This document shows, in pieces, positions 1-64,000 of a stretch of 64,000 nt of DNA (positions are counted from its first letter, which is position 1; every line of letters starts with the position of its first letter). Made by a program: the position numbers and the translations under genes. Source of the DNA: Clostridium sp. CAG:508. Lineage in GTDB: Bacteria; Bacillota; Clostridia; Lachnospirales; Lachnospiraceae. The notes beneath the pieces were generated by a model, which was given only the letters and a program-made list of their open reading frames with translations, did no database searches and had not been told where the DNA came from. The stretch covers positions 5,959-69,958 of the forward strand of contig CAVJLL010000005.1 of NCBI GenBank assembly GCA_963650385.1. The letters run 5' to 3'.

Positions 1-235
1 TCGGAGTCTGCGACTTGGTACGGATCTCACGGCAGACCTGGTATCCGTCGATTCCGGGCAGCATCAGATCCAGGAGAACCAGGTCCGGTTCGTAGGAGGC
101 AAAGGTCTGCAGTGCCTCCTCCCCGTTCTCGGCGACCATCGTATCGTAGCATTCCTTGTTCAGATACAGGCTGATCAGATCCGCAATGTTGGCATCATCA
201 TCGACGATCAGGATTTTCTGTTTGCTGACTGCCAT
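1..235 (-). CDS. Response regulator, receiver domain (N-terminal part only; gene runs off the window start)
   Basis: Manual reverse translation from ATG at 235-233 gives MAVSKQKILIVDDDANIADLISLYLNKECYDTMVAENGEEALQ...LLDLMLPGIDG. This is the CheY-like receiver pattern (DDD acidic pocket, LLDLMLP phospho-acceptor region). It is absent from the ORF track because the window edge truncates it. Confidence 0.85.
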   Translation of the reverse strand, partial: MAVSKQKILIVDDDANIADLISLYLNKECYDTMVAENGEEALQTFASYEPDLVLLDLMLPGIDGYQVCREIRTKSQTP

Positions 236-256
236 TTCGTATCTCCTTTTTCTGCT

Positions 257-2671
257 CTACAGCGTCACAATGGTAACGCCGGCATCTCCTTCTCCGAAAT
301 CTCCGGTGCGATAGGAGCGAATCCAGGACTGCTTGCGCAGATAGTTCTGTACAGCGGTGCGCAGCGCACCGGTTCCCTTGCCATGTACGACGCGCACCGT
401 ATCCAGGTGGGACATCCGCGCGTCATCCAGATATTTATCCAGCGCCATCACTGCTTCGTCCGTTGTCATCCCCAGAAGATTGATCTCCGGAGAAATATGC
501 ATCGCCCGCGACAGGTCCATGCCGCCCGCATTCATACGCCCCGACCGGTCCTCGTAGGCACGCTTTAAGGCACTGTTCGTCTTTTTCTTGGCCCGCGAGT
601 CAATGGTCATGCCGGTTTCCTCATCCAGCAGTGCCAGGTCCTTTAACGGTATCTGCGAGTTCATGATGCCGCACTGCACGCCGACCTTCTCCTGGCGGTC
701 CGGGAGCTTGGTCACGGTTCCCTGCATGCCCAGTGACAGCACGCGGACCCGATCTCCGATGTGCAGATCGGACGGCTTGAGACTGGATGTGCGGACAGGC
801 TTTTCGGTTTCCTTCTGCAGGCGGCGCGTCTTCGCGGAAACCTTTTCGCGAAGGTTCGTTCTGGTCTGCTCCATGGCCGTCATGTCGGCGCCCTTGCTGT
901 TCTTGCGGATGGCGGAAATGGCGCTGTCTGCCTGATCCTTGGCATCCTGCAGAATGTTCCGAGCCTTCTCGTTGGCCTGATCCAGAATCTTCCTGCGCCG
1001 CTCCTCCAGAGAATCCTCCCGGGTCTTCAGTTCGCGGCTCCTACGGTCGAGATCTGCCCGCATGCGGCTGATCTCCTCCTGCGCCTTTGCGTTGCGCCGT
1101 CTCGTATCCTCCAGCTCAGAGAGCACATCCTCGAAATCCTGCGCTTCCTTGCCGAGCTGCTCCCGTGCCGTCTCAATGATGTAGCCGGGGAGTCCGAGCT
1201 TCTGCGAAATGGCAAAGGCGTTGCTCTTGCCGGGAACGCCGACCAGGAGCTTATAGGTCGGCTGGAGCGTGTCCACATCGAACTCGCAGCTGGCATTGAC
1301 GATGCCCTGCGTACGCATGGCATAGAGCTTGAGCTCTGCATAGTGCGTGGTCGCCAGCGTCGTTATTTTCCGCGTGTGCATGAAATTCAGAATGGAAATG
1401 GCCAGCGCGGCTCCCTCCGTGGGATCCGTTCCGCTTCCGAGCTCATCGAACAGGCACAGGCAGTTCTTATCCGCACGCTTCAGAATATCGACGATCGCCG
1501 TCATGTGCGAGGAGAAGGTCGAGAGGCTCTGCTCGATGCTCTGCTCGTCTCCGATGTCTGCATACACCTCACGAAAAACGGAAAGCTCGCTGTGCTCGGC
1601 GGCCGGAATGTGGAGTCCGGCCATCCCCATGAGCTCGAACAGTCCCACGGTCTTGAGCGTCACCGTCTTGCCGCCGGTATTGGGTCCCGTGACGATGATC
1701 ATGTCGTACTTCTCACCGATGGTCAGATCGATGGGCACGACCTTTTTCGCGTCGATCAGCGGGTGCCGCCCCTTGTGGATGCGGATGATGTGCTCCTCAT
1801 TGAATTCCGGGCGAACCGCCTCCTGCTCCATGGCCAGATGCGCTCTAGCAAAGATGAAATCCAGCTGCGTCATATTGGCACAGTCATCCCGCAGTGCTGT
1901 CAGATGGTCGGAGAGGAGCCCCGATAAGGTCTCCAGGACCTTCGCTTCTTCCTTTTTTTCCTGGAATTCCAGCTCCCGGATGTGGTTTCCCAGCTCCACG
2001 ATGGCCGCCGGCTCGATGAACAGGGTCGATCCTGTGGAGGACTGATCGTGCACAATGCCGCGGACCTGGGACTTGTATTCGCTCTTGATCGGAAGGCAGT
2101 ACCGGTCATCCCGCATGGTAACGACCGTGTCCTGCAGATAGGACGCATAGGTCTGCGTCAGCATTTTGTTCAGCTGCACGTGGATGCGGTCGTCCGTGAT
2201 GCCGATCTCGCGGCGCAGCTTCTTCAGCTCCGGGCTGGCGTCATCGCTGATCTTATCCTCCCCGATGATGCAGCGGCGGATCTCCGCTGCCACCGGACTG
2301 AGCGGAACCAGGCAGTCAAAAAGGTCATACAGAGGGTTCTCCTCCGACTCCGGTTTCTCACTGCGCACACGCGCCACGTTCTCCAGAAATCCTGCGAACT
2401 GCAAAAGCTCCGGAATCGACAGGCTGATCCCGACATGCAGTGCCTGAAAGGCCGCGGAAAAGTCCCGATTGTTCCCGAAGCTGATGGATCCGTTCCGGAA
2501 CAGATACCCCAGCGCCGCCTCGGTCTCCTCCTGCGCCTTTGTAATGTCGACAAGATCCGTATACGGCAGCAGCTCTCTGCAGAGCTTCCTGCCGGGGTCC
2601 GAGGTGGCATGGCTCTCCAGCTGAGCCGTAATTTTATGAAATTCGCAAATGCGCAGTACTTTTTCGTTCAT
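257..2671 (-). CDS. mutS2: Endonuclease MutS2 (MutS-family ATPase with C-terminal Smr domain)
   Basis: 804-aa ORF with Walker A GPNTGGKT and the DELGSGTDP MutS ATPase motif. It has a long coiled-coil middle and a C-terminal Smr-like VRVVHGKGTGALR. ATG start with an AAGGA RBS. Confidence 0.93.
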   Translation of the reverse strand: MNEKVLRICEFHKITAQLESHATSDPGRKLCRELLPYTDLVDITKAQEETEAALGYLFRNGSISFGNNRDFSAAFQALHVGISLSIPELLQFAGFLENVARVRSEKPESEENPLYDLFDCLVPLSPVAAEIRRCIIGEDKISDDASPELKKLRREIGITDDRIHVQLNKMLTQTYASYLQDTVVTMRDDRYCLPIKSEYKSQVRGIVHDQSSTGSTLFIEPAAIVELGNHIRELEFQEKKEEAKVLETLSGLLSDHLTALRDDCANMTQLDFIFARAHLAMEQEAVRPEFNEEHIIRIHKGRHPLIDAKKVVPIDLTIGEKYDMIIVTGPNTGGKTVTLKTVGLFELMGMAGLHIPAAEHSELSVFREVYADIGDEQSIEQSLSTFSSHMTAIVDILKRADKNCLCLFDELGSGTDPTEGAALAISILNFMHTRKITTLATTHYAELKLYAMRTQGIVNASCEFDVDTLQPTYKLLVGVPGKSNAFAISQKLGLPGYIIETAREQLGKEAQDFEDVLSELEDTRRRNAKAQEEISRMRADLDRRSRELKTREDSLEERRRKILDQANEKARNILQDAKDQADSAISAIRKNSKGADMTAMEQTRTNLREKVSAKTRRLQKETEKPVRTSSLKPSDLHIGDRVRVLSLGMQGTVTKLPDRQEKVGVQCGIMNSQIPLKDLALLDEETGMTIDSRAKKKTNSALKRAYEDRSGRMNAGGMDLSRAMHISPEINLLGMTTDEAVMALDKYLDDARMSHLDTVRVVHGKGTGALRTAVQNYLRKQSWIRSYRTGDFGEGDAGVTIVTL

Positions 2672-2756
2672 ATACTCATATCCTTGGGATTGCAGAAACG
2701 CAGCAATCCGGGATCCGTTGGTGCAAAACTCCTGCTCCCAACCTCAAACGTAACTG

Positions 2757-3947
2757 TCAAAGCTTCTTCGCAGCATCGCTGCTCCTTAGCTTCTGCACGT
2801 AGGAAGCAAGCCGTCCAAGCGCCTTCTTGAGGCTGTCGATGGAATACGCGTAGGAAATCCGCAGATACCCTTCTCCGCAGTCGCCAAAGGCCGTTCCCGG
2901 AACAATTGCCACCTTCTCCTCCTGCAGGAGCCTGGTTGCAAATTCGTCGCTGGTCATTCCGAATTCCTTAATGCACGGGAATACGTAGAACGCTCCCTCC
3001 GGTTCAAAGCAGGGAAGTCCCATCTCGCCCAGCATGTGCAGGACGAACCGTCTTCTCTCATCGTAGGACTCCCGCATCCTGGCAACGTCCTCATCGCCGT
3101 TTCGCAGCGCCTCCACGGCGGCATACTGTGAGGTGGTCGGCGCGCACATGATGCAGTATTGATGGATCTTCACCATCTGGCGGATGATTTCCTCCGGCCC
3201 GCAGGCATAGCCGAGCCGCCAGCCGGTCATCGCATACGCCTTGGAGAAGCCGTTGATGAGAATGGTGCGCTCCTTCATGTCCGGGAGCGACGCAATGGAA
3301 ACGTGCGTCTTGCCGCTGTAGGTCAGCTCGCTGTAGATCTCATCCGAGAGGACGATCAGATCGTGCTTCTTAATAATGGGAACGAGCTTTTCCAGGTCCT
3401 CCCGCTCCATAATGGCACCCGTGGGATTGTTGGGGAAGGGCATCACCAGTATTTTCGTTCGGGGTGTAATGGCTGCCTCCAGCTCCTTTGGCGTGAGCCG
3501 GAACCGGTTCTCTTCCTTCAGCTCGATGATGACCGGCTTGCCGTCCGCCATCACCACGCAGGGCTCGTAGGAGACGTAGGAGGGCTGCGGGATCAGCACC
3601 TCGTCCCCCGGATTCAGGAGCGCACGCATCGCAAGATCGATGGCTTCGGAGCCGCCCACCGTCACGAAAATCTCCGAAAGATAATGATAGTCGAGCTTCT
3701 GGGTTCTCTGCAGGTAGGCTGCAATCTCCATGCGAAGCTCCTTCAGTCCGGAGTTGGAGGTGTAGAAGGTCCGTCCCTTCTCCAGGGAATAAATACCCTC
3801 GTCCCGGATGTGCCACGGTGTGTCAAAATCTGGCTCTCCCACACCAAGAGAAATCACGTCCTTCATGTCTGCCACGATATCAAAGAACTTGCGGATACCG
3901 GAGGGCTGAAGGGACGCTGCCTTGTCTGCGATCAGGTCCTTTCTCAT
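2757..3947 (-). CDS. PLP-dependent aminotransferase, class I/II (aspartate/aromatic type)
   Basis: 396 aa with NNPTG and the PLP-lysine motif GFSKAYAMTGWRLGY. The start overlaps the upstream stop (ATGA), suggesting translational coupling. Confidence 0.88.
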   Translation of the reverse strand: MRKDLIADKAASLQPSGIRKFFDIVADMKDVISLGVGEPDFDTPWHIRDEGIYSLEKGRTFYTSNSGLKELRMEIAAYLQRTQKLDYHYLSEIFVTVGGSEAIDLAMRALLNPGDEVLIPQPSYVSYEPCVVMADGKPVIIELKEENRFRLTPKELEAAITPRTKILVMPFPNNPTGAIMEREDLEKLVPIIKKHDLIVLSDEIYSELTYSGKTHVSIASLPDMKERTILINGFSKAYAMTGWRLGYACGPEEIIRQMVKIHQYCIMCAPTTSQYAAVEALRNGDEDVARMRESYDERRRFVLHMLGEMGLPCFEPEGAFYVFPCIKEFGMTSDEFATRLLQEEKVAIVPGTAFGDCGEGYLRISYAYSIDSLKKALGRLASYVQKLRSSDAAKKL

Positions 3948-4435
3948 GGCGTCACAATCTCCCGGATATCCTCCTCACGCTTGCTCATAATGGTGCCGTG
4001 ATCCTTGTATTTTTTCAGGATAAAGTGGGTCGTCGTTCCGACCACCGTATCCAGCGTGGAGAGCTTGTTGGTGACGAATCCGGACACCTCCTTCAGCGTC
4101 TTGCCCTCCAGAATGACCATCAGATCGTAGCCGCCGCTCATGAGGTAGACGTTGCTCACCTCCGGGTATTTGTAGATCCGCTCCGCGATGTCCTCGAAGC
4201 CCTGTCCTCTCTGGGGCGTCACGCGCACCTCGATCAGCGCGGTCACCTTCTCGATGCCGGTCTTGTCCCAGTTCACCATCGTGTGGTAGCCGCAGATGAT
4301 TCCATCGTTCTCCATTTCCTCGAGTGCATTCGCCACCTCGCACTCTTCCGTGCCCAGCATAATCGCCAGCTCCCTCAGATCAATGCGGCTGTTCTTCTCA
4401 ATGATCGTGAGGATTCTCTCCTTCAGTGTGTTCAT
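3944..4435 (-). CDS. Lrp/AsnC-family transcriptional regulator
   Basis: N-terminal HTH (LKERILTIIEKNSRIDLRELAIMLG) plus an AsnC-type effector domain. I prefer the internal ATG at 4435, preceded by GGAGGGAG, over the track start at 4522. Confidence 0.85.
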   Translation of the reverse strand: MNTLKERILTIIEKNSRIDLRELAIMLGTEECEVANALEEMENDGIICGYHTMVNWDKTGIEKVTALIEVRVTPQRGQGFEDIAERIYKYPEVSNVYLMSGGYDLMVILEGKTLKEVSGFVTNKLSTLDTVVGTTTHFILKKYKDHGTIMSKREEDIREIVTP

Positions 4436-4546
4436 CTCGTTCTCCCTCCTGCCGCCAGTTTGCTGCGGCATGTATTTCTGTCCGGCTGCCGGCTTCGCCG
4501 AAATTCCTCCGGCCGCCGACACGCATTTGCCGGTGAATTACCTCAA

Positions 4547-5530
4547 TCATCCCTTATCCAGTACCTGCAGTATGCTGTCTGCCTCCGGCCGGTTCAGAGA
4601 CTGGACCTCCTCTCCGTTATGGATCCGCCGGTCCCGCTCTGCGCTTAAAGCCCCGATGGGTCTAGCAAAAACGCCGGCCTGTCCCAGGCGTTCCGCTGCC
4701 GCCTCTGCGTCCTTCACCACAGCCAGCATTGCCCCCGCGGAGCGAAGCTGGTACGGATTGATTCCGTAATAGTCCGTCAACTCTATGGTTTCCTGGAAAA
4801 GCGGGATCCGCGTCAGTTCAACGTCAAATCCGCATCGGCACTCGTCTGCCAGATCCCAGAGAGCCGCATAGATGCCGTCCGTCAGGACGGGTACACAGCA
4901 GCTTGCGTTGATGCCGAGCCGTTCCATCGCCTCCGCCGCCTGCGTCAAAAGGAGCCCTTCCTCCAGTGCTGCCGCCTGCTCCAGAAAACGGGCTGGGAAA
5001 CGCTGCTCCAGCTCCTGCCTGCGGGCTCTTGCCAGAAGCGCCGTCCCTTCCATTCCGACACGGCCGATGACCAGAAGCTCCCTGCAGCCGGAACCGCCTT
5101 CCTGCAGCGGCCGGCACCTGCGGCCCTTTGCAGTAACGAACATCACCGGCCTTGTGACCGCACCGGTGACCTCCGCGTGAAAGTCCTCGACCTTCACCGC
5201 CGCCCGCTGTGCCTGCGCCTTCAGCTGATCGACGATCTCCCGAAGGAGTGCTTCCTCACTGCCTGCCGGCAGGAGGACCTCCGCCGAAACCACCTCTGCC
5301 CTGGCGCCCTTCGCCGCCAGGGCATTGACTGCGCCGGCTATGGTGCCGGGAAGTGCCCAGGCGGCCTCGATGGTCTGCACGGCCGAAACCGTTTCGAAGG
5401 TATCCGTCTCCGCCAGAGCGGCAGGGGCGTTTCCGGCCTTTGCCGCCTCGTTCTTCCGCACGCCGGTCAGGCGCTTTTGCACTGACCGGTCATATACGCT
5501 GCAGTCCAGCCCGCCGTTCCGGAGAATCAC
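4547..5530 (-). CDS. AIR-synthase-related (PurM/HypE-fold) protein
   Basis: 327-aa ORF with a GTG start in a GTGA overlap with the upstream stop and a GGAGG RBS. The family assignment comes from overall sequence character and the common Lrp-aminotransferase neighbourhood; no sharp motif was verified. Confidence 0.5.
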   Translation of the reverse strand: MILRNGGLDCSVYDRSVQKRLTGVRKNEAAKAGNAPAALAETDTFETVSAVQTIEAAWALPGTIAGAVNALAAKGARAEVVSAEVLLPAGSEEALLREIVDQLKAQAQRAAVKVEDFHAEVTGAVTRPVMFVTAKGRRCRPLQEGGSGCRELLVIGRVGMEGTALLARARRQELEQRFPARFLEQAAALEEGLLLTQAAEAMERLGINASCCVPVLTDGIYAALWDLADECRCGFDVELTRIPLFQETIELTDYYGINPYQLRSAGAMLAVVKDAEAAAERLGQAGVFARPIGALSAERDRRIHNGEEVQSLNRPEADSILQVLDKG

Positions 5531-7293
5531 TGCGTACCTCCGTCCTGCGTGCCATCCGATGCCGCAGAGCTGTCAGAGGAAGCGGCATCTGCGCTGCCGG
5601 AGGATGTGTCCGTACTCTGTCCGGATACCACGGCATTGGCGGCCTCCTGTGCCTTTTCCATGGCGGTTGTCGTATCCAGGCCCTCCGCCAGCGCATCGGC
5701 GTAGGCTTCATCCGCTGCGTTCTTTGCATCCTCGGTCAGGCTGTCGCTCGCTGAGGAATCAACACCGGCCGCTGCGTCCGCTGCCGCCTTTTTAATGGCA
5801 TCCACATCCTGTGAAGAAATGGCATCTCGAAGCGCCTGCGTCACATTTCCGGCCGTTCCCACCTTCACGTAGGTGGGCGTCATATTGTAGGTACTGTTGT
5901 TGAAGACGTCCTTGCTCTGCTGTACGCCGTCTACCATCACGACCTTCCACAGTCTTGCGGTATAGCCGGTATGGCCAGCCGTGGTCTGTACCGTGCCAAC
6001 CGCCAGCGACGGATCTTCTTTTATTTTGGTCCCCTCGGACGGGGTCTCAGAGAGTGTCTCGCTGACAAAGGACACCTTGCGGTTGCTGGCTCTGGTTTCT
6101 ACGCCGTAAACGGTGAAGGTGATGGAGCCGTTGTAGGTGTAGCCTTCGATGTAAACGGTATTGTCCAGGTTGTTCGTGAACTTGAAATCCATGCCGGAGG
6201 ACTCGGCGATGGCTGCATCTGCCGAAGGGTCCACGTACGTTACGATCATGGAGTGGTTGTAGCGCTCGGTAACCTTCAGTTCCGCACGGATCACGGCATT
6301 GTAGAGGGTTGTGGAAACCTGGCAGATGCCGCCGCCGAAGCTCTCCACCACCTCATCGCCGGAATAGGAGCCTGCCATCTCATAGCCGTTCTCTTCCGTA
6401 AAAGGTGTGATGGTATTCAGCATGGAGAAGGATTCGCCCGGTGCCAGCGTCAGTCCGTTGATCATGCCGCAGGCATTGGAAATGTTCTTCGAGCGGGCGG
6501 CATTTCCCGTGGAATAGTAGGTGGTGAATGTGCCCAGCACCGACGTCAGCTTCTGCAGATCCTCCGTGGTGGTGGCGGGCTCTGTGGTCTCCATGTCCAG
6601 ATCGATCGTGGCGTCCTCGCCCTTCCACTCGGTCGTCAGATAGCTGTAAATCTGCTTCACCGATTCGTCTTCGTCAATGGCAACGCCTTCACTGCCTTCC
6701 GTATACTGAAATCCGCCGTTGGCCCGCGTCATAGAGGCGTTGACGGCCTGCACGTTCCAGACGGAGCAGTTGTTCTCAATAAATGTGCGGATCTGATCCT
6801 GGTTGAAATCCAGGTCAATGGTAAAATCCGCCCCGTTGACCTCCAGGTCCTTTTCCTGCTTGTACCGCGCGATGATGTTGGCCGCATGCCCATAGTTGAT
6901 GATCGTGTCCGCAAGATCGCTGTTGGTCCAGGTCATGCCCAGATTCCCTGCGCTCACGGTCACATTTTCGTCGCCCATTCCGTGAATGGTTATGGTCGCG
7001 CTGCGCCTTTCCTCCAGAATGGAATCCATCAGCTCCTGCACCTGGTCCTTCGTCATCCCGCCAAGGTCCTGTCCCTCCAGCGTGATGCCGTCCTGAACGG
7101 TCCTCTGCGTCTCCGTCTCCGCCGCGGAAACAGTCACCACCAGGAGAGGTACGATCATGGCAATGGCCAGAATGATGGCAATGACCGCCGCCGCGATCTG
7201 GCGTCTTCTGGCATTTTTGTTCTGCTGCGCCTGCTTCCTGGTTTTCGCGCTGCTCTTCTGTTCCTGCTCTGTTTTCTTTAATTTATATCCCAT
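5527..7293 (-). CDS. VanW-domain membrane-anchored protein
   Basis: VanW-like core (GGGICQVSTTLYNAVIRAEL), an N-terminal TM helix (IAAAVIAIILAIAMIVPLLVV) and a low-complexity acidic/Ser C-terminal tail. The track start at 7329 is a TTG; the first ATG is at 7293, so the start is uncertain. Confidence 0.8.
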   Translation of the reverse strand: MGYKLKKTEQEQKSSAKTRKQAQQNKNARRRQIAAAVIAIILAIAMIVPLLVVTVSAAETETQRTVQDGITLEGQDLGGMTKDQVQELMDSILEERRSATITIHGMGDENVTVSAGNLGMTWTNSDLADTIINYGHAANIIARYKQEKDLEVNGADFTIDLDFNQDQIRTFIENNCSVWNVQAVNASMTRANGGFQYTEGSEGVAIDEDESVKQIYSYLTTEWKGEDATIDLDMETTEPATTTEDLQKLTSVLGTFTTYYSTGNAARSKNISNACGMINGLTLAPGESFSMLNTITPFTEENGYEMAGSYSGDEVVESFGGGICQVSTTLYNAVIRAELKVTERYNHSMIVTYVDPSADAAIAESSGMDFKFTNNLDNTVYIEGYTYNGSITFTVYGVETRASNRKVSFVSETLSETPSEGTKIKEDPSLAVGTVQTTAGHTGYTARLWKVVMVDGVQQSKDVFNNSTYNMTPTYVKVGTAGNVTQALRDAISSQDVDAIKKAAADAAAGVDSSASDSLTEDAKNAADEAYADALAEGLDTTTAMEKAQEAANAVVSGQSTDTSSGSADAASSDSSAASDGTQDGGTQ

Positions 7294-7385
7294 ATTCTCT
7301 GTACCGTCACTGAACCGGTTCCGGGTCAATTTGCAGAATTCCCGCGGTCCGACATTGCTGTAAGTTTTATAAAAAACGGTAACTA

Positions 7386-7457
7386 TTCAGCCCCCATCGT
7401 GAATTTGCCTGCAAGCAGTCAATTCACGTTGAAATGTGGCAGGTGCTGAACAGATAC
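7386..7457. repeat. Intergenic hairpin repeat, family R2 (copy a)
   Basis: TTCAGCCCCCATCGTGAATTTGCC...GGCAGGTGCTGAACAGATAC. It shares the AATTTGC/GCAAAT-type stem and the GCTGAA(A)CAGATAC end with the copies at 21596, 25826, 29226 and 62890. Confidence 0.7.
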
Positions 7458-7501
7458 AAAAAACGGAAGCGCTGAACTACCAGCGTTTCCGTATATCAAC
7501 G

Positions 7502-7574
7502 AGCGACAGACGAGGCTCGAACTCGCGGTCTCCACCTTGGCAAGGTGGCGCTTTACCAACTAAGCTACTATCGC
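7502..7574 (-). tRNA. tRNA-Gly (anticodon GCC)
   Basis: I folded a 73-nt cloverleaf by hand. Acceptor GCGATAG/CTGTCGC, D arm GCTT-AGTTGGTA-AAGC, anticodon arm CCACC-TTGCCAA-GGTGG (GCC), T arm GCGAG-TTCGAGC-CTCGT. No CCA is encoded. Confidence 0.9.
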
Positions 7575-7692
7575 ATTCTATATTCTGTCCCGCCGCTGCA
7601 ATCTGCTCTGCTCTCGAGACGAATGCTATATTACTACATCCCCCCAGGGTCGTGTCAAGCCCTTTTATAGAAATATTATTGCCGGCCGGTTA

Positions 7693-7772
7693 CTGTACAG
7701 GTGCCAGCCAGCGACGGGTCTTGGTGGAGTTGTCCGCCACCCCGTCGCTTGGCTGGCGAGTGTACTGTTACA
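7693..7772. repeat. Intergenic hairpin repeat, family R1 (copy a; stem-loop core 7703-7757)
   Basis: GCCAGCCAGCGACGGGT-CTTGGTGGAGTTGTCCGCCAC-CCCGTCGCTTGGCTGGC. The GCGACGGGTC and GGCGGAGTTGTCC/GGACAACTCCGCC cores recur in five other intergenic sites. Confidence 0.75.
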
Positions 7773-7834
7773 CCTGCCGTATTTCAATGTGAACCTTCTA
7801 TTGCAGACAAATTCACGATTGAAACCGGCAGGTG
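7771..7834. repeat. Family R2 (copy b, inverted relative to copy a)
   Basis: CACCTGCCGTATTTCAATGTGAA...TTCACGATTGAAACCGGCAGGTG, a roughly 64-nt imperfect palindrome that abuts R1 copy a. Confidence 0.7.
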
Positions 7835-7869
7835 GTGAATGTGTGGAGCGCCTATGCGCCATCACTGTC

Positions 7870-8487
7870 TCAAATTTTGAAGAACAGTCCCAGCTTCTTG
7901 AGCGGTGTGCGAAGTGCCATATAGAGCACCACCACGATCACGGCAGATACCACGGAGTTGATCAGCGTGACAACGAAATTGATGGCGAAGGATACCTCTG
8001 CGGCCGGCTTGCCGAGAATCAGGATCTTGTAGAAATACCGGAGCAGCGGATCGAAGACGGCATTGAAGGCCAGTCCTGCAACGGTGGCGGTAATCACGCC
8101 CAGAAGAACCTTGCGGTTATCGGTCTCTGTCGAAATATGGGCCACACGGTGGGCGATCACGCCGACCAGAAGTCCGATCAAAAACTTAATGATAAAAGTG
8201 ATGGGAGCCTCTACAATGTATACAGGATCGATGAGGTCGGCAATGGTGAGGCCGAGTGCACCGCCGATGCCGCCGTAGAGACTGCCGAGGAGCAGTGCCC
8301 CCAGAACAACGAAGGCGTTCCCCAGGTGGACGGATACCTGTCCTGCCCCCGGTGTCGGGATGCGGATGGAAAGATAGGTAAATACAACATAGGTGATTGC
8401 AGCGAAGACGCCGGCGAAGACCAGCTTCTTAATCTGGCTGTCCTGGGCTTCGAGAGCCGATGCAGCAGCGGTAGTTTGTGTGCTCAT
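7870..8487 (-). CDS. ECF-transporter substrate-specific (S) component, orphan (substrate unknown)
   Basis: About 205 aa, polytopic and Gly/Ala/Leu-rich (HLGNAFVVLGALLLGSLYGGIGGALG). It has no adjacent ATPase or T genes. ATG at 8487 preceded by GAGGAGG; the longer track ORF to 8604 looks like upstream read-through. Confidence 0.65.
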   Translation of the reverse strand: MSTQTTAAASALEAQDSQIKKLVFAGVFAAITYVVFTYLSIRIPTPGAGQVSVHLGNAFVVLGALLLGSLYGGIGGALGLTIADLIDPVYIVEAPITFIIKFLIGLLVGVIAHRVAHISTETDNRKVLLGVITATVAGLAFNAVFDPLLRYFYKILILGKPAAEVSFAINFVVTLINSVVSAVIVVVLYMALRTPLKKLGLFFKI

Positions 8488-8665
8488 AATAATACTCCTC
8501 CTCATACTCCTCATAGGTGTTTTCAGTTCATCCGGATTAAGTATCAGTATATGCACAAGTGGATTGCTCACAACATCCAAAACATAAACAATTGGCCAGT
8601 CCACTTTTGTTTTTATTCAATTGAAACGCATTGCAAATCAAACCACAGCAGAAGGGAAGGGGAAA

Positions 8666-9991
8666 ATGAACAAGAACAATTTTGCGCTTTCGGCTCCAAA
8701 GGGCTGGAACAGCTATGACTACTACGACACCTCCGTCACGGAAAAGGAGATCATGGCCAACGCCGATTATATGGCAGAGCATCTGAAGAGCTTTGGTTAT
8801 GAATACATCGTGGTTGACATCGAATGGTATTCCCGGGATGCCGGCACGAGACGCCCCGAGGTGCAGTACATTCCCTTCGGCGACGACGCCATGGATTCGT
8901 ACGGGCGGCTTCAGCCGGCAGAGAACCGCTTTCCCTCCTCTGCAGACGGCTCCGGCTTCACGCAGCTCGCCGCCTATGTACATAATCTCGGCCTGAAATT
9001 CGGCATCCACATCATGCGAGGCATTCCCCGCGCGGCAGCCTTCCGTCATCTGCCGGTCCTCGGTACGGATACCACAGCCGATCAGGTTGCAGATCCTTAC
9101 TCCATCTGCCCGTGGAACCCGGATATGTACGGCGTACGGAACACGCCCGACGGACAAGCCTACTACGACTCTCTGATTCAGATGTATGCGGACTGGGGCG
9201 TCGATTTCATCAAGTGCGATGACATCTGTGATTCCAGACAATACCCGGACAACGGACTGACCGAGGTGTTTTCCGGCTGGCACGAGACAGAAATGATTCA
9301 TAAGGCGATCCTTAAAACCGGACGCAGCATTGTTCTGTCCCTGTCTCCGGGACCGGCCCATGTGGACAAAGCCTGGTTCTACGCGCAGAACGCCAATATG
9401 TGGCGCATCACCGATGACTTCTGGGACAGCTGGCCGCTCCTGCTGGATATGTTCCAGCGCTGCGAAAAATGGCAGAACCACGTCTCCTGCGGCTGCTATC
9501 CGGACTGCGACATGCTCCCCATCGGTGCAATCGGAAAGACCTTCGGCAGTGAGCGCCGCTCCGCCTTTACTGAAAATGAGCTCCGCACCATGCTGACGCT
9601 CTGGAATATCTTCGGAGCACCGCTCATGATCGGCGGCGAGCTGACGCTTCTGAATAATAAAGAGCTGCGCATGCTCACGAATAAGGAGCTCCTGACACTG
9701 AACGACGGGCAGCACTTCGGACAGCAGGTACAAAGAGATTCCGAGACCTCGGTCTGGACGTGCACCGACTGTCACGACGGAACCATTACCGCTGCCATCT
9801 TCAACCTGTCCGATGAGGACGGAGAGCGCACTGTTTCCTTTGAGCAGCTCGGTCTGGCGGCACAGGACGGCTCCGCCCCCGATGAAATCCGGCTTCATGA
9901 GCTGTGGGATAAAACAAATCACACCGCTCGCGGCGGTGTGATTACGGCCGGCATTCCGGCCCACGGCGTAAAGGTTTACCGCCTGCTGTAG
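8666..9991 (+). CDS. GH27-family alpha-galactosidase-like glycoside hydrolase
   Basis: GWNSYDYY near the N-terminus, GVDFIKCDD (nucleophile region) and MWRITDDFWDSW (acid/base region) match the GH27 pattern. ATG at 8666 with a GGAAGGGGA RBS. Confidence 0.8.
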   Translation: MNKNNFALSAPKGWNSYDYYDTSVTEKEIMANADYMAEHLKSFGYEYIVVDIEWYSRDAGTRRPEVQYIPFGDDAMDSYGRLQPAENRFPSSADGSGFTQLAAYVHNLGLKFGIHIMRGIPRAAAFRHLPVLGTDTTADQVADPYSICPWNPDMYGVRNTPDGQAYYDSLIQMYADWGVDFIKCDDICDSRQYPDNGLTEVFSGWHETEMIHKAILKTGRSIVLSLSPGPAHVDKAWFYAQNANMWRITDDFWDSWPLLLDMFQRCEKWQNHVSCGCYPDCDMLPIGAIGKTFGSERRSAFTENELRTMLTLWNIFGAPLMIGGELTLLNNKELRMLTNKELLTLNDGQHFGQQVQRDSETSVWTCTDCHDGTITAAIFNLSDEDGERTVSFEQLGLAAQDGSAPDEIRLHELWDKTNHTARGGVITAGIPAHGVKVYRLL

Positions 9992-10045
9992 AGAACGCCG
10001 ATGGATCGCTGTCAGCGGAACAAGAATTCCCTCTGACAGATGAAC

Positions 10046-10804
10046 TCAGGTCTTTTCCTTATGACGGCGAATGTACCGCACATACAGGAAAAGGCCTGCT
10101 GCAGCTGCAGCGCACAGCGCAGTATACAACAGCACCTCGGAGGAATCTCCCGTCCCTTCGCCCCGGCTTGCCGGCTGTGTCTGCGCACTTTCTGCCTCCT
10201 GCGGTTGGCTGACCGCCTCCGCCGGCGCCGTCTTTGTTTCCTGCGCCTTCACCTCGGCTTTCGCCGGTTTCCTGGTTGTCTTCGGGCAGACCTTGCAGTT
10301 CCAGTCCCGGAAGGACAGATTGCTCCCGCTTAAGGTCGGAACAGCTATGATCAGCGGAAGCGCCGTTTCATAGGCATCCTCTTTGTCCGCACCGCTCTGC
10401 CAGATCAGATATATACCGGCGGACAGGCCATTGCAGTACGCATTTCCTGCTGCATCCGTTTCCTGTGTCCGGGTCGTCTTTTTCTGCGAGGAATCCAGCT
10501 TCTCCCAGGCCGTAAGGAGCTTTTGTGCCGTGTCCTTATTGCTCCAGAAGGATGGCTCCCGCGGATTCAGTCCGCTCCCCTCATATTCCGAACGCAGTGT
10601 GTACACCGCACCTTTATCATTCAATTCTGTATCGGCAACGCATACAACCGAGAACTCTGCTCCCTGCACTGCTGTTTTCCCACTGTCGCAGGTGTACGAA
10701 ATCTGAACCTGTCCCGTTTTCCCCGCCTGCACCGGCAGGACAATGCCCGCCAGCAGCACAATTGTCATCATTGCCGGCATCACGCAGCTTACCAGCTTTT
10801 TCAT
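10046..10804 (-). CDS. Pilin subunit (minor/basal candidate) with SpaA/CnaB-type fold and non-canonical sorting signal
   Basis: Signal peptide, then GAEFSV...DAAGNAYCNGLSAGIYLIWQ (CnaB-like). The C-terminus is GEGTGDSS followed by a hydrophobic helix and RYIRRHKEKT. Last gene of the pilus operon, with an ATGA overlap with the sortase. Confidence 0.75.
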   Translation of the reverse strand: MKKLVSCVMPAMMTIVLLAGIVLPVQAGKTGQVQISYTCDSGKTAVQGAEFSVVCVADTELNDKGAVYTLRSEYEGSGLNPREPSFWSNKDTAQKLLTAWEKLDSSQKKTTRTQETDAAGNAYCNGLSAGIYLIWQSGADKEDAYETALPLIIAVPTLSGSNLSFRDWNCKVCPKTTRKPAKAEVKAQETKTAPAEAVSQPQEAESAQTQPASRGEGTGDSSEVLLYTALCAAAAAGLFLYVRYIRRHKEKT

Positions 10805-11784
10805 CCTAACCTCCTGCATTTCCTTTTTGCCCTTTCCAGATCAATGGTCCATATCCACAAAAGCCGGCATATTCCTGCCGCTGCTCCGGCCGCCGCACAG
10901 CCAAGGACCAGAATCGGCTGCCGGTACCAGCGGCGCTTCACGGTATTTCCTGCATTCGTTCCGTTTTCCGCTTCTGCGGCCCCCTCCGCGCTCTCCAATA
11001 CTCCACCTGCTGCCGTATCCGGCTGCTGCAGCATTTCCTGACGGGTGAGTGCTGCCTGCAATTCCTCCAGCCTCGTCCCTGTCACGAGCAGCCGGTGCGT
11101 ATTGATGCCGTACGGCGTACAGGTGACCAACGTAATCCGGTCCTCTCCGTCTGTGATCCGCAAATTTTCCGTCTCCTCCGGCAGCACCGTCTGAATCTGT
11201 GTCACCGAATACGTCAGCTCCTCTCCCAGAACCGAAACCGTAAAGGTATCTCCGTACTCCAGCTGATCCAGATCCGTAAACAAAGCCGCAGACGGAAGTC
11301 CTCTGTGCCCGGTCAGAACTGCATGCGTTCCCTCGCCTCCGACAGGGAGGCTGGAGCCCTCCAGGTGTCCCACTCCCTTGGCCAGCACCTCATCGGTCGT
11401 TCCATGATAGATTGGAAGGTGTACCAGTATTTTCGGAATCTCCAGATATCCCATAATTCCGCTTCCGTCCATGTCCAGCACTTCTTCATAGGTTCTATGC
11501 TCCTCCTTGGTCGGTTCACAGCGCATTCCTCCGCCCGCTTCCAGCAGCTCCCGGTTCCACTGCCTTGCCGCTGCCAGCTTCTCCCGAAGCGTTCCGTCCT
11601 CTGCATATTCCCACAGGGATTCCCGGTATTCGACAATCATCCGGTCCGATACGCGCTGATTCCAGGCATCGCTGATCAGCGGGTAAAACCCGGTCCCGAG
11701 GATGAGCAGCAGCATCAGCAGCTCCGCCGTTTTCCGGGCGGCGCGAAGTCTTACCGATTTCTCTTTTTGCCTGCCAGCTTCCAA
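10801..11784 (-). CDS. Class C (pilus-assembly) sortase
   Basis: TLVTCTPYGINTHRLLV catalytic-Cys motif, HAVLTGHRG His region, and N- and C-terminal TM segments. The only upstream in-frame start is TTG at 11784, so the start is uncertain. Confidence 0.9.
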   Translation of the reverse strand: MEAGRQKEKSVRLRAARKTAELLMLLLILGTGFYPLISDAWNQRVSDRMIVEYRESLWEYAEDGTLREKLAAARQWNRELLEAGGGMRCEPTKEEHRTYEEVLDMDGSGIMGYLEIPKILVHLPIYHGTTDEVLAKGVGHLEGSSLPVGGEGTHAVLTGHRGLPSAALFTDLDQLEYGDTFTVSVLGEELTYSVTQIQTVLPEETENLRITDGEDRITLVTCTPYGINTHRLLVTGTRLEELQAALTRQEMLQQPDTAAGGVLESAEGAAEAENGTNAGNTVKRRWYRQPILVLGCAAAGAAAGICRLLWIWTIDLERAKRKCRRLG

Positions 11785-13502
11785 ATCACGAATCCTCCCG
11801 ACATCCCTGCTGCCGCCAGCACAAAGCCCATCGTGCCGCTGCCGCCCGCCGACGGGAGCTGCGCGAGCGGTACATTCAGAATCTCCACATGGTCTCCGGA
11901 TGTCTGGATGGTATTGGTAACGCTTTTGTCCTTCTCGACCACAGGGTTGGATGTGTAGGTCATGGTTCCTGCTGTCTTCTCACTGCCGTCAGCCAGCATT
12001 TCCTTCGTTGTGACGGTATAGCTGGTCATAACGCCGTCCTCCCGGTAGGAGGCCGCAATCGTGATGTGGTATTTCCTGTCGTTGACTGCATATCCGGTCG
12101 GGGCACTGCTCTCCTGCAGGTAATAATCCCCTTCCTGGAGACCGGTGACGCTGATGCGGCCGTTTTTGTCCGACACCGCCTTTTTCAGCAGCTTCGTCAT
12201 CGCGGCATCCTGATAGAGCGTGAACTCCGCTCCCTCCAGGGCGTATTTACTCCTCTGGGTACTGCCTGCACCGGTTCCCGAATAGGTTGTATTCGTCTTC
12301 TCGTAGCTGCCGCCCGCCTTTGTAACCTTATTGAGCTCCTCGGTTTCTGCCTGCTGCGTCTTGGTCCCCTCCTGGTCGATATTGGCTCCCAGCCCGAAGG
12401 TGTACTGGTAGGTCACCGCCGTCTTTTCCTGCAGAGAACTGGAATCCGCCGGATTATTGGAATACTGCAGAACCGCAACATTCGTATTCTCCGCATAATT
12501 CAGCCCCGCCTTCCCGGAAAGTCTGGATGTATAGCGGATTTCCACAGATTTTGTCCCGTTTGCGCGAAGATAGGCATCTGCAAAGGTAATGACAAAGGAT
12601 GTCTTCCCGGCTCCGTAGCTCACCTGCCAGGTGTCCTTCCCCTCCGAGATCGTCTTTCCGTCTACCACCACCTTCAGATCCTTTATTTCCTCAAAGGCAC
12701 CCTTTTCCAGCTCATCCGAAATCCGGTAGACCAGCTGCTTGTAGCTGCTGCTGTAGGAAGGGATCGTCATCCCCTCCATCACAAAGGTCAGCTCCTCTCC
12801 AATGGCTGCAGAGCACCCGGAAACTGCCTTTCCTCCGCGCAGGACGTATTTGCGCAGGTCGGAAACCGACGATTTCAGATACGCGCTGTCGCTTCCCTGC
12901 AGCCAGCCGGAGAAGTCGGTCGTGCCGTCCTGCAGCGTCATCTGATTGGCATCCGCAACATTGACCGACACAACCGCCGGATTATAAACAACGTCCCCCG
13001 TGCCGGTTACCAGCACAAGATATTCTCCCGGCTCTGCCTGCAGGCTCCAGGTTCCGGCAGCCGCATTGGTCATGGTAAGCGCCTGCCCCTTGATCCCCTT
13101 TCCCGCGCCCTCCAGATAGTCCGCAATGTCGGAAATCTCTTTGGCGGTCGGATGCTGGATATCCTGCAGCTTCATATTCGTTTCATCTACCAGCACATAC
13201 CCGGTCAGCTTATCCTCTTCCGAATAGGTGCCGCGCACCAGCTGATAGGCCGTCACCTTTGCCTTTTCCTCTTTCACATTGCTGACGCTGATGGTTCCCT
13301 TCGGGATTTCCGCAGCATAGGCCGGCAGCGGCGCCTTCACCGCAAATGCAGGCATCAGAACCGCTGTGCCCGCTGCCGCCAGCATGAGCTTCACGCCGCC
13401 CAGCCGCCTTTGCTGCTGCAGACCGGCAGTCTTCATGGTTCTTCCGTTTCTTTTCCTGCCGTTCTTCCTTCCTTCGGTCATTATTCCTTTTCTGATTTTC
13501 AT
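11751..13502 (-). CDS. Major pilin (SpaA/EbpC-like) with LPSAG sorting signal
   Basis: 583 aa with a signal peptide and a CnaB-like GAEFTLYQD...GDYYLQESSAPTGY. The C-terminus is LPSAGGSGT, then a TM helix and KKRNR. Confidence 0.85.
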   Translation of the reverse strand: MKIRKGIMTEGRKNGRKRNGRTMKTAGLQQQRRLGGVKLMLAAAGTAVLMPAFAVKAPLPAYAAEIPKGTISVSNVKEEKAKVTAYQLVRGTYSEEDKLTGYVLVDETNMKLQDIQHPTAKEISDIADYLEGAGKGIKGQALTMTNAAAGTWSLQAEPGEYLVLVTGTGDVVYNPAVVSVNVADANQMTLQDGTTDFSGWLQGSDSAYLKSSVSDLRKYVLRGGKAVSGCSAAIGEELTFVMEGMTIPSYSSSYKQLVYRISDELEKGAFEEIKDLKVVVDGKTISEGKDTWQVSYGAGKTSFVITFADAYLRANGTKSVEIRYTSRLSGKAGLNYAENTNVAVLQYSNNPADSSSLQEKTAVTYQYTFGLGANIDQEGTKTQQAETEELNKVTKAGGSYEKTNTTYSGTGAGSTQRSKYALEGAEFTLYQDAAMTKLLKKAVSDKNGRISVTGLQEGDYYLQESSAPTGYAVNDRKYHITIAASYREDGVMTSYTVTTKEMLADGSEKTAGTMTYTSNPVVEKDKSVTNTIQTSGDHVEILNVPLAQLPSAGGSGTMGFVLAAAGMSGGFVIWKLAGKKRNR

Positions 13503-13591
13503 GCAATACCCCTTTCATTTACCCCGGATCCGAGCGGACATCCGCCGTTTCCATGATCCGCCGGCTTTCTCGCCGTGCCGTTTCCGTCAGT

Positions 13592-16000
13592 TCACCCTTT
13601 GACTGCCCCCAGCAGTTTCCAGGCACCCCAGATGATCGCCAGTGCTGCAGCGCCATAGAAAAACATCTCCCGTCCGCTGCCGCCGGTATTCGGCAAATCA
13701 ACCTTTTCCTTCATCGGCTTTTCCATGATGTGGATGAGGAACCGTTCCCCGTTTCCTTTTCCTTCCCGCTTCTCATATCCGCAGCCGGTCTTCTTGCAGG
13801 TGTGCTGATACTCTGCATAGGAAGTAATATCCGCCGTCAGCGCCGATCCCTCTTTCCGGTATACGCCGACAATCACCGGAATGTCCTCCTTTTGCGCCGT
13901 AACCAGCTGTCCGTTTTCCTCCTTCAGTCCGGAGGGAATGGCAATCCGGTAGCCCAGCTCCGGCTCCTCTTCCGGGACAGATGTCGTTCCATCCGGGCAT
14001 TTCCATGTCAACGCGGTCAGGTGCTCCCCAAGCTTGCCTTCGCCGGTGGTATCTCCGGCTGCCGCATCCGCAGGATCTCCCAGATAGACGGTGGAATCCG
14101 TAAACGTAAGCTCCGGGTGGAAAACATGTACGGTTCCCTTTGCTTCCAGATTTGCCGCCTCATAATGACCCGCCTCCAGCGGCTCCACCCGGCAGGTCAG
14201 AACATACTCGCCGCAGGAGGCTGTCTCTGCCGCCCCGCTCTCCCAACTCCAGGCACAGTCCGACAGACTTTTCCCTGCGGGAACATCCATAACGGCGACT
14301 TTTTGTCCGCTGTCCCTGATCTTCAGTTCGTAATGGAGGGATACATAGGCGTTTTTGGTTCCGTCGGGCTTCCAACCCTCCGGTATATTCATCAGGCTCT
14401 CCAGATTGACCTTGTCCGGAACGTATACATTCTGGTCCTTCATTTCAATTCGTCCGCGCAGCTTCAGATCTGCCGCCGGAACCAGATACAGAATTTCCGC
14501 CGTCTGTGTGTCCGCGTTTGCATAAACGCCGGAGCTGCTGCCGTTGGTAGGAAGATGATTGCCCCCGAAAATGGTCTGGGGCCGAATGGTAAAAGATACG
14601 ATGAGCTTGCGTCCGCGAAAGCCCGTTGTGCTCCCCGGATGCACCTGTTCCGAAACGTAATTGGCGGCATAATCAAAGCCGCTGACCTTTACTGCCTCTG
14701 CAGAGACCTCTGTCTGCACACTGCCGGTCACGTCCTGCCGGTCGCCCCAGGCATCGCCGCCCAGATAATCGGAGGTAAAAACCCGCACGGAGCGATCCGA
14801 ATCTCTGTAGAACGGACTCCGGATAAAATCCCGCACCTGTGCACTCGCCCCGAGACCGCAGTCCGCCGTTCCCACATCCTGCGCCATCTGCCGAAAAACC
14901 TCTGTCAGTTCGGATGCGGTAGACGCCTTGTAATAATAGCTCCCGCGGCCCTGCACGGTGGTCTGTCCTGCATCCGAACCGTCCCAGGCATTGGGCACAT
15001 CCATATTCTGTGCATGCGGGTTGTTCGAGCTGACAAGATGCATGAACCGGTTCCCCAGTGCAAACATATTCGCATCGGAGGTGTTGGCATCCATGTCATA
15101 ATAGGCCGCCGTATAATTCGGCTGTCCGTTGGAAACGTAGGTTGGAAGCGCTCCGCCTGCGTTGACGCTGGCCTCCGGCTCTATGCTGATGGTAAACAGC
15201 TCAATTCCCTGCTCCTTCATGGACCTTGCGGTCGCGAGCGTGCGGTTGGCTGTATCCATGACAAAGCCGTCATACTCCTCGTTGCTGGGATAGCCGTCGG
15301 TAAAGAGGATCACCGCGCGGCTCCTGCCGGAATCTGCCTCGCCGTTCATGAGCTCTTCTGCATAGCGAAGGCCCTCATCCGTACGGGTGCGTCCGCCGTA
15401 GCTCATTGCCTGAATGGCCGAGCACAGTGCGTTTTTGCCGCCCTCGTCAACCGTCGTCAAATGGTTGCGGATTCCGCTCCCCGACGCATCGCAGTACTGC
15501 ACCAGGCCGATGCGGCTCTGTCTGCCGTCCGCTGCATTCTGGTTCTGCTCTTCAATGGCATTGACAAAGCCGGCGGCCGCCTGCTTCAGCGCCTCCATTC
15601 GGTTGGCTGCACCGGGATAATCCAGGCGCATGCTGCCGGAGGTGTCCAGCACCAGTACTACATCCAGCGGAATGCTCTCCCTTCGGCTGTTCCCGGTAAT
15701 CCAGGATTCCAGTTCGATCTGAAGTGTGCCGTCCTGATTATTCTGCAGGGATTTGCTTACATGAATTCCATTGTTCTGATCCGACTGTGTTATACTGTTC
15801 CCATCGGTGCCTGAGACAGCGATCTCTTCCGCCGTATACGGCCGGAGCTCTTCCGGACGTTCCTCTGCATTCGCAGGAAGAATAAATCCCCCCAGCGACA
15901 ACAGCATCGACGCGGCAATGGCTCTTATTCTGCTGCAGGTACTGGCCCGAATTGGCCATGGATGCCAAGGTCGTGTTGAAACAATTCTCTTTCGCTTCAT
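13592..16000 (-). CDS. Pilus tip adhesin with von Willebrand factor A domain and LPNTG sorting signal
   Basis: VVLVLDTSGSM MIDAS motif; C-terminal LPNTGGSG, then a TM helix and a basic tail. First gene of the pilus operon. ATG at 16000 is preferred over 16015, which has no RBS. Confidence 0.85.
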   Translation of the reverse strand: MKRKRIVSTRPWHPWPIRASTCSRIRAIAASMLLSLGGFILPANAEERPEELRPYTAEEIAVSGTDGNSITQSDQNNGIHVSKSLQNNQDGTLQIELESWITGNSRRESIPLDVVLVLDTSGSMRLDYPGAANRMEALKQAAAGFVNAIEEQNQNAADGRQSRIGLVQYCDASGSGIRNHLTTVDEGGKNALCSAIQAMSYGGRTRTDEGLRYAEELMNGEADSGRSRAVILFTDGYPSNEEYDGFVMDTANRTLATARSMKEQGIELFTISIEPEASVNAGGALPTYVSNGQPNYTAAYYDMDANTSDANMFALGNRFMHLVSSNNPHAQNMDVPNAWDGSDAGQTTVQGRGSYYYKASTASELTEVFRQMAQDVGTADCGLGASAQVRDFIRSPFYRDSDRSVRVFTSDYLGGDAWGDRQDVTGSVQTEVSAEAVKVSGFDYAANYVSEQVHPGSTTGFRGRKLIVSFTIRPQTIFGGNHLPTNGSSSGVYANADTQTAEILYLVPAADLKLRGRIEMKDQNVYVPDKVNLESLMNIPEGWKPDGTKNAYVSLHYELKIRDSGQKVAVMDVPAGKSLSDCAWSWESGAAETASCGEYVLTCRVEPLEAGHYEAANLEAKGTVHVFHPELTFTDSTVYLGDPADAAAGDTTGEGKLGEHLTALTWKCPDGTTSVPEEEPELGYRIAIPSGLKEENGQLVTAQKEDIPVIVGVYRKEGSALTADITSYAEYQHTCKKTGCGYEKREGKGNGERFLIHIMEKPMKEKVDLPNTGGSGREMFFYGAAALAIIWGAWKLLGAVKG

Positions 16001-16099
16001 TCCTGTTACCCCCATGAAATGATGTTAGACATGACCGACCTTCGCCGGCTTAATGATCGGATGCACCTTGTGCACAAAACGCATTATAGGGGGTTTTCT

Positions 16100-16147
16100 C
16101 ACCGATTGGACGAGTTTGGCACCAGCTGCCGTCAACAGGCACCGATT
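16100..16147. promoter_or_regulatory. Direct repeat CACCGATT x2 (40-bp spacing) in the pilus/LytTR divergent intergenic region
   Basis: CACCGATT occurs at 16100-16107 and 16140-16147, with a related GGCACCAG between them. LytTR proteins typically bind direct repeats, but the function here is unproven. Confidence 0.25.
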
Positions 16148-16155
16148 ACCGTTTT

Positions 16156-16623
16156 ATGCAGAAAATCCACATCGAAATCTCACATCTGTCCCCATCCTCC
16201 ATTGATCTTCTGGCCGAAATGCTCCTGTCGCTCTCCGGAAAGCTGCCCGATGACGTTCTGTTCGAGCTGACCGAAAAAAAAGAGAGCATCACCATTCCGG
16301 TTTCACCCGGAGGTCATGCTCCCACTGTATGCTGCCAGCTCTTCCTGGCGGATCTTCTTTATGTCACTGCCGATCGGCATTATGTCCGTTTATTCTGCCG
16401 GAATCAGACGCTCCGCAGCCGCCTGCGCTTCTCAGAGCTTGCTGCCCTGCTGCCGCCGGACCGTTTCCTGCCGGCAAGCCGGGGGATTCTGGTCAACCGG
16501 GATCACATCATTGCCTGCTCCCGGACAGAATGCACCATGACCGATCACGCGCTCCTTCCGATCTCGCGCAGCAATCGGGATGCCTTTGCGCCTCTCTGTG
16601 CCCGTACTCTTACGCCTCCGTAA
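16156..16623 (+). CDS. LytTR-domain DNA-binding protein (no receiver domain)
   Basis: C-terminal LytTR-like segment (LLYVTADRHYVRLFCRNQTLRSRLRFSELAALLPPDRFLPASRGILVNRDHI). It is divergent from the pilus operon, and its 3' end overlaps the convergent PPIase gene by 14 nt. Confidence 0.75.
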   Translation: MQKIHIEISHLSPSSIDLLAEMLLSLSGKLPDDVLFELTEKKESITIPVSPGGHAPTVCCQLFLADLLYVTADRHYVRLFCRNQTLRSRLRFSELAALLPPDRFLPASRGILVNRDHIIACSRTECTMTDHALLPISRSNRDAFAPLCARTLTPP

Positions 16624-17101
16624 CAACAACGGACCTCATAACCTGCGGAACACGCGGTGCATCGCTCCAGCCCGTCGGTACGGATGCAATCTCATCCAGT
16701 ACATCCAGTCCCTCTGTAATTCTGCCGAAGGCAGCATACTGACCATCCAGATACGCTGCGTCCTGATGCATGATAAAGAACTGGGAGCCTGCCGAATCCG
16801 GATCATTTGCCCGGGCCATCGACAGCACGCCTCTTGTGTGCTTCAGATCATTGGCAACGCCGTTTGCCTGGAATTCGCCCTTAATGCAGTAACCGGGGCC
16901 GCCGGTTCCGTTGCCCTCCGGATCTCCGCCCTGAATCATAAAGCCCTTGATGATCCGGTGAAAGGTGAGACCGTCATAGAAGCTCTCATCGCAGAGCTTT
17001 TTGAAATTCTCCACCGTAATGGGTGCGGTCTCCGGGTAGAGCTCTCCCTTCATGACCTTCCCGTTCTCCATGGTAATGGTTACCTGATATGTCTTTGCCA
17101 T
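16610..17101 (-). CDS. Peptidyl-prolyl cis-trans isomerase, cyclophilin type
   Basis: 163 aa with FHRIIKGFMIQGGDP and SQFFI cyclophilin signatures. GGGAGG RBS. Confidence 0.93.
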   Translation of the reverse strand: MAKTYQVTITMENGKVMKGELYPETAPITVENFKKLCDESFYDGLTFHRIIKGFMIQGGDPEGNGTGGPGYCIKGEFQANGVANDLKHTRGVLSMARANDPDSAGSQFFIMHQDAAYLDGQYAAFGRITEGLDVLDEIASVPTGWSDAPRVPQVMRSVVVTEA

Positions 17102-17115
17102 ATTTACCTCCCTAT

Positions 17116-17174
17116 GCCGCTGTTTTACAGCGGCGGCCTGAGGAGAATTTCGCGAAGGCGAATTCTCCGATAGA
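17116..17174. repeat. Intercistronic double-hairpin repeat, family R3 (copy a)
   Basis: GCCGCTGTTTTACAGCGGCGGCCTGAGGAGAATTTCGCGAAGGCGAATTCTCCGATAG, with stems GCCGCTG/CAGCGGC and GGAGAATT/AATTCTCC. It sits between the proA stop and the PPIase start. Confidence 0.8.
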
Positions 17175-17178
17175 GTTA

Positions 17179-18477
17179 CTACTGCAGCAGGTCCCGATGA
17201 TGGAAGCTCTTCCTTCCTGCCGCATAGTCTGCCACAACCTGCCCGTGTCCGAGCAGACGGTACTTGTACGTTACAAGCCCCTCCAGTCCCACCGGGCCTC
17301 TGGCATGAAGCTTTCCCGTGCTGATGCCGACCTCCGCTCCGAAGCCGTAGCGATAGCCGTCCGCAAACCTTGTGGAGCAGTTCCGGTATACGCCGGCACT
17401 GTCCACCCGCTGCATAAAGTACTCCGCCGCAGCATCATCCGTTGTCAGAATCGCATCGGTATGATGAGAGCCGAAGCGGTTGATGTGCTCCGCCGCCTCC
17501 TGTACATCATCCACCAGCTTGACGGAAATGACAAGATCATTGTACTCCACAGCAAAGGCATCCTCTGCCATAACGTGCTCCGCTGCAATCTGGGGCAGGA
17601 TGTCTGCCGCCTCCTTCGTCCCCCGAAGCTCTACGCCGGCTTCGCAAAGAGCCGCTCCGACTCTCAGCAGAAACTGCGCAGCGATCCTCCGGTTTACGAG
17701 GAGCGTCTCCACGGCATTGCAGGCCGCCGGGTACTGGGTTTTGGCATCGACGATAATCGGTACGGCCGCATCCTGATCTGCCTTCTCATCCACATAGATG
17801 TGGCAGATTCCGCTCGAATGTCCCATGACCGGTATCTTTGTGTGCTCCATGATATAGCGGACGAATCGGTTGGAGCCGCGCGGGATCAGAAGATCCACGT
17901 CCTGATCGCAGGCCAAGAGCTCATCGATTTCCTGGTGCTGCTCCGCCTGAAACAGACAGTCCTCCGGCAAGCCTGCCGCCGTCACCGCAGCCTTAATGAC
18001 GTCAAAGAGGACACGGTTGGTTTCTCTCGTCTCCTTGCCGCCCTTTAAAATGGCGCAGTTCCCGCTCTTGATGCAAAGGGATGCCACCTGCACCATCGCG
18101 TCCGGCCTTGCTTCAAAAATAACGCCGATCACGCCGATGGGCACGCTGATGCGCGTCAGCGTAAGCCCTTCATCCAGCTCTCTCTCCAGAAGCGTTCGCC
18201 CGACCGGGTCCGGCAGCGTTTCCAGCTGACGAAGTCCCGCAATGCTGTCCCGGAGCTTATTCTCGTCGTAGCGAAGGCGCTTCTGGATGGCCGGCTGGAT
18301 GTTCTCACTCTCCGCGCGGGCAAGGTCCTGCGCATTTGCAGCGAAAATAAGATCCTTATGCGCTTCCAGTGCATCCGCAATGGAGCGCACTGCCGCGTTT
18401 CGCTTTGCGGCAGAGGAGGCCGCCATCTCCGGTGCGGCCTGCCGCATCCGTGCCGCTGTCTGCTGTATGCTGCTCAT
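17179..18477 (-). CDS. proA: Glutamate-5-semialdehyde dehydrogenase (gamma-glutamyl phosphate reductase)
   Basis: 432 aa with an aldehyde-dehydrogenase fold and the ProA-typical ACNAVETLLV and STRFADGYRYGFGAEVGIST segments. Confidence 0.92.
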   Translation of the reverse strand: MSSIQQTAARMRQAAPEMAASSAAKRNAAVRSIADALEAHKDLIFAANAQDLARAESENIQPAIQKRLRYDENKLRDSIAGLRQLETLPDPVGRTLLERELDEGLTLTRISVPIGVIGVIFEARPDAMVQVASLCIKSGNCAILKGGKETRETNRVLFDVIKAAVTAAGLPEDCLFQAEQHQEIDELLACDQDVDLLIPRGSNRFVRYIMEHTKIPVMGHSSGICHIYVDEKADQDAAVPIIVDAKTQYPAACNAVETLLVNRRIAAQFLLRVGAALCEAGVELRGTKEAADILPQIAAEHVMAEDAFAVEYNDLVISVKLVDDVQEAAEHINRFGSHHTDAILTTDDAAAEYFMQRVDSAGVYRNCSTRFADGYRYGFGAEVGISTGKLHARGPVGLEGLVTYKYRLLGHGQVVADYAAGRKSFHHRDLLQ

Positions 18478-18499
18478 ATTGCTGTTTCCTTCCGTATGT

Positions 18500-18769
18500 T
18501 CAGCCGAAATGAAAAAAACCTTTTTTCTTCTCCGCCTCTGCTGTCTGCACAGACAGAATCTTATATCCCAGCGGATCTACTGCTGCGTGCAGCTCATGCT
18601 CGAGCATGGGCTTTGGAAGTGCATTCTCCAGCTGAAACCGGGCCTCGCCCTTTCCCGCGGAGGCTGAAACCTTTTTGGCCTCCGGGAACTGCTTACGAAT
18701 GGCATCTCCCACATGCGCCTCGCACATGCCGCACATCATTCCGTCAATTCCGACTGTTACCTGCACCAT
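18500..18769 (-). CDS. Heavy-metal-associated (HMA) domain protein, CopZ-like
   Basis: GMMCGMC metal-binding motif near the N-terminus. ATG at 18769 preceded by AGGAGG. Confidence 0.8.
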   Translation of the reverse strand: MVQVTVGIDGMMCGMCEAHVGDAIRKQFPEAKKVSASAGKGEARFQLENALPKPMLEHELHAAVDPLGYKILSVQTAEAEKKKGFFHFG

Positions 18770-18822
18770 ATCTGATACCTCCTGATGCGTATCCGTTATC
18801 ATACCACTGCCTGCACCTTATG

Positions 18823-18880
18823 CGCCAGCTAAGCGACGGGTCATAGCGGAGTTGTCCGTCACCCTGTCGCCTGGCCGGCG
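18823..18880. repeat. Family R1 (copy b)
   Basis: GCCAGCTAAGCGACGGGTCATAGCGGAGTTGTCCGTCACCCTGTCGCCTGGCCGGCG, located between the HMA gene and the feo-associated sORF. Confidence 0.75.
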
Positions 18881-18899
18881 AAGCGGCTGCAGCATGTCC

Positions 18900-19076
18900 T
18901 CACTTCTTCGCCTTAAACCGCTCCGGCACATCCTTGGTGCTGCAGCTACCGTGCGACGCGCAGCCGCTGCACATGCCTCCGCAGCTGCCGATGCCCTTGC
19001 GCCGGTCCGAAACAATCTTCCAGATGCACAGTGCGCATAATATAAGAATAATTCCAAGTACGATGAAATCTATCAT
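18900..19076 (-). CDS. FeoB-associated Cys-rich small membrane protein (58 aa; below the ORF-track cutoff)
   Basis: Hand translation: MIDFIVLGIILILCALCIWKIVSDRRKGIGSCGGMCSGCASHGSCSTKDVPERFKAKK. It is one TM helix plus a CGGMCSGC cluster, lies downstream of feoB, and has an AGAGGA RBS. Confidence 0.75.
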   Translation of the reverse strand: MIDFIVLGIILILCALCIWKIVSDRRKGIGSCGGMCSGCASHGSCSTKDVPERFKAKK

Positions 19077-19145
19077 AGATCTTCCTCTTTTCTATCCGAT
19101 TTCCGATCCAGTGTCTCCGGGATCAAACGAATTCCTGACCGAACA

Positions 19146-19319
19146 TCATCTGGTGCGGCCTGTGTCGCTTTCTACCGCTTCCTCCTGCCGGTCCTGTGTG
19201 TCGCGGTGCTCCGGCTTTTTGAAAAAGCCGATGACGATGCGGATTCCGATAATGAACAGAATTGCCAGGATGATCAGAATTATAATATCCGTCTGATTGA
19301 TCGGCACGTTTATTTTCAT
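19146..19319 (-). CDS. Hypothetical small membrane protein (57 aa)
   Basis: MKINVPINQTDIIILIILAILFIIGIRIVIGFFKKPEHRD...: one TM helix plus a charged tail. It lies between feoB and the Cys-rich sORF on the same strand. There is no family evidence. Confidence 0.4.
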   Translation of the reverse strand: MKINVPINQTDIIILIILAILFIIGIRIVIGFFKKPEHRDTQDRQEEAVESDTGRTR

Positions 19320-19400
19320 TGTTGGCCTTCTTTCCAAAAAAGGACCCACAGACATCTCGTCTGCAGGTCCTTCTTTTATATTTGGTATATGCTCGGTCAG

Positions 19401-21539
19401 TTATGCCTTTGCAGCCTTGTTCGGATCCTTGCGGAACAGAAGGTACAGAACTGCTGCCAACAGAACAATTGCAACAACCGTTGCTGCGCCGAATGCAACC
19501 TGTCCGATTGCTACGCCGACCAGCTGATAGATGATCAGTGTTACGCAGTAAGCGGCAATGTTCTGGAACAGAATGGAGAACCAGAAGAACTTGCGCTCGC
19601 CGATTTCCTTTGCCATGGTGGAGATAGCAGCCAGGCACGGTGAATCAAAGCAGTTGAAGCACAGGAAGGAAATTGCTGCGATGCTCGTCGGGAAGAATGC
19701 CTGGAATGCATCGTGCATGGATACCTCGTACTCCTCGATCTCCTCGCCCAGGGACGACAGCAGAGACATCGTGGAAACGATACCTTCCTTTGCAACGAAG
19801 CCGGACAGAGAGGAAGCCACTGCCTGCCATGTACCAAAGCCAAGGGGTGCAAAGATCGGAGCAAGAACACCGCCGATCGAAGCCAGCAGAGAGTCTGCAG
19901 ACTCAACCAGTCCGAACGTTCCGTCCACGAATCCGAAGCTGCCGAGGAACCACATTACTGCACAGCACAGGAACAGGATCGTACCTGCCTTCTTGATGAA
20001 TGCCCATACACGCTCCCATACGTGAAGGAGAATGCCCTTCAGGGAAGGAAGGTGATAAGCCGGGAGCTCCATAACGAACGGCACCGGATCTCCGGCGAAG
20101 AACTTCGTCTTCTTGAGGATGATGCAGTAGATAATAACCAGTGCGATGCCTGCAAAATACATGCACGGAGCCATCCACCATGCGCCGCCCATCAGATAGC
20201 CGGCGATCAGTGCAATAACCGGGAGCTTAGCTCCGCAAGGGATCATCGTTGTCGTGATCATGGTCATCCGGCGGTCCTTCTCGGACTCAATGGTACGGGT
20301 GGACATGATGCCGGGAACGCCGCAGCCGGAGGAGATCAGGAACGGGATGAAGCTCTTTCCGGAAAGGCCGAACTTGCGGAAAATACGGTCCATGATGAAG
20401 GCAACTCGTGCCATGTAGCCAACGTCCTCCAGGAAACTCAGGAACAGGAAGACAATGGCCATCTGCGGAACAAAGCCGATCGGTGCTGCGATGCCGCCGA
20501 TGATGCCGTCAACCACCAGCGAAATCAGCCAGTCGGATGCGCCGGCATTGGTCAGAAGCGTCTCTACACCGGGCTGAATCCACTCGCCGAACAGCGTATC
20601 GTTCGTCCAGTCGGTAACCACGCCGCCGAGGGTGCTGACAGACACATAGTAAACCAGGAACATAACCGCAGCAAAAATAGGAAGCGCCAGCCAGCGGTTG
20701 GTAACAATGCGGTCTACCTTATCGGAGGTGGTCAGCGCGCCGGGCTGCTTGCCCTTTTTCACCGTCTTCTTAATCAGATCGGTGATGTAGGTGTATCTCT
20801 GGTTGGTGATGATGGACTCGGCATCATCGTCCATTTCCTTCTCGCAGTCCTTGATGTGCTCTTCCATGTGGCTCATCAGCGAGGAATCAATGGTGAGCTT
20901 CTCCAGGGCCTTTGTGTCGCGCTCAAAGATCTTGATCGAGAACCAGCGAAGCTCCTGCGGATCTACGATATTCTGGATGGACTCCTCAATGTGTGCGATT
21001 GCGTGCTCTACACTGCCGGTGAAGACATGAGGAAGCTCCTCCTTCTTGCCGGCCTTTGCAGCCTCGATGCAAAGGTTTGCCGCATCCATGGTGTGCTCGT
21101 TCTTGAGAGCGGAGATCTCGATGACCTTGCAGCCAAGCGCCTCGCCCAGCTTCTTGATGTCGATGTTGTCGCCGTTCTTGCGGACCAGATCCATCATGTT
21201 GATGGCGATGACCACCGGGATGCCGATCTCTACCAGCTGTGTGGTCAGATACAGGTTACGCTCAATGTTCGTGCCGTCTACGATGTTCAGGATGGCATCC
21301 GGCTTCTCGTTGACCAGATAGTTACGGGTAACCACCTCTTCCAGTGTGTACGGGCTCAGAGAGTAAATACCCGGAAGGTCCTGAATGATGACATCCTTGT
21401 GATCCTTCAGGCGGCCTTCCTTTTTCTCTACGGTAACGCCCGGCCAGTTGCCGACGTACTGATTGCTGCCGGTCAGGTTATTGAACAGAGTGGTTTTACC
21501 GCAGTTCGGATTACCTGCCAATGCGATTTTGATTTCCAT
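19401..21539 (-). CDS. feoB: Ferrous iron transporter FeoB
   Basis: 712 aa with an N-terminal G domain (GNPNCGKTTLFN, DLPGIYS) and a polytopic gate domain. Confidence 0.95.
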   Translation of the reverse strand: MEIKIALAGNPNCGKTTLFNNLTGSNQYVGNWPGVTVEKKEGRLKDHKDVIIQDLPGIYSLSPYTLEEVVTRNYLVNEKPDAILNIVDGTNIERNLYLTTQLVEIGIPVVIAINMMDLVRKNGDNIDIKKLGEALGCKVIEISALKNEHTMDAANLCIEAAKAGKKEELPHVFTGSVEHAIAHIEESIQNIVDPQELRWFSIKIFERDTKALEKLTIDSSLMSHMEEHIKDCEKEMDDDAESIITNQRYTYITDLIKKTVKKGKQPGALTTSDKVDRIVTNRWLALPIFAAVMFLVYYVSVSTLGGVVTDWTNDTLFGEWIQPGVETLLTNAGASDWLISLVVDGIIGGIAAPIGFVPQMAIVFLFLSFLEDVGYMARVAFIMDRIFRKFGLSGKSFIPFLISSGCGVPGIMSTRTIESEKDRRMTMITTTMIPCGAKLPVIALIAGYLMGGAWWMAPCMYFAGIALVIIYCIILKKTKFFAGDPVPFVMELPAYHLPSLKGILLHVWERVWAFIKKAGTILFLCCAVMWFLGSFGFVDGTFGLVESADSLLASIGGVLAPIFAPLGFGTWQAVASSLSGFVAKEGIVSTMSLLSSLGEEIEEYEVSMHDAFQAFFPTSIAAISFLCFNCFDSPCLAAISTMAKEIGERKFFWFSILFQNIAAYCVTLIIYQLVGVAIGQVAFGAATVVAIVLLAAVLYLLFRKDPNKAAKA

Positions 21540-21595
21540 TTGCTGCTCCTTCTTTTTCTATAGCTATCTTTTAAAGCACTGCTTTTATGGCACCT

Positions 21596-21661
21596 GTTCA
21601 GCACCTGCCGCATTTCAACGTGAACATTCTGCCCGCAGGCAAATTCGAGATGGGTGCTGAA
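21596..21661. repeat. Family R2 (copy c)
   Basis: TTCAGCACCTGCCGCATTTCAACGTGAACATTCTGCCCGCAGGCAAATTCGAGATGGGTGCTGAA, located between feoB and feoA. Confidence 0.7.
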
Positions 21662-21679
21662 TCGTTACCTATATGATGC

Positions 21680-21907
21680 TCAGGCCATCTCCAGGATGTC
21701 TGCATCCTCCTTGCGGAGTGAGAGCTCATAGCCGCGAACGGTAACCTCAACCGGATCTCCCAGCGGAGCCACCTTGCGGACATAAATCTCTGTCCCCTTG
21801 GTAATTCCCATGTCCATGATGCGTCTCTTCAGTGCACCCTCGCCATGAATTCTGACGACGGTTGCTGTCTGTCCGACCGCAACGTCTCGAAGTGTCTTCA
21901 TTCTCAA
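21680..21907 (-). CDS. feoA: FeoA-family protein
   Basis: 75 aa, SH3-like FeoA pattern (...RRIMDMGITKGTEIYVRKVAPLGDPVEV). GAGGAGG RBS. Confidence 0.88.
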   Translation of the reverse strand: MRMKTLRDVAVGQTATVVRIHGEGALKRRIMDMGITKGTEIYVRKVAPLGDPVEVTVRGYELSLRKEDADILEMA

Positions 21908-21921
21908 TCCTCCTCATGTTC

Positions 21922-22140
21922 TTAGTTAATCATGATCTTGGTCGCCATCTCCGCAGTAATCGCCAGTCTGGATTCCTTCAGATTTACGATGATGTTGCCG
22001 TCTCCGCCTGCGGCGATAATCTCCACCTGTGTGCCGACAACAAATCCCAGATCCTCCAGATGCTTCTTTGCCTCAACGCTGCCGCCGATTCTGGCAACCA
22101 AAACCTTGTCTCCTGTCTTTGCAAATGCCAATGGCATCAT
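21922..22140 (-). CDS. feoA: FeoA-family protein (second copy)
   Basis: 72 aa (KHLEDLGFVVGTQVEII...). First cistron of the feo operon. Confidence 0.85.
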   Translation of the reverse strand: MMPLAFAKTGDKVLVARIGGSVEAKKHLEDLGFVVGTQVEIIAAGGDGNIIVNLKESRLAITAEMATKIMIN

Positions 22141-22390
22141 GGCTGTGGCCTCCCTCCTGATCCAAAGCTGCAGGAAGTTATCCTGTATTTACAAGGAAAA
22201 GCCTCATGCATCAAATGTTATAATCGAGTAATCGCAATTAGTTTATCTTAACTAACGCGTCCCACAGTTTACGCTTGCTGTATCGGTTTGTCAACTACCT
22301 TGTATAGTTTGTTGTAATAGCCCTCGCACGGAGTCGTTTTTGCCGAGTGGCCCAACGGGCCATCTTGTAGCCGACGAAGTCAGCGTAACG

Positions 22391-22433
22391 TCCCCGGGAC
22401 GGACAACTCCGCCAGGACCCGTCGCTGGCCGGC
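22391..22433. repeat. Family R1 (copy c, partial, opposite orientation)
   Basis: ...GACGGACAACTCCGCCAGGACCCGTCGCTGGCCGGC. Coordinates are good to about +/-2 nt, as I had no ORF available to cross-check the indexing here. Confidence 0.6.
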
Positions 22434-22504
22434 TTCTTTGCAGCAGCAAAGTTCCGTTTCCTATCATTTCAATATGATATCAGCAATTATAGCCCGTACC
22501 TTCA

Positions 22505-22532
22505 TTGACACGGACCCGTTCTGTGTTAAACT
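22505..22532 (+). promoter_or_regulatory. Candidate sigma-A promoter for the ECF S/A/T operon
   Basis: TTGACA (22505-22510), 16 nt, then TGtTAAACT (the -10 at 22527-22532), about 35 nt upstream of the ATG. Confidence 0.4.
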
Positions 22533-22567
22533 AATCTGGACTTTTGACCTTATGAGGAGGCGTTATT

Positions 22568-23119
22568 ATGAATAAGAAGTTTGGCATTAAAGAGGTTGTT
22601 GCAATCGGTATCGGCACGGCACTGTTCGTCGTTCTGACCGAGGTTCAGATCCCGATCGGCATTCCGAACACATCCCTTCAGCCCAGAATGGCTGTCCTTG
22701 CATTCCTTTCTGCTGTATTCGGACCGCTGGTAGGCGCGATCATCGGACTGCTCGGCCACGCGCTCGGCGATGCTCTTTTCTATGGCTCGGTATGGTGGAG
22801 CTGGGTATTCCCGGAGGCAGTTGTAGGAATCGCCATCGGTGCATTTGCAAAGAAGTTCGCGGTTCGCGAGGGCGGCTTTGATAAGAAGGGCATCATTCTC
22901 TTCAACATCGTTCAGATCGTCGCCAATGCTGCTGCATGGATCCTGGTTGCTCCGGTTCTGGACATCGTTGTCTATGCAGAGCCTGCCAACAAGGTTTTCC
23001 TGCAGGGCGCATTTGCTTTCCTCGGCGACATCATCATTGTCGGCGTTCTCGGCTCTCTTCTTCTGGCCGGTTATTCCAAGGTTGCCGGCAAGTCCTCCAG
23101 CCTTTCCAAGGAAGACTGA
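22568..23119 (+). CDS. ECF-transporter S component (UPF0397/YkoE-like)
   Basis: 183 aa, polytopic. It is immediately followed by the fused ECF ATPase and the T component. GAGGAGG RBS. Confidence 0.8.
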   Translation: MNKKFGIKEVVAIGIGTALFVVLTEVQIPIGIPNTSLQPRMAVLAFLSAVFGPLVGAIIGLLGHALGDALFYGSVWWSWVFPEAVVGIAIGAFAKKFAVREGGFDKKGIILFNIVQIVANAAAWILVAPVLDIVVYAEPANKVFLQGAFAFLGDIIIVGVLGSLLLAGYSKVAGKSSSLSKED

Positions 23120-23192
23120 TTCAACCATATTTCTGTCATTATCATCGGAGCAGTCGGCTGCAGGCCGGCTGCTCTTTTCCAACGGAGAAGCC

Positions 23193-24953
23193 ATGGCTGC
23201 TATAACAGATACCGCATCATCCCAGGAAGCTCGTAAACCAATCATTGAATTCCGCAATTTTTCCTTTCGCTACCGGACGCAGACCAAAAATTCCCTGAAT
23301 GACATCAATCTGAAGATTTATCCCGGAGAGAAAATACTGATCGCAGGCCCGTCCGGGTCCGGCAAGTCCACGCTGGCGCACTGCATCAACGCGCTGATCC
23401 CCTGCTCCTTCTCCGGAGAAACCAACGGGACGCTGGAGGTGGCAGGACTGGTTCCGGCCGAGGCCGGTATTTTCGGAATGTCCAAGAAGGTGGGCACCGT
23501 TCTGCAGGACACCGACGGTCAGTTTATCGGTCTTACGGTCGCGGAGGACCTTGCCTTTGCACTGGAAAATGACGCCGTCCCGCAGGATGAAATCCATCAG
23601 AAGGTCGACGCCGTCGCGGACGAGCTGCGCCTGAAGGCGCTTCTGCATCACGCGCCCGGTGAGCTGTCCGGCGGCCAGAAGCAGCGCGTCTCCATGGGCG
23701 GCGTCATGGTGGATGACGTGCAGATTCTTCTGTTTGATGAGCCGCTGGCCAACCTCGACCCGGCCACAGGTCAGAAAACCATTGCGCTGATCGACAATAT
23801 CCTGCGGCAGCGCGATCTCACCGTGCTGATCATCGAGCACCGGCTCGAGGACGTCCTTTACCGCGACGTTGACCGGATTATTCTGGTCAACGACGGGCGG
23901 ATCATCGCCGATCAGACGCCGGACGAGCTCCTGTGCACGGACCTTTTGGTCCGGCAGGGCATCCGCGAGCCGCTCTACATTGCCGCTCTGAAGTACGCCG
24001 GCTGCACGCTGCAGCCGGGCGATCACCCCATGCACGTGGACACCATGGAGCTGGAGCGTTTCCGAGAGCCGGTGCAGCACTGGTTTCATGCCGAGCCCAT
24101 TCCGCAGAAAAAGAACAGCAATCTGGCCGCGCTGGAGGTCCGTGATCTGTGCTTCTCCTACTCTAAGGGTGAGTCCGTTCTGCGGAACGTATCCCTGCAA
24201 ATCCGGAAGGGAGAAATGGTCTCGATTGTCGGGAGGAACGGCGCCGGCAAATCCACACTCTCCTCGCTGATCTGCGGCTTCCATACCCCGGATTCCGGTC
24301 AGATCCTGCTGAACGGGAGCGACATATCCCCGCTTTCCATCAAGGAGCGCGGCGAGCAGATCGGCTTTGTCATGCAGAGCCCCAATCAGATGATCAGCAA
24401 GCCCATGATCCGCGAAGAGGTTGGACTGGGCCTTGCCGTACGGGGCGTGGATCCTGCAGAAATCAACCGGCGCGTCGACGAAACGCTGAAGGTCTGCGGC
24501 CTGTATCCGTTCCGGAACTGGCCGGTAAATGCACAGAGCTTTGGCCAGAAAAAGCGCGTAACCATCGCCTCCATTCTCATCATGAATCCGCAGATACTGA
24601 TCCTGGATGAGCCGACGGCAGGGCAGGATTACGCGCATTACACGGAGATCATGGAATTTCTGCGCCGCATCAACCGGGAGCTGGGCATCACCATTCTCAT
24701 GATCACCCACGACATGCACCTGATGCTGGAGTACACGGACCGGGCTCTGGTTCTCGCAGACGGACGGCTGATCGCTGACAGCACGCCTGCCAGAATTCTC
24801 ACCGACCAGAGCATCTGCAGCCAAGCAGATCTGAAGGCTACCTCGCTGTATTATCTGGCTGCGCGCTGCGGCATCGAGGACCCTTCCGCATTCTGTGAAC
24901 GCTTTATCAGCTATGAGCGCTCCCGCAAGGACGCTCAGAAGGAGGCCGATTAA
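23193..24953 (+). CDS. ECF-transporter ATPase, duplicated (EcfA-EcfA' fusion)
   Basis: Two ABC cassettes: GPSGSGKST...LSGGQKQRV...LLFDEP and GRNGAGKST...SFGQKKRV...LILDEPT. ATG at 23193 with a GGAGAA RBS; the track ORF begins earlier, at 22839. Confidence 0.9.
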   Translation: MAAITDTASSQEARKPIIEFRNFSFRYRTQTKNSLNDINLKIYPGEKILIAGPSGSGKSTLAHCINALIPCSFSGETNGTLEVAGLVPAEAGIFGMSKKVGTVLQDTDGQFIGLTVAEDLAFALENDAVPQDEIHQKVDAVADELRLKALLHHAPGELSGGQKQRVSMGGVMVDDVQILLFDEPLANLDPATGQKTIALIDNILRQRDLTVLIIEHRLEDVLYRDVDRIILVNDGRIIADQTPDELLCTDLLVRQGIREPLYIAALKYAGCTLQPGDHPMHVDTMELERFREPVQHWFHAEPIPQKKNSNLAALEVRDLCFSYSKGESVLRNVSLQIRKGEMVSIVGRNGAGKSTLSSLICGFHTPDSGQILLNGSDISPLSIKERGEQIGFVMQSPNQMISKPMIREEVGLGLAVRGVDPAEINRRVDETLKVCGLYPFRNWPVNAQSFGQKKRVTIASILIMNPQILILDEPTAGQDYAHYTEIMEFLRRINRELGITILMITHDMHLMLEYTDRALVLADGRLIADSTPARILTDQSICSQADLKATSLYYLAARCGIEDPSAFCERFISYERSRKDAQKEAD

Positions 24954-25786
24954 TGTCCCGCATTCTCTCCTATGAAAAAAACGACACCAGGATCCATCGT
25001 CTCTCCGGCGTGACAAAGCTGCTCTTTTTCCTGCTGTGGTGCACCGTAAGCGCCATCACCTACGACACCCGGATCCTCCTGTTCATGGTCTTCGTGAGCC
25101 TTGTCGTCATCAAGGCGGCGCGAGTCCGCTGGCAGCAGGTGGCCTCAGTTTTTAATTTCATCATGGTCTTCATGGTGCTGAATCTGGCCGCGATTTTCCT
25201 GTTCGCACCGTACCAGGGCTGTGAAATTTACAGCTCCCGCACCGTGATCGCCCACCTGTTCGCGAGCTATGACCTGACACAGGAGGAGCTGTTCTATCTC
25301 TTCAACGTGATGGTCAAATACTTCACCATTACGCCGGCGATCTTCACCTTCATGATCACCACAGATCCCAGTGAATTCGCCGCCTCGCTGAACGGAATCG
25401 GCATCAGCTACAACATTGCCTATTCCGTCGCCATCGCGCTCCGCTACATTCCGGACGTGCAGGACGAATTCCACCGGATTCAGAACGCACAGCAGGCCAG
25501 GGGCATCGATATGAGCAGCAAGGCCGGGCTCCTCGAGCGCATAAAGCGGACCTCCAGTATCATCTTTCCGCTCCTGTTCTCCACCATGAACCGCATCGAC
25601 GTGGTGTCCAATGCCATGGAGCTGCGCGGCTTCGGCAAGAAGAAAAAGCGCACCTGGTATATGGCCAAGAAGCTGACTGTTTCGGATTACATAGTCCTGA
25701 CCGTCGTTCTGGTATTCTCGGTCTGGGCGATCTGGTTCACCTTCCGCGATGGGTCCCGGTTCTACAATCCGTTCCCGAGCAGATAA
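24953..25786 (+). CDS. ecfT: ECF-transporter transmembrane (T) component
   Basis: 277 aa, polytopic, with the ALRYIP...ARG coupling-helix region. TAATG overlap with the ATPase gene. Confidence 0.88.
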   Translation: MSRILSYEKNDTRIHRLSGVTKLLFFLLWCTVSAITYDTRILLFMVFVSLVVIKAARVRWQQVASVFNFIMVFMVLNLAAIFLFAPYQGCEIYSSRTVIAHLFASYDLTQEELFYLFNVMVKYFTITPAIFTFMITTDPSEFAASLNGIGISYNIAYSVAIALRYIPDVQDEFHRIQNAQQARGIDMSSKAGLLERIKRTSSIIFPLLFSTMNRIDVVSNAMELRGFGKKKKRTWYMAKKLTVSDYIVLTVVLVFSVWAIWFTFRDGSRFYNPFPSR

Positions 25787-25825
25787 GCCGCCCGGCGGCG
25801 TTGTTCATCCCCTGTCGCTCGGCCC

Positions 25826-25877
25826 GCCACATCGAGGATTTGCGGAGCAAATTCGAGATGCGTGCTGAAACAGATAC
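25826..25877. repeat. Family R2 (copy d), preceded by an R1-like fragment (CCCCTGTCGCTCGGCC, about 25809-25825)
   Basis: CCACATCGAGGATTTGCGGAGCAAATTCGAGATGCGTGCTGAAACAGATAC, downstream of ecfT. Confidence 0.65.
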
Positions 25878-25883
25878 GTATTT

Positions 25884-25920
25884 AAAAAGCCCCTGTGCGT
25901 TTACAACACAGGGGCTTTCT
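25884..25920. terminator. Bidirectional intrinsic terminator between convergent ecfT and the EAL gene
   Basis: AAAAA-GCCCCTGTG-(9-nt loop)-CACAGGGGC-TTTCT, a 9-bp GC-rich stem. Confidence 0.75.
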
Positions 25921-25972
25921 CTATGATCTTTACAGAAATGAAATTCAGGTGTTCCAGTCCTCTATCTTCATA

Positions 25973-28900
25973 TCAATCAAACGAATCCGCCGCATTCGGT
26001 CCGCAGACGATTGCCCGCTTCTCCTTCATACGCTCTCTTGCCAGCGTGGTGCACTGCTCCACATTCTCCCGCTCCGAATACATGCTGCAGCCGATCGAGA
26101 GATAGATGGTCACGGGGATCGATCCGATCCGGTGGATCCGGGAGACCTCCGCGTGGACGGCTTCCATGATCCTCTGCGCATCCTCCGCCGTCTTTGCCGG
26201 AACGAGGATCACAAAATTGTCCAGCCAGATGCGTCCGATCAGTCCCTCTCTGCCGATCGCTGTCTTCATGCGCGCAACAATTTCCCGCAGGAATCGATTG
26301 GCTGCGTCGATTCCGTTTTTATTTTTGAAGCTGTTGAATTCGTGGATATCCACATACAGGAAGGCGTAATCCCTGCCCTTTTCCAGGTAGTCCTTTCGGA
26401 ACTGCTCCCCGGCCATCATAATCCCGTTGATGTTCATGCAGCCGGTGATCGGGTCCATTCCTTCCTCAGTACGGTTTTCCTTCAGTGAGAGCTCCCTGGA
26501 ATCCACGAACCATATCAGGATTCCGATCACCTTCTCACCGCGGTACAGTGGCTGCTTGTTCACCCAGATGTTCCGCAGCTCCCCCTTGGCGAGGCACTTC
26601 TCCGCGCACATCTCAAGGCTGCGGCCCTCGCGGAGAATCTGATTCTCCACCCGGGCAAAGCTCCGTCCCTCTGTGTGCCAGCCCATATCCTCATCCCGCC
26701 GTCCGAGAATCTCCGTTACACTCTTCAGATTGAAATAATCCAGAAACGCCTGGCTCGCACCAACGTAGCGCCGGTCGGCATCCTTCCAGCAGCATTTGAT
26801 ATCAGAATGCAGAATCAGACTGGCCCAGAAATCCGTCGGCGATGCCAGATCTGCGTTTGCGAAGATGGTCTGCTCGTCCGTAAAGGCCGGCGAGAGGAGT
26901 CCTGCAAAAACTCTGGCATCCGTCAATGCATCGATATCGAGCATGCGCTCCGTTTCCGCAACCTCCAGGATTGCCTTGGCGTTCTCCAGAAGAGCCTCCT
27001 GCTGCACCGGCTGCAGGGCCGCCACAAACCGCCTGCGCCCCAGCTTGGAAATCAGAACGAAGATGTGCCGCTTCCAGGAATATCCGCCCTTCTCCGTCCG
27101 GGTCCGAAAATAGCTTCCCAGGAACCCGGTCGGACTGTTCTGCAGGCGCGAATACAAGGTCGACATATCGGCATAGGCCAGATACCGCTTCTGATCTCCC
27201 GGGAAGATCCGGTCCTTGGCATAGGCTTCCGGATCAATCTTCAGCCGCCATGGCTCCATATGCTGCGGATTCTCTCCGTGATCAAGAATCGTGTGCACCG
27301 TGCCCACATCCATATCATCGATGTAGACGTTGTCGCAGGTAAGGTACAGGCTCCGAATGGCCTCATCCATCTCGTGCGTATGCATGAGCTCGGAATCCTC
27401 GCTCATGTCCGAAACGTAGGCCAGGAGCATTTTCTTATCATCCAGCTGCCCCAGGCAGGACACATACAGGAGAAAATACCGTCCCTCCACCACAAACCGG
27501 ACGGTATGCTGTCCGGTTCCGGGCTGAACGCGGCCGACAGCCTTCCGCAGAACGTCGTAGGCCGGAAACGCCTCATCATTGCAGAGATTCTCGAGGAGCG
27601 AGGACAGATCCTCTCTCACGTTCTCGAGCTCCTGCTCGAGGTTCCGGTTCATGTAGGAAATCCGGAACCGGCCGTTCTCATATTCCGCCAGTGCAACGGC
27701 ACGGTCATCGATGAGATTCACCCGGCCGATCTCGTTGTAATACTGCTCCTCCCGCTCGTCCTCAATCCGCCCCTGCTGCTCCAGGGTCCGCATATTCTCC
27801 GCAGAAATCGGCGCCGGCCGGCCGAAATAATAGCCCTGGAGCTTCTCGCAGCCGATGCTGCGCAGGAAATCCACCTGCTCCCGGGTCTCCACACCCTCCG
27901 CCACCGTCTGAATGCCGATCTTCTTGGCCATGTCGACGATGGATGTGACAATGCTCAATGACCGGCTGCTCATGTCCGAGAGGAAGCGCATGTCTATTTT
28001 TAATGCGTCAAAATCGTAGTCCTTCAGGACGTTCAGTGTGGAATATCCGCTTCCGAAATCATCCATCCAGACCTGATACCCAAGCCGGTGGAAATCTTCC
28101 AGAGTCTTCCCCATTTCCCGTTCGTTTTCCAGGAGCACGCTTTCTGTGATCTCGACATGCAGCATCTCCTTGGGGACCTCGTATTCCGTCACCAGCCGTT
28201 CGACCTCCGACAGGATGTCGCACAGCTCAAAATCCAGGCGGCTTAAGTTAAAGGAAACGGGGACAAACGCATCCTTCTCCTTTCTGGACAACCGGTAGTC
28301 CTCGCAGATTTTCTTCAGGACATACAGATCCAGCTTGTGAATCAGCTGGTTTTCCTCCAGAACAGAAATAAACATGCCGGGCGGCATCATTCCGTAAACC
28401 GGATCCTCCCACCGGGCCAGTGCCTCCATGCCGCACAGCTTCTCCGTCATGGTCCGCATGACCGGCTGGTAATATACGCGAATCCAGCCGGACTGGATGG
28501 CCTTGTCGATATTTTCCAGAATGTAGGTGCGCCGCTCCACCGCCGTTTCCAGCTCGCGGTCGTAATAATGCCAGAACCGCTCTCCGACAGGTTTCCCCCG
28601 CAGGCTGTCGGCCGCCGCCTTTGCCTTGTCTCCCGCCGCGATCACGGACTCGGTCGTGCTGATGTTGTAGATTCCCGCGCGAATGCTCAGGTCTCTGTCT
28701 GCCGCGATCTTCTCCAGTGCCCGCTGCAGCTCCTGCAGGATCGGCACAACATGCCCGGCGTCGGCCAGAAACAGGAAGTGATCCTCGGCGATGCGGCCGG
28801 CGAGCCTGACCGCGCTGCACGCCTGCAGTACATCTGCAAAGCGGCACAGCACCATATCGCCTTCCTCATAGCCGTACCGGCGATTGTACCTTTTGAAATG

Positions 28901-29071
28901 ACGGAAATTCAGAAATACAATCTGCGTCTCCGCCGCCTCACCTTCCGTCATCGCAGTGAGCATTTTCTCTGCATTCCACGCAAAATGGTGCAGGCCCCAA
29001 AGGCCCGTCAGATGATCCTTCTCCGTATCAGACCCTGTCGGAATCCGTCTCCCGTCCGCTGATATCCCCAT
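25973..29071 (-). CDS. c-di-GMP phosphodiesterase: degenerate GGDEF - EAL - sensor region - degenerate GGDEF
   Basis: The EAL domain has all the motifs I know (EALARW, FNLS, EITES, DDFGSGYS, KID, AEGVET, QGYYFGRP). The N-terminal GGDEF-like domain reads AEDHF at the GGDEF position and the C-terminal one reads WLDNF. Confidence 0.85.
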   Translation of the reverse strand: MGISADGRRIPTGSDTEKDHLTGLWGLHHFAWNAEKMLTAMTEGEAAETQIVFLNFRHFKRYNRRYGYEEGDMVLCRFADVLQACSAVRLAGRIAEDHFLFLADAGHVVPILQELQRALEKIAADRDLSIRAGIYNISTTESVIAAGDKAKAAADSLRGKPVGERFWHYYDRELETAVERRTYILENIDKAIQSGWIRVYYQPVMRTMTEKLCGMEALARWEDPVYGMMPPGMFISVLEENQLIHKLDLYVLKKICEDYRLSRKEKDAFVPVSFNLSRLDFELCDILSEVERLVTEYEVPKEMLHVEITESVLLENEREMGKTLEDFHRLGYQVWMDDFGSGYSTLNVLKDYDFDALKIDMRFLSDMSSRSLSIVTSIVDMAKKIGIQTVAEGVETREQVDFLRSIGCEKLQGYYFGRPAPISAENMRTLEQQGRIEDEREEQYYNEIGRVNLIDDRAVALAEYENGRFRISYMNRNLEQELENVREDLSSLLENLCNDEAFPAYDVLRKAVGRVQPGTGQHTVRFVVEGRYFLLYVSCLGQLDDKKMLLAYVSDMSEDSELMHTHEMDEAIRSLYLTCDNVYIDDMDVGTVHTILDHGENPQHMEPWRLKIDPEAYAKDRIFPGDQKRYLAYADMSTLYSRLQNSPTGFLGSYFRTRTEKGGYSWKRHIFVLISKLGRRRFVAALQPVQQEALLENAKAILEVAETERMLDIDALTDARVFAGLLSPAFTDEQTIFANADLASPTDFWASLILHSDIKCCWKDADRRYVGASQAFLDYFNLKSVTEILGRRDEDMGWHTEGRSFARVENQILREGRSLEMCAEKCLAKGELRNIWVNKQPLYRGEKVIGILIWFVDSRELSLKENRTEEGMDPITGCMNINGIMMAGEQFRKDYLEKGRDYAFLYVDIHEFNSFKNKNGIDAANRFLREIVARMKTAIGREGLIGRIWLDNFVILVPAKTAEDAQRIMEAVHAEVSRIHRIGSIPVTIYLSIGCSMYSERENVEQCTTLARERMKEKRAIVCGPNAADSFD

Positions 29072-29196
29072 GACAATCTTTTATTCTCCCCTCCGGAACC
29101 GATTCGCAGCTGCCAGAAACTCCCGCGATGCAGCCCCCTCTCCCCAGAGTAAACCGGTCCTGAAATGATACCTCTCATTGTAACATAGGTGGGGTA

Positions 29197-29335
29197 CAGG
29201 CGCCATCCAGCGACGGGTCCTGAACAGCCTCAAATTTGCTTCGCAAATCCCTGCGACTGCGCTATAATCACGTGAAATGTCACAATTCACCCGCCAGCCA
29301 AGCGACAGGACCTGCCGCCGACTGGTGTTTATACA
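29197..29335. repeat. Composite element: R1 left arm, R2-like insert, R1 right arm
   Basis: GGCGCCATCCAGCGACGGGTCC (29199-29220), then TGAACAGCCTCAAATTTGCTTCGCAAATCCCTGCGAC...GTGAAATGTCACAATTCAC, then CCGCCAGCCAAGCGACAGGACCTGCC (29291-29316). Confidence 0.6.
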
Positions 29336-29374
29336 GCAACCGCGGAATCCAACGACAGAATCGGAGAAACTGAC

Positions 29375-30307
29375 ATGAGCGAATCATCCGGATCCATCAA
29401 CAAAGGACGTGCCTCCCTGGCCGGTGCACTTCTCACACTTGCAGGCGGTGCCTGCTGGGGGCTTTCCGGCTCCATGGGGCAGTATCTGTTCAACCACGAG
29501 GGCATGGACGTCCGCTGGCTGGTTCCCATTCGCCTGGGCCTCGCCGGCCTGATTCTCCTGACCTTCTGCGCCGTTCGGGGCGGCAAGCATATTTTCGATC
29601 CCTGGAAGGATGCGCAGGACCGGAAGGAGCTGCTGATCTATGGCCTCGCCGGTGTATCGGCCTGTCAGTTTCTGTACTTTACGACCATTCAGCTCTCCAG
29701 CGCGGCCGTCGGCACCATTCTGCAGGACCTCTCACCCGCAATGATATTGCTGGTTTCCTGTGTCCTGGCAAGGCGAAGGCCAAGGCTGATGGAGATTCTG
29801 GCGATCGTCCTGGCGCTTGTCGGTGTCTTTCTCCTCTCCACCGGCGGAAATCTGGAGCACATGCAGGTATCTCCTGCCGCGCTCGCCACAGGCGTTCTCT
29901 GCTCGGTCTGCGTCACCATCTACAACATGGTGCCCGGGCGGCTGATGACCCGGTATTCGGTCCTTCTCCTGCAGGGGTGGTCCTTCCTGATGGGAAGCGC
30001 CGCCATCGCCCTGATCTTCCGCTCCTGGACCTGGCACTATGTTCCCACGGCAATGGGGTGGTTTGGTGTCGGCTTTGTCGTTCTGGTCGGCAATGTGCTG
30101 GCTTTCCCGCTCTACATTCAGGGGCTTAAATACATCGGACCGGAGAAGGGGAGCCTCTACGGCTTCTCCGAACCGGTTACCGCCGCCATCCTATCGGCCA
30201 CGGTCCTTGGCAGCAGCTTCACCTTCCTGGACGGCGTCGGCTTTGCCGCCATCTTCCTGATGCTGGTGCTGATCTCGGTTTCCGGGAGGAAAAACAAATC
30301 TGCATAA
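29375..30307 (+). CDS. EamA/DMT-superfamily transporter
   Basis: 310 aa with about 10 TM segments in two EamA-like halves. GGAGA RBS. Confidence 0.8.
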   Translation: MSESSGSINKGRASLAGALLTLAGGACWGLSGSMGQYLFNHEGMDVRWLVPIRLGLAGLILLTFCAVRGGKHIFDPWKDAQDRKELLIYGLAGVSACQFLYFTTIQLSSAAVGTILQDLSPAMILLVSCVLARRRPRLMEILAIVLALVGVFLLSTGGNLEHMQVSPAALATGVLCSVCVTIYNMVPGRLMTRYSVLLLQGWSFLMGSAAIALIFRSWTWHYVPTAMGWFGVGFVVLVGNVLAFPLYIQGLKYIGPEKGSLYGFSEPVTAAILSATVLGSSFTFLDGVGFAAIFLMLVLISVSGRKNKSA

Positions 30308-30314
30308 ACAGCCA

Positions 30315-30353
30315 TAAAAAAGAGCTCTGACCGAATGGTCAGAGCTCTTTTTG
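30315..30353. terminator. Bidirectional intrinsic terminator between convergent EamA gene and ilvE
   Basis: AAAAAA-GAGCTCTGACC-GAAT-GGTCAGAGCTC-TTTTT, a perfect 11-12-bp stem. Confidence 0.85.
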
Positions 30354-30372
30354 GTTTCTATTACTTCACGCC

Positions 30373-31410
30373 TTACTCGATGACGTGGATCCAGCCTTCC
30401 GGTGCCTCCAGCTCGCCTTCCTGGATGCCCAGCAGCGTGGAGCGGAGCTTGCCCATCCACGGTCCGATCTCGTCCATGCCGGATGCCAGTGCGTAATCCG
30501 TGCCATGATCGTTGATCTTGCCGATCGGGCTGATGACGGCTGCGGTTCCGCAGAGGCCGCACTCCTTGAAGTTTCCGTCCTTTACCTCCTGCCAGTATAC
30601 CGGACGCTCGTCTACCGTCATGCCGAGGTAGTGCTCTGCAACGTATACAAGGCTTCTTCTCGTGATGGACGGGAGGATGGAATCGGACTTCGGAACAACC
30701 AGATGATCGTCCTGATCCACGAAGAGGATGTTGGCGCCGCCGGTCTCCTCGATCTTCGTTCTGGTAGCCGCATCGAGATAGATGTTCTCGGCAAAGCCCT
30801 CTGCATGAGCCGTCACAATTGCGTGCAGACTCATTGCGTAGTTCAGGCCGGCCTTAATGTTGCCGGTTCCGTGCGGTGCTGCGCGGTCAAAATCACTGAT
30901 CTTCACGTAGATCGGCTTTGCGCCGCCCTTGAAGTACGGTCCGACCGGTGTCGTAAATACGCGGTACTGATAGTCATCCGCCGGCTTCACGCCGATAACC
31001 GGGCTGATGCCGAATACATACGGACGAATGTAGAGGCTAGCGCCGGTTCCGTACGGCGGAACCCATGCGGTGTTGGCCTTTACCACCTGGTGAATGGAAT
31101 CCACGAACTGCTCTACCGGAAGCGGCGGGATCTCCAGACGCTTTGCAGAGTCATACATTCTCTGTCCGTTCATGTCCGGGCGGAAGCATACAATGTGTCC
31201 GTCCTTTGTCGTATATGCCTTCAGGCCCTCGAATACCGACTGGCTGTACTGCAGAACGCCGGCATCCTCGCTCATAACGATCATATCGTCATCAATCAGG
31301 GCACCCTCGTCCCACTTGCCTGCCTCCGCCTTATAGTTGGCGACATAGCGCTTGTCCGTCTTCATATATGTGAAGCCGAGATTCGACCAGTCCAGATTCT
31401 TTTTCTCCAT
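30373..31410 (-). CDS. ilvE: Branched-chain amino acid aminotransferase
   Basis: 345 aa, fold-type IV aminotransferase pattern (...GTGNIKAGLNYAMSL..., EECGLCGTAAVISPI). GAGGAGG RBS. Confidence 0.9.
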   Translation of the reverse strand: MEKKNLDWSNLGFTYMKTDKRYVANYKAEAGKWDEGALIDDDMIVMSEDAGVLQYSQSVFEGLKAYTTKDGHIVCFRPDMNGQRMYDSAKRLEIPPLPVEQFVDSIHQVVKANTAWVPPYGTGASLYIRPYVFGISPVIGVKPADDYQYRVFTTPVGPYFKGGAKPIYVKISDFDRAAPHGTGNIKAGLNYAMSLHAIVTAHAEGFAENIYLDAATRTKIEETGGANILFVDQDDHLVVPKSDSILPSITRRSLVYVAEHYLGMTVDERPVYWQEVKDGNFKECGLCGTAAVISPIGKINDHGTDYALASGMDEIGPWMGKLRSTLLGIQEGELEAPEGWIHVIE

Positions 31411-31524
31411 GATGATCCGTCCTCCTCATTCTATACCGCGGTATATCCTCCGCATTGATCCGACAGCGGTTCAGAGCCATGCAGATCTGCAGCAAAAAGC
31501 CCTGAGCGATTCCTGTATCCGTTG

Positions 31525-31530
31525 ATTATA
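31525..31530 (-). promoter_or_regulatory. Candidate -10 box (TATAAT) for ilvE
   Basis: A perfect TATAAT on the minus strand about 115 nt upstream of the ilvE ATG. I see no convincing -35. Confidence 0.3.
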
Positions 31531-31615
31531 AAGCGCTCGTCCGCATTTTTCCAGATATGATAGGTTCCTTTTATACGCCCTTTTATATTTTTTCGGTATA
31601 GTCCATTTTCATTTA

Positions 31616-31648
31616 TTGAATACCAACTCGTATGTTTCATGTTACAAT
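31616..31648 (+). promoter_or_regulatory. Candidate promoter of the precursor gene (extended -10 TGTTACAAT; possible -35 TTGAAT at a poor 21-nt spacing)
   Basis: TGtTACAAT at 31640-31648 lies in the AT-rich 350-nt ilvE/precursor intergenic region, about 110 nt upstream of the ATG. Confidence 0.35.
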
Positions 31649-31759
31649 GCAGATATCTTTCCGAACGTTTCAGGCACTGTGCACCAGATGTTGTCTTCCG
31701 ATGTGTTTATACCGGACGTTCATCAATCTGATTGACGCACTGCCAGAAAGGAGTTTGAT

Positions 31760-32713
31760 ATGAAATGGACGCAAAAGGAATTGGAGGAGCTCTACCAGAA
31801 GGTTAACCATGCATGTTCGACAGACCCCGAATTCCGAAACAGATTTATAAAGGATCCCAAATCCGCAATGGAGGAGATCGCCGGAGCTCCCCTTCCGGAT
31901 GATTTCCAGCTGCCGCTGATCGAGGCAGACAGCAGCTATCAGGCCTCTTACTGTGTTCCTGAATTCTCATCCGGTGAACTGGATATCCGGAAATTGCAGA
32001 GCGTATATGGCGGTGCCGGGGAGGATCAGAGTGCTCCTGCCGATTCATCCGGCACCGGTCCCAGTGATCCGCAATCTGCAATCTCTTTTCTTCTGATCTT
32101 TTCAGCCTGTGGTGCAGCAATCTCCGTGGGTCCTTGCGGTGGGGATGCCTGCGGAGCCGCTGCCTGCCCGGCAGATGCATGTGGCGGCAAGGCATGTGCT
32201 GCCGCCGCATGCGGCGGCTTTGCCTGTGCAGGCAATGCACAGGCCGTAGAAGGATGCGGCTCGCATATGGGTGTAGCCGAGGCGTCAGTCGTAGCCGGGT
32301 GCGGCGTGGCAGCATGCACCTCTGATGCCGCCTGGCTCGCTGCATGCGGATACGATGTCTTCTGTGTCGGTGCAGCTTGCGGTGCCAAAGTTTCCGCTGC
32401 GTCCTTCGCCTGTGCCGGTGACTTATGCGGTGCACATGGCTGCGGAGCAGATGCGCTCTGCGGCCTAGCAGTCTGCGCCGCCGATGCTACAGGTGTTAAA
32501 GTTGCGGATTTCGGAGGAGCCTGCGGCGCTAATGTCTGCGGCGCAAAATTAGGCTGCATGCCTGATTCATGCGGTGCAAACTATACGGGAACGAACATTG
32601 GCTGCAACGCCGATGTATGCGGTGCACACGGCTGCGGAGCAGCAGCGAGTGAAGGAGGCAGTGATGGCAGTGATGGCGGCGCTGACAATGCCGTCGACAG
32701 CATTGTCAGCTAG
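31760..32713 (+). CDS. RiPP precursor candidate: NHLP-type leader (aa 1-85, ends ...LQSVYGG) plus 232-aa Gly/Ala/Cys-rich core with 26 Cys
   Basis: Strong RBS (AAAGGAG, then 7 nt to the ATG). The leader MKWTQKELEELYQKVNHACSTDPEFRNRFIKDPKSAMEEIAGAPLPDDFQLPLIE...SGELDIRKLQSVYGG matches the nitrile-hydratase-like leader pattern as I remember it (xDPxFRxxLxxDPKxAxxE..G..LP...GG). Core Cys span residues 117-292 (nt 32108-32635), and 15 of the 25 inter-Cys gaps are exactly 4 residues. It is convergent with the maturase/export operon. Confidence 0.8.
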   Translation: MKWTQKELEELYQKVNHACSTDPEFRNRFIKDPKSAMEEIAGAPLPDDFQLPLIEADSSYQASYCVPEFSSGELDIRKLQSVYGGAGEDQSAPADSSGTGPSDPQSAISFLLIFSACGAAISVGPCGGDACGAAACPADACGGKACAAAACGGFACAGNAQAVEGCGSHMGVAEASVVAGCGVAACTSDAAWLAACGYDVFCVGAACGAKVSAASFACAGDLCGAHGCGADALCGLAVCAADATGVKVADFGGACGANVCGAKLGCMPDSCGANYTGTNIGCNADVCGAHGCGAAASEGGSDGSDGGADNAVDSIVS

Positions 32714-32742
32714 TTCTCCGTCCTGATAAGAAAAGTGTTTAT

Positions 32743-32780
32743 TAAAAAGAGTCAGCCTCCTCGGCTGACTCTTTCCTTTT
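32743..32780. terminator. Bidirectional intrinsic terminator between the precursor gene and the giant gene
   Basis: TTAAAAAGAGTCAGCC-TCCTC-GGCTGACTCTTTCCTTTT, a 10-bp stem with an A-run on one side and a T-run on the other. Confidence 0.8.
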
Positions 32781-35700
32781 AACCTGCTTTTCTCCTTCTC
32801 TGCCTGTACCAGGCATATAAGCCCATCAAAGAGCCCGCGCTGAAAATCAGCCACATCCAAGATCTGCTTTCATCACCGGTTTCCTGAATCGCAGGACCTT
32901 TTGAGACACTGTCTGCGTTCTGTGCATCGAGGGAAATTACATCTGCATTCCGATTTAATATGAATTTCCTGATGCCCTTCACCTGTCCGTCTGCCGATCC
33001 ATATCCGCCGACATCTCCAACGCTGTGCTTGTACAATAGCGTCCCGCAGCCGCAGTTCAATCCGTCTCCGGTATCCTGTTTGTAAAACAGAACTTCAATT
33101 CCGCCCAGCTCTCCGTCACTGCTGCGGCCGTATGCCACGGTATACACACCATATTCATCGGTCGCCTGCAGTCCGCACAGAATGCGGTACCGGTATCCCT
33201 GTGCGATTTCGACCCGCACACGATCTCCCGGCTCCAGGCTCGTCTGATCTGCGATCTCCGCTCCCGTATCCGCCCAATACAGCTTCAGCGCATTTTCATC
33301 CAATTCTCCTATGGTATGAAGGATCCGAATGGTTGCCGTGCTGCCGTCTGCGCTGATCTCCGGGTCTCCCAGCAATATGTGATCTCCGAATGCAAATACA
33401 GTCTGATCCGAGAACACGGCGTTGTACCCCTTTGCTGCCTGAATGGTCACGGTGCTCACGTATTGCCTGCCTTCACGGAACTCTGCATCAGGCAGCAGAA
33501 TCGTCTCCATTCCGGAGGCGGCATCATACTGACTCCAGCTCACGGAATAGGTGTACCTTCCGCCCGTTACGGATGTCAGATATGTCTGCAGCAAATTGTT
33601 CTGAACCTTGCTGTCCAATTTAGAGAGCGACCCTGAAGCCCAGCCATCTCCCACCGGAATTCCTCCCGCCTGCGCAATATAGTATTCCAGATACGCATCT
33701 CCCAAAATGTAATTCTTAACGAGCTGTTTGCCTGTCCCGGCTGCCGCACTTGCGCTTCCGGATGAATGCGTGTCTGCATTCTGCCCAGAATCCCTGCTTT
33801 GCCGTTTCACTGCAGCAATGGCATGCTGATACAGTTGGTTCTCACAACCGCAGCCGTCGCTGTCCGCTTCTGTGATAACCATGAGCTCAATATGTGACCA
33901 GCTGCGTCCGCCGGAGCTTCCCCGGACTACGCGGAATATTTTCTTTCCATCCGCGGTTGTTTCGCCGGTATCGATGAGTCCGCCCATAATGTATACACTG
34001 TATCCATCCGCAGCAGAAAGAGTGATTCGATCGTTTGCCTTCAGCTCCTCCTCGTAAGGAATGATCTTTCCGGTATCTGCACGTCGCAGGACAACAATAC
34101 TGCGCACAGGCTCCGTCACCGGGAGCTTATGGAGAATTTTAATCGTTGCTGTCTTCCCGTCGTCACTGATCTGAGGTGTCCCCACCAGTGTGTGGTTCGC
34201 AGCGATGAATTCTGTATTCTGCAGGAACACATGCTGATACTCGTCCAGCGCTGTAAATGTCACTGTGCTGACGTACTGCTGCCCGGCAATGAAGTAACCG
34301 TCATCGTCAAGCGGCTGCTCGCTCTTCGTTTGTTCATCGTATCCCGTCCACTTTACATTTACGGTCATGGATCCCGACAGCATTTTGTTCAGAAGCTTTT
34401 CCAGCAGATTGTCCTTTACTCTTCCGTATACACCTCTGTATGAACCGTTCTTCCATCCATCTCCTGTCGGAATTCCGCAGCCGTTTACCGCAAATTGCCG
34501 CATTACCTTCTCATTCAGATTGAAGTGACGAATTGCCGCAGTATTAAGGCACGCCTTCCATGTGTAGAGATAGGATCCGCAGCCGCACGGAGCGTCTGAA
34601 GCCCCGGCGCTTCCCGTTTCCCTCGGCACAACGGAAATTTCAATCTGCCCGGATGCGCCTTCACCGGATGTGTCCTTCTTCACCGTGTAGATGCGGCAGG
34701 TTTTCCCCTTATAGGGAATGGTGTCCGTCGTAGCCGCCAGTCCGTTTACGATCTGAGCATTCTTCACACTGCCATTGATCCAGATGATAACCTCATCACC
34801 TGCATAGAGGATCTCATCCTTTCCCAGTTCTGTCACTTCCTTTGTATTGTCATCTACCCTGTACAGCGTCGGTTTCTCTGTTTCTTTAAGATTTCCTGTC
34901 CTGTGCGTCACCGTGAGTACGGCAGTTTTCCCGTCGGTGCTGAGCTCAACATCCTCCTCTTTTATGTCATGCTGATAAATGGTAAACTCGGTTTCCTTTG
35001 TAAATAACGACTTGAATCCAGTATTAATCTTAATCTGCAGCCTGCAGCGATAGTCCGTATCCGCCTCGAAATGGTCATCCGGCTTCACTGCAACCCATGT
35101 TCCTTTTTCCTCACTGTCATCCGGCACCCATTTCTGCCATTCGCTGATGCTGTGTGTGTACAGCTTATCATCTAACTTCGTGTTAAACAGGCTGTCCAGG
35201 GCCTTCGCCCACTCTTCAGACACCTCTTTTGCTGTACACGTCTTCGTTTTAGTGCTCTCCCATCCGCCGTTCCACACAGGAATGGTGCCAAAGGAATCCG
35301 CCAGTGTGCTCATGTCGTTTGCTGTCAATGCATACGAAGAGATCTGATCGGGGTTTACCGCCGCAATCGCATGCTGATACAGCAGGTTCTCACAGCCGCA
35401 GCCATCGCTGCCGGCCTTCGGGATAACCGTAAGTGCAATCTGTGACAGCGTCTTTCCGTCTGAGCCTTCCCGAACCACGCGGTATATCTTCTTGCCCTCC
35501 GCGGTCACTTCACCGGTATCAGCAAGTCCGGATATAATCGATACACTGTATCCCTCCTCTGCCGAAACGGTAATCCGGTCCTTCACCTCCAGTTCTTCCT
35601 TATAAGGAATGCTTTTTCCGGTATCTGCATGCTGCAGAGTGACGATTTTATGCAGTGATTTCACCGCCGGAAGCGTGTGGAGAATCTTGATCTCCGCGGT

Positions 35701-38700
35701 TGTTCCGTCTTCACTAATCTCCGGCTCTCCAATCAGTGTGTGGTTAGCTGCAGTAAATTCTGCATTTTGCAGAAAAATGTGCTGATACTTTTCCAACAGC
35801 GTAAATGTCACTGTACTGATATACTGGTGCCCGGCAATAAAGCAGTCGTCATCCGTAAGCGGCCGCTCGCTCTTCGTCTGCTCATCGTATTCCGTCCATT
35901 TCACCTTTACGGTCATGGCTTCCTTCAGCAGGCTGCTCAGGAACGTTTCCAGCTGATTGTCCTTTACCTTTCCGTATTCTTCACTGTACGAACCGTCTTC
36001 CTCTCTTGCCGAAATTCCGGAATTCTTCTCTGCAAACTGCTGCATTTTCTCTGCAGAAAAATCCATCCGATGAATTGCTGCAACATCGGTGCGCGCCTTC
36101 CATGTGTAGAGATAGGATCCGCAGCCGCACGGAGCTTCTGAAGTCCCGGCGTCCCCAGTTTCCTTCGGAACAACAGAAATTTCAATCTGCCCGGACGCGC
36201 TTTCACCGGCTGTGTCCTTCTTCACCGCATAGACACTGTATTTGATTCCCTCATAGGTAATGGTCTCCTTCGTACCGGTCAGGCCGCTTACGATCTGGCA
36301 GCTCTTCGTATTGCCGTTGACCCGGATGATCACCTTATCTTCCGCATAGAGGACATCATCCTCCCCCAGCTCCGTCACTGCCTTTGTTTTGTCATCCACC
36401 CTGTACAGCGTCGGCTTCTCTGTTTCTCTAAGATTTCCTGTCCTGTGCGTCACCGTGAGTACGGCGGTTTTCCCGTCGGCACTGAGCTCAATGTCCGCGT
36501 CATCTATGTCGTGATGGTATATGGAAAACTCCGTTTCCTTTGTAAATAATGACTTGGAATCCGCGTTGATTTTAATCTGCAGCCTGCAGCGATACTCTGT
36601 ATCCGCCTCGAAATGATCATCCGGATTTACTGCAACCCATGTTCCTTTTTCCTCACTGTCATCCGGCACCCATTTCTGCCATTCGCTGATGCTGTGTGTG
36701 TACAGCTTATCATCCAGCTTCGTGTTAAACAGGCTGTCCAGGGCCTTCGCCCACTCTTCAGACACCTCTTCTGCTGTACATGTCTTCGATTTGGTGCTTT
36801 CCCATCCGCCGTTCCACACAGGAATGGTGCCGAAGGAGTCGGCCAATGTGCTCATGTCATTCGCTGTCACGGTATACGAGGAGATCTGATCGGGATTTAC
36901 CTCCGCTATCGCATGCAGATACAGCAGATTCTCGCAGCCGCAGCTGTCGGTGCCGGCATCCGGAATAACCGCAAGCTCAATCTGTGACAGCATCGTTCCG
37001 GCTGTGCTTTGCCGAACCACGCGGTATATTTCTTTTCCGTCCTCGGTTTTCTCTCCAGTATCAACAAGCCCATCCACGATACACACATTGTATCCGTCCT
37101 CTGCCGAAACGGTGATTCTGTCTTTTACCTCCAGTTTTTCCTCGTAAGGAATGTTCTTTCCGGTATCTGCATGCTGCAGAGTGACAATTTCGCTCACCTG
37201 CTTCTTCACTGCCGGAAGCTTATGAACAACAACAATTGTTGCGGTTTGTCCGTCCTCACTGACCGAAATCTCAGGTCTCACCAACTGACCAATCCACGGG
37301 CTCGAACTATATGTTGAAAGCGTGTGGTTTGCCACTTTAAACACTGTATCCTGCAGGAAGATATGCTTATACTCTTTCAGCAGCGTAAATGTCACTGTGC
37401 TGACGTATTGGTGTCCGGCATAAAAATAGTCATTGTCGCGCAGTTCCCGCTTTATATGCGTTCCTTCCTCCAGCTCTGCCCATTTGACCGTTACTGTCAT
37501 GGCTCCCTTCAGCTTATCGTTCAGGAAGTTTTGCAGCTGGTTATCCTTTACCTGTCCGTATCCTTCACGCTCCGAGCCGCCTATTGCCTGAATCCCGCGG
37601 CTGTTTTCTGTGAACTGCTGCAACATTTCCTCGCCAAGCTCCAGCTTATGAATCGCTTCAATATCCATGCAGGCCTTCCAAGTATAGAGAAAAGACTCAC
37701 AGCCGCAGGTATAGAGATTACTCCCCTCCTCAATGGCCGTTGCCTTCGGCATGACTGCAATTTCAACCTGATCGGATGTGCCTTCACCGGATGTCGTCTT
37801 TTTCACCCGATAAACGGGGTAGTTGGTTTCCTTATAGGTGACGGTGTCCTTCGTTTCTACCAGTCCGCTTACGATCCGGCATCCCTGCAGATTTCCCTTT
37901 GTCAGTACGATGACCTCATCACCTGCATAAAGCGTGTCATTTATACTGTCCACTTCGTCTGTTACTTGCTTTTCGCCGTCATACGTCTCCACCACCCTGT
38001 ACAGCGTCGGTGTTACATCTTCAAGGGAAGGAAGGCCGGTCCTGTGATAGACCTTAATGGTTGCTGTCTTTCCATCACTTGTAAGATCTACCTTTACCGT
38101 GTTGTGCCCGGAAATGGAAAATTTCGTTCCTGAGGTGAACACTGCATCGTAATCATCATTGATTTTAATCTGTATTTCGCAGCTGTATTCCGTATCATCT
38201 TCAAAATGGTCATCCGGCCCCAGATCGACCCACGATCCCTGTACCAGATCCGGCCCCCATTTCTTCCATCCGCTTATGCTGTGCGAGTAGAGCTTGTTGT
38301 TAAACAGACTGTCCAATGCCCTTTTCCATTGTGCAGACACTTCCTCTGTCGTACATTGCCTCACCTTGGTGCTCTTCCATCCCTTACTCCACATCGGAAT
38401 TCCGCCAAGATTAACAGCAAATGCGTACATATCATTCGCTGATATCGTATACGAAGGGATCTGGTAGGTTGACGCTTCCTCTTCCGTTGTTTTCCGGATC
38501 AGTGCATAGATTCTCTTATCCTTTTCTACGTTTCCTTTCCCCTGGACCCATTCCGTATAATGGCAAACGCATTGCAGCACATAGTAATGCTGCATGGTCA
38601 ATCCGGCCGTATCCATGGCATACGTATAGGTTCCCCCGCGCGGTTCATACGTTGTGACCCCTTCTCTGTTCGGATTCGGCTGCACATCCTTAAAGACCTC

Positions 38701-40917
38701 AATTTGCGAATTCAGGGGGATCTCCTTCCCATCCTTATCCCTCAGCACAGAATCATTTTTCTCATCCAGGCGAATTCCCTCCGGAAGATTTTCGCCCAGA
38801 TCATATGCATACAGGGAAAGTGTACAGTTCACATGGCTCGAAATCCATGGTTCGTTTGTATATTGGATTTCAACCGGCAGGAGCTCCGACACATTGGTTA
38901 CCGTATAATCTTTATCCGATTCCGTCCTTGTCAGCTGCGCCGGCTGATGAATGCTCAGCTTGGTTGAATCAATATTAAATTTATCTATGCCTTTCTGATT
39001 TGTAAAAAAGCTAATCGTCCCGTAGCTTCCATAGGTTTCCGATTCGGAACTGCTGTCCCACACCTTCAAAAGGAATGGATTGCACGAATAATCCGCCGCC
39101 TTGTCATAAAAGATATTCCATTTTGCTTCATACCCACGCACGCGACCATCCCGATCATCCGCTTCACCGGGGCCCAGCGTCTCTTTTCCTTGCAGCTGAA
39201 GATATCGGTTCTCCTGCGGCTTCAGCTCCGACGGTACTGTTTCCGGTGTATAGGCTGTATACGCCAGCGACCTTCCCTGCAATGTATATACCCCAAAATT
39301 GAGGTGAAGCTCTCGATCTGTCAGATTCTTAAATGTAACATGCAGCATGATATTCCCGTCCTTATCTGCCGCAACATTTTCCTGTTTCATGCTGCAGGTA
39401 AAGGCAGCCGGCACCCCCTTATCCTCTGTATACGTAAAGAGTACCGATTCGTCGGTGTCCGGGAAGAGGATCGGTGTCGAGGTGATCGCATTGGAGCTAA
39501 AATACGAGGCCAGCTCCTTCATCGTAATCTTCCCATCTCCCTGATATCCATCCCGCTTTTCACCACTGTCGAGGCTGGAGATATCTGCGCCGTATGTGTG
39601 GTAGCTATCCACATAACGGTCATGGCCCAGCGCGTGCTCCATGGCCGAAATCAGCTCCGTTCCATACTCCTTCTGCTGAATTCCGGTTTCCATTCTGGTT
39701 GCAGAAGCAATGAAATAGAATTTATGTCCTCCTGCTGCGTTCGCTGCATCTGCGGTATCGGAAGCCTCTGCCGCTTCATCAAGATCATCATAAAACTCTG
39801 TAAGGAAGCTGTAGCCAAATGCATCCGACACTGCCTGCACCTGTTCCTGGACTTCCTGCGGAGAGCTCTCCTGTTCGGCATCCTCGTCCTCTTCGTCCAG
39901 ATCCTCATACAGCGCGGCTGCGTTTACCGCATTTCCGGACAACATTCCTCCGGAAAAGCAGCTTGCCAGCACGACAAATACTTTCCCGTTCAGTTTCTTC
40001 AGATTGGACTTCAGCTCGCCGGCGCTGATGTTATTGCCTCCCTCCAGCGCCAGATAAGAAGAGCCGTCTCTTGTCTGGTTTCCATGTCCGATATAGCAGA
40101 AGAAGGTATACGAATCTTCATCCGTCTGCTCTGCAGCGGCACTGACCGCGTCCCAGATCTTCGATTTCTGGTCCTCCTGACTGTTGTACGTGACGCCAAT
40201 CAATGTGATATCTTCACTCTGAAACTCATTGGTCTGACTGAGGGTATCCCGCATTGCCTCCGCATCCTTTTTCGGAGTCTCTCCAAGATCACTACCCGTC
40301 ATATACACCAGGATAGCTCGCCCCTTCACCTGCCGATCTTCCGAAGAATTTTCCGACGCAGCTGCTGCAGACTTTCCATTGGTATCGCCTTCTGCGGAAT
40401 TTACGGATGAAGCCTTTTCTGCAGAATTCGACTGCGCATCCTCTTTTGCGGACTCTGTCTGTGTACTGCCTTCGGAGGAATTCGCCGATGCAGCACCCTC
40501 CGTGGAGCCTTCCTTTGCACTGCCTTCGGAAGAATTTCCCGACGCAGCACTCTCCGTAGAACCTTCCTTTGCACTGCCTTCGGAAGAATTTTCCGATGCC
40601 GCGCCTTCTGCGGAATCTTCCTTTGTACTGCCTTCGGAGGAACTCACCGATGCAGCACCCTCCGTAGAATCTTCCTTTGACCTGTCTTCGGAAGAATTTT
40701 CCGATGTTATCGCCGAAGCCTTGACCTCATTCTCTGATGCAGTCTCGGAGTTTCCCTCCGCAGAAGATTCTCCCGTCTCTGCCGCAGAGGAACTCTCCTG
40801 TGTGGTTTCTGCATATGCGGTCAATGTGTTCGTCGAAGCGGCCGCAATGGGCGCAAAAGCCAGACCGGCACTCAGCGTAAATGCTATGATTCGATGCCAA
40901 AGCTTTGTCTTTTTCAT
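32779..40917 (-). CDS. Giant (2712 aa) secreted protein: signal peptide, Ser/Glu-rich spacer, clostripain-like (C11, clan CD) peptidase domain, CGC-delimited tandem repeat modules, C-terminal sorting-signal-like anchor
   Basis: I place the start at ATG 40917 (MKKTKLWHRIIAFTLSAGLAFAPIAAASTNTLTAYA, AGGGGAAG RBS), because the track's extra 115 codons overlap the upstream gene. RAILVYMTGSDLGE, then YIGHGN (His) and VVLASCFSGG (Cys at nt 39958-39960), fit the C11/clan CD His-Cys dyad. Seven CGC motifs occur at module borders. The C-terminus is IQETGDES, then a TM helix and RQRRRKAG. Confidence 0.8.
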   Translation of the reverse strand: MKKTKLWHRIIAFTLSAGLAFAPIAAASTNTLTAYAETTQESSSAAETGESSAEGNSETASENEVKASAITSENSSEDRSKEDSTEGAASVSSSEGSTKEDSAEGAASENSSEGSAKEGSTESAASGNSSEGSAKEGSTEGAASANSSEGSTQTESAKEDAQSNSAEKASSVNSAEGDTNGKSAAAASENSSEDRQVKGRAILVYMTGSDLGETPKKDAEAMRDTLSQTNEFQSEDITLIGVTYNSQEDQKSKIWDAVSAAAEQTDEDSYTFFCYIGHGNQTRDGSSYLALEGGNNISAGELKSNLKKLNGKVFVVLASCFSGGMLSGNAVNAAALYEDLDEEDEDAEQESSPQEVQEQVQAVSDAFGYSFLTEFYDDLDEAAEASDTADAANAAGGHKFYFIASATRMETGIQQKEYGTELISAMEHALGHDRYVDSYHTYGADISSLDSGEKRDGYQGDGKITMKELASYFSSNAITSTPILFPDTDESVLFTYTEDKGVPAAFTCSMKQENVAADKDGNIMLHVTFKNLTDRELHLNFGVYTLQGRSLAYTAYTPETVPSELKPQENRYLQLQGKETLGPGEADDRDGRVRGYEAKWNIFYDKAADYSCNPFLLKVWDSSSESETYGSYGTISFFTNQKGIDKFNIDSTKLSIHQPAQLTRTESDKDYTVTNVSELLPVEIQYTNEPWISSHVNCTLSLYAYDLGENLPEGIRLDEKNDSVLRDKDGKEIPLNSQIEVFKDVQPNPNREGVTTYEPRGGTYTYAMDTAGLTMQHYYVLQCVCHYTEWVQGKGNVEKDKRIYALIRKTTEEEASTYQIPSYTISANDMYAFAVNLGGIPMWSKGWKSTKVRQCTTEEVSAQWKRALDSLFNNKLYSHSISGWKKWGPDLVQGSWVDLGPDDHFEDDTEYSCEIQIKINDDYDAVFTSGTKFSISGHNTVKVDLTSDGKTATIKVYHRTGLPSLEDVTPTLYRVVETYDGEKQVTDEVDSINDTLYAGDEVIVLTKGNLQGCRIVSGLVETKDTVTYKETNYPVYRVKKTTSGEGTSDQVEIAVMPKATAIEEGSNLYTCGCESFLYTWKACMDIEAIHKLELGEEMLQQFTENSRGIQAIGGSEREGYGQVKDNQLQNFLNDKLKGAMTVTVKWAELEEGTHIKRELRDNDYFYAGHQYVSTVTFTLLKEYKHIFLQDTVFKVANHTLSTYSSSPWIGQLVRPEISVSEDGQTATIVVVHKLPAVKKQVSEIVTLQHADTGKNIPYEEKLEVKDRITVSAEDGYNVCIVDGLVDTGEKTEDGKEIYRVVRQSTAGTMLSQIELAVIPDAGTDSCGCENLLYLHAIAEVNPDQISSYTVTANDMSTLADSFGTIPVWNGGWESTKSKTCTAEEVSEEWAKALDSLFNTKLDDKLYTHSISEWQKWVPDDSEEKGTWVAVNPDDHFEADTEYRCRLQIKINADSKSLFTKETEFSIYHHDIDDADIELSADGKTAVLTVTHRTGNLRETEKPTLYRVDDKTKAVTELGEDDVLYAEDKVIIRVNGNTKSCQIVSGLTGTKETITYEGIKYSVYAVKKDTAGESASGQIEISVVPKETGDAGTSEAPCGCGSYLYTWKARTDVAAIHRMDFSAEKMQQFAEKNSGISAREEDGSYSEEYGKVKDNQLETFLSSLLKEAMTVKVKWTEYDEQTKSERPLTDDDCFIAGHQYISTVTFTLLEKYQHIFLQNAEFTAANHTLIGEPEISEDGTTAEIKILHTLPAVKSLHKIVTLQHADTGKSIPYKEELEVKDRITVSAEEGYSVSIISGLADTGEVTAEGKKIYRVVREGSDGKTLSQIALTVIPKAGSDGCGCENLLYQHAIAAVNPDQISSYALTANDMSTLADSFGTIPVWNGGWESTKTKTCTAKEVSEEWAKALDSLFNTKLDDKLYTHSISEWQKWVPDDSEEKGTWVAVKPDDHFEADTDYRCRLQIKINTGFKSLFTKETEFTIYQHDIKEEDVELSTDGKTAVLTVTHRTGNLKETEKPTLYRVDDNTKEVTELGKDEILYAGDEVIIWINGSVKNAQIVNGLAATTDTIPYKGKTCRIYTVKKDTSGEGASGQIEISVVPRETGSAGASDAPCGCGSYLYTWKACLNTAAIRHFNLNEKVMRQFAVNGCGIPTGDGWKNGSYRGVYGRVKDNLLEKLLNKMLSGSMTVNVKWTGYDEQTKSEQPLDDDGYFIAGQQYVSTVTFTALDEYQHVFLQNTEFIAANHTLVGTPQISDDGKTATIKILHKLPVTEPVRSIVVLRRADTGKIIPYEEELKANDRITLSAADGYSVYIMGGLIDTGETTADGKKIFRVVRGSSGGRSWSHIELMVITEADSDGCGCENQLYQHAIAAVKRQSRDSGQNADTHSSGSASAAAGTGKQLVKNYILGDAYLEYYIAQAGGIPVGDGWASGSLSKLDSKVQNNLLQTYLTSVTGGRYTYSVSWSQYDAASGMETILLPDAEFREGRQYVSTVTIQAAKGYNAVFSDQTVFAFGDHILLGDPEISADGSTATIRILHTIGELDENALKLYWADTGAEIADQTSLEPGDRVRVEIAQGYRYRILCGLQATDEYGVYTVAYGRSSDGELGGIEVLFYKQDTGDGLNCGCGTLLYKHSVGDVGGYGSADGQVKGIRKFILNRNADVISLDAQNADSVSKGPAIQETGDESRSWMWLIFSAGSLMGLYAWYRQRRRKAG
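33046..37707 (-). repeat. In-frame long tandem repeats inside the giant gene (period about 1542-1578 nt; two alternating module types)
   Basis: CGC codon triplets lie at 33046-54, 33844-52, 34579-87, 35392-400, 36121-29, 36934-42 and 37699-707, giving offsets of 1542 nt for 34579->36121 and 35392->36934. The near-identical shadow ORFs at 35147-35347 and 36689-36889 are also offset by 1542 nt. Confidence 0.9.
40466..40735 (-). repeat. Five tandem 54-nt repeats encoding the Ser/Glu-rich spacer (SSEGSxKEGSTEGAAS...)
   Basis: CTGCCTTCGGA(A/G)GAA recurs at 40466, 40520, 40574 and 40628, with a CTGTCTTCGGAAGAA variant at 40682, an exact 54-nt period. Confidence 0.9.
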
Positions 40918-40958
40918 TCGATGCTTCCCCTGTTGTTCATTTCCGCGATACCGCTGCC

Positions 40959-42353
40959 CTATGCCCGGCAAAGATACCCACGCCAGTACAGCTCCTGCAG
41001 CAGATTCAAAACCCTGTCTGTCCCCGCTGCTCCCAGATTCAACCCTCTTAATACGTTTCCCGGCTCCTGCGGATGCTGAAGCTGCTGCATGGCCTGCAGC
41101 AGGACCGGATGCGCATCCATGTAGTAGCCCGCATTGTCCGCCAGGAGCACAATTTGCTTTTTCCCCGTCCCGGTGCTGTTCTCCTCCGGAAACCACTTCG
41201 TCTCCGTCAGTCTTTCTCCAACCAGCATGCGTACATTGCGGTTGATCTGCACCGGTCTCCACAACGGAAGGCTTCCGAAGGCATGACTTCGGAACAGCTG
41301 CGTCAGGCCGCTCCGAAAGCTCTCCGCATCATGAAACTCGGCGGTCCCCCAGACGCGATACCCCTTCGGAAACTGCTCCGACGGGAGCTCCGGCTCTATA
41401 AATTCCATCAGGCCGTCCACCATATTCACGCGCACGCCTGCAATGCAGCTGATGCTGTATCGCAGGAGCTTTTCCTTCGGCAGCTTCTTTCCCTGAGCGG
41501 CTCTGCCCGATTCCGAATACCGGTTCACCGACTCCGGATTATTGCTTAAAACCTCCACATGCTCCAGCTCCATCGGCGTAAACAGATCCATCAGCTGCCG
41601 GAAATGCTGCAGCGATGTAGCCGACATCCGATAAGACACCCGCTGCCGCAGGCAGTCCGGTCCAATCCACGACAGAAGGCTTTTGGTTCTGTCCGGGTCA
41701 CGCTGCGCCGCTGCCGAAGTTGTCTGCGGAACGGTTCCGTATATGTCCCGCATATCCGCCAGAAATTTCTCATAGTCCGGATTGTCCATCGGCTCTGTCC
41801 CAAAGTAGCACGGGCAGCTATCCGCAATGTCCCCCAGCAGTTCTCTGGTAATGGTCAGGACATCCCGCCACAGCTGCCGGTGCTCTTTGGTGTAAAGGTA
41901 ATTCTCCTGCCATGGCTTCGCCTGAAATCCGCAGAACGGACACTGGACCCTGCAGCCGCTGGATAATTCGAACGCCGCCGGAAAGTAATGTATGTTCGGA
42001 TGCTCACGCATCGCTGCGCTTTCCAGAAAGCAACGGTTCCGCACGATATTGGCATAACGCCAGAGGCTCTCTGCCGCATACCGGTCCCGCGCCACCAGCC
42101 GCTCTTCCTCTCTCACGATCGCCCGGCTCCGCGCCGTATATTCCTTCAGAAACGGATTGGCTGCAATTTCTTCTTCCGCCGGATTTCCCCGGCAAATCTG
42201 ATGAATTGCATCCAGTACGGTCTCCGCATCCAGCGCAATCCCGGATTTCTTAAAATGTGCTGCGATCTCGTCCGCGGCATGCAGGCGGAAGTCAGGATCC
42301 GAGTAAAACCACTCCATCATCCGCTTGCATTCAGCATATTCGCGTGCTGTCAT
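40959..42353 (-). CDS. Radical SAM enzyme without SPASM domain; possibly a PoyD/OspD-like RiPP amino-acid epimerase
   Basis: CRVQCPFC (C-x3-C-x2-C) at nt 41931-41954, followed by a FGTEPMDNP SAM-region-like motif. The N-terminal AECKRMMEWFYSDPDFR resembles the N-termini of proteusin epimerases as I remember them. ATGA overlap with the upstream SPASM gene. Confidence 0.6.
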   Translation of the reverse strand: MTAREYAECKRMMEWFYSDPDFRLHAADEIAAHFKKSGIALDAETVLDAIHQICRGNPAEEEIAANPFLKEYTARSRAIVREEERLVARDRYAAESLWRYANIVRNRCFLESAAMREHPNIHYFPAAFELSSGCRVQCPFCGFQAKPWQENYLYTKEHRQLWRDVLTITRELLGDIADSCPCYFGTEPMDNPDYEKFLADMRDIYGTVPQTTSAAAQRDPDRTKSLLSWIGPDCLRQRVSYRMSATSLQHFRQLMDLFTPMELEHVEVLSNNPESVNRYSESGRAAQGKKLPKEKLLRYSISCIAGVRVNMVDGLMEFIEPELPSEQFPKGYRVWGTAEFHDAESFRSGLTQLFRSHAFGSLPLWRPVQINRNVRMLVGERLTETKWFPEENSTGTGKKQIVLLADNAGYYMDAHPVLLQAMQQLQHPQEPGNVLRGLNLGAAGTDRVLNLLQELYWRGYLCRA

Positions 42354-43723
42354 TTCTTCTCTCCGCCCTCGGCAGCTGCCTTCTGTGCTTGTGCCGCAGC
42401 CTGAGCGGCCTGTCGACGCTGCTGCTCCTGTTTGGCTTCATAGTGGAGCTCCAGCAGATCCTCCAGATTATCCCGGAAATAGGAACACGAGCTATGCTTC
42501 ACGTCCGTATGCAGATTTTTCTGCCGGATTCTGTGACATCCTCCGTCACAAATCGGGAAACAGAAGCACTCCTTACACTCTTGCGAATCCAGATAGGAGC
42601 ATCCCTCCATTCCTTCTGCCAGAAGTGCCATATTCCAATTGTCAAAACGATCAATGGATCCGATGACCTTTTCCTTAAGCCCTACGTCATCCCAACACTT
42701 ATACAGCTCTCCGTCCGGTCCGACAACATAGGCATTGCGGCAGTTCAGGGTACATCCCGGTCCCTTTTTCTGCGGGAACAGCGGAAGCGCCGTGATTCTC
42801 TCCTCTCTTGCCATTCTGGATATGAACTCTCCCTGCGCCTTCGGCTCAAAGAAGCAGCTGCAGTCCGGATGATCATCTCCCTTTACAAAGCCGGGATATA
42901 CCGTAATTCTCTTCCCGAAATCCTTTGCATACCGTTTCCGAATCATGCGGAATACATCTGCATACTCGTCCTCATTGCGGCTGTCTACATTCACGCGAAT
43001 ATGAATCATTCCCTTGAAATTCGTGGCAAGAATCCGATCAATATTATCCAGGATCACATCGTAGGTCGGTGCTCCGTTCTTTAAATATCTTCTCCCGTCG
43101 TGCGTCTCCTTCCTGCCGTCCAGCGTAATCTGAAGGTATCCGATGTGCAGATCGTTTAATTTTGCAATTTTGTCATCCGTCATCAGGTAGCCATTTGTGA
43201 TCATACTGGCAGTATAGGTTTTATCCATATCCTTCAGGCGTTTATCAATACTGAGAATCCGGTCAAAGGCCAGAAGCGGCTCTCCTCCGTACCAGATGAT
43301 CGACAGATTGTCTGCCTTGAAGCTCTTAATAAAGCGGATCAGCTTATCTTCCACCTCCTGGGTCATCGGTTTTCCTGTGCGGTTTCCCTCAAAGCAATAG
43401 CTGCAGTCAAAATTGCAGGCTCTGGTGACTGCAAGCGTCAGTGTAAGAGTATTCCCCGCATAACGCCGCGTCAGATTTCTCATCTTGATAATGTTGTACA
43501 GATCGTCGTCCCGATGGTCTTCTACCAGATAGCCCAGCGCACGCAGCCGCATGTACAGCATGGGGATCTTCGAATAATCGTATCCCTCCGGATCCTGCAT
43601 AATCCCCCGGATAATCTCCACTTCCTCATCCGGTACCTTCATAAAGGCGCGCGATGCCGAATGGAACAGCAGCCATCCATTCCTCTGTGATTCAAACAAC
43701 TTGCTGTATCTTGACCATTTCAT
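42350..43723 (-). CDS. Radical SAM/SPASM-domain peptide maturase (sacti-/ranthipeptide-type thioether synthase candidate)
   Basis: CNFDCSYC at nt 43394-43417, WYGGEPLL, and a C-terminal auxiliary-cluster Cys pattern (CTLNC...YKCWDD...CSYLDSQECKECFCFPICDGGCHRIR). About 95 aa precede the cluster motif, which may form a peptide-recognition region. AAGGAGAG RBS. Confidence 0.85.
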   Translation of the reverse strand: MKWSRYSKLFESQRNGWLLFHSASRAFMKVPDEEVEIIRGIMQDPEGYDYSKIPMLYMRLRALGYLVEDHRDDDLYNIIKMRNLTRRYAGNTLTLTLAVTRACNFDCSYCFEGNRTGKPMTQEVEDKLIRFIKSFKADNLSIIWYGGEPLLAFDRILSIDKRLKDMDKTYTASMITNGYLMTDDKIAKLNDLHIGYLQITLDGRKETHDGRRYLKNGAPTYDVILDNIDRILATNFKGMIHIRVNVDSRNEDEYADVFRMIRKRYAKDFGKRITVYPGFVKGDDHPDCSCFFEPKAQGEFISRMAREERITALPLFPQKKGPGCTLNCRNAYVVGPDGELYKCWDDVGLKEKVIGSIDRFDNWNMALLAEGMEGCSYLDSQECKECFCFPICDGGCHRIRQKNLHTDVKHSSCSYFRDNLEDLLELHYEAKQEQQRRQAAQAAAQAQKAAAEGGEKK

Positions 43724-43738
43724 CCTTACTCTCCTTTT

Positions 43739-45910
43739 TTATCCGGTCACCGTCTGGTAGCCGGCAAGTCTGTAAAACAATCCCTTCTGCTCCATCAGTT
43801 CTTTATAGCTTCCAATCTCTGCAATGCTGCCCTTTTCAAGTACAACAATGCGGTCACAGTGCACGACTGTTGACAACCGGTGTGCCACCACAATGCGTGT
43901 TGCATTATACGTATTCAGGCTCTGACAGATCTTCTCCTGCGATACATTGTCCAGTGCACTGGTTGCCTCATCAAACAGAAGAACGGTCGGCTGTCCGACC
44001 AGCGCCCTGGCGATCAGAATCCGCTGTCTTTCTCCGCCCGACAGAGTTCTGCCCTGCTCTGATACGAAGGTTTCCAGCCCCATCGGCATTTTCTCCACAA
44101 CATCGGTCAGCTGCGAATCCTCCACTGCCTTCTGAATTTCCTCCGGTGCAGCCTTGGGACAGGTCACCGTAATGTTGCGGCGGATCGTGCCGGAGAAGAG
44201 TCGTCCCTCCTGCAGCACCACGCCCAGCTTCTTTCTGAATTCCGGCAGGCAGAGCCTCTCCAGCGAAATTCCATCGTAATAGATCTGTCCCTTCAGCGGG
44301 GTTTCAAATCCCAGCAGCAGCCGAAGCAATGTGGATTTTCCGCAGCCGGTCTCACCGACAATTCCAATATACTCTCCCGGCTTTATATGAAGGGAAATAT
44401 CCTTCAATACCATTTCCCCCTTTTTTTCATAGCAGAAGCTCACATGGGAAAGCTCAATATCTCCCTTCAGCGCTTTCGGGATATCCCCTTCCAGACTGCT
44501 CTCCGGCTCCATCCGCAGCAGCTCGGATGACTCCACCAGTGTGGGGATCGAGGATACGATATCCATCCCCGCATTGGCCACACTGCACATTGCGGCTGTA
44601 AACGCCGTCAATGCTGTCAAAAAGCCCATAAATATGCCAATATTGATGTCCAGGTTCTGTGTCGCATAGATCCAGTACAGCACCAGCATAGACAAGGCAC
44701 TTCCGGATGTACTCAGGGCAGAGGAAAGTCTTTTGTTCCAGGCAATACTCTGATCCGCAAGCTCCGCCCCCGAAGCCAGCTCCATGTGTTCACATACTAC
44801 GTCGTCCTCCGCTCCTGCCGTTCGAATGGATTCAATTCCCTGCAGAGACTGATAGAGGAACGATCGCTGCCGACCGATGGCTCTTGATTTGTCCTGCTGC
44901 GCCCTTCGGTCCAGAAAGCCTATCCCTATCGTAATGGCAACATTCAAAACCACAAATCCGGAAGAAATATGACTCAGGAGCGAGGAATACTGATGCATCT
45001 TCCAGATGTAGATCAGCGAAAAGGCACCGCGAAGGAGGATCTGCATCGCATTCTGAAATGCACTCATATAGGTTGAATTCATTTTCTGAATTCGATAGGC
45101 CTGCTCTGCACTCTCCTTCTCACGAAAGCACTTCTCCGGGAGATGGAAAATGTGATCATAGATTGCCCCCTGCAGTGCATAGCGAACGATACTGGTAATG
45201 CGATAGTTTTCCAACGCGCCCGTTACTGTAAAACACAGGTTTGCCGCCATGCATGAAAGAAGAACAACTCCAATGCCAATCAGCTGATCCACATCGCCGG
45301 TTGGTATAATCTCATCGAAGATCAGCTGATTCAATGTTGCAAGCTGTACCGAGATCAGTGTGACAATTCCCGTACACCCTATGCAGAACAGGAAATCAGA
45401 CGGGCGAAAGGCCTTCAATGCCAATCTGAAAATATCCTGGAAGGTTACCTTTTTCGCAGGAAAGGTCCAATGGAACTCTACGGCCGTATTTTCCAGCTCC
45501 TCCAGCTCTTTCTTAGAAGCCGTATGCGAGCTTTTGTCTGCCGGATCAATCAATGTCACAGTTCCCCTGTGTCCCGGTTTACAGATCAGATATTCAGGGC
45601 TTCCCCTTTTCCTGCACAGAATGGGATAGGTCAGCATCCGGTTCCAGTTCTTATCCAGTGTTACGGATCTGGAAATGAACCCGGAAACTCTGGCAATGTC
45701 CTCCAGTCCCGCATCCTGCCCGCATGCCTCGCGCACCCGTTCATAAGGTGCAATCGTAATCCCCATCAGCTGACAAAGGTAATTGGCCGCGTCATAAAGC
45801 GAATTGCCGCTCGGCTTCATACGGCTGAACTTACGTTTGGCTTTCTTCTCGAACGTAGATAATATGATATTGCAAGTGCGAGTCTGTACGGTCGTCATAT
45901 TCTCTGACAT
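43739..45910 (-). CDS. NHLP-type bacteriocin export ABC transporter, permease/ATPase subunit (no active peptidase)
   Basis: 723 aa with a 6-TM exporter core, Walker A GETGCGKST, LSGGERQR and LLFDEATS. The N-terminal region lacks a C39 catalytic Cys context. Confidence 0.8.
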   Translation of the reverse strand: MSENMTTVQTRTCNIILSTFEKKAKRKFSRMKPSGNSLYDAANYLCQLMGITIAPYERVREACGQDAGLEDIARVSGFISRSVTLDKNWNRMLTYPILCRKRGSPEYLICKPGHRGTVTLIDPADKSSHTASKKELEELENTAVEFHWTFPAKKVTFQDIFRLALKAFRPSDFLFCIGCTGIVTLISVQLATLNQLIFDEIIPTGDVDQLIGIGVVLLSCMAANLCFTVTGALENYRITSIVRYALQGAIYDHIFHLPEKCFREKESAEQAYRIQKMNSTYMSAFQNAMQILLRGAFSLIYIWKMHQYSSLLSHISSGFVVLNVAITIGIGFLDRRAQQDKSRAIGRQRSFLYQSLQGIESIRTAGAEDDVVCEHMELASGAELADQSIAWNKRLSSALSTSGSALSMLVLYWIYATQNLDINIGIFMGFLTALTAFTAAMCSVANAGMDIVSSIPTLVESSELLRMEPESSLEGDIPKALKGDIELSHVSFCYEKKGEMVLKDISLHIKPGEYIGIVGETGCGKSTLLRLLLGFETPLKGQIYYDGISLERLCLPEFRKKLGVVLQEGRLFSGTIRRNITVTCPKAAPEEIQKAVEDSQLTDVVEKMPMGLETFVSEQGRTLSGGERQRILIARALVGQPTVLLFDEATSALDNVSQEKICQSLNTYNATRIVVAHRLSTVVHCDRIVVLEKGSIAEIGSYKELMEQKGLFYRLAGYQTVTG

Positions 45911-45922
45911 AGCATTCTCCCG

Positions 45923-48103
45923 TTATCCCTCGAGCAGTCTGCGATATTCCCCTTCCTGCTGCAGCAAGTCCTCATGCCTCCCGCATTGAACAATTCTTCC
46001 CCGGTCCATTACCAGAATCAGATCACAGCTGCGGATTGCCGACAGGCGATGTGCCACGATCACGCAGGATATTCCTCTTTCCAGGATATTCCGCATCACC
46101 TTGTCTTCCGTTTCCGGATCCATGGCACTCGTCGCCTCGTCCAGAAGGAGTATGGCAGGCTTTTCCGCCAGAGCTCTTGCGATCTGCAGCTTCTGCCGCT
46201 GGCCGCCGGAAAGATTTGCGGCACCTTCCTTCAACCGATACTCCATTCCGCCCGGCAGTGTATTGACCATGTCATAGGCATCCGCACATTTCAGTGCCTC
46301 CACCATCTCCGCCTCGGATATCTCCTTGCTCCAGAACGTCAGATTCTCACGTATGGTCCCTGCGAAAAAGAATGCACTCTGTCCGACTACAGCAATATTC
46401 TTCTTCAGAAGCTGTGGTGTCATATCCTGTATTCGAATCCCATCATACCGAATTTCACCGCTCTGCGGATATAAAATACCGGCCAATATGCGTACAAGCG
46501 TGCTCTTGCCGCAGCCGGAGGCTCCCGTGATTCCCAGGCAACTCCCCGGCATGAGCCGGAAGCTGAGTTCCTGCAGCACCGGTGCCTGGGTAGTGCGGTA
46601 GGAAAAGGTGATATTGCGAACCTCAATCTCACCCTGCAGCGGCTTTACCGGCTGATTGGCTTCCTCTTCCTTCCGGAAACGGGCATCCTCTTCGGTCCCC
46701 TCGATATCCTCTATGCTGAGCATTTCCGCCTTCAGTGTCTGAATGCTCTGGCTGTAGCCGATCAGTTCGTTCATCGGCTGCGTAAATCCGCCCAGGAGCT
46801 GCACGAAAGCGGTCAGCATGCCTGCGGTAATGCTGCCGTTAATGACCAGTACGCCGCCGATCATCAATACCACAATCTGGAAAATGCCGGAAATAACGGA
46901 CGGAAATGCACTCAGAATCTGCTGCGCCTTTCCCATGTCCTGTTCACTCCCGGTCGTCCCGCAGAAGGCCCCCAGGATGTCACTTGCATAATCTGTCTCT
47001 GCTCCGTTCGCCTTGATGGTGCTGAAGACCGACAAGCCGGCGCATAATAGGCCGGAAAGCCGGTTCTGATCCTGGCGCTGCTTCAGCGCCATTTCGCGAA
47101 GGACCTGCACCGGCAGAAGGCTTAAAACCATGTTCAGCACGGTTCCGAGCACGCCGATTGCCGTCAAGAGCGGACTGTATGTCCACAGCATCAGCAGATA
47201 AAATATCGATTCAAAGACATTCAGCACCGCATCAATCAGCTTATCTGCAAGAAAGCTGTTGATATCACCGTTGTTCTCTACCCGCTGTGACATCTCCCCC
47301 AAATATCTCTGATCAAAAAACGGGATCGGAAGGCGAAATAAATGCCGCAGCAGCTGATAGTCGGTCAGTATATTCAGCTTCAGCTTCAATTTGGCCAGGG
47401 TCGCTGACCGGACCCACCCGAGCACGATCTGCAGAACGTATACTCCCGCAAGGCACGTCAGCAGCAGCACAAGCTGACCGGTTCTGCCATTCATGACGAC
47501 ATGGTCCACATACAGCTGCAGCAGGATTGACATAAAAATGCACGGAAAAACAAGAAGTCCTCCCGCCAGCAGCAGATAGACCACCGTACTCGTCTGTCCC
47601 AAAAGGCGCTCCTGCAGCAGCCGCAGCAGATCGCTGGGCTGTTCTTTTCTCTGGAAGTGCTCCGTTTCTTCGAAGTACAGCACAATGCCGGTAAATTCCC
47701 GGTCCAGCTCCTCCCAGGTGATCTTCCGGTGCCCCCTGGCCGGGTCATTGAGGTATACCCGTTTGCCGCGAATGCCTTCCAGAACCACAAAGTGATTAAA
47801 TCCCCAGTGCAGGATACAGGGCAGCGGAAATTTCCGGAGCTCCTCCACTGATTTGGAAAAGCCATGCCCCTTCATGCCATAGTGCTCTGCCGCCAGAACC
47901 AGGTCTGCTGCACTGCTGCCGTCCCTGGATACTCCGCAGACATACCGCAGCTCCTCCATCGAGACATTGCAGTGATGATATTTCAGAATCATGAGGAGGC
48001 TGGCCGCGCCGCACTCTGCAGCCTCCACCTGAAAGACCTCCGGTGTATGAACCCGCCGCGGTTGTTTTTGTGTATCTGACTTCCGTCGTCTGCTCTTCAC
48101 CAT
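45923..48103 (-). CDS. NHLP-type bacteriocin export ABC transporter with N-terminal C39 peptidase domain
   Basis: 726 aa. The C39 triad context is intact: QVEAAECGAASL (Cys), NHFVVLE (His), LNDPARG (Asp). ABC motifs GASGCGKST, LSGGQRQK and LLLDEATS. TAATG overlap with the upstream adaptor gene. Confidence 0.88.
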   Translation of the reverse strand: MVKSRRRKSDTQKQPRRVHTPEVFQVEAAECGAASLLMILKYHHCNVSMEELRYVCGVSRDGSSAADLVLAAEHYGMKGHGFSKSVEELRKFPLPCILHWGFNHFVVLEGIRGKRVYLNDPARGHRKITWEELDREFTGIVLYFEETEHFQRKEQPSDLLRLLQERLLGQTSTVVYLLLAGGLLVFPCIFMSILLQLYVDHVVMNGRTGQLVLLLTCLAGVYVLQIVLGWVRSATLAKLKLKLNILTDYQLLRHLFRLPIPFFDQRYLGEMSQRVENNGDINSFLADKLIDAVLNVFESIFYLLMLWTYSPLLTAIGVLGTVLNMVLSLLPVQVLREMALKQRQDQNRLSGLLCAGLSVFSTIKANGAETDYASDILGAFCGTTGSEQDMGKAQQILSAFPSVISGIFQIVVLMIGGVLVINGSITAGMLTAFVQLLGGFTQPMNELIGYSQSIQTLKAEMLSIEDIEGTEEDARFRKEEEANQPVKPLQGEIEVRNITFSYRTTQAPVLQELSFRLMPGSCLGITGASGCGKSTLVRILAGILYPQSGEIRYDGIRIQDMTPQLLKKNIAVVGQSAFFFAGTIRENLTFWSKEISEAEMVEALKCADAYDMVNTLPGGMEYRLKEGAANLSGGQRQKLQIARALAEKPAILLLDEATSAMDPETEDKVMRNILERGISCVIVAHRLSAIRSCDLILVMDRGRIVQCGRHEDLLQQEGEYRRLLEG

Positions 48104-48720
48104 TATTCATCCTCAAACAACTGCTCTAATGCAGGAATTCCTACTGCAATCGGACGTTCCTTCGATGTCACAATGGACATGCTCACGAAGGTCCCGTTAT
48201 GAAGCGACAGCGATCCTCCCCTGGGGTTGCTCCAGTAGTATCCGTTTTCCATCTGCGAATCCTCCTGCAGCTTGCAGATCACGGTCATCATCGGTGTATT
48301 GCTCTGCTGATATGCGCGCACCAGGGCATCATTTCCCAGAAGTGACTGCATTTCCTCCTCTGTGGCCGCATAGTCATCCACATAAGAGATAACCCCCTTC
48401 ATATGTCCGTATTTCTGCTGGTTATAGCCGGCCATGTACATGGTCACCTCCATGCCTACCTCAAGCGATTTACCGCTTGTCATCGGCAGAAAGGTTATGA
48501 TCTCCCCCTCGGATGTGACCCCGGGATGATAGATTCCTGTTGCACTGACATTCTCCGTAATCCATCCGGTACACGACCAGACCAGCACGGAAATCACGAT
48601 GATGAAGCCTCCCAGCAGGATCAGCCACATGGGTGCTGAGGTCACTGTAATCATCTTATCCAGCTGCATTACCGTCGAATTCTCATCCGCTTTTTTGCGA
48701 TAGATTCCTTCCATTCCCAT
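48103..48720 (-). CDS. Short HlyD-like secretion adaptor (205 aa)
   Basis: One N-terminal TM helix (MWLILLGGFIIVISVLVW) followed by a beta-rich segment (GMEVTMYMAG...GHMKGVISYVDD). It is the first cistron of the export/maturation operon, with a GGGAGG RBS. It is much shorter than the roughly 400-aa HlyD adaptors I know. Confidence 0.6.
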   Translation of the reverse strand: MGMEGIYRKKADENSTVMQLDKMITVTSAPMWLILLGGFIIVISVLVWSCTGWITENVSATGIYHPGVTSEGEIITFLPMTSGKSLEVGMEVTMYMAGYNQQKYGHMKGVISYVDDYAATEEEMQSLLGNDALVRAYQQSNTPMMTVICKLQEDSQMENGYYWSNPRGGSLSLHNGTFVSMSIVTSKERPIAVGIPALEQLFEDE

Positions 48721-48816
48721 TGGCCTCCCATTGGTCCCATGGCCGTTCTCTGTTGATGTACAGCTCTTCCATGTCCCGTCAATCTGTACAGCGTGTTCAC
48801 ATTACATCTGCGCACC

Positions 48817-49833
48817 TCACCCCACCGGAATCCCCCGCAGCCGCATCGACAGCCGGTGCGCGCGCCGCACCAGGACGGGTGCCGCGGCCAGGATCGTCAG
48901 GTACACCCGGTCCCGGTGCGTCAGGTACGGATTTTCCCGGATGTCGGTGCGGTGCTGCCGCAGATACTCCACCACATTCCGGTAGAATACATTTTCCCTC
49001 TGCATATCCGCAATGGGGACATGCAGCATATAATCCAGCCGCTCGTACAGGCCAAACCGCCGGGCCGCCACCTGGAGCTTGGGATAGCGCGGCACAAGGT
49101 GCTCCTCCACGTAATCCGACGCCTCGATGATCGCAATATAGGCCCTCGAGAACTGCCCCGCGCTGCGGCGCCTTGTCAGACTCCCGCTCCGATGCACGAC
49201 GCGGTAGCCGATCTGCGGCAGATTGTAAATCCCGTCAATCACATCCACGAGGTGCGTCTCCAGGTCGAAATCCTCGCACAGCGCCCCCACCTTAAAGGGA
49301 TGCTCCAGCAGAATCCTCCTGGGAGTCAGCTTCGTACAGAACGACGCATCGCCGGTGTACAGGAGCATGCTCTGAATAAACAGGACCGGCGAGACCAGCA
49401 CCGGCTCTTCCGGGGGCAGCACCGCCGCCGGGAGGGGCCTCCCCGCTTCGTCGATTTCCTCCCGCCCGATCTGGATCTGCACATTGGTATGTCCGGCGAC
49501 CCGCATGGCCTCCATGCCGGCGCGGAGGTGCTCCAGCATATCCGGATAAACAAGGTCATCCGAATCCACAAAGCTGATGTACTCGCCCCTTGCCGCGAGG
49601 ACCCCGGCATTGCGCGCCGCGGACAGACCCTGATTTTCCTGGCTGATGACGCGAATGCGGGGATCACACTTCTCCAGCTCCCAGCACACCTCCAGAGATC
49701 CGTCCGTCGAGCCGTCATTCACCAGCAGAATTTCAAAATCCGGGTCCGTCTGTGCCTGGACGGCCGCCACTGTTTTCCGCAGAAACGGTTCTGAGTTGTA
49801 AACGGGCACTACCACTGAAATCTGTTCGTTCAC
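48817..49833 (-). CDS. Glycosyltransferase family 2
   Basis: ISVVVPVYNSEPFLRKTV...LLVNDGSTDGS...VDSDD. I prefer the GTG start at 49833 (GTGA overlap with the upstream stop, GGAGGAGG RBS) over the track start at 50007. Confidence 0.85.
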   Translation of the reverse strand: MNEQISVVVPVYNSEPFLRKTVAAVQAQTDPDFEILLVNDGSTDGSLEVCWELEKCDPRIRVISQENQGLSAARNAGVLAARGEYISFVDSDDLVYPDMLEHLRAGMEAMRVAGHTNVQIQIGREEIDEAGRPLPAAVLPPEEPVLVSPVLFIQSMLLYTGDASFCTKLTPRRILLEHPFKVGALCEDFDLETHLVDVIDGIYNLPQIGYRVVHRSGSLTRRRSAGQFSRAYIAIIEASDYVEEHLVPRYPKLQVAARRFGLYERLDYMLHVPIADMQRENVFYRNVVEYLRQHRTDIRENPYLTHRDRVYLTILAAAPVLVRRAHRLSMRLRGIPVG

Positions 49834-51131
49834 TGCTCCTCCTCCAGCACCTCCGCCGGTGCACCGGACAGCCGCGCCGCCTTTAAGAACGGCCGGAGCG
49901 AGGGGTCCTGACTCATCGGCCCCTCCGCCGGCAGGTCCCGGTTCAGGCGCCGCACCAGCTGCCGGATTCTGCGCTTGTTCTGTGTCCGCGCCTTCGCCGC
50001 ATCGCACAGAGGCAGAACCTTCTCGCCGAACTCAAGGAACCGCTCCGCCGCCGCATCGGCATTCCATATGGTCTGAATCTTGCGGAACGAGAGCGCCGCA
50101 AACCGCTCACACAGCTCCGTGTCCTCCATCAGGCGCTCCGTCTTGCGCACGAGATCGTCCTCGTCCCCGTCCGCATACACATAGCCGTTCACGCCGTTCT
50201 GAATCAGGTACGGTACCGCGCCTGCCTCCGCCCCGGCGATGGGCGCGCAGCCGCTGTTCATTGCCTCGTTGAGCACGGCGCCCCACCCTTCTCCGTGGTC
50301 ACTCGTCAGAATGAAAATGTCGCTGTGCTCCATGATGTCCCGCACAACCTCCGGGCTGCAGAAGCCATGGAAAATAACGCTCTCCTCCAGGCCGTGCTGC
50401 CTTGCAAAGCGGTGCAGCTCCTCGGCCGTCCCTTCCTGCCCGGCTCCTGCATCGCCGACGATGTGCAGGAGGAACCTCTTCCCGTCCTTCTGCAGACGGT
50501 CGGCCAGGGACAGCACGCGCTCTGCGTGCTTGAACCCGACAAAGCGTCCGGCCCACACCAGCTCGGTCACATCCCTTGCTCCCCGGTGACGGATGGGCGG
50601 CCGCCCGCCCTCGTAGATGCGCAGCGGCGGAAAGTAGCCCCACCGGTATTTTTTCTCCGGAAAGGCGCCGATCAGGCCGTAGTCCGAACCCACGTAGGCC
50701 CCGGCACACAGCAGGTAATAGGCACTCCGCCGGAACCTTGTGAAGCTCCGGTATTTGTCCGCCAGACCTCTGGGGGAGAGTGCCTTCCACTGTCCGTCCT
50801 TATAGATTCTCTCGCTGATCTGGAACACCGGCCGGTGGAGCTTCAGCCTCTGCGCGATCAGCGGCCGCAGCTCCGGAACCCAGCCGACGAGCAAAAGGTC
50901 ACAGGCCATCAGCTCGCGCCTTGCCTCCTTCTGATTCGCGGTCCATTTCAGCACCCAGTCCAGCTCCTCCGACCGGTCCTTCCAGCCCATATCCAGACGC
51001 TCCTGCTCCATTTCCTCCATCTGAACAAAAACAAAGCCGTCCCCCAGCCGCTCGAGCATAGCCTCGCAGAAGGGGATCTGGTGATGGTTGATGTAATTCG
51101 CCGCAAAGGCAACGGTAGGCATTCTGTTCAC
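49830..51131 (-). CDS. Glycosyltransferase family 4 (GT-B, WcaL-like)
   Basis: C-terminal EGWGAVLNEAMNSGCAPIA...NGVNGYVY (E-x7-E region). The start is GTG 51131 (GTGA overlap) or ATG 51122. Confidence 0.82.
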   Translation of the reverse strand: MNRMPTVAFAANYINHHQIPFCEAMLERLGDGFVFVQMEEMEQERLDMGWKDRSEELDWVLKWTANQKEARRELMACDLLLVGWVPELRPLIAQRLKLHRPVFQISERIYKDGQWKALSPRGLADKYRSFTRFRRSAYYLLCAGAYVGSDYGLIGAFPEKKYRWGYFPPLRIYEGGRPPIRHRGARDVTELVWAGRFVGFKHAERVLSLADRLQKDGKRFLLHIVGDAGAGQEGTAEELHRFARQHGLEESVIFHGFCSPEVVRDIMEHSDIFILTSDHGEGWGAVLNEAMNSGCAPIAGAEAGAVPYLIQNGVNGYVYADGDEDDLVRKTERLMEDTELCERFAALSFRKIQTIWNADAAAERFLEFGEKVLPLCDAAKARTQNKRRIRQLVRRLNRDLPAEGPMSQDPSLRPFLKAARLSGAPAEVLEEEQ

Positions 51132-52432
51132 GCAATACTCCGATAAATTTCCAGAATCCGCTGGTAGTTGGTGCTGGGATTGTGTCGCACCACTGCCGTT
51201 TTGTGTGCCGCACTGGCAAGCCGGCAGGCAAACTGATCGTTTTCAAACAAATTGCAGACATCCTCCGCCAGGGCCTGGACGTCCCCCATCGGGAACAGAA
51301 GGCCCTCCTCGCCGTTCTTGACAAGGTCCGGGATTCCTCCTGCCCTCGAGGCTGCCACCGGCATCCCCAGGAGCATGGCTTCGCACAGGGAATTGGGGGA
51401 GTTCTCCACCACCGACGGACAGATGAACACGTGGCTTTTCTGGTAGCGCTGCTTCATCTGCTGTGCATTCAAGGAGCCCAGCATGACAACATGCCCCTCG
51501 AGATTTCCCTCCCGTATCAGACGCTTTAAATACACGCCGTAGGCCGAGATCCACACCGGCTCCGGCAGCTTTTTGCGCGGGATCGCGCCGCCCACATTGC
51601 CGATCACGGAATTGCCCGCAACGTATATTTTCGCATCGGGGAAGTGCTTCAGGATCTCGGGCATGGCCTGCAGCACGAAATGGAAGCCCTTCAGCGGATA
51701 ATCGCCCTGGCTTAAGAAAATCGTGTGGCGCTCCACGCTGTTCAGATCCCATCGTCCTTCGTAGAATTCCGGGCGCAGGGTCTCGTTCAGCAGGTGGTAT
51801 ACGGCATCCGGGTGGATGGCCGCCGTCCCCTCACGGTCAAACGCCGTGCGTCCCGTGATGTGCATCACCTGCCGCAGCGTTTCCTTCTCATTCTCCGCCC
51901 GGGCATAGTACTTCCTCTGCTGGTCCTTCAGCGAGTCGCGGCGCACAATGTCCCGGAAGGTTCTGGCGCGCTGCACCTTGTAGGGGAGCTCCGCCATGTA
52001 AGTGTCCGCAATGGCTGCACACAGCCCCTGCATGCCGACCAGTGTCTTCTCCGGCTTCCCAAAGGCGCGCACCATCGCCAGCGCATGCGGAAACTCCGTG
52101 CCGAAAATGTGCACGATGTCGGGCTGAAAGTCATTCAGGATCTCCTGAAAGCGCTGCACGAGGTGCTCATCGTAATGCTCCGGCGTGTCCAGGTTCTCGG
52201 TGTAGCCGTAGAAAACCGCCCCTTCAATCTCCCGGCGGCACCCGGCCAGAGACGCCGGCACCGGCACGCACACGCCCAGCTCCAGGAGCTTCTCCTCGCG
52301 CCCGGTTTCCACCTTTTCCTGCACCAGCCGGTGAAAGCTCCCGGTCAGCCATCCCTCCCGGTTGGAAAAGGGAAGCCCCTCGGCTGCCGCGAATACCGGC
52401 AGCATGATGTTGCATAACCACAAAACCTTCAT
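51128..52432 (-). CDS. Glycosyltransferase family 4
   Basis: ENSPNSLCEAMLLGMPVAASRAGGIPDLVKNGEEGLLF, typical of the GT4 donor-binding region. Confidence 0.85.
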   Translation of the reverse strand: MKVLWLCNIMLPVFAAAEGLPFSNREGWLTGSFHRLVQEKVETGREEKLLELGVCVPVPASLAGCRREIEGAVFYGYTENLDTPEHYDEHLVQRFQEILNDFQPDIVHIFGTEFPHALAMVRAFGKPEKTLVGMQGLCAAIADTYMAELPYKVQRARTFRDIVRRDSLKDQQRKYYARAENEKETLRQVMHITGRTAFDREGTAAIHPDAVYHLLNETLRPEFYEGRWDLNSVERHTIFLSQGDYPLKGFHFVLQAMPEILKHFPDAKIYVAGNSVIGNVGGAIPRKKLPEPVWISAYGVYLKRLIREGNLEGHVVMLGSLNAQQMKQRYQKSHVFICPSVVENSPNSLCEAMLLGMPVAASRAGGIPDLVKNGEEGLLFPMGDVQALAEDVCNLFENDQFACRLASAAHKTAVVRHNPSTNYQRILEIYRSIA

Positions 52433-52433
52433 A

Positions 52434-53243
52434 TCACTGTTTCCTGTAAATTCTGTTCTTCACCTTATCATACAGCGCCGCCGTCGCCGGAGAGGAGGCA
52501 AGCTTTTCCCGCAGCGGCTGCAGGCTCAGGAGCATCGCCAGGCGATAGCGCAGGCACTCCCCGGCGCCGAAATACTGCTGCGTAATCTCCCGGTGCTCTC
52601 TTGCCGAGCATTTCCGGTTCTCCTTCGTCTCCGAAAAGCCCCCGCCCTCGTAATCTGCTATGATCCGATCCATCGCATGCGCCTCGGCCCCGGCGCACAG
52701 CACGCACCACAGGAAATGCTCGTAATCCGCACGGACGCGGTAACGAAGATCGAACTGCCGCTCCTCGAGCAGATCCCGGCTGTAGAAGCACGCCTGGTGG
52801 CAGGGGAGGTTCCGGTACATCGCAAAATGCGTCATTGCCGGCTTGGCGGCCACCCGCTGCCCGGTCCGCTTCTCCCACACGTCTCCGTAGTATATGACCG
52901 GTCGGCTGCTCCCGTCCCACTCCTTCTGGATGCAGCTCACGGTCTCCGACAGGACCTTTGCATCATGCAAAAGATCGCCGCAGTTGAGAAAATACAAAAA
53001 TTCTCCCTTCGCCGCTGCGACTGCCTGATTCATTCCGTCGTAAATCCCATTGTCCCTGCTCTTTATCACGCGGATTCTGGGATCCTCCGGAAGGCGCTCC
53101 AGGCTCCCGTCCGTAGAGCCCGCATCCTTTATGATCATTTCGTAGTCCTGAAATTCCTGAGAGAGGACGCTTTGCACGGTCGCCGCCAGCCGATCCCCCG
53201 GCTGGTAGCAGGGCGTTATGATGCTGAAAAAGGGATTGTTCAT
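52434..53243 (-). CDS. Glycosyltransferase family 2
   Basis: FSIITPCYQPGDRLAATVQSVLSQ...IIKDAGSTDGS N-terminal GT-A pattern. GGGAG RBS. Confidence 0.85.
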   Translation of the reverse strand: MNNPFFSIITPCYQPGDRLAATVQSVLSQEFQDYEMIIKDAGSTDGSLERLPEDPRIRVIKSRDNGIYDGMNQAVAAAKGEFLYFLNCGDLLHDAKVLSETVSCIQKEWDGSSRPVIYYGDVWEKRTGQRVAAKPAMTHFAMYRNLPCHQACFYSRDLLEERQFDLRYRVRADYEHFLWCVLCAGAEAHAMDRIIADYEGGGFSETKENRKCSAREHREITQQYFGAGECLRYRLAMLLSLQPLREKLASSPATAALYDKVKNRIYRKQ

Positions 53244-53256
53244 AATTAACTCCCGT

Positions 53257-53313
53257 GCCGCCTTTTACTGCGGCAGCCTGAGGAGAATTGCGCGAAGGCG
53301 AATTCTCCGATAG
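53257..53313. repeat. Family R3 (copy b)
   Basis: GCCGCCTTTTACTGCGGCAGCCTGAGGAGAATTGCGCGAAGGCGAATTCTCCGATAG. Its position and orientation relative to the flanking cistrons (EpsG-like stop, GT2 start) match copy a. Confidence 0.8.
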
Positions 53314-53315
53314 GA

Positions 53316-54563
53316 TCAGCTCTTCCCGATGCTGCCGGAGGGCGTCTGATTCAGATCGTGGAACAGAAAGCTCTTGTACGGCAGGATTTTGATGGTATCA
53401 CGATACGCTGTTTTCAGGAAAAAGGCAAAATACAGCGCCGCTCCCAGTATGACCAGCGCGGTAAGGCAGCTTCGGGCGTTTCCGCGCACGTTCACCGGCA
53501 CTTTCCGGCGCCCGCTATGCGGTTTCTCCGGGTACCGGGCTTCTGTTTCGGTGTCCTTCTGTGCTCTTATCCGGAGGTTCTCCGGCAGCCGGTCCAGGAG
53601 CATCGGGATCAGGAAGATCTGCGTGAAGGTCAGGTAATAGCAGATGCGCGAGACCTCCGGAATGAACCAGCCGAAGATGTACAGGAGAAGCGCCAGGAAG
53701 GAGCCGTTGATGTACACGCGGAGTGCGCGGCAGCTGACGGTTTCCGGCTTCTCCTCTTCATTTGCTCTGGCCATCCTGCGTTTCACCAGTACAGCCAGCG
53801 CCAGCACGGCAGCGCACCGTGCAATGTTGACCCAGGAAACGCTGGTGCCTGCTGCCAGGTCCCCTGTTCCCTCCCAGGACGGGTACAGCGTCACCAACAG
53901 CTGCAGCACCTGCCGGTGAAAGACAAGGACACCGGCCCCTGCGCCTGCTGCCAATATCCTCTGCAGCCGCGTCCAGCGGTGAAGTGCCAGCGGATACAGG
54001 ACCAGTGCGACCAGCGCTGACTTATGGAAGAGCGCCGCGAACAGGACCAGGAGCACAAAGCCCGCATATTGTTTTCTCAGGATGCAGGATAACGCCAGAA
54101 GTGCAATGCTTAGTGCCAGATAATACCGCACGGTATTAAAGCTCTGAAAATAATAGCCGAGCATCATGAAAAGGAAGAAAGAAAAAGTAAAATTCTCAGC
54201 CTGCCGCCAGATGACCGTCAGCATATTTCCGATGGTCCAGACAGAAAAGACGGCAAAGACCAGCAGGTAGTTCTCGTAGCCGCACAGGCGGTACAGCGCC
54301 TTTACCAGCAGATTAAACCCCGCCTCCGTCGGCACATAGGAGTCGATGGACGCCAGATGAAAGAATTCCACATAGCGAAGGTAATCGTTTCCCGTCTCCT
54401 GCCGCAGCACCGCCGGCACGATGAGGAGCAGCGCCAGGAGTGCCAGACAGGACCGGCGCAGCACCGCCCCACGGGTTCCTGCCGCGCATTCGTGCGTCCG
54501 GTCTGCCGCATTGGCCGCCGCCACCGAGGCTGCAGCCAATGCGATGTATAAGATCACGCCCAT
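53316..54563 (-). CDS. EpsG/Wzy-like polysaccharide polymerase (polytopic membrane protein)
   Basis: About 415 aa with more than 10 TM segments, embedded among glycosyltransferases. ATG at 54563 lies 8 nt after the upstream stop. The family call rests on context and topology. Confidence 0.65.
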   Translation of the reverse strand: MGVILYIALAAASVAAANAADRTHECAAGTRGAVLRRSCLALLALLLIVPAVLRQETGNDYLRYVEFFHLASIDSYVPTEAGFNLLVKALYRLCGYENYLLVFAVFSVWTIGNMLTVIWRQAENFTFSFFLFMMLGYYFQSFNTVRYYLALSIALLALSCILRKQYAGFVLLVLFAALFHKSALVALVLYPLALHRWTRLQRILAAGAGAGVLVFHRQVLQLLVTLYPSWEGTGDLAAGTSVSWVNIARCAAVLALAVLVKRRMARANEEEKPETVSCRALRVYINGSFLALLLYIFGWFIPEVSRICYYLTFTQIFLIPMLLDRLPENLRIRAQKDTETEARYPEKPHSGRRKVPVNVRGNARSCLTALVILGAALYFAFFLKTAYRDTIKILPYKSFLFHDLNQTPSGSIGKS

Positions 54564-54571
54564 AGTACCGA

Positions 54572-55435
54572 TCACTCCCTCTCTTCCAGACGGATCCCCT
54601 TCCGCATGATGCCAAGGGCCTTCCGCAAGGGGAGCTGCACACACATCACCTTGCGGTGTGCCAGCAGAAAGCGAAGCGCCATCGCACCGGCAAGCCGCCC
54701 GTACAGATCGCGGTACAGAACGCCCCGGTCATAGAAGAATTTCTCATTATAGCCCTCAAACCACGTGGAGCTCTCATCCTCCCGGGCGCTCTCGTGTCCG
54801 ATCTCCACCGGCACCGCCCAGATCCGCAGGCCCTTGTGCAGGCAGTCATGGATGAACAGACTGTCCTCCCCGTTGGAATAGGGCGCACCGCCGCCGTACA
54901 GGAGAGAAAACCACACATTTGCTCTGCGGAGGGCGTCCAGCCTGGCCGCCATTGCATACGTAGGATAGCGCCCGTAGTTGTACCAGCGCACCCTCTTGCG
55001 GCGCCGGTTCTCATAAGTCCTGCGGCTCTCCACCGCATGCACGTTGAACATTAAGATGTCCGCCTGCGGATTCTCCTCAAAGGCCTTCAACACCGACTCC
55101 TCATAGTCATCGTCGTATACAATGTCCTCGTCGGCGAACAGAACGATCTCCGCCGTGGCCCGCAGCAGCGCATTGTTGCGGTTTCTGCCCACGCCGCGCT
55201 CATTGAAGGCCAGCGTCCGGATCCGGTGTCCCTTCCTCTCAAATTCACTGTAGGACACCTCCTGGCACTGGTTGCAGATCAGCGCATCCGTGGACAGATT
55301 CATGCGGTCCGCCAGTGTAATGTCGTTTTCCTGCAGCGCCGCGACCAGCACCTCCAGGTGCTGCCTCTTCACTCTTCCGGTGAGAGGGTCCGTTTCCGGC
55401 ATGTCAATGCGGCTGTAAACTCTACTTTCGTCCAT
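54572..55435 (-). CDS. GT-A-fold glycosyltransferase
   Basis: GRNRNNALLRATAEIVLFADEDIVYDDDY (DxD region). The start is ambiguous (ATG 55435 or 55402). Confidence 0.7.
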   Translation of the reverse strand: MDESRVYSRIDMPETDPLTGRVKRQHLEVLVAALQENDITLADRMNLSTDALICNQCQEVSYSEFERKGHRIRTLAFNERGVGRNRNNALLRATAEIVLFADEDIVYDDDYEESVLKAFEENPQADILMFNVHAVESRRTYENRRRKRVRWYNYGRYPTYAMAARLDALRRANVWFSLLYGGGAPYSNGEDSLFIHDCLHKGLRIWAVPVEIGHESAREDESSTWFEGYNEKFFYDRGVLYRDLYGRLAGAMALRFLLAHRKVMCVQLPLRKALGIMRKGIRLEERE

Positions 55436-56591
55436 AATATTTTTTCAGATAGGAGCCGTCTGCCTCCGCCAGAATGAGGCCGGCCAGATGGCTTCCCTTC
55501 ACAGTAAGCTGCGTGCACAAATGCTCCGTCACTGCAGCGTTTCTTTTCCCAAACGGCACTGCCAGACACAACTGTGCAGCCTGCAGCGCTTCCGCGGCCT
55601 GCGTCGGCACCTGTGCCGTGTCTTCCGCCTGTGTCGAGTTCCCGGCCTGCGCCGATACCTGTGCCGAGGTTCCCGCTTGTGTCTGTGCCTGTGCTGATTT
55701 TCCAGTCTGTGCCAGTACCTGTGCCGCGTTTCTGGCCTGCGCCGCAATGCCATAGCGCTCCTGCAATACAGACGCTGTCTGCTCCGCCAGGGCTTCCTCT
55801 TCAGCAATCACCAAAAGCGCCGTTTCTCCCAGCGCTTTAGCGACTTCCGCATTTTCCTTCTCCAGAAATCCCGGGAGGGCGCCGGCTTTTTGGGCCTCGT
55901 CCTGACAAAGCGTAAAGAGCACCGGCAAACCGTATCGGGCCGACGCCTCCTCCGCACAATACACCGCGCCGTTTAAGACCTCATACAGCCAGACTGCAGC
56001 CGCCGAGATGAGAAGTCCCAGAAGTGCTCCCAGAATCACCGCGCCCTGGCTACGGTCCTTCACCGTAACCGGCTCCACATCGCCGGAGGAGAGGAACTCG
56101 ATGCTCTCGAACTGCTCCGCCGTGTGTCCGTAGCGAACCAGTGCGTCCTGCATCGCATTCGTGAGCTCCTGCACGGTCTGCGGATCGCTGTCCGTCACCT
56201 GAATGGTCAGAACGCGGACATCCGAGAGAATCTGTGCCTCGATGTCCTCTCTTGCCTGCTCCATCGTCACGCCGTCGGAGAGCTCCGACTCCAGAACCTG
56301 TGAGATGGCAGGCACCGAGAAAATCAGATCGTTCCACGTATAGTCATTGTAGTAGTCCTGCACGTTTCCCGCGCTGTCAGCCGCAAAGGTCAGATAGAAC
56401 TTGGAGGTCTGCCGGTACTGCCGCTGTCCGGAGAGGTGCAGCCACAGCCCCATATAGAGAATCACTGCGGCAAGAGCCCCGATCGCCGTGCCGGCCGGAA
56501 TCCACCAGAGCTGGCCGCGAACGCGGAGCCAAAGGCTCCGCCGGTTGATTGCTTCGTCCATATGTGCTGCATTCATCCGTTTCTGGTTCAT
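55422..56591 (-). CDS. Wzz/PCP-like chain-length regulator fused to a degenerate BY-kinase-like C-terminal region
   Basis: Two TM helices flank a periplasm-like domain. The C-terminal part ends in a Tyr-containing tail (GSYLKKYYGRK), but I find no Walker A (GxxGxGK[ST]). It contains an AQ/TQ-rich low-complexity repeat encoded at about 55570-55760. Confidence 0.65.
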   Translation of the reverse strand: MNQKRMNAAHMDEAINRRSLWLRVRGQLWWIPAGTAIGALAAVILYMGLWLHLSGQRQYRQTSKFYLTFAADSAGNVQDYYNDYTWNDLIFSVPAISQVLESELSDGVTMEQAREDIEAQILSDVRVLTIQVTDSDPQTVQELTNAMQDALVRYGHTAEQFESIEFLSSGDVEPVTVKDRSQGAVILGALLGLLISAAAVWLYEVLNGAVYCAEEASARYGLPVLFTLCQDEAQKAGALPGFLEKENAEVAKALGETALLVIAEEEALAEQTASVLQERYGIAAQARNAAQVLAQTGKSAQAQTQAGTSAQVSAQAGNSTQAEDTAQVPTQAAEALQAAQLCLAVPFGKRNAAVTEHLCTQLTVKGSHLAGLILAEADGSYLKKYYGRK

Positions 56592-56644
56592 GTTCCTCGT
56601 TTCGTTCTTACTGTCTGCCCCGAAGCCTGAATAAACACCGCGGG

Positions 56645-58078
56645 TTATTCTGCATGCGGTGCGTCCGTCTTCTCTTTTGCAGCATCTGCGCTCTCGCTGC
56701 CGGCCATCGCCGTCACCTGTCCGTCCGCCACGCCCTCGGTAGCTTCCGGCGTGAACAGAATCTTCAGGGTCAGCAGCATCAGCTTCAGATCCAGACCGAT
56801 GGAATAATTCTGAATGTAGGTCAGGTCGAGCTTGAGCTTGTCATAGGGGGTGGTGTTGTATTTGCCATACACCTGCGCATACCCCGCAAGTCCGGCCTTC
56901 ACCTTCATGCGGTAAACAAATTCCGGCATCTCCTGCACGTACTGTGCAATGATCTCCGGGCGCTCCGGGCGCGGTCCGATGAAGGACATCTCGCCCTTCA
57001 GAATGTTGATCAGCTGCGGCAGCTCATCGATGCGCACAGCCCGGATAAAATGCCCGATGGGCGTAATCCGGTCGTCGTGCTCCGAGGAAAGCCGTGCCAC
57101 ACCGTCCCGCTCTGCATCCACCCGCATGCTGCGGAACTTGATGATCCGGAATTCCTTCTGTCCCATGGTGCAGCGAACCTGCTTGTAGAACACCGGCCCA
57201 TGGTCGTAGCACTTGATCAGAATCGCCGTGATCAGGAAAAACGGCGACGTCAGCACCAGCAGAATCAATGCGCAGACAATGTCGATGGCGCGCTTGCAGA
57301 AGCGTTCGCCGAAGCTGAGCGCATATTCCCGGGTCAGATAAATCGGCGTGTCGAACAGATGGAGCTGCGCAGAGCCCTTCACCAGCACATCGGTGATCTT
57401 CGGCATCATGTACTGCCGGATGCCGGCCGCATAGCAGAACTTCATCAGCTCGCTCCGGTCTGCTGTCGGAATGTCCCACAGCACCACTGCCTTCTTGCCG
57501 GCATTCTGAATTCTGTCCTCAATGGTCTCCAGTCCCTCTGTGATACAGATGGTGTCGGTGACCTCGTATTTTTCCGGGCGGCTGGCGAATTTACGCAGAA
57601 TCGGCTCGATGGAGCGCTCTCCGTGCACCAGAATCAGCTGCGTCGGCGGGAATACCCGGTGATAGACCCGGTCCGAAATCTGAATCCACAGTACGGCAAA
57701 TGCGATCTGCACCAGTGTCACCAGCAGCGCCCATCCCATGGGCAGCATCCAGTTGCGCAGGAGCGAATCCTGCAGATAGGTAAACGCGTTCACCAAAAGG
57801 AGCGAGAAAATCTGAGACAGGCTGACGTCAAAGGGCTTCTGGTAGCCGACATCCATGCCGCCGTAGGTCTTTGTAAAGAACAGCAGCAGCACAAAATACA
57901 GCAGCAGCACCAGAATGTGTCCGTTGCGGTAGAACTTCAGCCGCAGGCGGACCAACGGATAGTATATGGTAAACCAAAGCCATGCATAGATCGCCGTCTG
58001 AATCAGGAGCCCTGCAAGAGGCATCTCCAGCGCTGCCACACGGCGCATGGACCTGTGTCTTTTCGCGGAATCGTTCAT
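56645..58078 (-). CDS. Polyprenyl-phosphate sugar-phosphate transferase (priming glycosyltransferase, WbaP/EpsE-like)
   Basis: LTSPFFLITAILIKCYDHGPVFYKQVRCTMGQKEFRIIKFRSMRVDAE...DDRITPIGHFIRAVRIDELPQLINILKGEMSFIGPRPERPE. Confidence 0.92.
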   Translation of the reverse strand: MNDSAKRHRSMRRVAALEMPLAGLLIQTAIYAWLWFTIYYPLVRLRLKFYRNGHILVLLLYFVLLLFFTKTYGGMDVGYQKPFDVSLSQIFSLLLVNAFTYLQDSLLRNWMLPMGWALLVTLVQIAFAVLWIQISDRVYHRVFPPTQLILVHGERSIEPILRKFASRPEKYEVTDTICITEGLETIEDRIQNAGKKAVVLWDIPTADRSELMKFCYAAGIRQYMMPKITDVLVKGSAQLHLFDTPIYLTREYALSFGERFCKRAIDIVCALILLVLTSPFFLITAILIKCYDHGPVFYKQVRCTMGQKEFRIIKFRSMRVDAERDGVARLSSEHDDRITPIGHFIRAVRIDELPQLINILKGEMSFIGPRPERPEIIAQYVQEMPEFVYRMKVKAGLAGYAQVYGKYNTTPYDKLKLDLTYIQNYSIGLDLKLMLLTLKILFTPEATEGVADGQVTAMAGSESADAAKEKTDAPHAE

Positions 58079-59011
58079 TTATTCAAGCTCTTCCTTTGTG
58101 ATATAAATCGGGCGTCCCTTAACCTCGAGATAGGTTTTGGACAAATACTGGCCGATAACACCGAGGCACAGAAGCTGTATGCCGCTCACCATCAGAATGA
58201 TGCACACCATGCTGGGCCAGCCGCTGGTGGGGTCGCCCATGAGGAGCTTCCGCACGATTACGACAACGATCATCAAAAACGCGATGCCGCAGAAGGCCAC
58301 GCCCGCCAGCGCCGCCATGGCCAGCGGAACGGTGGAATACGCCACAATCCCGTCCATTGCGTATACGAACAGCTTCCAGAAGGACCATTTGGTCTGGCCG
58401 TACTTGCGTTCCACGTTCTCGAATTCGATCCAACGGGTCTTAAAGCCGACCCATTCAAAGATTCCCTTCGAGAACCGGTTGTACTCCTTCACCTCCAGAA
58501 TGGCATCCACCACGCACCGCTTCATCAGGCGAAAATCCCGGGCCCCGTCCACAATTTCCGTCTTGGAGAACCGGTTGATGAGCTTGTAGAACTGGCGAGC
58601 AAAAAAGGACCGGATGGGCGGCTCGCCCTTCCGGGTAACCCGCCTTGTTGCCGCCTGATCGTAGCCGTCCCACAGATATCCGAACATTTCCGGCAGGAGT
58701 GAGGGCGGATCCTGCAGATCGGCATCCATCACCGCCACATATTCGCCCTTTGCGTGCTGCAGGCCTGCGTACATGGCCGCCTCTTTTCCGAAATTCCGGG
58801 AAAAGGAAATCATGTGAACCCTTGCGTCGCTCTTACGCAGCTCCTTTACCTTCTCTACGGTTTTATCCCGGGAGCCGTCGTCCACATACAGGAGCTCGAA
58901 CTCCAGTCCGTGCTCCTGAAAGAATGCGTCGTTCTTCATGAATTCCCGGTAAAAATATTCGATGTTCTCCTCTTCGTTGTAGCAGGGAACGATCGCCGTG
59001 AATAATGCCAT
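58079..59011 (-). CDS. Polyprenyl-phosphate glycosyltransferase (GtrB/ArnC-like GT2)
   Basis: IVPCYNEEENI...YVDDGSRDKT...FSRNFGKEAAMYAGL...MDADLQDPP plus two C-terminal TM helices. ATG at 59011 with an AAGGAAGGA RBS. Confidence 0.88.
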   Translation of the reverse strand: MALFTAIVPCYNEEENIEYFYREFMKNDAFFQEHGLEFELLYVDDGSRDKTVEKVKELRKSDARVHMISFSRNFGKEAAMYAGLQHAKGEYVAVMDADLQDPPSLLPEMFGYLWDGYDQAATRRVTRKGEPPIRSFFARQFYKLINRFSKTEIVDGARDFRLMKRCVVDAILEVKEYNRFSKGIFEWVGFKTRWIEFENVERKYGQTKWSFWKLFVYAMDGIVAYSTVPLAMAALAGVAFCGIAFLMIVVVIVRKLLMGDPTSGWPSMVCIILMVSGIQLLCLGVIGQYLSKTYLEVKGRPIYITKEELE

Positions 59012-59178
59012 TGTCTGTCCTTCCTTTGCCAAATACCAGGTTCAAAAGGTCTGCACATCTGATACAGGCTTGCCTGCGAGAGGATGTGTGACCTTGGGGC
59101 CCGCCAAAACATGAGCGGATTACGAATGTTCCGAGGCTTACCGGAGCACAACATGCGCGGCAATCCGGTATCTTACGA

Positions 59179-60363
59179 TCATCCGCGCGGAATTTCACGC
59201 GGGCCGCCGCCGATCTCCAAGGTATAGAAGGAAGCCGCATAGCCCACCTTCTGCAGATAAACCTCTCCGAGCTTGCGGCAGAAATCCTCCACCGCCTCAT
59301 CCTTTACAATGCTGACCGTGCAGCCGCCGAAGCCGCCGCCCGTGATGCGGGAGCCCAGAACCCCCGGCAGCTTCCAGGCCTCCTCGGCCAGGATGTCCGC
59401 CTCCGGGCAGGAGGTCTCATAATCATCGCGAAGCGATACGTGGGATTCATTCATCAGCTTGCCGAAGCGCTCCACATCGCCTGCCTGGAGCGCCGCCACT
59501 GCCTCAATGGTGCGCTGATTCTCGTACACCGCGTGCTTGGCCCTTCTGCGGCAGACCTCGTCCTGAATCAGCTCCTTGTTCTCCTCATATTCCTCAATGG
59601 AAAGGTCTCCCAGTGTCTGAACGGAAAGCTTTGTCTGCAGGTCGGCCAGTGCCTGTGCACATTGCTGTCTCCGGAGGTTGTATTCCGAATCCACCAGGCT
59701 GTGCTTTTTGTTGGTGTTGGTTACCATCAGCTTCATGCCGTCCAGCTGCAGCGGCGCATAGGTGAATTCCATGCTGTTGGTGTCCAGGAAAATGGCATTG
59801 CCTTCCTTGCCCATCGCCGATGCAAACTGATCCATGATGCCGCACTTCATGCCGTTGTACTCGTTCTCGGAGTACTGTCCGATGAAGGCCAGATCCTGGT
59901 TGGAGATTTCCTCCTCCAGATGGAAGAACGCACGCAGCATCTCCCCTGTCAGCACCTCCAGCGAGGCCGAGGAGGACAATCCGGATCCGTTCGGAATATC
60001 GCCGTAGATCACCATGTCAAAGCCGCTGTCGATGGGATGTCCCTTCTGGCCGAAGGCCCAGACAACGCCCTTCGGGTAATTGGTCCAGCCCGCCTGTTTG
60101 GAAGGAACCAGATCGTCCAGTGATGTCGTAATCACACCGGCCTTTGCAAAATTGGCGGAGAAAAACCGCATCGCGCGGTCCGGGCGCTTTCTCGCCGCCG
60201 CGTAGGTCCCGAGACTGATTGCGCACGGGAATACGTGTCCGCCGTTGTAATCCGTATGCTCGCCGATCAGATTCACGCGCCCCGGCGCATAGAAAAGGCG
60301 CACTCCCTCGGTGTCGCCGAACTGCTCTTCAAATGCCTGTAAAACCTTCTGTGTCTGCAGCAT
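59179..60363 (-). CDS. galK: Galactokinase
   Basis: GRVNLIGEHTDYNGG galactokinase signature and the GHMP motif PNGSGLSSSASL. ATG at 60363 with a GGAGG RBS; the track start at 60369 is a TTG. Confidence 0.95.
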   Translation of the reverse strand: MLQTQKVLQAFEEQFGDTEGVRLFYAPGRVNLIGEHTDYNGGHVFPCAISLGTYAAARKRPDRAMRFFSANFAKAGVITTSLDDLVPSKQAGWTNYPKGVVWAFGQKGHPIDSGFDMVIYGDIPNGSGLSSSASLEVLTGEMLRAFFHLEEEISNQDLAFIGQYSENEYNGMKCGIMDQFASAMGKEGNAIFLDTNSMEFTYAPLQLDGMKLMVTNTNKKHSLVDSEYNLRRQQCAQALADLQTKLSVQTLGDLSIEEYEENKELIQDEVCRRRAKHAVYENQRTIEAVAALQAGDVERFGKLMNESHVSLRDDYETSCPEADILAEEAWKLPGVLGSRITGGGFGGCTVSIVKDEAVEDFCRKLGEVYLQKVGYAASFYTLEIGGGPREIPRG

Positions 60364-60414
60364 GATCAACCCCTCCGTTCTTTATCGTCTGCCGCCTAAG
60401 ATTCTTGAACCTTG

Positions 60415-60423
60415 ATTATACCA
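60415..60423 (-). promoter_or_regulatory. Candidate extended -10 (TGGTATAAT) for galK
   Basis: The minus strand reads TGGTATAAT about 50 nt upstream of the galK ATG. Confidence 0.4.
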
Positions 60424-60460
60424 GAAATCGAACACAGCGTTTGTAAAACCTGCTGCCGCC

Positions 60461-60486
60461 AAAAAGGCCCCGGCATCGCCGGGGCC
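60461..60486 (-). terminator. Intrinsic terminator downstream of degV
   Basis: On the minus strand: GGCCCCGGCGATGCCGGGGCC followed by TTTTT. Confidence 0.75.
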
Positions 60487-60569
60487 CTCGTCTTTATCTT
60501 CCTGCAGCGATTCTGCGAATGGGCTCTGAATACTTACCGTCCATTTATAAAATCGCTGCTACACCGTTT

Positions 60570-61442
60570 TTAATCCGGATTACGCATAACGGCAACTCCC
60601 ACCAGCCCGGGGCCGGTGTTCAGCGCCAGCGTCGCCGTAATCTGCTCCTCAAAGAGAATCTCCTTATGAATGAGCTTCTCATGCTTCTCCAGAAGGTTCT
60701 GCATAGCCACAGCTTCCTCGTGGGCATCGCCCTCCTCCACGACCATCCAGGTCTTATGCCCGAAGCTGTAGCGGACCACCTCCTCTGCCAGGCGCAGCTT
60801 GGCCATTTTGGAGCCGCGGATCTTGGCCACGGTGTAGTACGTGCCGTCCGGTCCGCAGGAGATGATCGGCTTGAGCTTCAGTGCCTCGCCGATGGTCCCG
60901 GCCACCTTCCCGATGCGGCCGCCGTGCTGCAGGTATTTGAGCGTATCCATATAGAAAAATACGTTGGCGTCCCCCAGCTTCTCCGGGAGCTTTCTGCAGA
61001 TCTCCTCAAAGGAATCCCCCTTCTGCAGACGGCCCGCTGCCCAGATGGCATAGAGCCCTGCTCCGCAGGAGATGTTCCTGGTATCAAATACGAAAATCTC
61101 CATCTCCTCATACTCCGAGGCCGCCAGGCGAATCGTATTGTAGGTGCCGGAAAGATTGCTGGAAATGGCAAGCGCCAGCACCTTCTCGTATCCCATATCC
61201 CGCAGTGCATCAAACTTATCCGTCACCTCTGCAATCGACGGCGTCGATGTCGTCGGCAGTTCATCCGGAAACCGCCGGTATACCATCATCGGATCGATGT
61301 CCACGCTGTCCAGATAATCCTTCTCCGGGTACATGATGTGCAGCGGCAGAATCTCAATGCCGTACCGTTCCCGGACGTCTGCCGGAATATCACAGCCCGA
61401 GTCGATCAGAACGGCTGTTTTCTGCGGATTCATTTCCTTCAT
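60570..61442 (-). CDS. DegV-family fatty-acid-binding protein
   Basis: TAVLIDSGCDIP...TTSTPS...GTYYTV pattern. The start is ambiguous among ATGs at 61466, 61442 and 61433; 61442 has the best RBS spacing. Confidence 0.85.
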   Translation of the reverse strand: MKEMNPQKTAVLIDSGCDIPADVRERYGIEILPLHIMYPEKDYLDSVDIDPMMVYRRFPDELPTTSTPSIAEVTDKFDALRDMGYEKVLALAISSNLSGTYNTIRLAASEYEEMEIFVFDTRNISCGAGLYAIWAAGRLQKGDSFEEICRKLPEKLGDANVFFYMDTLKYLQHGGRIGKVAGTIGEALKLKPIISCGPDGTYYTVAKIRGSKMAKLRLAEEVVRYSFGHKTWMVVEEGDAHEEAVAMQNLLEKHEKLIHKEILFEEQITATLALNTGPGLVGVAVMRNPD

Positions 61443-61528
61443 TTCATTGGTTCCTTCCCTTGTCATGTGATGTAGTTTTTAAAACTACATCACACAGAAT
61501 ACGCCATACTATGCCTGCCGTCAATGGT

Positions 61529-61568
61529 AAGGACGGACAACTCCGCCAGGCCTCGTCGCCGGCCGGCC
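61529..61568. repeat. Family R1 (copy e, partial)
   Basis: AAGGACGGACAACTCCGCCAGGCCTCGTCGCCGGCCGGCC, located between degV and the RlmI-like gene. Confidence 0.65.
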
Positions 61569-61583
61569 TTTATACAGCTTCCC

Positions 61584-62837
61584 TTATCGATCCTCCACAA
61601 CCTGGAAGATATAGAACTTAAGGTAATACGACGCATCGTTGGCCCACAGGATCGGATGATCCGGCCCCTGCTGCCGGAATTCCACCTGGCGAAGGCGCTT
61701 GTGCGCATCGCGGGCTGCCTGTGCAATGGCCTGCTGGAACAGGTCCGCCGTCATGAAGTGTGAGCAGGAGCAGGTTGCCAGGAACCCTCCGTCCTCCACC
61801 AGGAGCATTCCCTGCCGGTTGATCTCCCGGTATCCGGCGCTGGCCGCCTTTACGGAATTGCGGGACTTCGTGAAGGCCGGCGGATCCAGGATGACGACAT
61901 CATAGTGCTCTCCTGCCTCCCGGCGCCTTGGAAGCTCATCAAATACGTCCCCCACCACATATTCAATGCGGTCGTCAAAGCCATTGAGCCTTGCATTTTC
62001 CTTCGCCTGGTCAATCGCCAGTGCCGATGCGTCCATGGACACCACATGCTCCGCGCCGGCCGCCGCCGCATTGAGTCCAAAGGACCCGGTATGGGTGAAG
62101 CAGTCAAGAACCCGTGCCCCCCTGCAGATCGGCCAGATCGCCTTGCGGTTCAGCTTCTGATCCAGGAAAAATCCCGTCTTCTGCCCATCCTTCACATCAA
62201 CAATGTACTTCACGCCGTTCTCCGTGATGGCCACATTGGTGTCGAACTCTTCCGAAAGGAAACCGCTGGTGCGGGGAAGCCCTTCTTTTTCCCGGACCTT
62301 GGCATCGCTTCTCTCATAAATGCCGCGGATCCGGATTCCGTCCTCCTCCAGAACCTGCACCAAACTGGCCAGCAGGAGGTCCTTGCGTTTCTCTGTCCCC
62401 AGCGCCAGCGACTCCACCACCAAAACGTCCTCATATTTATCCACCGTCAGTCCCGGGAGGAAATCCGCCTCCCCGAAAATCACACGGCAGGACGACGTAT
62501 CGATCACTGCCTTCCGGTAATTCCAGGCGCTGCGGACCCTTCCCTTTAAGAAGGCCGGTGTGATGACGTCCTGCTCCTTTCTCGCCAGCATCCGGATCCG
62601 GATGGTCGATTTCCGGTTAATAAAGCCGTACCCCAGGAAAAATCCGTCGAAGTCCTCCACTCTTATAATGTCGCCGTCCTCGAATTCTCCGCGGACGGAT
62701 TCGATTTCATTGTCGTAAATCCACGCACCGCCGGCCTTATATTCCCGCGCCTGCCGGCGGCGGATCACCGCTGCCGCATCCGTCACAAGGCTCTCGGTTC
62801 CTTCTGTCTGATAGTCTCTGTACTCCTGAATTGTCAT
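61584..62837 (-). CDS. Class I SAM-dependent rRNA (m5C) methyltransferase, RlmI/YwbD-like with PUA domain
   Basis: 417 aa with VLDCFTHTGSFGL (SAM motif I), VILDPPAF (motif IV) and an N-terminal PUA-like region. Confidence 0.85.
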   Translation of the reverse strand: MTIQEYRDYQTEGTESLVTDAAAVIRRRQAREYKAGGAWIYDNEIESVRGEFEDGDIIRVEDFDGFFLGYGFINRKSTIRIRMLARKEQDVITPAFLKGRVRSAWNYRKAVIDTSSCRVIFGEADFLPGLTVDKYEDVLVVESLALGTEKRKDLLLASLVQVLEEDGIRIRGIYERSDAKVREKEGLPRTSGFLSEEFDTNVAITENGVKYIVDVKDGQKTGFFLDQKLNRKAIWPICRGARVLDCFTHTGSFGLNAAAAGAEHVVSMDASALAIDQAKENARLNGFDDRIEYVVGDVFDELPRRREAGEHYDVVILDPPAFTKSRNSVKAASAGYREINRQGMLLVEDGGFLATCSCSHFMTADLFQQAIAQAARDAHKRLRQVEFRQQGPDHPILWANDASYYLKFYIFQVVEDR

Positions 62838-62889
62838 CTGCTGTCCCTTTCATCCGGTGCCGATAAGGCCTCGGCCGCAATCTTCAAAA

Positions 62890-62959
62890 GATACGTATCT
62901 ATTTAGCCCCCATCTCGAATTTGCTTCGCAAATCCTCGATGTGGCTGCTAAACAGATAC
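62890..62959. repeat. Family R2 (copy f)
   Basis: GATACGTATCTATTTAGCCCCCATCTCGAATTTGCTTCGCAAATCCTCGATGTGGCTGCTAAACAGATAC. Confidence 0.7.
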
Positions 62960-63149
62960 AAAGATGCCGGATTGCTGCGCGCTGTGCGTTCCCGCAGTTC
63001 CGGTATCATCAGAATAAGCCATTTCTTGCCAAATCTCGAGACATTTCTTGGAAATCCGCCGTAAAAGCCCCTTTGCAGCTTCGCCGCCTATTACCATTCG
63101 CATGCCTTCGTAGTAGACTGGAGTGCAAATTTTTTCGTTACCGTCCATT

Positions 63150-63224
63150 CACCAGCCAAGCGACAGGGCGGCAGAGAATGCCCCCAGAACGGACAACTCC
63201 GCCGGGACCCGTCGCTTGCTGGTG
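63150..63224. repeat. Family R1 (copy f, long-loop variant, inverted relative to copy a)
   Basis: CACCAGCCAAGCGACAGGG...GAACGGACAACTCCGCCGGGACCCGTCGCTTGCTGGTG. The flanking CTGCACAGTAAC mirrors GTTACTGTACAG at 7690. Confidence 0.72.
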
Positions 63225-63266
63225 CCTGCACAGTAACAATTGTCTGAACGAGAAAGGACCGAGCAA

Positions 63267-63650
63267 ATGAAATACGTCTACCAATGTGCACGAATTCTCG
63301 CCTTCTGCTGCGTGGGCGAGATTCTGCACACATTTCTTCCGCTGCCGATTCCGGCCAGTGTTTACGGACTGGTTCTGCTGCTGCTGGCGCTGTGTGCCGG
63401 AGTCGTTACGCTCGATCAGGTGCGAGAATCCGCCCTGTTCCTGACCGGGATATTCCCGCTTCTCTTCGTTCCTGCTGCCGCAGGCGTCATGGAGCTCTGG
63501 GATGAGCTGGCTGATCTGCTGCTGCCCGCCGTTATCACCATTCTGCCGATAACGCTTCTGGTTTTCGCGGCTGCGGGCCGGACAACGCAGGCGATGATAC
63601 ACAGAAAGAATAAAAAGGAGGCTGCCAAAACCAATGAATGCATTTCCTGA
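63267..63650 (+). CDS. lrgA: CidA/LrgA-family holin-like protein
   Basis: 127 aa with 4 TM segments (LPLPIPASVYGLVLLLLAL...). It is followed by an overlapping LrgB-like gene. Confidence 0.85.
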   Translation: MKYVYQCARILAFCCVGEILHTFLPLPIPASVYGLVLLLLALCAGVVTLDQVRESALFLTGIFPLLFVPAAAGVMELWDELADLLLPAVITILPITLLVFAAAGRTTQAMIHRKNKKEAAKTNECIS

Positions 63651-64000
63651 ATTTCTGGAGAATTCCGCGGTCTGGGGCGTCCTGCTGACACTGGCCGCCT
63701 TTGCTCTGGGTGCCTTGATCAACCGCAAGACCGGCAAGGCTATTTTCAACCCGCTGCTCCTAGGCAGCATCTTCGTCATCATTTTCCTCAGCGTGCTGAA
63801 CATCCCCTACGCGGATTACAAGGCCAGTGCGCAGCCGATCAATTATCTGCTGCTCCCGGCCACCGTCAGTCTCGCCGTTCCGCTTTATGAGAAGCTCGAG
63901 CTCCTGAAAAAAAATATGGCTGCCATCATCGCCGGCATTACCGCCGGGACTCTGGTCAGCCTTGTCAGTGTTCTGATCCTGTCATTGGTCCTGCGTCTGG
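63634..64000 (+). CDS. lrgB: LrgB/CidB-family membrane protein (5' part; continues past the window end)
   Basis: Hand translation from ATG 63634: MNAFPEFLENSAVWGVLLTLAAFALGALINRKTGKAIFNPLLLGSIFVIIFL... GGAGG lies upstream, and the gene overlaps the lrgA 3' end. Confidence 0.8.
   Translation, partial: MNAFPEFLENSAVWGVLLTLAAFALGALINRKTGKAIFNPLLLGSIFVIIFLSVLNIPYADYKASAQPINYLLLPATVSLAVPLYEKLELLKKNMAAIIAGITAGTLVSLVSVLILSLVLRL

Follow-up and report, generated by a model that had tools for sequence, protein, structure and literature searches.

A candidate proteusin/thioether-peptide hybrid gene cluster with an extended Cys-pentad precursor and a linked giant surface protein

The gene cluster described here, which lies in a window of 64,000 nucleotides (64 kb; the whole stretch of DNA that was analysed), is, as judged from its genes, a hybrid between a proteusin and a thioether-peptide locus, and we infer the corresponding thioether and D-residue chemistry. 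In the overall reading, which is considered probable although far from secure, this cluster would produce a very large modified peptide, and a gene for a giant protein would have been captured once and might provide a product peptidase. This reading is built on what is observed: the genes present, their motifs and family relationships, and the conserved linkage.

Gene order, exporter, and modifying enzymes

ORF analysis of the window placed the genes of the RiPP locus on the minus strand; the sole exception is the precursor gene (31760-32713), which is on the plus strand and convergent with the giant gene, whose stop lies at 32779. The minus-strand string begins with an adaptor gene (48103-48720), which shares a TAATG overlap with the gene for the first ABC exporter subunit (ABC1, 45923-48103). 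A 12-nt gap then leads to the second subunit (ABC2, 43739-45910), a 15-nt gap to the SPASM maturase gene (42350-43723), an ATGA overlap to the second radical SAM gene (40959-42353), and a 41-nt gap with a ribosome-binding site (GGGGAAG) to the ATG of the giant gene at 40917. Between the convergent genes lies a bidirectional terminator hairpin (32746-32774) for both of them, with a G+C-rich 12-bp stem between an A-run and a T-run. It folds at -27.9 kcal/mol (z = -7.2), which 0 of 200 shuffles equalled; a simple terminator scanner did not pick it up. Re-reading of the sequence bore out what an earlier sequence-only reading had proposed for the five junctions, the order of the genes, the convergence of the precursor gene, and the common hairpin, and the ORFs and junctions likewise place a giant clan-CD surface protein in the same gene string. 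That reading had also listed a complete gene set to make, modify, cleave, and export a RiPP, which is present by motif and family matches; its starting position, 31411, is just the end of an adjoining aminotransferase gene. The adjacency of the locus genes is beyond chance, and other genomes have the same block. The giant gene would be co-transcribed with the RiPP genes.

NHLM models are the best match for all three export genes, in agreement with their earlier assignment to an NHLP/NHLM-type trio. ABC1 (726 aa) carries a C39 peptidase domain (Peptidase_C39, E = 3e-36) and scores 807 bits against TIGR03796 (cut-off 853), while ABC2 (723 aa), which has ABC_tran and ABC_membrane matches without a peptidase domain, scores 604.6 bits against TIGR03797 (cut-off 709). 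The adaptor, a short HlyD-like protein of 205 aa with one transmembrane helix, matches the C-terminal third of TIGR03794 alone (107.7 bits, model positions 290-420 of 421). As every related locus has the same form of about 200 aa, the protein has not been truncated. This three-part exporter (TIGR03794/03796/03797) was reportedly associated with NHLP and Nif11 precursors by Haft, Basu and Mitchell in 2010, and the window likewise has the adaptor, C39-ABC, and second ABC in a string by a precursor of NHLP type that has a GG site. Unlike the NHLM equivalogs, however, the three window proteins fall below the cut-offs, and the adaptor is the short form.

The second radical SAM enzyme had been recognised as such, but its identity as a PoyD-type (proteusin) epimerase had been missed. 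In an NCBIfam profile search, the sole match of this 464-aa protein was TIGR04517 (305.8 bits, cut-off 325), and C134-x3-C138-x2-C141 and C303 are invariant in all 93 of 93 homologues. A single conserved H-donor Cys has been reported for PoyD homologues (PMC8326336), and the extra invariant C303 matches this pattern. Because the second radical SAM enzyme is of the PoyD type, the locus is regarded as proteusin-like. The maturase (457 aa) had been called a radical SAM/SPASM enzyme, and indeed it has Radical_SAM and Fer4_12 matches, a CX3CX2C motif at residues 103-110, and the complete seven-Cys SPASM motif. It is 80% identical to the orthologue in the related locus L029. Its best NCBIfam matches are Clo7bot (216 bits) and CefB (214 bits), each with a cut-off of 600; others include TIGR04463 and PapB, and the best-scoring relatives pair with Cys-rich peptides. 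Most HMM scores of the window proteins are below curated cut-offs; the proteins belong to a divergent family, being recognised members of none.

The precursor, its family, and related systems

The precursor gene is preceded by a ribosome-binding site (AAAGGAG) and encodes a peptide of 317 aa, not a short one. The earlier description of a Cys-rich NHLP precursor had overlooked the Cys-pentad core of about 230 aa. The NHLP leader model TIGR03793 matches with 33.4 bits (E = 2.9e-8, model positions 3-77 of 77; cut-off 50.9), and the CefA model NF038108 gives 29.2 bits, just under its cut-off of 30. A tblastn search found no second precursor copy in the window. The NHLP-like leader (aa 1-85, 31760-32014, plus strand, as are the following parts) ends at a double-glycine site (LQSVYGG/AG); it is 100% identical in strain L022 and well conserved over 34 family members. 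What follows, about 230 aa, is unusually large. Positions 32015-32107 hold an acidic spacer (aa 86-107, AGEDQSAPADSSGTGPSDPQSA) and, from aa 108, the beginning of a hydrophobic segment (ISFLLIFSAC). The hydrophobic segment is conserved family-wide as [IV]S[FV]xLI[VI]SxCxAAxSxGPC, and in some precursors the GG site abuts it directly. The Cys-pentad core itself (aa 117-292, 32108-32635) has 26 Cys, mostly at every fifth residue (intervals of 5 residues in 15 of 25 cases and of 6 in 3). Over the family the consensus is C-[GA]-[GA]-[DNAE]-[AV], with about 61% of 785 intervals measuring 5 residues. This core is a hotspot of divergence from strain L022, with 25-34% of bases differing as against about 1% elsewhere. 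The precursor ends in an acidic, Ser/Gly-rich tail of 25 aa (32636-32710); such tails are present in some family precursors, with or without a giant gene at the locus.

Related loci share the short adaptor, C39-ABC, second ABC, SPASM maturase, PoyD-like epimerase, and a Cys-pentad precursor of 185-400 aa. This gene set was found in many contigs, and no description of such a RiPP family was found. The position and orientation of the Cys-pentad genes vary among eight related locus types. Some sister loci add a B12 C-methyltransferase (TIGR03975, above its cut-off), one sister epimerase passes the PoyD cut-off, and the sister precursor P0117 passes that of CefA (41.9 bits versus 30). Scores against the maturase models are 214-216 bits in the window and 194-228 bits over the sister loci. 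Host source names include Lachnospiraceae and Candidatus Limivicinus, and the hosts of the wider family appear to be Clostridia.

With the proteusins (PoyA/PoyD/PoyB,C; landornamide/OspD, PlpD, AvpD) the window locus shares an NHLP-type leader and a PoyD-family epimerase with one extra invariant Cys (PMC8326336). The sister loci also share the PoyB/C-like methyltransferase, which the window locus lacks. In contrast to proteusins, the core is a Cys-pentad repeat of about 230 aa (family range about 90-300 aa) rather than the 48 aa of polytheonamide, the epimerase is invariably accompanied by a SPASM maturase, and the hosts are apparently Clostridia instead of sponge symbionts or cyanobacteria. 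Ranthipeptides and sactipeptides (freyrasin/PapB, NxxcA, SCIFF/CteB) likewise combine a SPASM maturase with a Cys-rich core, and the Asp or Asn at a fixed offset from Cys recalls freyrasin, with its Cys-Asp links, and NxxcA, with its Cys-Asn link (PMC8326336). However, the window scores are far under the cut-offs of those families, the 26 or more Cys stand against 1-6 cross-links in those peptides, and an NHLP-type leader and an additional epimerase are present. The database pair CefA/CefB (NF038108/NF038107, "Cys-every-fifth") shows the same spacing of Cys, and CefB and Clo7bot (TIGR04334) are the best-scoring maturase models for window and sister loci. Nevertheless, the window maturase reaches only about one third of the equivalog cut-off, and the CefA model has 65 positions, compared with the long core behind an NHLP leader seen here. 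Because no literature on CefA/CefB or Clo7bot was found, these are treated as database families without known chemistry. Finally, in TvgA/TvgB a SPASM enzyme iterates on a repeated short motif to give poly-cyclopropylglycine (PMC9062424). The present reading similarly has one precursor, a short motif repeated many times, and an iterative SPASM enzyme, but the Tvg system has the motif TVGG, C-C bond chemistry, and another gene set, without NHLP leader or epimerase.

The giant protein and its linkage to the RiPP genes

The giant gene (32779-40917, minus strand) encodes 2712 aa with a signal-peptide-like N-terminus (MKKTKLWHRIIAFTLSAGLAFAPIAAA), and an independent gene call gives 2709 aa for the L022 protein. 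The head (aa 195-545, 39283-40335, minus strand) is caspase-like, with His278 in YIGHG and Cys320 in LASCFSGG, both kept in 8 of 8 aligned members. It had been described as a C11 domain of clan CD; the clan assignment holds, but C11 was rejected at the family level, as there is no C11 match and instead a borderline one to Peptidase_C14 (PF00656; 21.5 bits, cut-off 21.4), a family that also appears in the precomputed annotation of giant homologues. Fold-search matches of a low-confidence head model (pLDDT 53.5) were metacaspases, GSU0716, and MALT1. The stalk (33016-38520, minus strand) consists of seven homologous beta-sandwich modules of about 245-285 aa, of alternating A and B types, each ending in CGC[EG]xxLY. 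An AlphaFold2 model of one module (pLDDT 78, pTM 0.74) gave weak cadherin/FN3/Ig-like matches alone (best E = 0.0066). The C-terminal anchor (32782-33015, minus strand) comprises IQETGDES, a hydrophobic helix, and RQRRRK, and its match to LPXTG_anchor (TIGR01167) is below threshold (14.7 bits, cut-off 15.9); the motif xTGD[ED]G, the helix, and the basic tail are conserved in the subfamily. RiPP-linked giants have 3-7 stalk modules and other family members 0-2. The head family is small, with about 32 cluster representatives and varied anchors of a general surface-protein type.

Among loci open to inspection, the giant gene was found directly 3' of the epimerase gene in 9 of 9 contigs, from three lineages, of one epimerase clade (defined by epimerase identity of 50% or more; bootstrap 200/200). 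Within it, epimerase identity falls to 50% and giant identity to 30%. A tree of the giant heads has the same internal topology as the epimerase tree, and 130 of 200 bootstraps (65%) unite the RiPP-linked giants as a monophyletic group. The window and L027 have different flanking genes; of L029, only the upstream flank can be seen. The giant gene lies inside the cluster, between enzymes and precursor, in the window and L027 lineages. No terminator was seen in the epimerase-giant gap of the window, where folding gave no stable structure, or of L027 (55 nt); in L029 this gap has a strong hairpin followed by UUUGUGU (z = -4.2).

Homologous loci that lack the giant gene, which the sequence-only reading had named as evidence for chance adjacency, do occur in the wider family, since four sister loci (L032, L033, L037, and L039) whose enzymes, exporter, and type of precursor are the same are without it, but they were not found in the immediate clade. 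Three sampled giant homologues outside the clade adjoin feoAB, uvrD, or a 2-hydroxyacid dehydrogenase gene, and no RiPP genes were found near them; a close relative, whose FeoB is 92% identical to that of the window organism, has a giant-family paralogue beside feoAAB. Because the giant gene sits next to the epimerase gene in one clade only, is missing from the four sister loci, and has homologues in non-RiPP surroundings, it was probably gained in a single event and has been stably co-inherited from then on. The proposed combination with the RiPP genes is kept across the nine contigs, but the giant seems to be an accessory of this lineage, outside the core system. A functional link to the RiPP is plausible.

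Proposed pathway and competing explanations

In the favoured reading, the NHLP-like leader would bind the modifying enzymes, and the SPASM maturase would act iteratively on about 26 Cys pentads (C-G/A-G/A-D/N/x-A), most likely closing thioether rings within the peptide, each from a Cys sulfur to a residue close by. The PoyD-type epimerase would turn some L-residues into D-residues. The C39 domain of ABC1 would cleave behind the YGG motif, and ABC1, ABC2, and the short adaptor would export a product of about 230 residues composed of acidic spacer, hydrophobic segment, stapled Cys-repeat body, and acidic tail. The giant, with its predicted Sec signal, caspase-like head, seven-module stalk, and C-terminal anchor, would have been captured 3' of the epimerase gene in the clade ancestor and co-inherited afterwards. 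Counting against this reading are non-thioether SPASM reactions, such as cyclopropylglycine formation on repeat precursors (PMC9062424), the sub-cut-off HMM scores, and the giant-free sister loci, together with the non-RiPP homologues, the small head family, the L029 hairpin, the low head pLDDT, and the 65% monophyly.

It is possible, though doubtful, that the giant is a passenger, that is, an ordinary clostridial surface protease or adhesin that became adjacent once, has remained in place by linkage or block transfer, and takes no part in maturation. The non-RiPP contexts of its sampled homologues, the paralogue beside feoAAB in a close relative, and the four sister loci that work without it fit such a history, as do its own Sec signal, the L029 hairpin 5' of its gene, and modules that look like generic stalk domains. 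However, short-gap adjacency has survived the drop in identity of both proteins, divergence matches between the two trees, the window and L027 are not alike in their flanking genes, and in both of these lineages the giant has the enzymes to one side and the precursor to the other. At the other extreme, the 317-aa ORF might be an ordinary Cys-rich protein, e.g., metal-binding, that is nearby by chance. Its length is far beyond that of typical RiPP precursors and its NHLP score is under the cut-off, but its leader-like N-terminus has a GG site and Cys-pentad homologues adjoin the same enzyme/exporter set in 8 of 8 distinct related locus types with usable flanks, making this explanation very improbable.

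Many clan-CD enzymes cut after Asp or Asn, and the head has therefore been considered, in this clade, as a protease of the pentads, which would be modified singly, cut after their conserved Asp/Asn, and released as many small thioether peptides in place of a single large one. Of 485 five-residue units, 314 have D, N, or E at position C+3, the catalytic dyad is conserved, and for the repeat-motif SPASM precursor TvgA multiple small products have been proposed (PMC9062424). Yet C+3 is frequently A, K, or H as well, sister loci have the same pentads without the giant or another obvious protease, the head model is too poor for S1 specificity to be read, and the conserved hydrophobic N-terminal segment suggests one large product; such processing seems improbable. 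Somewhat less remote, but still unlikely, is SPASM chemistry of another kind (anSME-type Cys oxidation, C-C bonds, or sulfur-to-alpha-carbon instead of beta/gamma links), which would leave no ranthipeptide-like ladder. SPASM enzymes are chemically diverse (PMC9062424; PMC8326336), anSME and further SPASM families are among the maturase matches, and characterised thioether maturases score far below cut-off (PapB 121 versus 340 bits, SCIFF 106 versus 425). Nonetheless, the top-scoring relatives are all maturases of Cys-rich peptides, and a strict Cys period in which D/N/E keeps a fixed offset is reminiscent of the Cys-Asp and Cys-Asn acceptors in freyrasin and NxxcA.

For the favoured reading, the closest precedents for the giant are NisP, CylA, and LicP, which are extracellular or surface-anchored, subtilisin-like lantibiotic leader peptidases of 300-700 aa. 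The giant is likewise a predicted protease, secreted or anchored, whose gene lies in a RiPP cluster, but it has a predicted clan-CD caspase-like head on an 1,800-aa stalk and is absent from sister loci. By analogy, it may be a surface-tethered peptidase that acts on the exported product, for example by removing the spacer after the GG cut, a proposal in which we have moderate confidence only. The giant could then finish processing outside the cell, after or instead of the C39 cut. The Cys-pentad core of about 230 aa, however, is arguably a more unusual feature than the giant gene.

Operon layout, exporter and precursor

Mapping of the ORFs and inspection of the raw sequence bear out the gene order and junctions claimed in the sequence-only reading. 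On the minus strand, the gene for a 205-aa adaptor (48103-48720) is joined by a TAATG overlap to ABC1 (45923-48103), which is followed after a 12-nt gap by ABC2 (43739-45910) and, 15 nt further on, by the first radical SAM gene (42350-43723), encoding the SPASM enzyme. The second radical SAM gene, encoding an epimerase (40959-42353), shares an ATGA overlap with the SPASM gene, and a 41-nt gap then leads to the giant gene, a 2712-aa ORF (32779-40917, ATG at 40917). This gap contains a GGGGAAG ribosome-binding site; folding it gave no stable structure, and a scan of it for promoter-like or terminator-like sites found none. The precursor gene (31760-32713, plus strand) is convergent with the giant gene, and the hairpin reported between the two is present, a 12-bp stem-loop at 32746-32774 (-27.9 kcal/mol, z = -7.2) that separates their stop codons. 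An Rfam search of 29000-50500 returned no RNA family.

Directly upstream of the operon, and on the same minus strand, is an exopolysaccharide-type cluster (48817-59032) with GT2 and GT1 glycosyltransferases, EpsG and a Bac_transf priming transferase. Because only 96 nt lie between this cluster and the adaptor gene, read-through into the RiPP operon is possible. A 1032-aa EAL plus GGDEF protein of cyclic-di-GMP turnover is encoded at 25973-29071 (minus strand), 3.7 kb from the end of the giant gene.

The adaptor, the C39-ABC protein and the second ABC protein adjoin an NHLP precursor, as in the three-gene NHLM arrangement. ABC1 has a Peptidase_C39 domain (Pfam, E = 3e-36) and in NCBIfam best matches NHLM_micro_ABC1 (TIGR03796; 807.2 bits, cut-off 853.3), the best match of ABC2 is NHLM_micro_ABC2 (TIGR03797; 604.6 bits, cut-off 709.4), and the adaptor matches the NHLM HlyD model TIGR03794 over the final third of the model only (107.7 bits, cut-off 156.2). 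All three proteins are below the equivalog cut-offs, yet the NHLM models come top by a wide margin, and the earlier assignment of an NHLM-type three-part exporter agrees with gene order, domains and best matches alike. Since an adaptor of about 200 aa recurs in every related locus, it is regarded as a genuine short form.

The precursor is 317 aa long. Its residues 9-85 match the NHLP leader model TIGR03793 (E = 2.9e-8, 33.4 bits, model positions 3-77 of 77) below the cut-off of 50.9, and relatives score 28.9-31.6 bits. The leader ends LQSVYGG/AG and is directly followed by a 22-aa acidic spacer, AGEDQSAPADSSGTGPSDPQSA, a conserved hydrophobic segment, ISFLLIFSACGAAISVGPC, a Cys region of 176 aa in which 15 of the 25 intervals between its 26 Cys are exactly five residues, and an acidic, Ser/Gly C-terminal tail of 25 aa. 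The tail was rejected as a mark of loci linked to the giant gene: the 347-aa precursor of L039, a sister locus of the same RiPP family, is tailed without a giant gene. NCBIfam models cover the family partly in silico: the window precursor narrowly misses the cut-off of 30 for CefA ('Cys-every-fifth', NF038108) at 29.2 bits, and a sister precursor, P0117, reaches 41.9 bits. The pentad periodicity as such is clear.

Searching proteins with the precursor added 27 members of 185-413 aa to the family; among the members found, cores span about 100-300 residues with 7-40 Cys (17-40 in most). Across 34 family members, the pentad unit is C-[GA]-[GA]-[DNAE]-[AV], and of roughly 785 Cys-Cys intervals, 485 are five residues and 162 are six. 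In placing D, N or E at a constant distance from Cys, the unit is reminiscent of freyrasin and NxxcA with their Cys-Asp and Cys-Asn thioethers (PMC8326336), a likeness in spacing that does not specify the type of link. One homologue, P0126 (413 aa, on an 84-kb ENA contig), is called as a single protein in which an N-terminal C39 peptidase domain precedes an entire NHLP/Cys-pentad precursor; possible explanations are a genuine fusion, a deletion internal to ABC1 and a gene-calling artefact.

Two radical SAM enzymes

The first enzyme had been described as a radical SAM/SPASM maturase, and it does carry CX3CX2C (residues 103-110) together with a complete seven-Cys SPASM motif (C328-x9-G-x4-C343, C383-x2-C386-x5-C392-x3-C396, C413). 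Its best NCBIfam matches are maturases of Cys-rich peptides, all far below their cut-offs: 216 bits with the Clo7bot maturase TIGR04334 and 214 bits with CefB NF038107 (equivalog cut-off 600 for each), 185 bits with TIGR04463 and 121 bits with PapB NF047865 (cut-off 340). CcpM TIGR04068 gives 110 bits (cut-off 500) and SCIFF TIGR03974 gives 106 bits (cut-off 425). Membership of a characterised thioether-maturase family was set aside, the PapB, SCIFF and CcpM cut-offs all being missed.

The second enzyme was correctly taken for a radical SAM protein at the outset but was left unidentified. Its sole family match is TIGR04517, the PoyD-type RiPP epimerase model (305.8 bits, cut-off 325), and the orthologue in L039 exceeds that cut-off with 331.8 bits. 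In PoyD homologues, CX3CX2C is accompanied by one further strictly conserved Cys, the H-atom donor, which is Cys372 in PoyD (PMC8326336). The enzyme in the window matches this pattern: the cluster residues C134, C138 and C141 and a fourth Cys, C303, are invariant in 93/93 homologues, no other Cys is invariant, and C303 is likened to Cys372 by conservation rather than by direct alignment. Given a PoyD-type epimerase, the locus is proteusin-like.

The giant protein and its linkage to the RiPP genes

The giant protein starts with a signal-peptide-like N-terminus and about 160 aa of Ser/Glu/Gly-rich low complexity. Its head passes Pfam PF00656 (Peptidase_C14) marginally, at 21.5 bits against a gathering score of 21.4, and the same family is precomputed on the homologues P0001-3 and on the giants of the related loci L029 and L031. 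A putative catalytic dyad of the His-Gly and Ala/Ser-Cys kind, placed behind hydrophobic strands and formed by YIGHG (His278) and LASCFSGG (Cys320), is conserved in all eight aligned members. The protein had been named a C11-domain protein; however, no match to Peptidase C11 (clostripain) was found in Pfam or NCBIfam at E <= 0.01, and that family was rejected. The head was modelled at a pLDDT of 53.5 (68-89 over residues 1-80), and its fold matches include 3bij, the metacaspases 6w8r, 8a53 and 4f6p, and MALT1 amid unrelated ones; the sequence match to 3bij has an E of 0.74. Because of the low confidence of this model, the top fold matches, to GH3, were treated as noise, and the caspase-fold matches are merely noted.

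A beta-rich region of about 250 aa separates the head from a stalk of seven homologous modules (about 245-285 aa), which alternate between two types, each ending CGC[EG]xxLY, with 52-81% identity within a type and 21-35% between types. The repeats were detected by way of the CGC motif and MAFFT; self-BLAST of the protein for internal repeats gave nothing usable. A module modelled at a pLDDT of 78 found weak, generic beta-sandwich stalk matches in the fold search (best E = 0.0066) and no functional lead. The C-terminus consists of IQETGDES, a helix and an RQRRRK tail, and it scores 14.7 bits with the LPXTG-anchor model TIGR01167 (cut-off 15.9), the motif being IQETG without LP; the same search of two relatives of the giant gave no match. 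The design is that of a wall- or membrane-anchored stalk that holds a predicted clan-CD peptidase head off the cell. A sortase-pilus locus lies elsewhere on the minus strand, with a sortase (10801-11784), a SpaA/GramPos_pilinBB pilin (11751-13502) and a VWA-domain tip-like protein (13592-16015), and this sortase might be relevant to the LPXTG-like anchor.

The same block as in the window is found in a near-identical strain (L022, GCA_963640915.1; L023). In L001, L027 and L028, where the epimerase is 62% identical to that of the window, the gene order is the same, with a giant homologue of 1589-1640 aa and a convergent 334-aa precursor. In a third lineage (L029, L031 and L036; epimerase identity 50-52%), a giant gene encoding 2739-2746 aa directly follows the epimerase gene, and two precursors (345 and 351 aa) are upstream and divergent. 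On the far side of these precursors, another radical SAM gene (361 aa, weak Pfam match) is present at L029 1-114 and L031 1-110. In L029, a strong hairpin (11465-11569, z = -4.2) with UUUGUGU after it stands between the epimerase and giant genes; it may be an attenuator or partial terminator and is seen neither in the window nor in L027. RiPP-linked giants have 3-7 stalk modules, and others have 0-2.

The four sister loci have no giant gene: L033, L032 and L037, with epimerase identities of 47%, 45% and 42%, and L039. They retain the adaptor, ABC1, ABC2, SPASM enzyme, epimerase and Cys-pentad precursor, except that no exporter is visible in L032. Three of them (L032, L037 and L039) add a B12 radical SAM enzyme, which in L039 and L032 exceeds the cut-off of TIGR03975, a RiPP C-methyltransferase model, and in L037 has only precomputed Pfam B12-binding and Radical_SAM matches.

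As to hosts, the few source names attached to the family are of Clostridia (Lachnospiraceae and Candidatus Limivicinus). One contig, L001 (CAVAUJ010000024.1), is labelled Succinivibrio sp., a gammaproteobacterium, and its DNA is 83-91% identical to L027; the label looks wrong because the matching region of L027 has a SpoIIE-type phosphatase gene beside the locus. A JGI scan with the epimerase found distant relatives alone among metagenomes (30-38% identity) and one close locus among genomes. A more distant epimerase relative (38% identity) is in an Anaerovoracaceae MAG, and two more distant loci have rumen-type and Hadza-gut record names. In the Lachnospiraceae contigs L005 (9509-12395) and L008 (6945-9801), there are apparently two adjacent PoyD-like epimerase homologues (37-38% identity) adjoining 728-aa and ~855-aa ABC exporters; these loci appear to be a different architecture of the wider family.

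The giant gene had been presented as part of the RiPP locus, and this is so throughout the inspected loci of one epimerase clade but not in the four sister loci. In the epimerase tree, all giant-linked loci fall in that clade (200/200 bootstraps). In the tree of giant head regions, the RiPP-linked members are monophyletic in 130/200 bootstraps, and the internal topology equals that of the epimerase tree, joining the window with L027 and then L029. The matching trees fit a single acquisition of the giant gene and its joint inheritance thereafter. Identity to the window is 80% for the SPASM enzyme in both L027 and L029, 74% and 73% for ABC1 and ABC2 in L027 (60% and 59% in L029), 62% and 51% in L027 and L029, respectively, for the epimerase, 60% and 48% for the precursor, and 47% and 30% for the giant protein, which is the fastest-evolving member of the block and has nevertheless kept its position.

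Besides the four sister loci, several observations speak against a core role for the giant gene. The head family is small (about 32 representatives among 1.84 billion proteins), its anchors vary between transmembrane helices and cell-wall-binding-type repeats, the three homologues sampled beyond the clade (33-36% identical) adjoin feoAB, uvrD or a dehydrogenase gene, and the L029 hairpin lies upstream of the giant gene. Could the linkage simply reflect a shared chromosomal neighbourhood or a joint transfer? In the metagenome contig L025, the 1416-aa giant paralogue P0003 is directly upstream of feoA-feoA-feoB (159-7696), and the FeoB of the window (19401-21539) is 92% identical to the FeoB of L025. 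However, no orthologue of this paralogue is found at the feo position of the window, and the 2-hydroxyacid dehydrogenases of contigs L027 and L026 are 32% identical, so a common neighbourhood was rejected as the source of the linkage. Lower GC in the window block (about 0.50, with flanks of 0.56-0.58) would fit joint horizontal transfer, but this evidence is weak since L027 has no such contrast. That the genes have stayed together although the comparable flanks have changed (Transglut_core and SpoIIE in L027-type loci, glycosyltransferases and an aminotransferase in the window) speaks for some selective coupling without proving it. We conclude that the giant gene is a clade-specific accessory.

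Core variation, proposed pathway and significance

Over most of the block, the window is about 1% divergent from L022. In the precursor core (32100-32700), the figure rises to 25-34% of bases, behind an identical leader; at the protein level, the precursors are 73% identical and the enzymes 99-100%. The giant gene contains another divergent stretch (16%) at 39000-39300, which encodes aa ~540-640, immediately behind the head. These two hotspots suggest allele replacement or diversifying selection. Such core hypervariability is not general among close strains, since the precursors of L029 and L031 are 99% identical when their epimerases are 95% identical.

Gene content and family relationships point to the following pathway. 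Guided by the leader, the SPASM enzyme would modify the pentads iteratively, probably to thioether rings, and the PoyD-like enzyme would epimerise some residues of the precursor. The C39 domain would then cleave at YGG, and the product would be exported by the ABC1/ABC2/adaptor complex. Outside the cell, the giant protein may trim or cut this product; precedent for such external processing is provided by the subtilisin-type proteases NisP, CylA and LicP. A more specific proposal, which we consider rather unlikely, is that one clade recruited a long-stalked surface caspase-like peptidase as the dedicated extracellular partner of a thioether- and D-residue-containing peptide of about 230 residues. 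If so, the peptidase would either activate the peptide by removing the acidic spacer or release many small units by cutting after the Asp/Asn of each pentad.

Every part of the locus is of a known kind; the novelty lies in how the parts are combined, in the core size and in a caspase-like surface protein that is specific to one clade. In literature with thin coverage of subscription journals, and with absence therefore unproven, there was no account of NHLP precursors with Cys pentads as a family, nothing on CefA/CefB or Clo7bot, and no cluster combining a SPASM enzyme with a PoyD-type epimerase, with an NHLP precursor or otherwise. For RiPP specialists, the locus is noteworthy and open to direct testing, though not new in category; the giant gene stressed in the sequence-only reading is an accessory.

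Work on proteusins has until now concerned sponge symbionts and cyanobacteria. If the chemistry holds, a thioether-type SPASM enzyme and a proteusin epimerase both act on the core in this family, the sister loci add a C-methyltransferase, and the RiPP concept is stretched to protein-sized products; the core would be far larger than the 48-aa core of polytheonamide. Strain variation that affects the core and spares the leader amounts to a natural library in which enzyme tolerance can be studied. A recruited clan-CD peptidase, if real, would add a new class to the RiPP maturation proteases, and through the caspase-like surface protein, stably linked in one clade, it can be tested concretely whether a clan-CD enzyme has been co-opted for RiPP processing.

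Follow-up and report, generated by a model that had tools for sequence, protein, structure and literature searches.

Several described systems share parts with the locus analyzed here. The proteusins (PoyA/PoyD/PoyB-C, landornamide, and DprE2 with PDB 9CJX) combine a nitrile hydratase alpha-like NHLP leader of about 80 aa with a PoyD-family radical SAM epimerase, C-methyltransferases (TIGR03975) and a Gly/Ala/Val/Asn-rich core. Polytheonamide A has 48 modifications, and the hydrogen donor of PoyD is a conserved Cys (PMC8326336). In the ranthipeptides (freyrasin, PapA/PapB; SCIFF, CteA/CteB), precursors with a short RRE-bound leader are processed by a SPASM enzyme; PapB forms six Cys-to-Asp/Glu thioethers, in-line or nested, with complete processing of CX1-5D motifs (PMC9413430). 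Sactipeptides of the ruminococcin C type, from gut Clostridia, are radical SAM thioether products of gut Firmicutes (PMC8326336), with hydrophobic, Ala/Gly-rich, multi-Cys cores of about 40-45 aa, hairpin C-alpha links, and neither an NHLP leader nor an epimerase. In NHLM bacteriocin export (TIGR03794/03796/03797), a C39-ABC protein, a second ABC protein and an HlyD-family protein are encoded near NHLP precursors with a double glycine. The NHLP/Nif11 systems with NHLM export were reportedly described by Haft and colleagues.

The C-x4-C cysteine ladder in a Gly/Ala/Asp matrix is likewise on record: it is catalogued in NCBIfam as CefA/CefB (NF038108/NF038107), occurs in proteins paired with TIGR04463 maturases, and extends to ladder proteins of 387-910 aa. 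True CefA matches score 38-85 bits, have no NHLP leader and end in an IIPIIPGI tail; the N-terminal regions of the CefA type are either non-NHLP stretches of ~175 aa ending in ...VVGG (P0107) or regions of 600-740 aa of the ricin-lectin/beta-gamma-crystallin type. No publications on Cef systems ('Cys-every-fifth') or on 'Clo7bot' were found in the literature. A paper on OhkR/FlmR covers only the accessory arginase of a Cef-like locus.

The window, i.e. the whole 64,000-nucleotide stretch of Clostridium sp. CAG:508 DNA, contains an ORF of 317 uninterrupted codons that is very probably a leader-dependent RiPP precursor (A peptide) belonging to a linked operon (Table 1). Taken as a whole, the locus probably encodes a mixed proteusin and ranthi/sactipeptide-type system, the product of which would be thioether-ringed, epimerized, cut at a double glycine and exported. 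The leader homology in sequence and fold, the PoyD-family epimerase and the Gly/Ala/Val/Asn-rich core are shared with the proteusins, as are, in 16 loci of the precursor family, the B12 radical SAM C-methyltransferases (TIGR03975), which are missing from the window's subclade. Unlike the proteusins, the system also has a SPASM maturase and its substrate core a Cys ladder; this core is 4-8 times the length of that of polytheonamide A, and the family's hosts are anaerobic gut Clostridia. We know of no characterized proteusin with a SPASM maturase or a Cys ladder, and none was found in the literature. The ranthipeptides share the SPASM enzyme and, in the case of PapB, the repeated Cys-Xn-Asp pattern (n = 1-5), but have six Cys rather than 26, CX3D rather than CX2[D/N/E/A] motifs and no epimerase.

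Table 1. Features of the precursor gene, its surroundings and the linked operon, in positions of the window.
Feature	Position	Strand	Evidence
Ribosome-binding site AAAGGAG	31747..31753	+	Direct sequence reading; ATG 6 nt downstream
Precursor gene, 317 aa + stop	31760..32713	+	ORF listing; 27 protein homologues, 20 genome loci
NHLP-type leader, residues 1-85, double glycine G84-G85 at end	31760..32014	+	TIGR03793, 9CJX profile match, AF2, Foldseek
Acidic Ser/Pro-rich linker AGEDQSAPADSSGTGPSDPQ	32015..32074	+	Alignment; L009/L029 precursors; linker lengths
Conserved hydrophobic segment SAISFLLIFSACGAAISVG, residues 106-124	32075..32131	+	Invariant columns, hydropathy, AF2
Cysteine ladder, residues 117-292, 26 Cys, 15 C-x4-C steps	32108..32635	+	Cys count, shuffles, NF038108 CefA match
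Acidic Gly/Ser/Asp tail GAAASEGGSDGSDGGADNAVDSIVS	32636..32710	+	Sequence; relatives' tails
12-bp GC-rich hairpin between convergent precursor and giant genes	32746..32774	.	Folding; A-run and U-rich run flanking
Giant surface protein, about 2712 aa from MKKTKLW	32779..40917	-	Domain reading, PF00656, syntenic orthologues
PoyD-type radical SAM peptide epimerase, 464 aa	40959..42353	-	TIGR04517, invariant Cys
Radical SAM/SPASM peptide maturase, 457 aa	42350..43723	-	HMM scores, CteB PDB match
NHLM-type ABC permease/ATPase (ABC2), no peptidase domain	43739..45910	-	TIGR03797 604.6 bits vs cutoff 709
NHLM-type ABC exporter with N-terminal C39 peptidase	45923..48103	-	TIGR03796 807 bits vs cutoff 853; PF03412 E=3e-36
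Short HlyD-like protein, 205 aa, one N-terminal TM	48103..48720	-	TIGR03794 107.7 bits vs cutoff 156

The first-pass annotation had described a 317-aa ORF with a strong ribosome-binding site and an 85-aa NHLP leader, and had given the coordinates of the double glycine, the number of core Cys and the gaps between them; the site is present, and every one of these details was reproduced on recounting. By sequence and predicted fold alike, this leader is a true NHLP domain of the proteusin type. Its residues 9-85 matched nearly all of TIGR03793 (positions 3-77 of the 77 in the model; E=2.9e-8), at 33.4 bits and thus below the curated cutoff of 50.9, and the same model matched 25 of 25 aligned family members (best 5e-15). 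A profile of the family matched the solved proteusin NHLP leader 9CJX (E=1.7e-14), in an alignment that stops exactly at the double glycine, as well as PDB 8TB1 (6.5e-6). 9CJX was also ranked first by Foldseek (TM 0.61 on target), with an AF2 pLDDT of 89-95 at leader residues 1-50. In the protein alignment, the N-terminus M-x-W-T-Q-K-E-L-E-E is kept across the family.

The codons of G84-G85 occupy nt 32009-32014, and the hydrophobic residues V, L and L stand at -4, -7 and -12 relative to this site. A double glycine upstream of the hydrophobic segment was found in 43 of 48 family precursors; its lack in the other five counts against the preferred assignment. In alignment A1 it occupied the aligned site in 19 of 25 sequences, and two of the remaining six have one a few residues later. 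Two further Cys, C19 and C65, belong to the leader and lie outside the ladder of 26.

The core of 232 aa (A57 G43 C26 S19 D17 V16) has a net charge of -17. Its linker is about 4 to 27 residues long, depending on the family member, and the linker sequence is kept in a single subclade, the one with the giant protein (precursors of loci L009 and L029). The hydrophobic segment that follows contains the invariant residues S109, C117 and A120; its mean Kyte-Doolittle value of 1.93 over 19 residues is the maximum of the protein, and the single helix predicted by AF2 in the whole core (residues 111-119) lies inside it. Elsewhere the core was predicted to be disordered (pLDDT about 30, no strands), and the combination of a confident leader with a disordered core is as expected for a RiPP substrate. 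The motif LIFSAC was considered as a lipobox and rejected: many relatives have V, I or Y at its -1 position, and it lies 117 residues from the N-terminus, behind a folded leader. The acidic tails of the relatives are longer than that of the window precursor, and their charge reaches -88.

The ladder is built from the pentad C-[G/A]-[G/A]-[D/N/E/A]-[A/V], with gaps between successive Cys of 8,4,4,4,4,4,4,9,14,4,9,5,4,10,4,4,5,4,15,4,5,4,10,4,4. The 15 C-x4-C steps compare with a mean of 1.98 and a maximum of 9 in 200,000 shuffles of residues 117-292, and 18 of the 25 Cys-to-Cys distances are multiples of 5 (3.5 expected). The internal duplication of CGAHGCGA reported earlier was found again at residues 223-230 and 287-294 (nt 32426 and 32618, 192 nt apart), the DNA of the two copies being identical at 26 of 29 positions. 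A recent tandem duplication of the ladder as a whole was rejected: its 15-nt repeat units are only 63-79% identical in DNA, and the one repeat that TRF reported is a 9-nt SDG unit of the tail. The ladder is old and kept by selection on the pattern, rather than a fresh expansion.

About 48 distinct precursors make up the family, all from gut or rumen Clostridia MAGs and all anionic, with cores of 46-397 aa (median 205). The description of the window precursor as oversized holds only against characterized RiPPs; a core of 232 aa is typical for this family. Both leader and ladder are kept in the family alignment, the earlier annotation having named conservation of the Cys pattern in homologues as a check. 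Among 47 precursors, 649 of the inter-Cys gaps were of four residues, 199 of five and 85 of nine; the residue at C+3 was D in 32%, A in 19%, N in 20% and E in 12%, and the remaining positions were Gly, Ala or Val. The precursor of L029 is 58% identical to the window's, in a locus with the same convergent gene layout, and the best precursor match among GTDB representatives in a genomic search was 45%. The system is widespread among rumen and gut Lachnospiraceae and Oscillospirales MAGs, and the maturase clade comprises 460 clusters at E<=1e-50. No second precursor was detected within the window by leader tblastn or by a six-frame scan for Cys ladders.

In the window, the operon lies 8-16 kb from the precursor on the other strand. 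The two radical SAM genes, formerly called neighbouring, are thus not adjacent to it: they occupy 40959-43723 (-), with an 8.1-kb gene in between. This distance and orientation, together with the long ORFs on the opposite strand that overlap the precursor gene and a Pfam search of the precursor that gave no match at E<=0.01, might suggest an unremarkable secreted or low-complexity protein, or GC-rich repeat DNA that happens to form a spurious ORF, with coincidental proximity to the operon. Such an origin is very improbable, since in more than 20 loci the precursor occurs with genes for a SPASM maturase, a PoyD-type epimerase, a C39-ABC protein, ABC2 and a short HlyD; the same five genes adjoin it, in three orientations, in nearly every locus having enough flank, and this synteny effectively refutes such a reading. 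Conservation of the leader at the protein level with invariant residues, its homology to a solved NHLP leader, and the presence of a ribosome-binding site and a terminator hairpin argue in the same direction. A precursor family that travels with two radical SAM enzymes and a leader-cleaving exporter marks a real natural-product system, and the link to a SPASM radical SAM enzyme, drawn earlier from the window alone, is borne out by this synteny. The 8 kb between precursor and enzymes, their opposite strands and the lack of a called promoter nevertheless count against the preferred RiPP assignment. The scan for promoters and terminators near the precursor called no + strand promoters and no terminators, and an Rfam scan of 20000-50000 found no regulatory RNA near the precursor.

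Of the two radical SAM enzymes, one is a SPASM maturase; the other is a PoyD-type epimerase rather than another thioether synthase. The latter scored 305.8 bits with TIGR04517, below the cutoff of 325, while its orthologues in L001 and L005 exceeded it (331.8 and 329.2 bits). It contains the radical SAM triad C134-x3-C138-x2-C141 and an invariant extra Cys, C303. A search of solved structures with this PoyD-like enzyme gave no match.

The maturase contains Radical_SAM and Fer4_12 domains, with CxxxCxxC and C-terminal Cys clusters, and is 59-81% identical in every family locus. Its highest HMM scores (Clo7bot, 216 bits; CefB, NF038107, 214.4; TIGR04463, 185; PapB, 121) are all under cutoff and place it about equidistant from Clo7bot and TIGR04463. 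The thresholds of the characterized equivalogs were missed by far (PapB, 121 vs 340; SCIFF, 106 vs 425; CcpM, 110 vs 500), as was that of CefB (600). Its best solved relative, and top PDB match, is the thioether synthase CteB (5WGG, 1.1e-19).

The three export proteins each have an NHLM model as best match and each fall under the equivalog cutoff. The short HlyD matches only positions 290-420 of the 421 of TIGR03794 (the C-terminal third), and a protein of this size, ~200 aa, is kept in the family loci. The active-site Q, C, H and D of the C39 domain are all present; the earlier association of the double glycine with a C39 ABC exporter is thus matched by an intact C39 domain in the linked operon, and cleavage at this site is predicted.

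Several window scores stand below their cutoffs and weigh against the mixed-system reading: NHLP 33 vs 51, PoyD 306 vs 325 and CefA 29.2 vs 30. The same applies to the SPASM models, every named equivalog being missed with at most 216 bits vs 600.

A precursor of the TOMM/heterocycloanthracin type, with Cys cyclodehydrated to thiazol(in)es, was also considered. TOMM precursors can carry NHLP leaders too, the core has Cys-Gly-rich repeats, and in four of 25 family members the leader gives a weak match to TIGR03795, the Burkholderia TOMM model. No YcaO/cyclodehydratase or dehydrogenase was found in the window cluster or in the Pfam-labelled family loci, and YcaO is absent from the scanned window ORFs; TOMM chemistry was rejected on this ground and is hardly credible here.

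The ladder relates the window system to the Cef type. NF038108 matched residues 129-166 at 29.2 bits (E=6.3e-7), under its 30-bit cutoff, and matched 21 of 25 relatives (best 2e-13); the Cef and TIGR04463 maturases belong to the same broad clade as the window enzyme. C39-ABC exporters occur in both the Cef-type systems and the window family, and B12 radical SAM C-methyltransferases often do. The window differs in its NHLP leader and in its epimerase, of which no PoyD-type counterpart was found in the two ladder loci examined (L028, L031). A C-x4-C family with an NHLP leader had initially not been recognized as a described one. As the motif is catalogued, the ladder is not unrecorded, but neither a model nor a paper was found for the NHLP-led form, including in the literature on radical SAM, cysteine-rich and thioether peptides, and no current NCBIfam equivalog covers the window precursor or its maturase. 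The NHLP-led ladder family is an unpublished form of a catalogued ladder kind.

We infer the thioethers, their C+3 regiochemistry, the epimerization and the cleavage site from these comparisons. In the proposed pathway, the 85-residue NHLP domain would dock the unfolded Gly/Ala/Cys core on the operon enzymes (40959-48720, -), and the SPASM maturase would then move down the ladder, bridging most of the 26 Cys as thioethers. Cys-derived thioethers in the product seem, from the sequence relationships, slightly more probable than their absence. The likeliest acceptor would be the residue three positions C-terminal of each Cys (C-x-x-D/N/E), giving a chain of small in-line rings, although this particular assignment is tentative and may well be wrong. 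The PoyD-type epimerase would convert selected L-residues into D-residues, and the C39 domain of the NHLM exporter would cut after G84-G85. Both ABC proteins and the short HlyD would export an anionic product of ~232 residues, which would start with the linker and the conserved hydrophobic helix, the latter probably inserting into or anchoring to a membrane.

The same system and export route may instead serve another chemistry: C-alpha (sactionine) links, long-range nested links between rungs (hairpin or rod), or conversion of the Cys (formylglycine-type oxidation, C-C links), with the D/N at C+3 being structural (Asx turns). Non-thioether reactions, including formation of formylglycine and of C-C or C-O links, are known for SPASM enzymes. 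A large minority of pentads have Ala, Lys, Gln, His or Tyr at C+3; with Ala or Lys at the acceptor position in about 27%, the fit to a carboxylate-requiring ranthipeptide synthase is poor, and better to a C-alpha (sactionine) enzyme. The Ala/Gly-rich hydrophobic composition resembles that of sactipeptides, anSME and SkfB are among the significant PDB matches of the maturase, and the maturase stands outside every characterized equivalog. The register A-[D/N]-[A/V]-C-G is moreover similar to the pentapeptide-repeat consensus, A(D/N)LXX. A pentapeptide-repeat beta-helix was nevertheless rejected, since Pfam detected no such repeat and AF2 predicted neither strands nor a beta-helix. At breaks of the ladder, the G/A-G/A-D/N/E-A unit still trails the upstream Cys (D/N/E in 52% at C+3 vs 27% at C-2), and the PapB precedent is one of short in-line Cys-Xn-Asp rings. 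Both points speak against these other chemistries, which we consider unlikely but worth keeping in view beside the thioether reading.

A further possibility is that the ladder Cys stay free and that the exported protein binds metal or Fe-S through its thiols, forms a redox scaffold or serves as surface material, with the radical SAM enzymes altering only a few other residues. The 26 Cys in a Gly/Ala matrix, the charge of -17 and the strongly acidic tails of the relatives would suit such a protein, as would the synteny with a giant surface protein and the strictly anaerobic hosts, in which free extracellular thiols would persist. However, every examined ladder family has a SPASM maturase of the Cys-rich-peptide clade, the maturase is far more conserved than the core, as enzymes maturing a repeated motif typically are, and metal-handling genes are not conserved in the loci examined. 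We regard free Cys as improbable, and retain the thioether-ringed product as the preferred reading.

The intergenic hairpin at 32746..32774 has a fold energy of -22.1 kcal/mol (z=-4.8), and none of 200 shuffles was as stable; it is probably a bidirectional terminator, although the consensus terminator scan left it uncalled. The giant gene starts 41 nt past the epimerase stop. A signal peptide and a Ser/Glu-rich region are present in its product, along with a clan CD (caspase-like) domain at about residues 170-600 that contains YIGHG and LASCFSGG (PF00656, 25.3 bits against a gathering score of 21.4), domain repeats that end in CGC motifs, and a C-terminal anchor of TGDE, a hydrophobic stretch and RRRK. 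Syntenic orthologues were found in L029 (44-52% identity) and L009; a homologue search with the N-terminus gave one weak match and was probably swamped by the Ser/Glu-rich region. In this subclade, the co-transcribed giant protein may, as a last step, trim the conserved linker (peptide AGEDQSAPADSSGTGPSDPQSAISF).

We likewise infer what the hydrophobic segment and the giant protein do, and any biological activity. At its most far-reaching, the system would produce 'RiPP proteins' of 200-400 residues in which two to three dozen thioether macrocycles follow one another and D-residues are added: a protease-proof, anionic, rod-like polymer several times the size of any characterized RiPP, processed or displayed by the wall-anchored giant protein and having a structural or interaction role at the surface of rumen Clostridia, rather than acting as a diffusible antibiotic. 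This full picture is speculative, and we think it rather unlikely. A net charge of -17 is atypical of a membrane-active bacteriocin, a further point against the preferred mixed-system reading.

If the predicted chemistry is true, ribosomal natural products would be stretched from about <=50 residues to cores of 200-400 residues, holding dozens of enzyme-made cross-links. Proteusin enzymology (NHLP, PoyD epimerase and, in relatives, PoyB/C-like methylases) would be joined to a Cys-ladder SPASM maturase, a combination of which no description was found in the literature. A highly conserved maturase working on a simple, hypervariable pentad would offer peptide engineering an attractive catalyst for iterative cross-linking, and the product could play a part in competition or surface biology within rumen and gut communities. 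An operon fragment 98% identical to that of the window is contained in the sequencing run SRR19415677.

The precursor occupies an open frame of 317 codons with AAAGGAG 6 nt upstream, and comprises an 85-residue leader, ending in G84-G85, and a 232-residue core. The feature reported in the first-pass annotation is real and was described correctly, and its interpretation is right in outline: the 26 cysteines lie within residues 117–292, the gaps between them are those originally listed, and the duplicated CGAHGCGA occurs in copies 192 nt apart. The periodicity of this cysteine ladder greatly exceeds chance: 15 C-x4-C steps were observed, as against a mean of 1.98 and a maximum of 9 in 200,000 shuffles of residues 117–292, and 18 of the 25 Cys-Cys distances are multiples of five. 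The corresponding 15-nt DNA units share only 63–79% identity and TRF found no array in the ladder DNA, which argues for an old pattern kept up at the protein level.

The proposed NHLP leader was borne out by TIGR03793, which aligned over the whole model (E = 2.9e-8; 33.4 bits, below the curated cutoff of 50.9) and matched all 25 aligned family members (best 5e-15). The family profile also matched PDB entries 9CJX (E = 1.7e-14) and 8TB1 (6.5e-6); 9CJX is the NMR structure of the proteusin DprE2 leader, and the alignment stops at its own C-terminal AGG. When modelled by AF2 with the family alignment, residues 1–50 reached a pLDDT of 89–95, and values beyond residue 100 were about 30, except for a short helix at 111–119; Foldseek ranked 9CJX first (E = 7.5e-4, TM 0.61 on target). 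The sequence running up to G84-G85, E-L-D-I-R-K-L-Q-S-V-Y-G-G, carries hydrophobic residues at −4, −7 and −12, a pattern shown by the double-glycine leaders that C39 peptidases cut. Of 48 family precursors, 43 have a GG before the hydrophobic segment; in the alignment of 25 members, 19 keep it at the aligned site, and two of the other six have one a few residues later. The leader is a genuine NHLP leader of the proteusin type.

The precursor belongs to a conserved family that has no name. When 5.8 billion protein clusters were searched by word index, 27 homologues (34–52% identity) emerged, the named ones labelled "hypothetical". A pattern scan of GTDB representative genomes found 20 loci, all in MAGs from rumen, goat, rabbit and other gut samples, assigned to Lachnospiraceae, Ruminococcaceae, Candidatus Limivicinus, Anaerovoracaceae and "Clostridia", and a profile search run exhaustively over 1.84 billion representatives returned 38 proteins at E ≤ 1e-30 and 197 at E ≤ 1e-10. 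The family alignment has four parts: a strongly conserved leader (invariant at M1, W3, Q5, L8, E9, Y12, D22, G42, L45, L51, P67, E73 and L79), a variable acidic linker, a conserved hydrophobic segment (x-S-x-x-L-I-V-S-x-C-A-A-A-x-S-V-G-P-C; S109, C117 and A120 invariant) and the ladder. The cysteine pattern proved to be conserved in homologues, with C126, C131, C141 and C151 invariant.

In the 48 distinct precursors compared, the core after GG ranges from 46 to 397 residues (median 205) with 4–40 cysteines, so that the core first called oversized, although unusually long beside those of characterised RiPPs, is typical of its own family. All 48 cores are net anionic (−1 to −88; −17 here), and some loci (L009, L015) encode two or three paralogous precursors. 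Very long acidic tails follow the ladder in some precursors (L018, L015), for example with repeated DDSGDGLDAPDDINDTGDGLDVPD units and a net charge of −88. In five rabbit Lachnospiraceae MAGs (L021, L023–L026), the precursor has only 131 residues, a 46-residue core and 5 cysteines; its hydrophobic segment is retained and the accompanying enzymes are the same. Chemical work may be easiest to begin with these short members. P0035 (171 aa), a variant of an L009 precursor, lacks the entire ladder and keeps the leader, linker, hydrophobic segment and tail, which suggests that ladder length is altered by recombination between pentads, the five-residue repeat units. In the gene call P0026 (413 aa), a family precursor is joined to part of a C39 peptidase, which is probably left over from an exporter gene just upstream.

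Across 47 precursors, the inter-Cys gaps were 4 (649 cases), 5 (199), 9 (85), 8 (40), 10 (23) and 14 (8), i.e., a period-5 ladder with occasional rungs missing. Within C-x4-C steps, Gly or Ala occupies C+1 and C+2, and C+4 holds Ala, Val or Gly; nearly all functional side chains reside at C+3 (D 32%, N 20%, A 19%, E 12%, K 8%). At the 128 ladder breaks (gaps ≥8), the upstream Cys retains a G/A-G/A-[D/E/N]-A unit on its C-terminal side, with D/N/E at C+3 in 52%, versus 27% at −2 of the downstream Cys, where D/N are rare. Since the unit stays with the upstream Cys, the repeat module is C-x-x-[D/N/E], the motif logic of ranthipeptides. In that class, PapB forms six Cys-S to Asp-Cβ (or Glu-Cγ) bridges in CX3D motifs and carries CX1-5D through to completion (PMC9413430).

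On the strength of this motif logic and the PapB precedent, a thioether scheme can be proposed. The NHLP leader presents a disordered core, in which the SPASM enzyme would iteratively make small in-line thioether rings from the ladder cysteines, the acceptor most likely being C+3. The first rival is a Cα (sactionine) or other topology, for which the share of Ala and Lys at C+3 is the main argument, set against the acidic and amide residues prevailing there. Following C+3 thioether formation, the PoyD-type enzyme would epimerise selected residues, and the C39 domain would cut after G85, with export of the product. The conserved hydrophobic 19-mer (mean hydropathy 1.93), the sole predicted helix in the core, may insert the product in a membrane or anchor it there, or may be a second enzyme-recognition element.

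Coordinates of the precursor, the operon and related features (window unless a locus of a relative is named)
Feature	Position	Strand	Profile match
Precursor	31760-32713	+	
12-bp hairpin	32746-32774		
Giant gene	32779-40917	-	PF00656, 25.3 bits (21.4)
PoyD-type radical SAM epimerase	40959-42353	-	TIGR04517, 306 bits (cutoff 325)
Radical SAM/SPASM maturase	42350-43723	-	Clo7bot 216, CefB 214 (cutoff both 600)
Second ABC	43739-45910	-	TIGR03797, 605 bits (cutoff 709)
C39-peptidase ABC	45923-48103	-	TIGR03796, 807 bits (cutoff 853); Q/C/H/D present
Short HlyD-like	48103-48720	-	TIGR03794, 108 bits (cutoff 156)
GT2 + GT4 gene run	48817-53243	-	
EAL + PAS + GGDEF gene	25973-29071	-	
EamA transporter	29375-30307		
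ilvE	30373-31410		
L029 giant gene	12880-17811		
L009 giant gene	66-1841		
L009 precursor	10001-11056		
L015 acidic-tailed precursor	7976-9247		
L018 acidic-tailed precursor	10001-11449		
L021, L023–L026 short precursors	about 10001-10396		
L028 peptide-arginase-like gene	4043-4930		PF12640, FlmR_OhkR_N
L031 ladder gene (P0109)	8001-10040		

The two radical SAM genes, initially called neighbouring, do not adjoin the precursor in the window, but synteny links them to it. The operon order reaches the giant gene, which starts 41 nt after the epimerase gene and whose stop faces that of the precursor across the hairpin. This hairpin is strong, and was overlooked by a consensus terminator scan. When the operon proteins were compared by tblastn with 27 fetched loci, the SPASM enzyme showed 59–80% and the PoyD-like enzyme 35–59% identity, and wherever a locus had sufficient flanking sequence, these two enzymes, both ABCs and the short HlyD were nearly always beside the precursor. 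The precursor is arranged in three ways: co-directional after the epimerase, divergent from HlyD, or convergent. L029 (GCA_963594865.1) has the exact layout of the window, with a convergent precursor 58% identical, and L030 is a copy of the operon (98% identical).

Epimerase orthologues exceed the TIGR04517 cutoff (331.8, 329.2), and eight share a CxxxCxxC triad and one more invariant cysteine, C303, which would fit the conserved Cys that serves PoyD as H-atom donor (PMC8326336). Among solved structures, the SPASM enzyme comes closest to the thioether synthase CteB (5WGG, 1.1e-19), with anSME and SkfB next. A PoyB/C-type B12 radical SAM C-methyltransferase (TIGR03975) is added in 16 family loci; it is absent from the window and its nearest relatives.

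The giant product (about 2712 aa from its real start, MKKTKLW...; 1643 aa in L029) has a signal peptide, a Ser/Glu-rich region, a caspase-like (clan CD) domain, repeated domains each ending in CGC, and a C-terminal sorting-signal-like anchor (TGDE, a hydrophobic TM segment and RRRK). PF00656 scored 25.3 bits on the caspase-like domain, 33.5 in the L009 orthologue and 20.0 in that of L029, and the models CHAT, C13 and Raptor_N matched more weakly. All three orthologues keep the domain's His (YxGHG) and Cys (SxCxSGG). The giant gene directly follows the epimerase gene in three of the family loci, those of the window, L029 and L009, and in none of the others; only these three have the linker AGxDQSAP...D(P/A)QS between GG and the hydrophobic segment. 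The giant protein may act in second-step trimming or surface display.

The first-pass annotation recognised no described C-x4-C family with an NHLP leader. The ladder motif itself is already recorded in NCBIfam as the "Cys-every-fifth RiPP peptide CefA" (NF038108), with maturase CefB (NF038107), but the window's system fits no curated equivalog. Both its core (29.2 against CefA, cutoff 30) and its maturase (214 against CefB, cutoff 600) fall below cutoff, and so the system is not a member of CefA/CefB. True CefA hits were proteins of 267–858 aa (similar ladder proteins up to 910 aa), most finishing in IIPIIPGI and some bearing 600–740 aa of ricin-lectin and beta-gamma-crystallin domains; unlike the window, in the two ladder loci examined the maturases were of the TIGR04463 family and came with B12 methylases, and a PoyD-type enzyme was absent. 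The window's system is likened instead to a hybrid that unites the NHLP leader and PoyD enzyme of a proteusin with a Cys-ladder SPASM system. Literature searches brought up no publication on any such ladder system. Novelty is moderate: both the motif, which is catalogued, and the RiPP machinery, which is well known, occur here in a variant that is unpublished and unmodelled, distinguished by its unusually long core and the unexpected syntenic giant caspase-like surface protein.

In P0109 (L031), P0122, P0136, P0159 and P0107 (L028), the IIPIIPGI-ended ladder forms the C-terminal 100–150 residues of 680–910-aa proteins with ricin-lectin, beta-gamma-crystallin and FRG1/fascin-like domains. The L031 ladder gene adjoins genes for a TIGR04463 SPASM maturase and a B12 radical SAM methylase, and proteins of the P0109 type look like radical-SAM-modified full-size proteins. 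The Cef-type locus L028 includes a peptide-arginase-like gene, which suggests ornithine formation in some ladder peptides.

Near the precursor lies a gene for a 1032-aa EAL, PAS and GGDEF protein (c-di-GMP turnover), with ilvE and an EamA transporter gene in between; none of the three is conserved in family loci. Immediately upstream of the RiPP operon, and sharing its strand, the run of glycosyltransferase genes resembles an exopolysaccharide or teichuronic-type cluster.

Follow-up and report, generated by a model that had tools for sequence, protein, structure and literature searches.

A giant, predicted surface protein with a metacaspase-like domain closes an NHLP-type RiPP operon

Introduction

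Why would a gene for a protein of 2,712 residues stand directly behind the maturation genes of a RiPP cluster, and what might its product do there? In the window analysed here, 64,000 nucleotides of DNA from Clostridium sp. CAG:508, such a gene lies between a maturation/export operon and a convergent precursor gene. An earlier, sequence-only reading described a surface protein with a clostripain-like domain and offered three roles for it: a second processing protease, an immunity or docking scaffold for the Cys-rich product, or itself a substrate. Here we describe the locus, the domains of the giant and the distribution of its family, and weigh these roles against one another.

Results

Genes of the cluster

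The giant gene and its neighbours are arranged as follows.

31760..32713, + strand: RiPP precursor, 317 aa, convergent and just downstream of the giant gene (leader_NHLP E=2.9e-8; CefA 29.2 bits)
32744..32772, - strand: intrinsic terminator hairpin, AGAGTCAGCC-loop-GGCTGACTCT and then a T run, 7 nt past the giant stop
32779..40917, - strand: giant gene, an open reading frame with ATG start and RBS, 2,712 aa plus stop codon
40918..40958, - strand: 41-nt gap that contains the RBS and separates the giant gene from the PoyD-like radical SAM gene
40959..42353, - strand: 464-aa PoyD-like protein, homologous to radical SAM RiPP epimerases (TIGR04517 score 305.8 bits, cutoff 325)
42350..43723, - strand: 457-aa maturase of the radical SAM/SPASM type, similar to Clo7bot and CefB
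43739..45910, - strand: export gene ABC2
45923..48103, - strand: export gene ABC1 with C39 peptidase
48103..48720, - strand: short HlyD-like protein, 205 aa

The giant gene starts at the ATG at 40917, downstream of the RBS AGGGGAAG, and a near-identical gene is called in GCA_963640915.1 with a product of 2,709 aa. In the NHLP-type 'Cys-every-fifth' RiPP maturation/export operon it comes last among the co-directional genes, the order being short HlyD-like protein, C39-ABC, ABC, radical SAM/SPASM, PoyD-like radical SAM, giant, as had been claimed when it was called the terminal cistron. The 41 nt from stop to start noted earlier were also found, and a scan of this gap gave no terminator-like or promoter-like site. 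The hairpin that separates the giant gene from the convergent precursor gene was missed by a simple terminator scan and was read directly from the sequence. Co-transcription of the giant with the maturase genes is predicted from the short gap, the lack of terminator or promoter matches within it and the terminator 3' of the giant.

The precursor carries an NHLP-type leader ending VYGG|AG, followed by a core of 233 aa whose 26 Cys are mostly spaced at 5 residues ('Cys-every-fifth'), and an acidic Ser/Gly tail. With the proteusin/NHLP systems, whose leader and transport trio were described by Haft et al. 2010 (PMC2887384), the cluster shares the NHLP leader, the NHLM ABC1/ABC2/HlyD trio and the PoyD-like radical SAM protein, and with the CefA/CefB systems (NCBIfam) a CefB-/Clo7bot-like radical SAM/SPASM protein and a CefA-like core, although at 233 aa this core is far from the 65-position CefA model. 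All cluster components score under their curated equivalog cutoffs, and no dedicated immunity gene was seen in the cluster. A literature search found no described proteusin, NHLP or Cef system with a clan CD surface protein.

Architecture of the giant

The giant is divided, from its N-terminus, into six parts.

40810..40917, - strand: Sec-type signal peptide, residues 1-36 (MKKTKLWHRIIAFTLSAGLAFAPIAAASTNTLTAYA|E; hydropathy peak at residues 9-29)
40327..40809, - strand: Ser/Glu/Ala-rich low-complexity spacer, residues 37-197 (161 aa; an 18-aa repeat four times)
39418..40326, - strand: clan CD, C14 (metacaspase-like) peptidase domain, residues 198-500 (Pfam, profile against PDB, AF2/Foldseek)
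38470..39417, - strand: two beta-sandwich domains, residues 501-816 (AF2 model; Foldseek matches to tandem Ig/FnIII-like domains)
33010..38469, - strand: seven stalk modules, residues 817-2636 (self-alignment; about 245-270 aa each)
32782..32889, - strand: sorting-signal-like region, residues 2677-2712 (IQETG-DESRS, then 18 hydrophobic residues, then RQRRRKAG)

The signal peptide, the Ser/Glu-rich spacer, the domain opening and both dyad motifs all lie where the sequence-only reading had placed them. The spacer (Ser 27%, Glu 18%, Ala 17%) is slightly longer than the 155 aa given there, and the repeats are present but extend over 1,820 aa and not about 2000.

The peptidase domain opens with RAILVYMTGSDLGE at residues 200-213 and presents the dyad as IGHGN at 276-280 and LASCFSGG at 317-324, with His278 encoded at 40084-40086 and Cys320 at 39958-39960. 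Neither residue varies across the 19 sequences of the family alignment, and in the profile alignment YIGHG and ASCFSGG stand opposite YSGHG and DSCHSGG of AtMC4, in agreement with the clan CD His/Cys dyad proposed earlier. Pfam PF00656 (Peptidase_C14) scores 21.5 bits on the whole protein and 23.9 on the isolated domain, a small margin over the gathering score of 21.4, and is also precomputed on homologues. A family profile searched against PDB sequences found metacaspase-4 (E=8e-11) and metacaspase-9 (E=7e-6). The AF2 model of the head with the beta-sandwich pair (pLDDT 79, pTM 0.82; above 90 for most of residues 205-325 and 76-94 for 405-494) has a caspase-hemoglobinase fold, for which Foldseek returned AtMC9 (8a53, TM(target) 0.46) and the caspase-Ig3 part of MALT1 (4i1p/3uo8, 0.40-0.41) at probability 1.00, the TM scores being diluted because the query was the whole three-domain model. 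Profile and model together identify the distal head of the giant as a metacaspase-like cysteine peptidase domain of clan CD whose dyad is intact and whose peptidase activity is putative.

The clostripain (C11) assignment made from sequence alone was rejected. A His-Gly and Ser-Cys dyad context is common to clan CD, and the PDB profile search did give a weak match to the C11 zymogen 6mzo (E=0.12), but in that same search the metacaspases are far ahead. Moreover, PF03415 (Peptidase_C11) had no match in the whole protein at E<=1 or in the isolated domain minus its acidic insert at E<=10, while C14 clears its cutoff and C13 reaches 14.5 bits, and among the top 50 Foldseek matches there is no C11 entry, the clan CD ones being metacaspase-9 and MALT1. 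Clostripain resembles the giant in its clan CD dyad, in being secreted and in its occurrence in Clostridia, but neither sequence, profile nor fold of the giant gives a significant match to C11, and we consider membership of that family very improbable.

The closest known relatives of the head are thus the metacaspases, paracaspases and bacterial orthocaspases (MEROPS C14, C14B, clan CD), which have the same (S/I)GHG and xxCxSGG motifs and include its best sequence and structure matches, AtMC4, AtMC9 and MALT1. In MALT1 an Ig-like domain directly follows the caspase domain, as in the giant, where the beta-sandwich pair and the peptidase head are conserved together in about 25 family representatives. 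An EF-hand-like loop near residues 455-470 recalls the Ca2+ dependence of metacaspases, and clostripain too is Ca2+-dependent (PMC4357240). The giant nevertheless departs from the C14 pattern in that it barely clears the Pfam cutoff, has a disordered acidic insert of 60 aa (residues 337-396) C-terminal to the catalytic Cys, is encoded in a RiPP cluster, and would be secreted and surface-anchored on a stalk of about 2,200 aa, whereas well-studied members are intracellular.

The residue two before the catalytic Cys also differs. In metacaspases and paracaspases an Asp at this position is part of the S1 pocket for basic P1 residues (Arg/Lys). The L1 Asp (D218) is conserved almost throughout the giant's family and Asp occupies Cys-2 in most of its members, but the giant has Ala318 and its closest homologues Ser, Ala or Cys, so the cleavage specificity of the giant is not predictable.

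The modules of the stalk are homologous to one another, Ig-like or beta-barrel in kind, and fall into two subtypes that alternate: A1 (817-1085), B1 (1086-1340), A2 (1341-1611), B2 (1612-1854), A3 (1855-2125), B3 (2126-2370) and, after a linker, B4 (2396-2636). By self-alignment, identity is 52-81% within A and 56-63% among B1-B3; B4 shares 33-36% with the other B modules, and modules of different type share 21-29%. The AF2 model of B2 (pLDDT 86) is all-beta with two short helices, and its top Foldseek match is to intimin Ig-like domains at E=2.6e-3 only. Every module closes with CGC[EG]xxLY, and in the B2 model one of the module's strands is formed by the residues directly after the motif. 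The CxC motif is also kept in homologues that have no RiPP or radical SAM neighbours, and it is therefore taken as a structural feature of the module.

The C-terminus reads AIQETGDESRS-WMWLIFSAGSLMGLYAWY-RQRRRKAG. The hydrophobic stretch earlier described as a transmembrane anchor is present, but the layout is that of the three parts of a sortase signal, albeit with the pentapeptide IQETG and not LPXTG, and no anchor model was among the matches in an NCBIfam search of the giant. The same xxxTGD motif, hydrophobic stretch and basic tail close a SpaA-like protein elsewhere in the window (10046..10819), in a pilus cluster where it adjoins a sortase and LPNTG and LPSAG pilins, and they recur in the homologues P0002, P0003, P0007 and P0010-12. 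Homologues also carry an SPKTG motif, or C-terminal repeats which by eye are presumably cell-wall-binding (choline-binding-like). The C-terminus thus looks like a sortase-type signal rather than a plain transmembrane anchor, and the giant is probably a secreted protein anchored to the cell wall.

Distribution of the giant family

The family is small, about 57 relatives among 1.84 billion representatives. In three lineages a giant lies directly 3' of a PoyD-like gene, at gaps of 41-105 nt, while identity falls to 50% for PoyD and 36% for the giant core. The same seven-gene block is present in L003/L020 with different outer flanks, and in L021/L022 the precursors have been relocated upstream with the giant still directly after the PoyD-like gene. 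With only 36% core identity, the three giants linked to RiPP clusters still group in a single clade (NJ, bootstrap 63/100). The co-occurrence with radical SAM genes that the sequence-only reading had proposed to check is seen in these three lineages but not in five related RiPP cluster lineages, which lack a giant (L023, L024/25, L026/27, L028 and L032/33). At least 12 members of the family are found away from RiPP clusters, in contexts that include feoAB in several cases and apparent type IV pilus-like genes. In the window feoAB also lies about 11 kb from the giant, and P0007 and P0010 adjoin feoAB.

This distribution makes the giant a lineage-specific accessory gene: it is an accessory to the RiPP pathway and not a core part. 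It cannot be essential to that pathway, since five related lineages function without it, and the family members outside RiPP clusters indicate that the ancestral job of the family is unrelated to RiPPs.

A Ser/Gly/acidic C-terminal tail of 20-40 aa is present in the precursors of all giant-linked clusters and absent from those of three giant-less ones, a correlation of three lineages against three that are phylogenetically non-independent.

Discussion

The position of the giant is kept in three diverged lineages, and it may therefore be an extracellular processing protease for the peptide of its cluster. Of the roles offered by the sequence-only reading the second processing protease is, through gene context only, the best supported, and we infer that extracellular trimming of the exported peptide is the most likely one. 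In such a scheme the modified core of about 230 aa would be exported as the C39 transporter cleaves the leader at Gly-Gly, and the surface-tethered peptidase would then trim the product outside the cell, candidate targets being the hydrophilic N-terminal linker of about 20 residues and the C-terminal tail, which is found only in precursors of giant-containing clusters. A surface-anchored, metacaspase-like accessory of the RiPP operon that trims the exported peptide extracellularly is our best explanation of the whole, at a probability of roughly 0.4. Against it, 2,712 aa is a large investment for one trimming step, five related clusters manage without a giant and at least 12 relatives lie outside RiPP clusters, and the three linked lineages may share their arrangement by common descent alone. 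The caution with which the earlier reading left the role open was correct.

A serious rival to the trimming role is that the giant is an unrelated surface protease or adhesin hitch-hiking in the operon, directed at host, dietary or neighbour-cell proteins or serving the cell envelope, and biochemically unconnected with the peptide; co-transcription would then do no more than place two competition or colonisation traits under joint regulation. The varied, RiPP-free surroundings of most family members and the absence of the giant from related clusters both suit such a protein, and the nearby feoAB, echoing P0007 and P0010, would fit insertion of a RiPP operon beside a resident giant. It is harder to reconcile with the adjacency to the PoyD-like gene, retained while flanks, precursor position and giant sequence changed, with the placing of the giant between maturase and precursor genes in two of the three lineages, or with the single clade of linked giants, which fits long-term retention of the linkage. 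We regard it as possible, though somewhat less probable than trimming. An immunity or docking scaffold, in which stalk and head would bind, sequester or degrade the cell's own Cys-rich product at its surface for self-protection, or display it there, possibly by way of the seven CxC motifs, is clearly less probable. The giant is surface-tethered, no dedicated immunity gene is apparent in the cluster, and disulfide exchange between the seven conserved CxC motifs and the 26-Cys product is conceivable in principle, but these motifs persist in homologues without RiPP neighbours, including those with the presumed cell-wall-binding repeats, the sister clusters lacking a giant would have no immunity, and neither Pfam nor Foldseek recognised a binding domain.

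The same seven motifs, in a gene 3' of those for a Cys-targeting radical SAM/SPASM protein and an epimerase, in an operon with no precursor visible inside it, might suggest that the giant itself receives thioethers or epimerised residues at its CGC motifs. This reading, among the earlier suggestions, now seems highly improbable: a genuine precursor with NHLP leader and CefA-like core adjoins the giant, which carries a Sec signal instead of an NHLP leader, CxC occurs in homologues without nearby radical SAM genes, and the residues directly past the motif are modelled as a strand of the module.

Were the trimming role correct, one could propose, though doubtfully, that a clade of giant, cell-wall-anchored metacaspase-like proteins was recruited as dedicated extracellular maturase of an epimerised, Cys-cross-linked NHLP RiPP with an unusually large core (about 230 aa), removing its C-terminal tail or N-terminal linker. 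If true, RiPP biosynthesis would gain its first clan CD protease, and a secreted bacterial metacaspase homologue would for the first time have a substrate assigned to it. Second-step extracellular leader peptidases do exist for some lantibiotics, in NisP, CylA and LicP, which likewise are encoded in RiPP clusters, are secreted and act after the transporter, CylA and LicP once a C39 transporter has cut at Gly-Gly; NisP is LPXTG-anchored. These belong to the subtilisin-like serine proteases (S8) and measure about 400-700 aa, and their likeness to the giant, a 2,712-aa clan CD cysteine peptidase homologue of a different protease clan, is positional only.

The giant protein and its peptidase domain

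The gene for the 2,712-residue giant surface protein (32779..40917, minus strand) starts with ATG, with AGGGGAAG in front, 41 nt after the stop codon of its upstream neighbour, a PoyD-like radical SAM gene. As first read from the sequence, no terminator separates the two genes, and a sequence scan finds neither a terminator-like nor a promoter-like site in the 41-nt gap. A hairpin and T-run terminator (32744-32772), read directly and missed by a simple scan, lies 7 nt past the giant's stop codon, and a near-identical locus is present in the MAG GCA_963640915.1. The signal peptide, Ser/Glu-rich spacer, motif-bearing domain and repeats described earlier were all located in the product.

Layout of the giant protein
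Residues 1-36: Sec signal peptide
Residues 37-197: spacer of 161 aa (27% Ser, 18% Glu, 17% Ala), with four 18-aa repeats
From about residue 198: head (peptidase) domain, opening with RAILVYMTGSDLGE at 200-213, IGHGN at 276-280, LASCFSGG at 317-324
Residues 817-2636: stalk of seven homologous modules of about 245-270 aa in two alternating subtypes, each closing with CGC[EG]xxLY
Residues 2677-2712: C-terminal region, IQETGDESRS, 18-aa hydrophobic stretch, RQRRRKAG

Judged from sequence profiles and a predicted model, the head is C14-like and not C11. The sequence-only reading had called it clostripain-like (C11), an assignment we reject: Pfam C11 (PF03415) gives no match on the head even at E<=10, whereas Peptidase_C14 scores 21.5 bits on the whole protein against a gathering score of 21.4, and 23.9 bits once the acidic insert is spliced out of the domain. 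C13 scores 14.5 bits on the head. A family profile built from a 19-sequence core alignment and compared with PDB sequences likewise matches metacaspases far better than the C11 zymogen.

Family profile against PDB sequences
Arabidopsis metacaspase-4: E = 8e-11
Metacaspase-9: E = 7e-6
C11 zymogen: E = 0.12

The His/Cys dyad noted in the head stands, as His278 and Cys320 are invariant in the 19 sequences, and the metacaspase alignments place YSGHG opposite the family's YsGHG and DSCHSGG opposite its dcCfSGG. With an AlphaFold2 model of residues 195-815 (pLDDT 79, pTM 0.82, disorder at 328-396), Foldseek returns metacaspase-9 (target TM 0.46) and MALT1 caspase-Ig3 (0.40-0.41), and most of the remaining list consists of proteins with tandem beta-sandwiches, matched to the two domains after the head. 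In metacaspases and paracaspases the residue two positions ahead of the catalytic Cys is an Asp that forms part of the basic-P1 pocket; most family members share this Asp, but the giant has Ala318. The family profile also matches EF-hand proteins among the PDB sequences, at a DxDxDGxIxxxEL-like loop of the head, which fits the known Ca2+ dependence of metacaspases (PMC4357240). The loop lies inside the peptidase domain (39508..39555, minus strand, about residues 455-470); it is canonical in homologues whose C-termini were read by eye as cell-wall-binding repeats, and is split by an insertion in the giant and its closest relatives.

The giant's family, one of surface-displayed C14-like (clan CD) proteins, is small and had not been described before: of 1.84 billion representative proteins searched exhaustively, only 57 are relatives at E<=1e-3, about 25 of them sharing the full core of about 600 aa (peptidase domain and the two domains after it). 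A word-indexed homologue search with residues 195-643 had given no matches, the probable cause being a flood of acidic low-complexity words among the candidates, and the giant's core found no relatives in JGI metagenomes.

Stalk and surface anchoring

At least one stalk module is present in nearly every family member, seven in the giant and in its homologue P0003, and the CxC motif is kept even in homologues outside RiPP clusters. Modelled singly with AlphaFold2 (pLDDT 86), the B-type module B2 consists almost wholly of beta structure, with a strand formed by the residues directly after the CGC motif. Against the PDB the stalk module has no convincing match, the best being intimin Ig-like domains (E=2.6e-3), and the stalk's only Pfam match is a weak one of A-type modules to DUF1481, a family of enterobacterial lipoproteins whose function is unknown. 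DUF1481 scores 30.1 bits on the whole giant (cutoff 25) and 14 bits on module A2 alone, and spans the N-terminal sub-domain of A-type modules (e.g. about 35169..35363, minus strand, residues 1852-1916). We therefore assign no function beyond that of a stalk to this new module of about 250 aa.

The repeats had been read as followed by a C-terminal transmembrane anchor; the repeats hold, while the C-terminus in detail is laid out like a sortase signal. A pilus locus is also present in the window:

10046..16015, minus strand: sortase-dependent pilus cluster

Its VWA tip pilin ends in LPNTG, its SpaA-type/GramPos_pilinBB backbone pilin in LPSAG, and its sortase carries TLVTC; a 257-aa SpaA-like protein in the same cluster ends in GEGTGDSSE, a hydrophobic stretch and RRHKEK. 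The non-canonical TGD motif is common to this last protein, the giant and the homologues P0002, P0003, P0007 and P0010-12, other homologues ending in SPKTGD or in repeats read by eye as cell-wall-binding (choline-binding-like). Given the sorting-signal layout and the occurrence of TGD in the pilus cluster and in homologues, the predicted surface display of the giant is well supported, and its covalent anchoring by sortase is likely.

The RiPP neighbourhood

RiPP genes flanking the giant gene
48103..48720, minus strand: HlyD-like NHLP secretion protein, 205 aa, upstream of the giant
Upstream, same strand as the giant: C39-peptidase ABC exporter (TIGR03796, 807 bits)
Upstream, same strand: ABC2, partner of the C39 exporter (TIGR03797)
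Upstream, same strand: radical SAM/SPASM maturase, most similar to Clo7bot and CefB
40959..42353, minus strand: PoyD-like radical SAM epimerase homologue (305.8 bits, cutoff 325)
31760..32713, plus strand: precursor, convergent, 317 aa

No precursor was found inside the operon or in intergenic regions. It was recognised through the orthologous locus L003 and NCBIfam as the convergent gene just past the giant's terminator, which has no Pfam match. Its leader of about 84 aa is of NHLP type (TIGR03793, E=2.9e-8 over the full profile length, below cutoff) and ends VYGG/AG; the Ala/Gly/Cys core is of unusual size (233 aa), contains 26 Cys, most of them at intervals of five, scores 29.2 bits on the CefA model against a cutoff of 30, and is closed by an acidic Ser/Gly tail. 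Near the start of the core lies a hydrophobic segment, AISFLLIFSACGAAISVG. Precursor orthologues of 238-351 aa occur in the related loci L003, L020, L021 (two copies), L023, L024 and L028. The giant gene therefore lies between RiPP genes, the maturase operon on one side and the precursor on the other.

The HlyD-like protein is 201-205 aa long in the window, L003, L020-L022, L024 and L028 and covers just the last third of TIGR03794; since the short form is kept in all related clusters, it is not a truncation artefact. GC content is 0.49-0.56 in the RiPP cluster including the giant (32000..48000) against 0.57-0.61 in the upstream polysaccharide glycosyltransferase cluster, which is compatible with an acquired island.

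Linkage across genomes

Relatives' RiPP loci, by identity of their PoyD-like protein to that of the window
L003/L020, 62%: giant present, directly after PoyD
L021/L022, 50%: giant present (2,739-2,746 aa); two precursor genes relocated, divergent upstream
L023, L024/25, L026/27, L028, L032/33, 37-48%: giant absent
L031, 48%: contig ends, presence of the giant undecided

Co-occurrence with radical SAM genes thus holds for the window and the first two of these lineages and fails in the five giant-less ones. It fails also across the wider family: a genome scan using a five-sequence alignment gave 17 giant-family loci in species-representative genomes, of which only L003, the closest orthologue (about 60% identity), has the RiPP operon; for no fewer than 12 of the rest, the upstream sequence examined (about 2.4 to 10 kb each) contains no radical SAM gene. 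A JGI metagenome search with the rSAM/SPASM maturase yielded three clusters only, giant-less or ending with the contig. This patchy occurrence makes the giant an accessory gene, specific to certain lineages, and not a core RiPP gene; nor is the family's general function about RiPPs. In a neighbour-joining tree of the core, the three giants linked to RiPP clusters group as one clade (bootstrap 63/100) despite a core identity of 36%, and the outer flanks of the window and L003/L020 are unlike around the same RiPP block. The giant was probably recruited a single time and has since been kept across considerable divergence and local rearrangements.

Across L003, L020-L028 and L031-L033 the maturase is 68-83% identical to that of the window, the PoyD-like protein 37-63% and the precursor 31-60%, indicating very unequal rates of change.

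Possible role of the giant

The cluster is of an uncharacterised NHLP/Cys-every-fifth/PoyD-like type, and the giant's place in it varies a known pattern, that of a RiPP cluster with an accessory extracellular protease. The giant's anatomy and conserved linkage are solid, its domain identity, dyad, architecture, operon layout and conservation of linkage being observed; its function, catalysis and substrate included, we infer. In the best-supported reading, with a probability of about 0.4, the C39 transporter would export the peptide and cut its leader at Gly-Gly, and the giant's surface-tethered peptidase would then trim the exported product. The extracellular accessory proteases NisP, CylA and LicP perform an analogous trimming step, from which the giant differs in being a clan CD enzyme. 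In an eight-precursor alignment a Ser/Gly/acidic extension of 20-40 aa follows the last Cys repeat in all five giant-linked precursors, and the three from giant-less clusters stop where the repeats end or shortly beyond; this comparison of three lineages with three, which are non-independent, is only suggestive of the tail as a possible substrate feature.

A serious though somewhat less likely rival is that the giant is a surface protease or adhesin with no link to the peptide, a hitch-hiker beside the operon; the many homologues unlinked to RiPP clusters and the sister clusters without a giant support it. An immunity or docking function is distinctly improbable. That the giant is itself modified by the rSAM enzymes, an earlier suggestion, we reject as very improbable: it has a Sec signal, the true precursor adjoins it, and its CxC motif occurs also in unlinked homologues.

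In the literature searched, no paper connects clan CD peptidases with RiPPs or RiPP clusters. If the head does process the exported peptide, a new protease clan would be added to RiPP maturation, a bacterial metacaspase homologue, from a group of largely unknown functions, would gain a concrete and testable substrate, and an uncharacterised RiPP type of gut or rumen Clostridia, with rSAM/SPASM maturase, PoyD-like epimerase, NHLP leader and a Cys-every-fifth core of 233 aa, would be flagged. If it does not, the giant still defines a small undescribed surface clan CD family (about 57 relatives in 1.84 billion) with a new stalk module.

Other loci of the family

The MAG labels of L003-L019 (Succinivibrio, Paludibacteraceae, Bacteroidaceae, Parolsenella and others) fit poorly with the Gram-positive features found there, sortase-type signals and C-terminal repeats read as cell-wall-binding, and should be regarded as unreliable; other loci are labelled Lachnospiraceae or Acutalibacteraceae. 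Three genes with PilB/GspE-, PilT- and PilC/GspF-like N-termini, read by eye, precede the homologue loci L005 (1264..5383) and L006 (5690..9749). The genes of P0007 and P0010 (1,277 and 1,416 aa, in both of which the final module is B4-like and a TGD signal is present) immediately precede feoA-feoB (L029, L030), L029 having two family genes in tandem and an HMA-domain gene beyond feoAB. In the window, feoA-feoA-feoB and an HMA-like gene lie at 19401..22140, about 11 kb from the giant.
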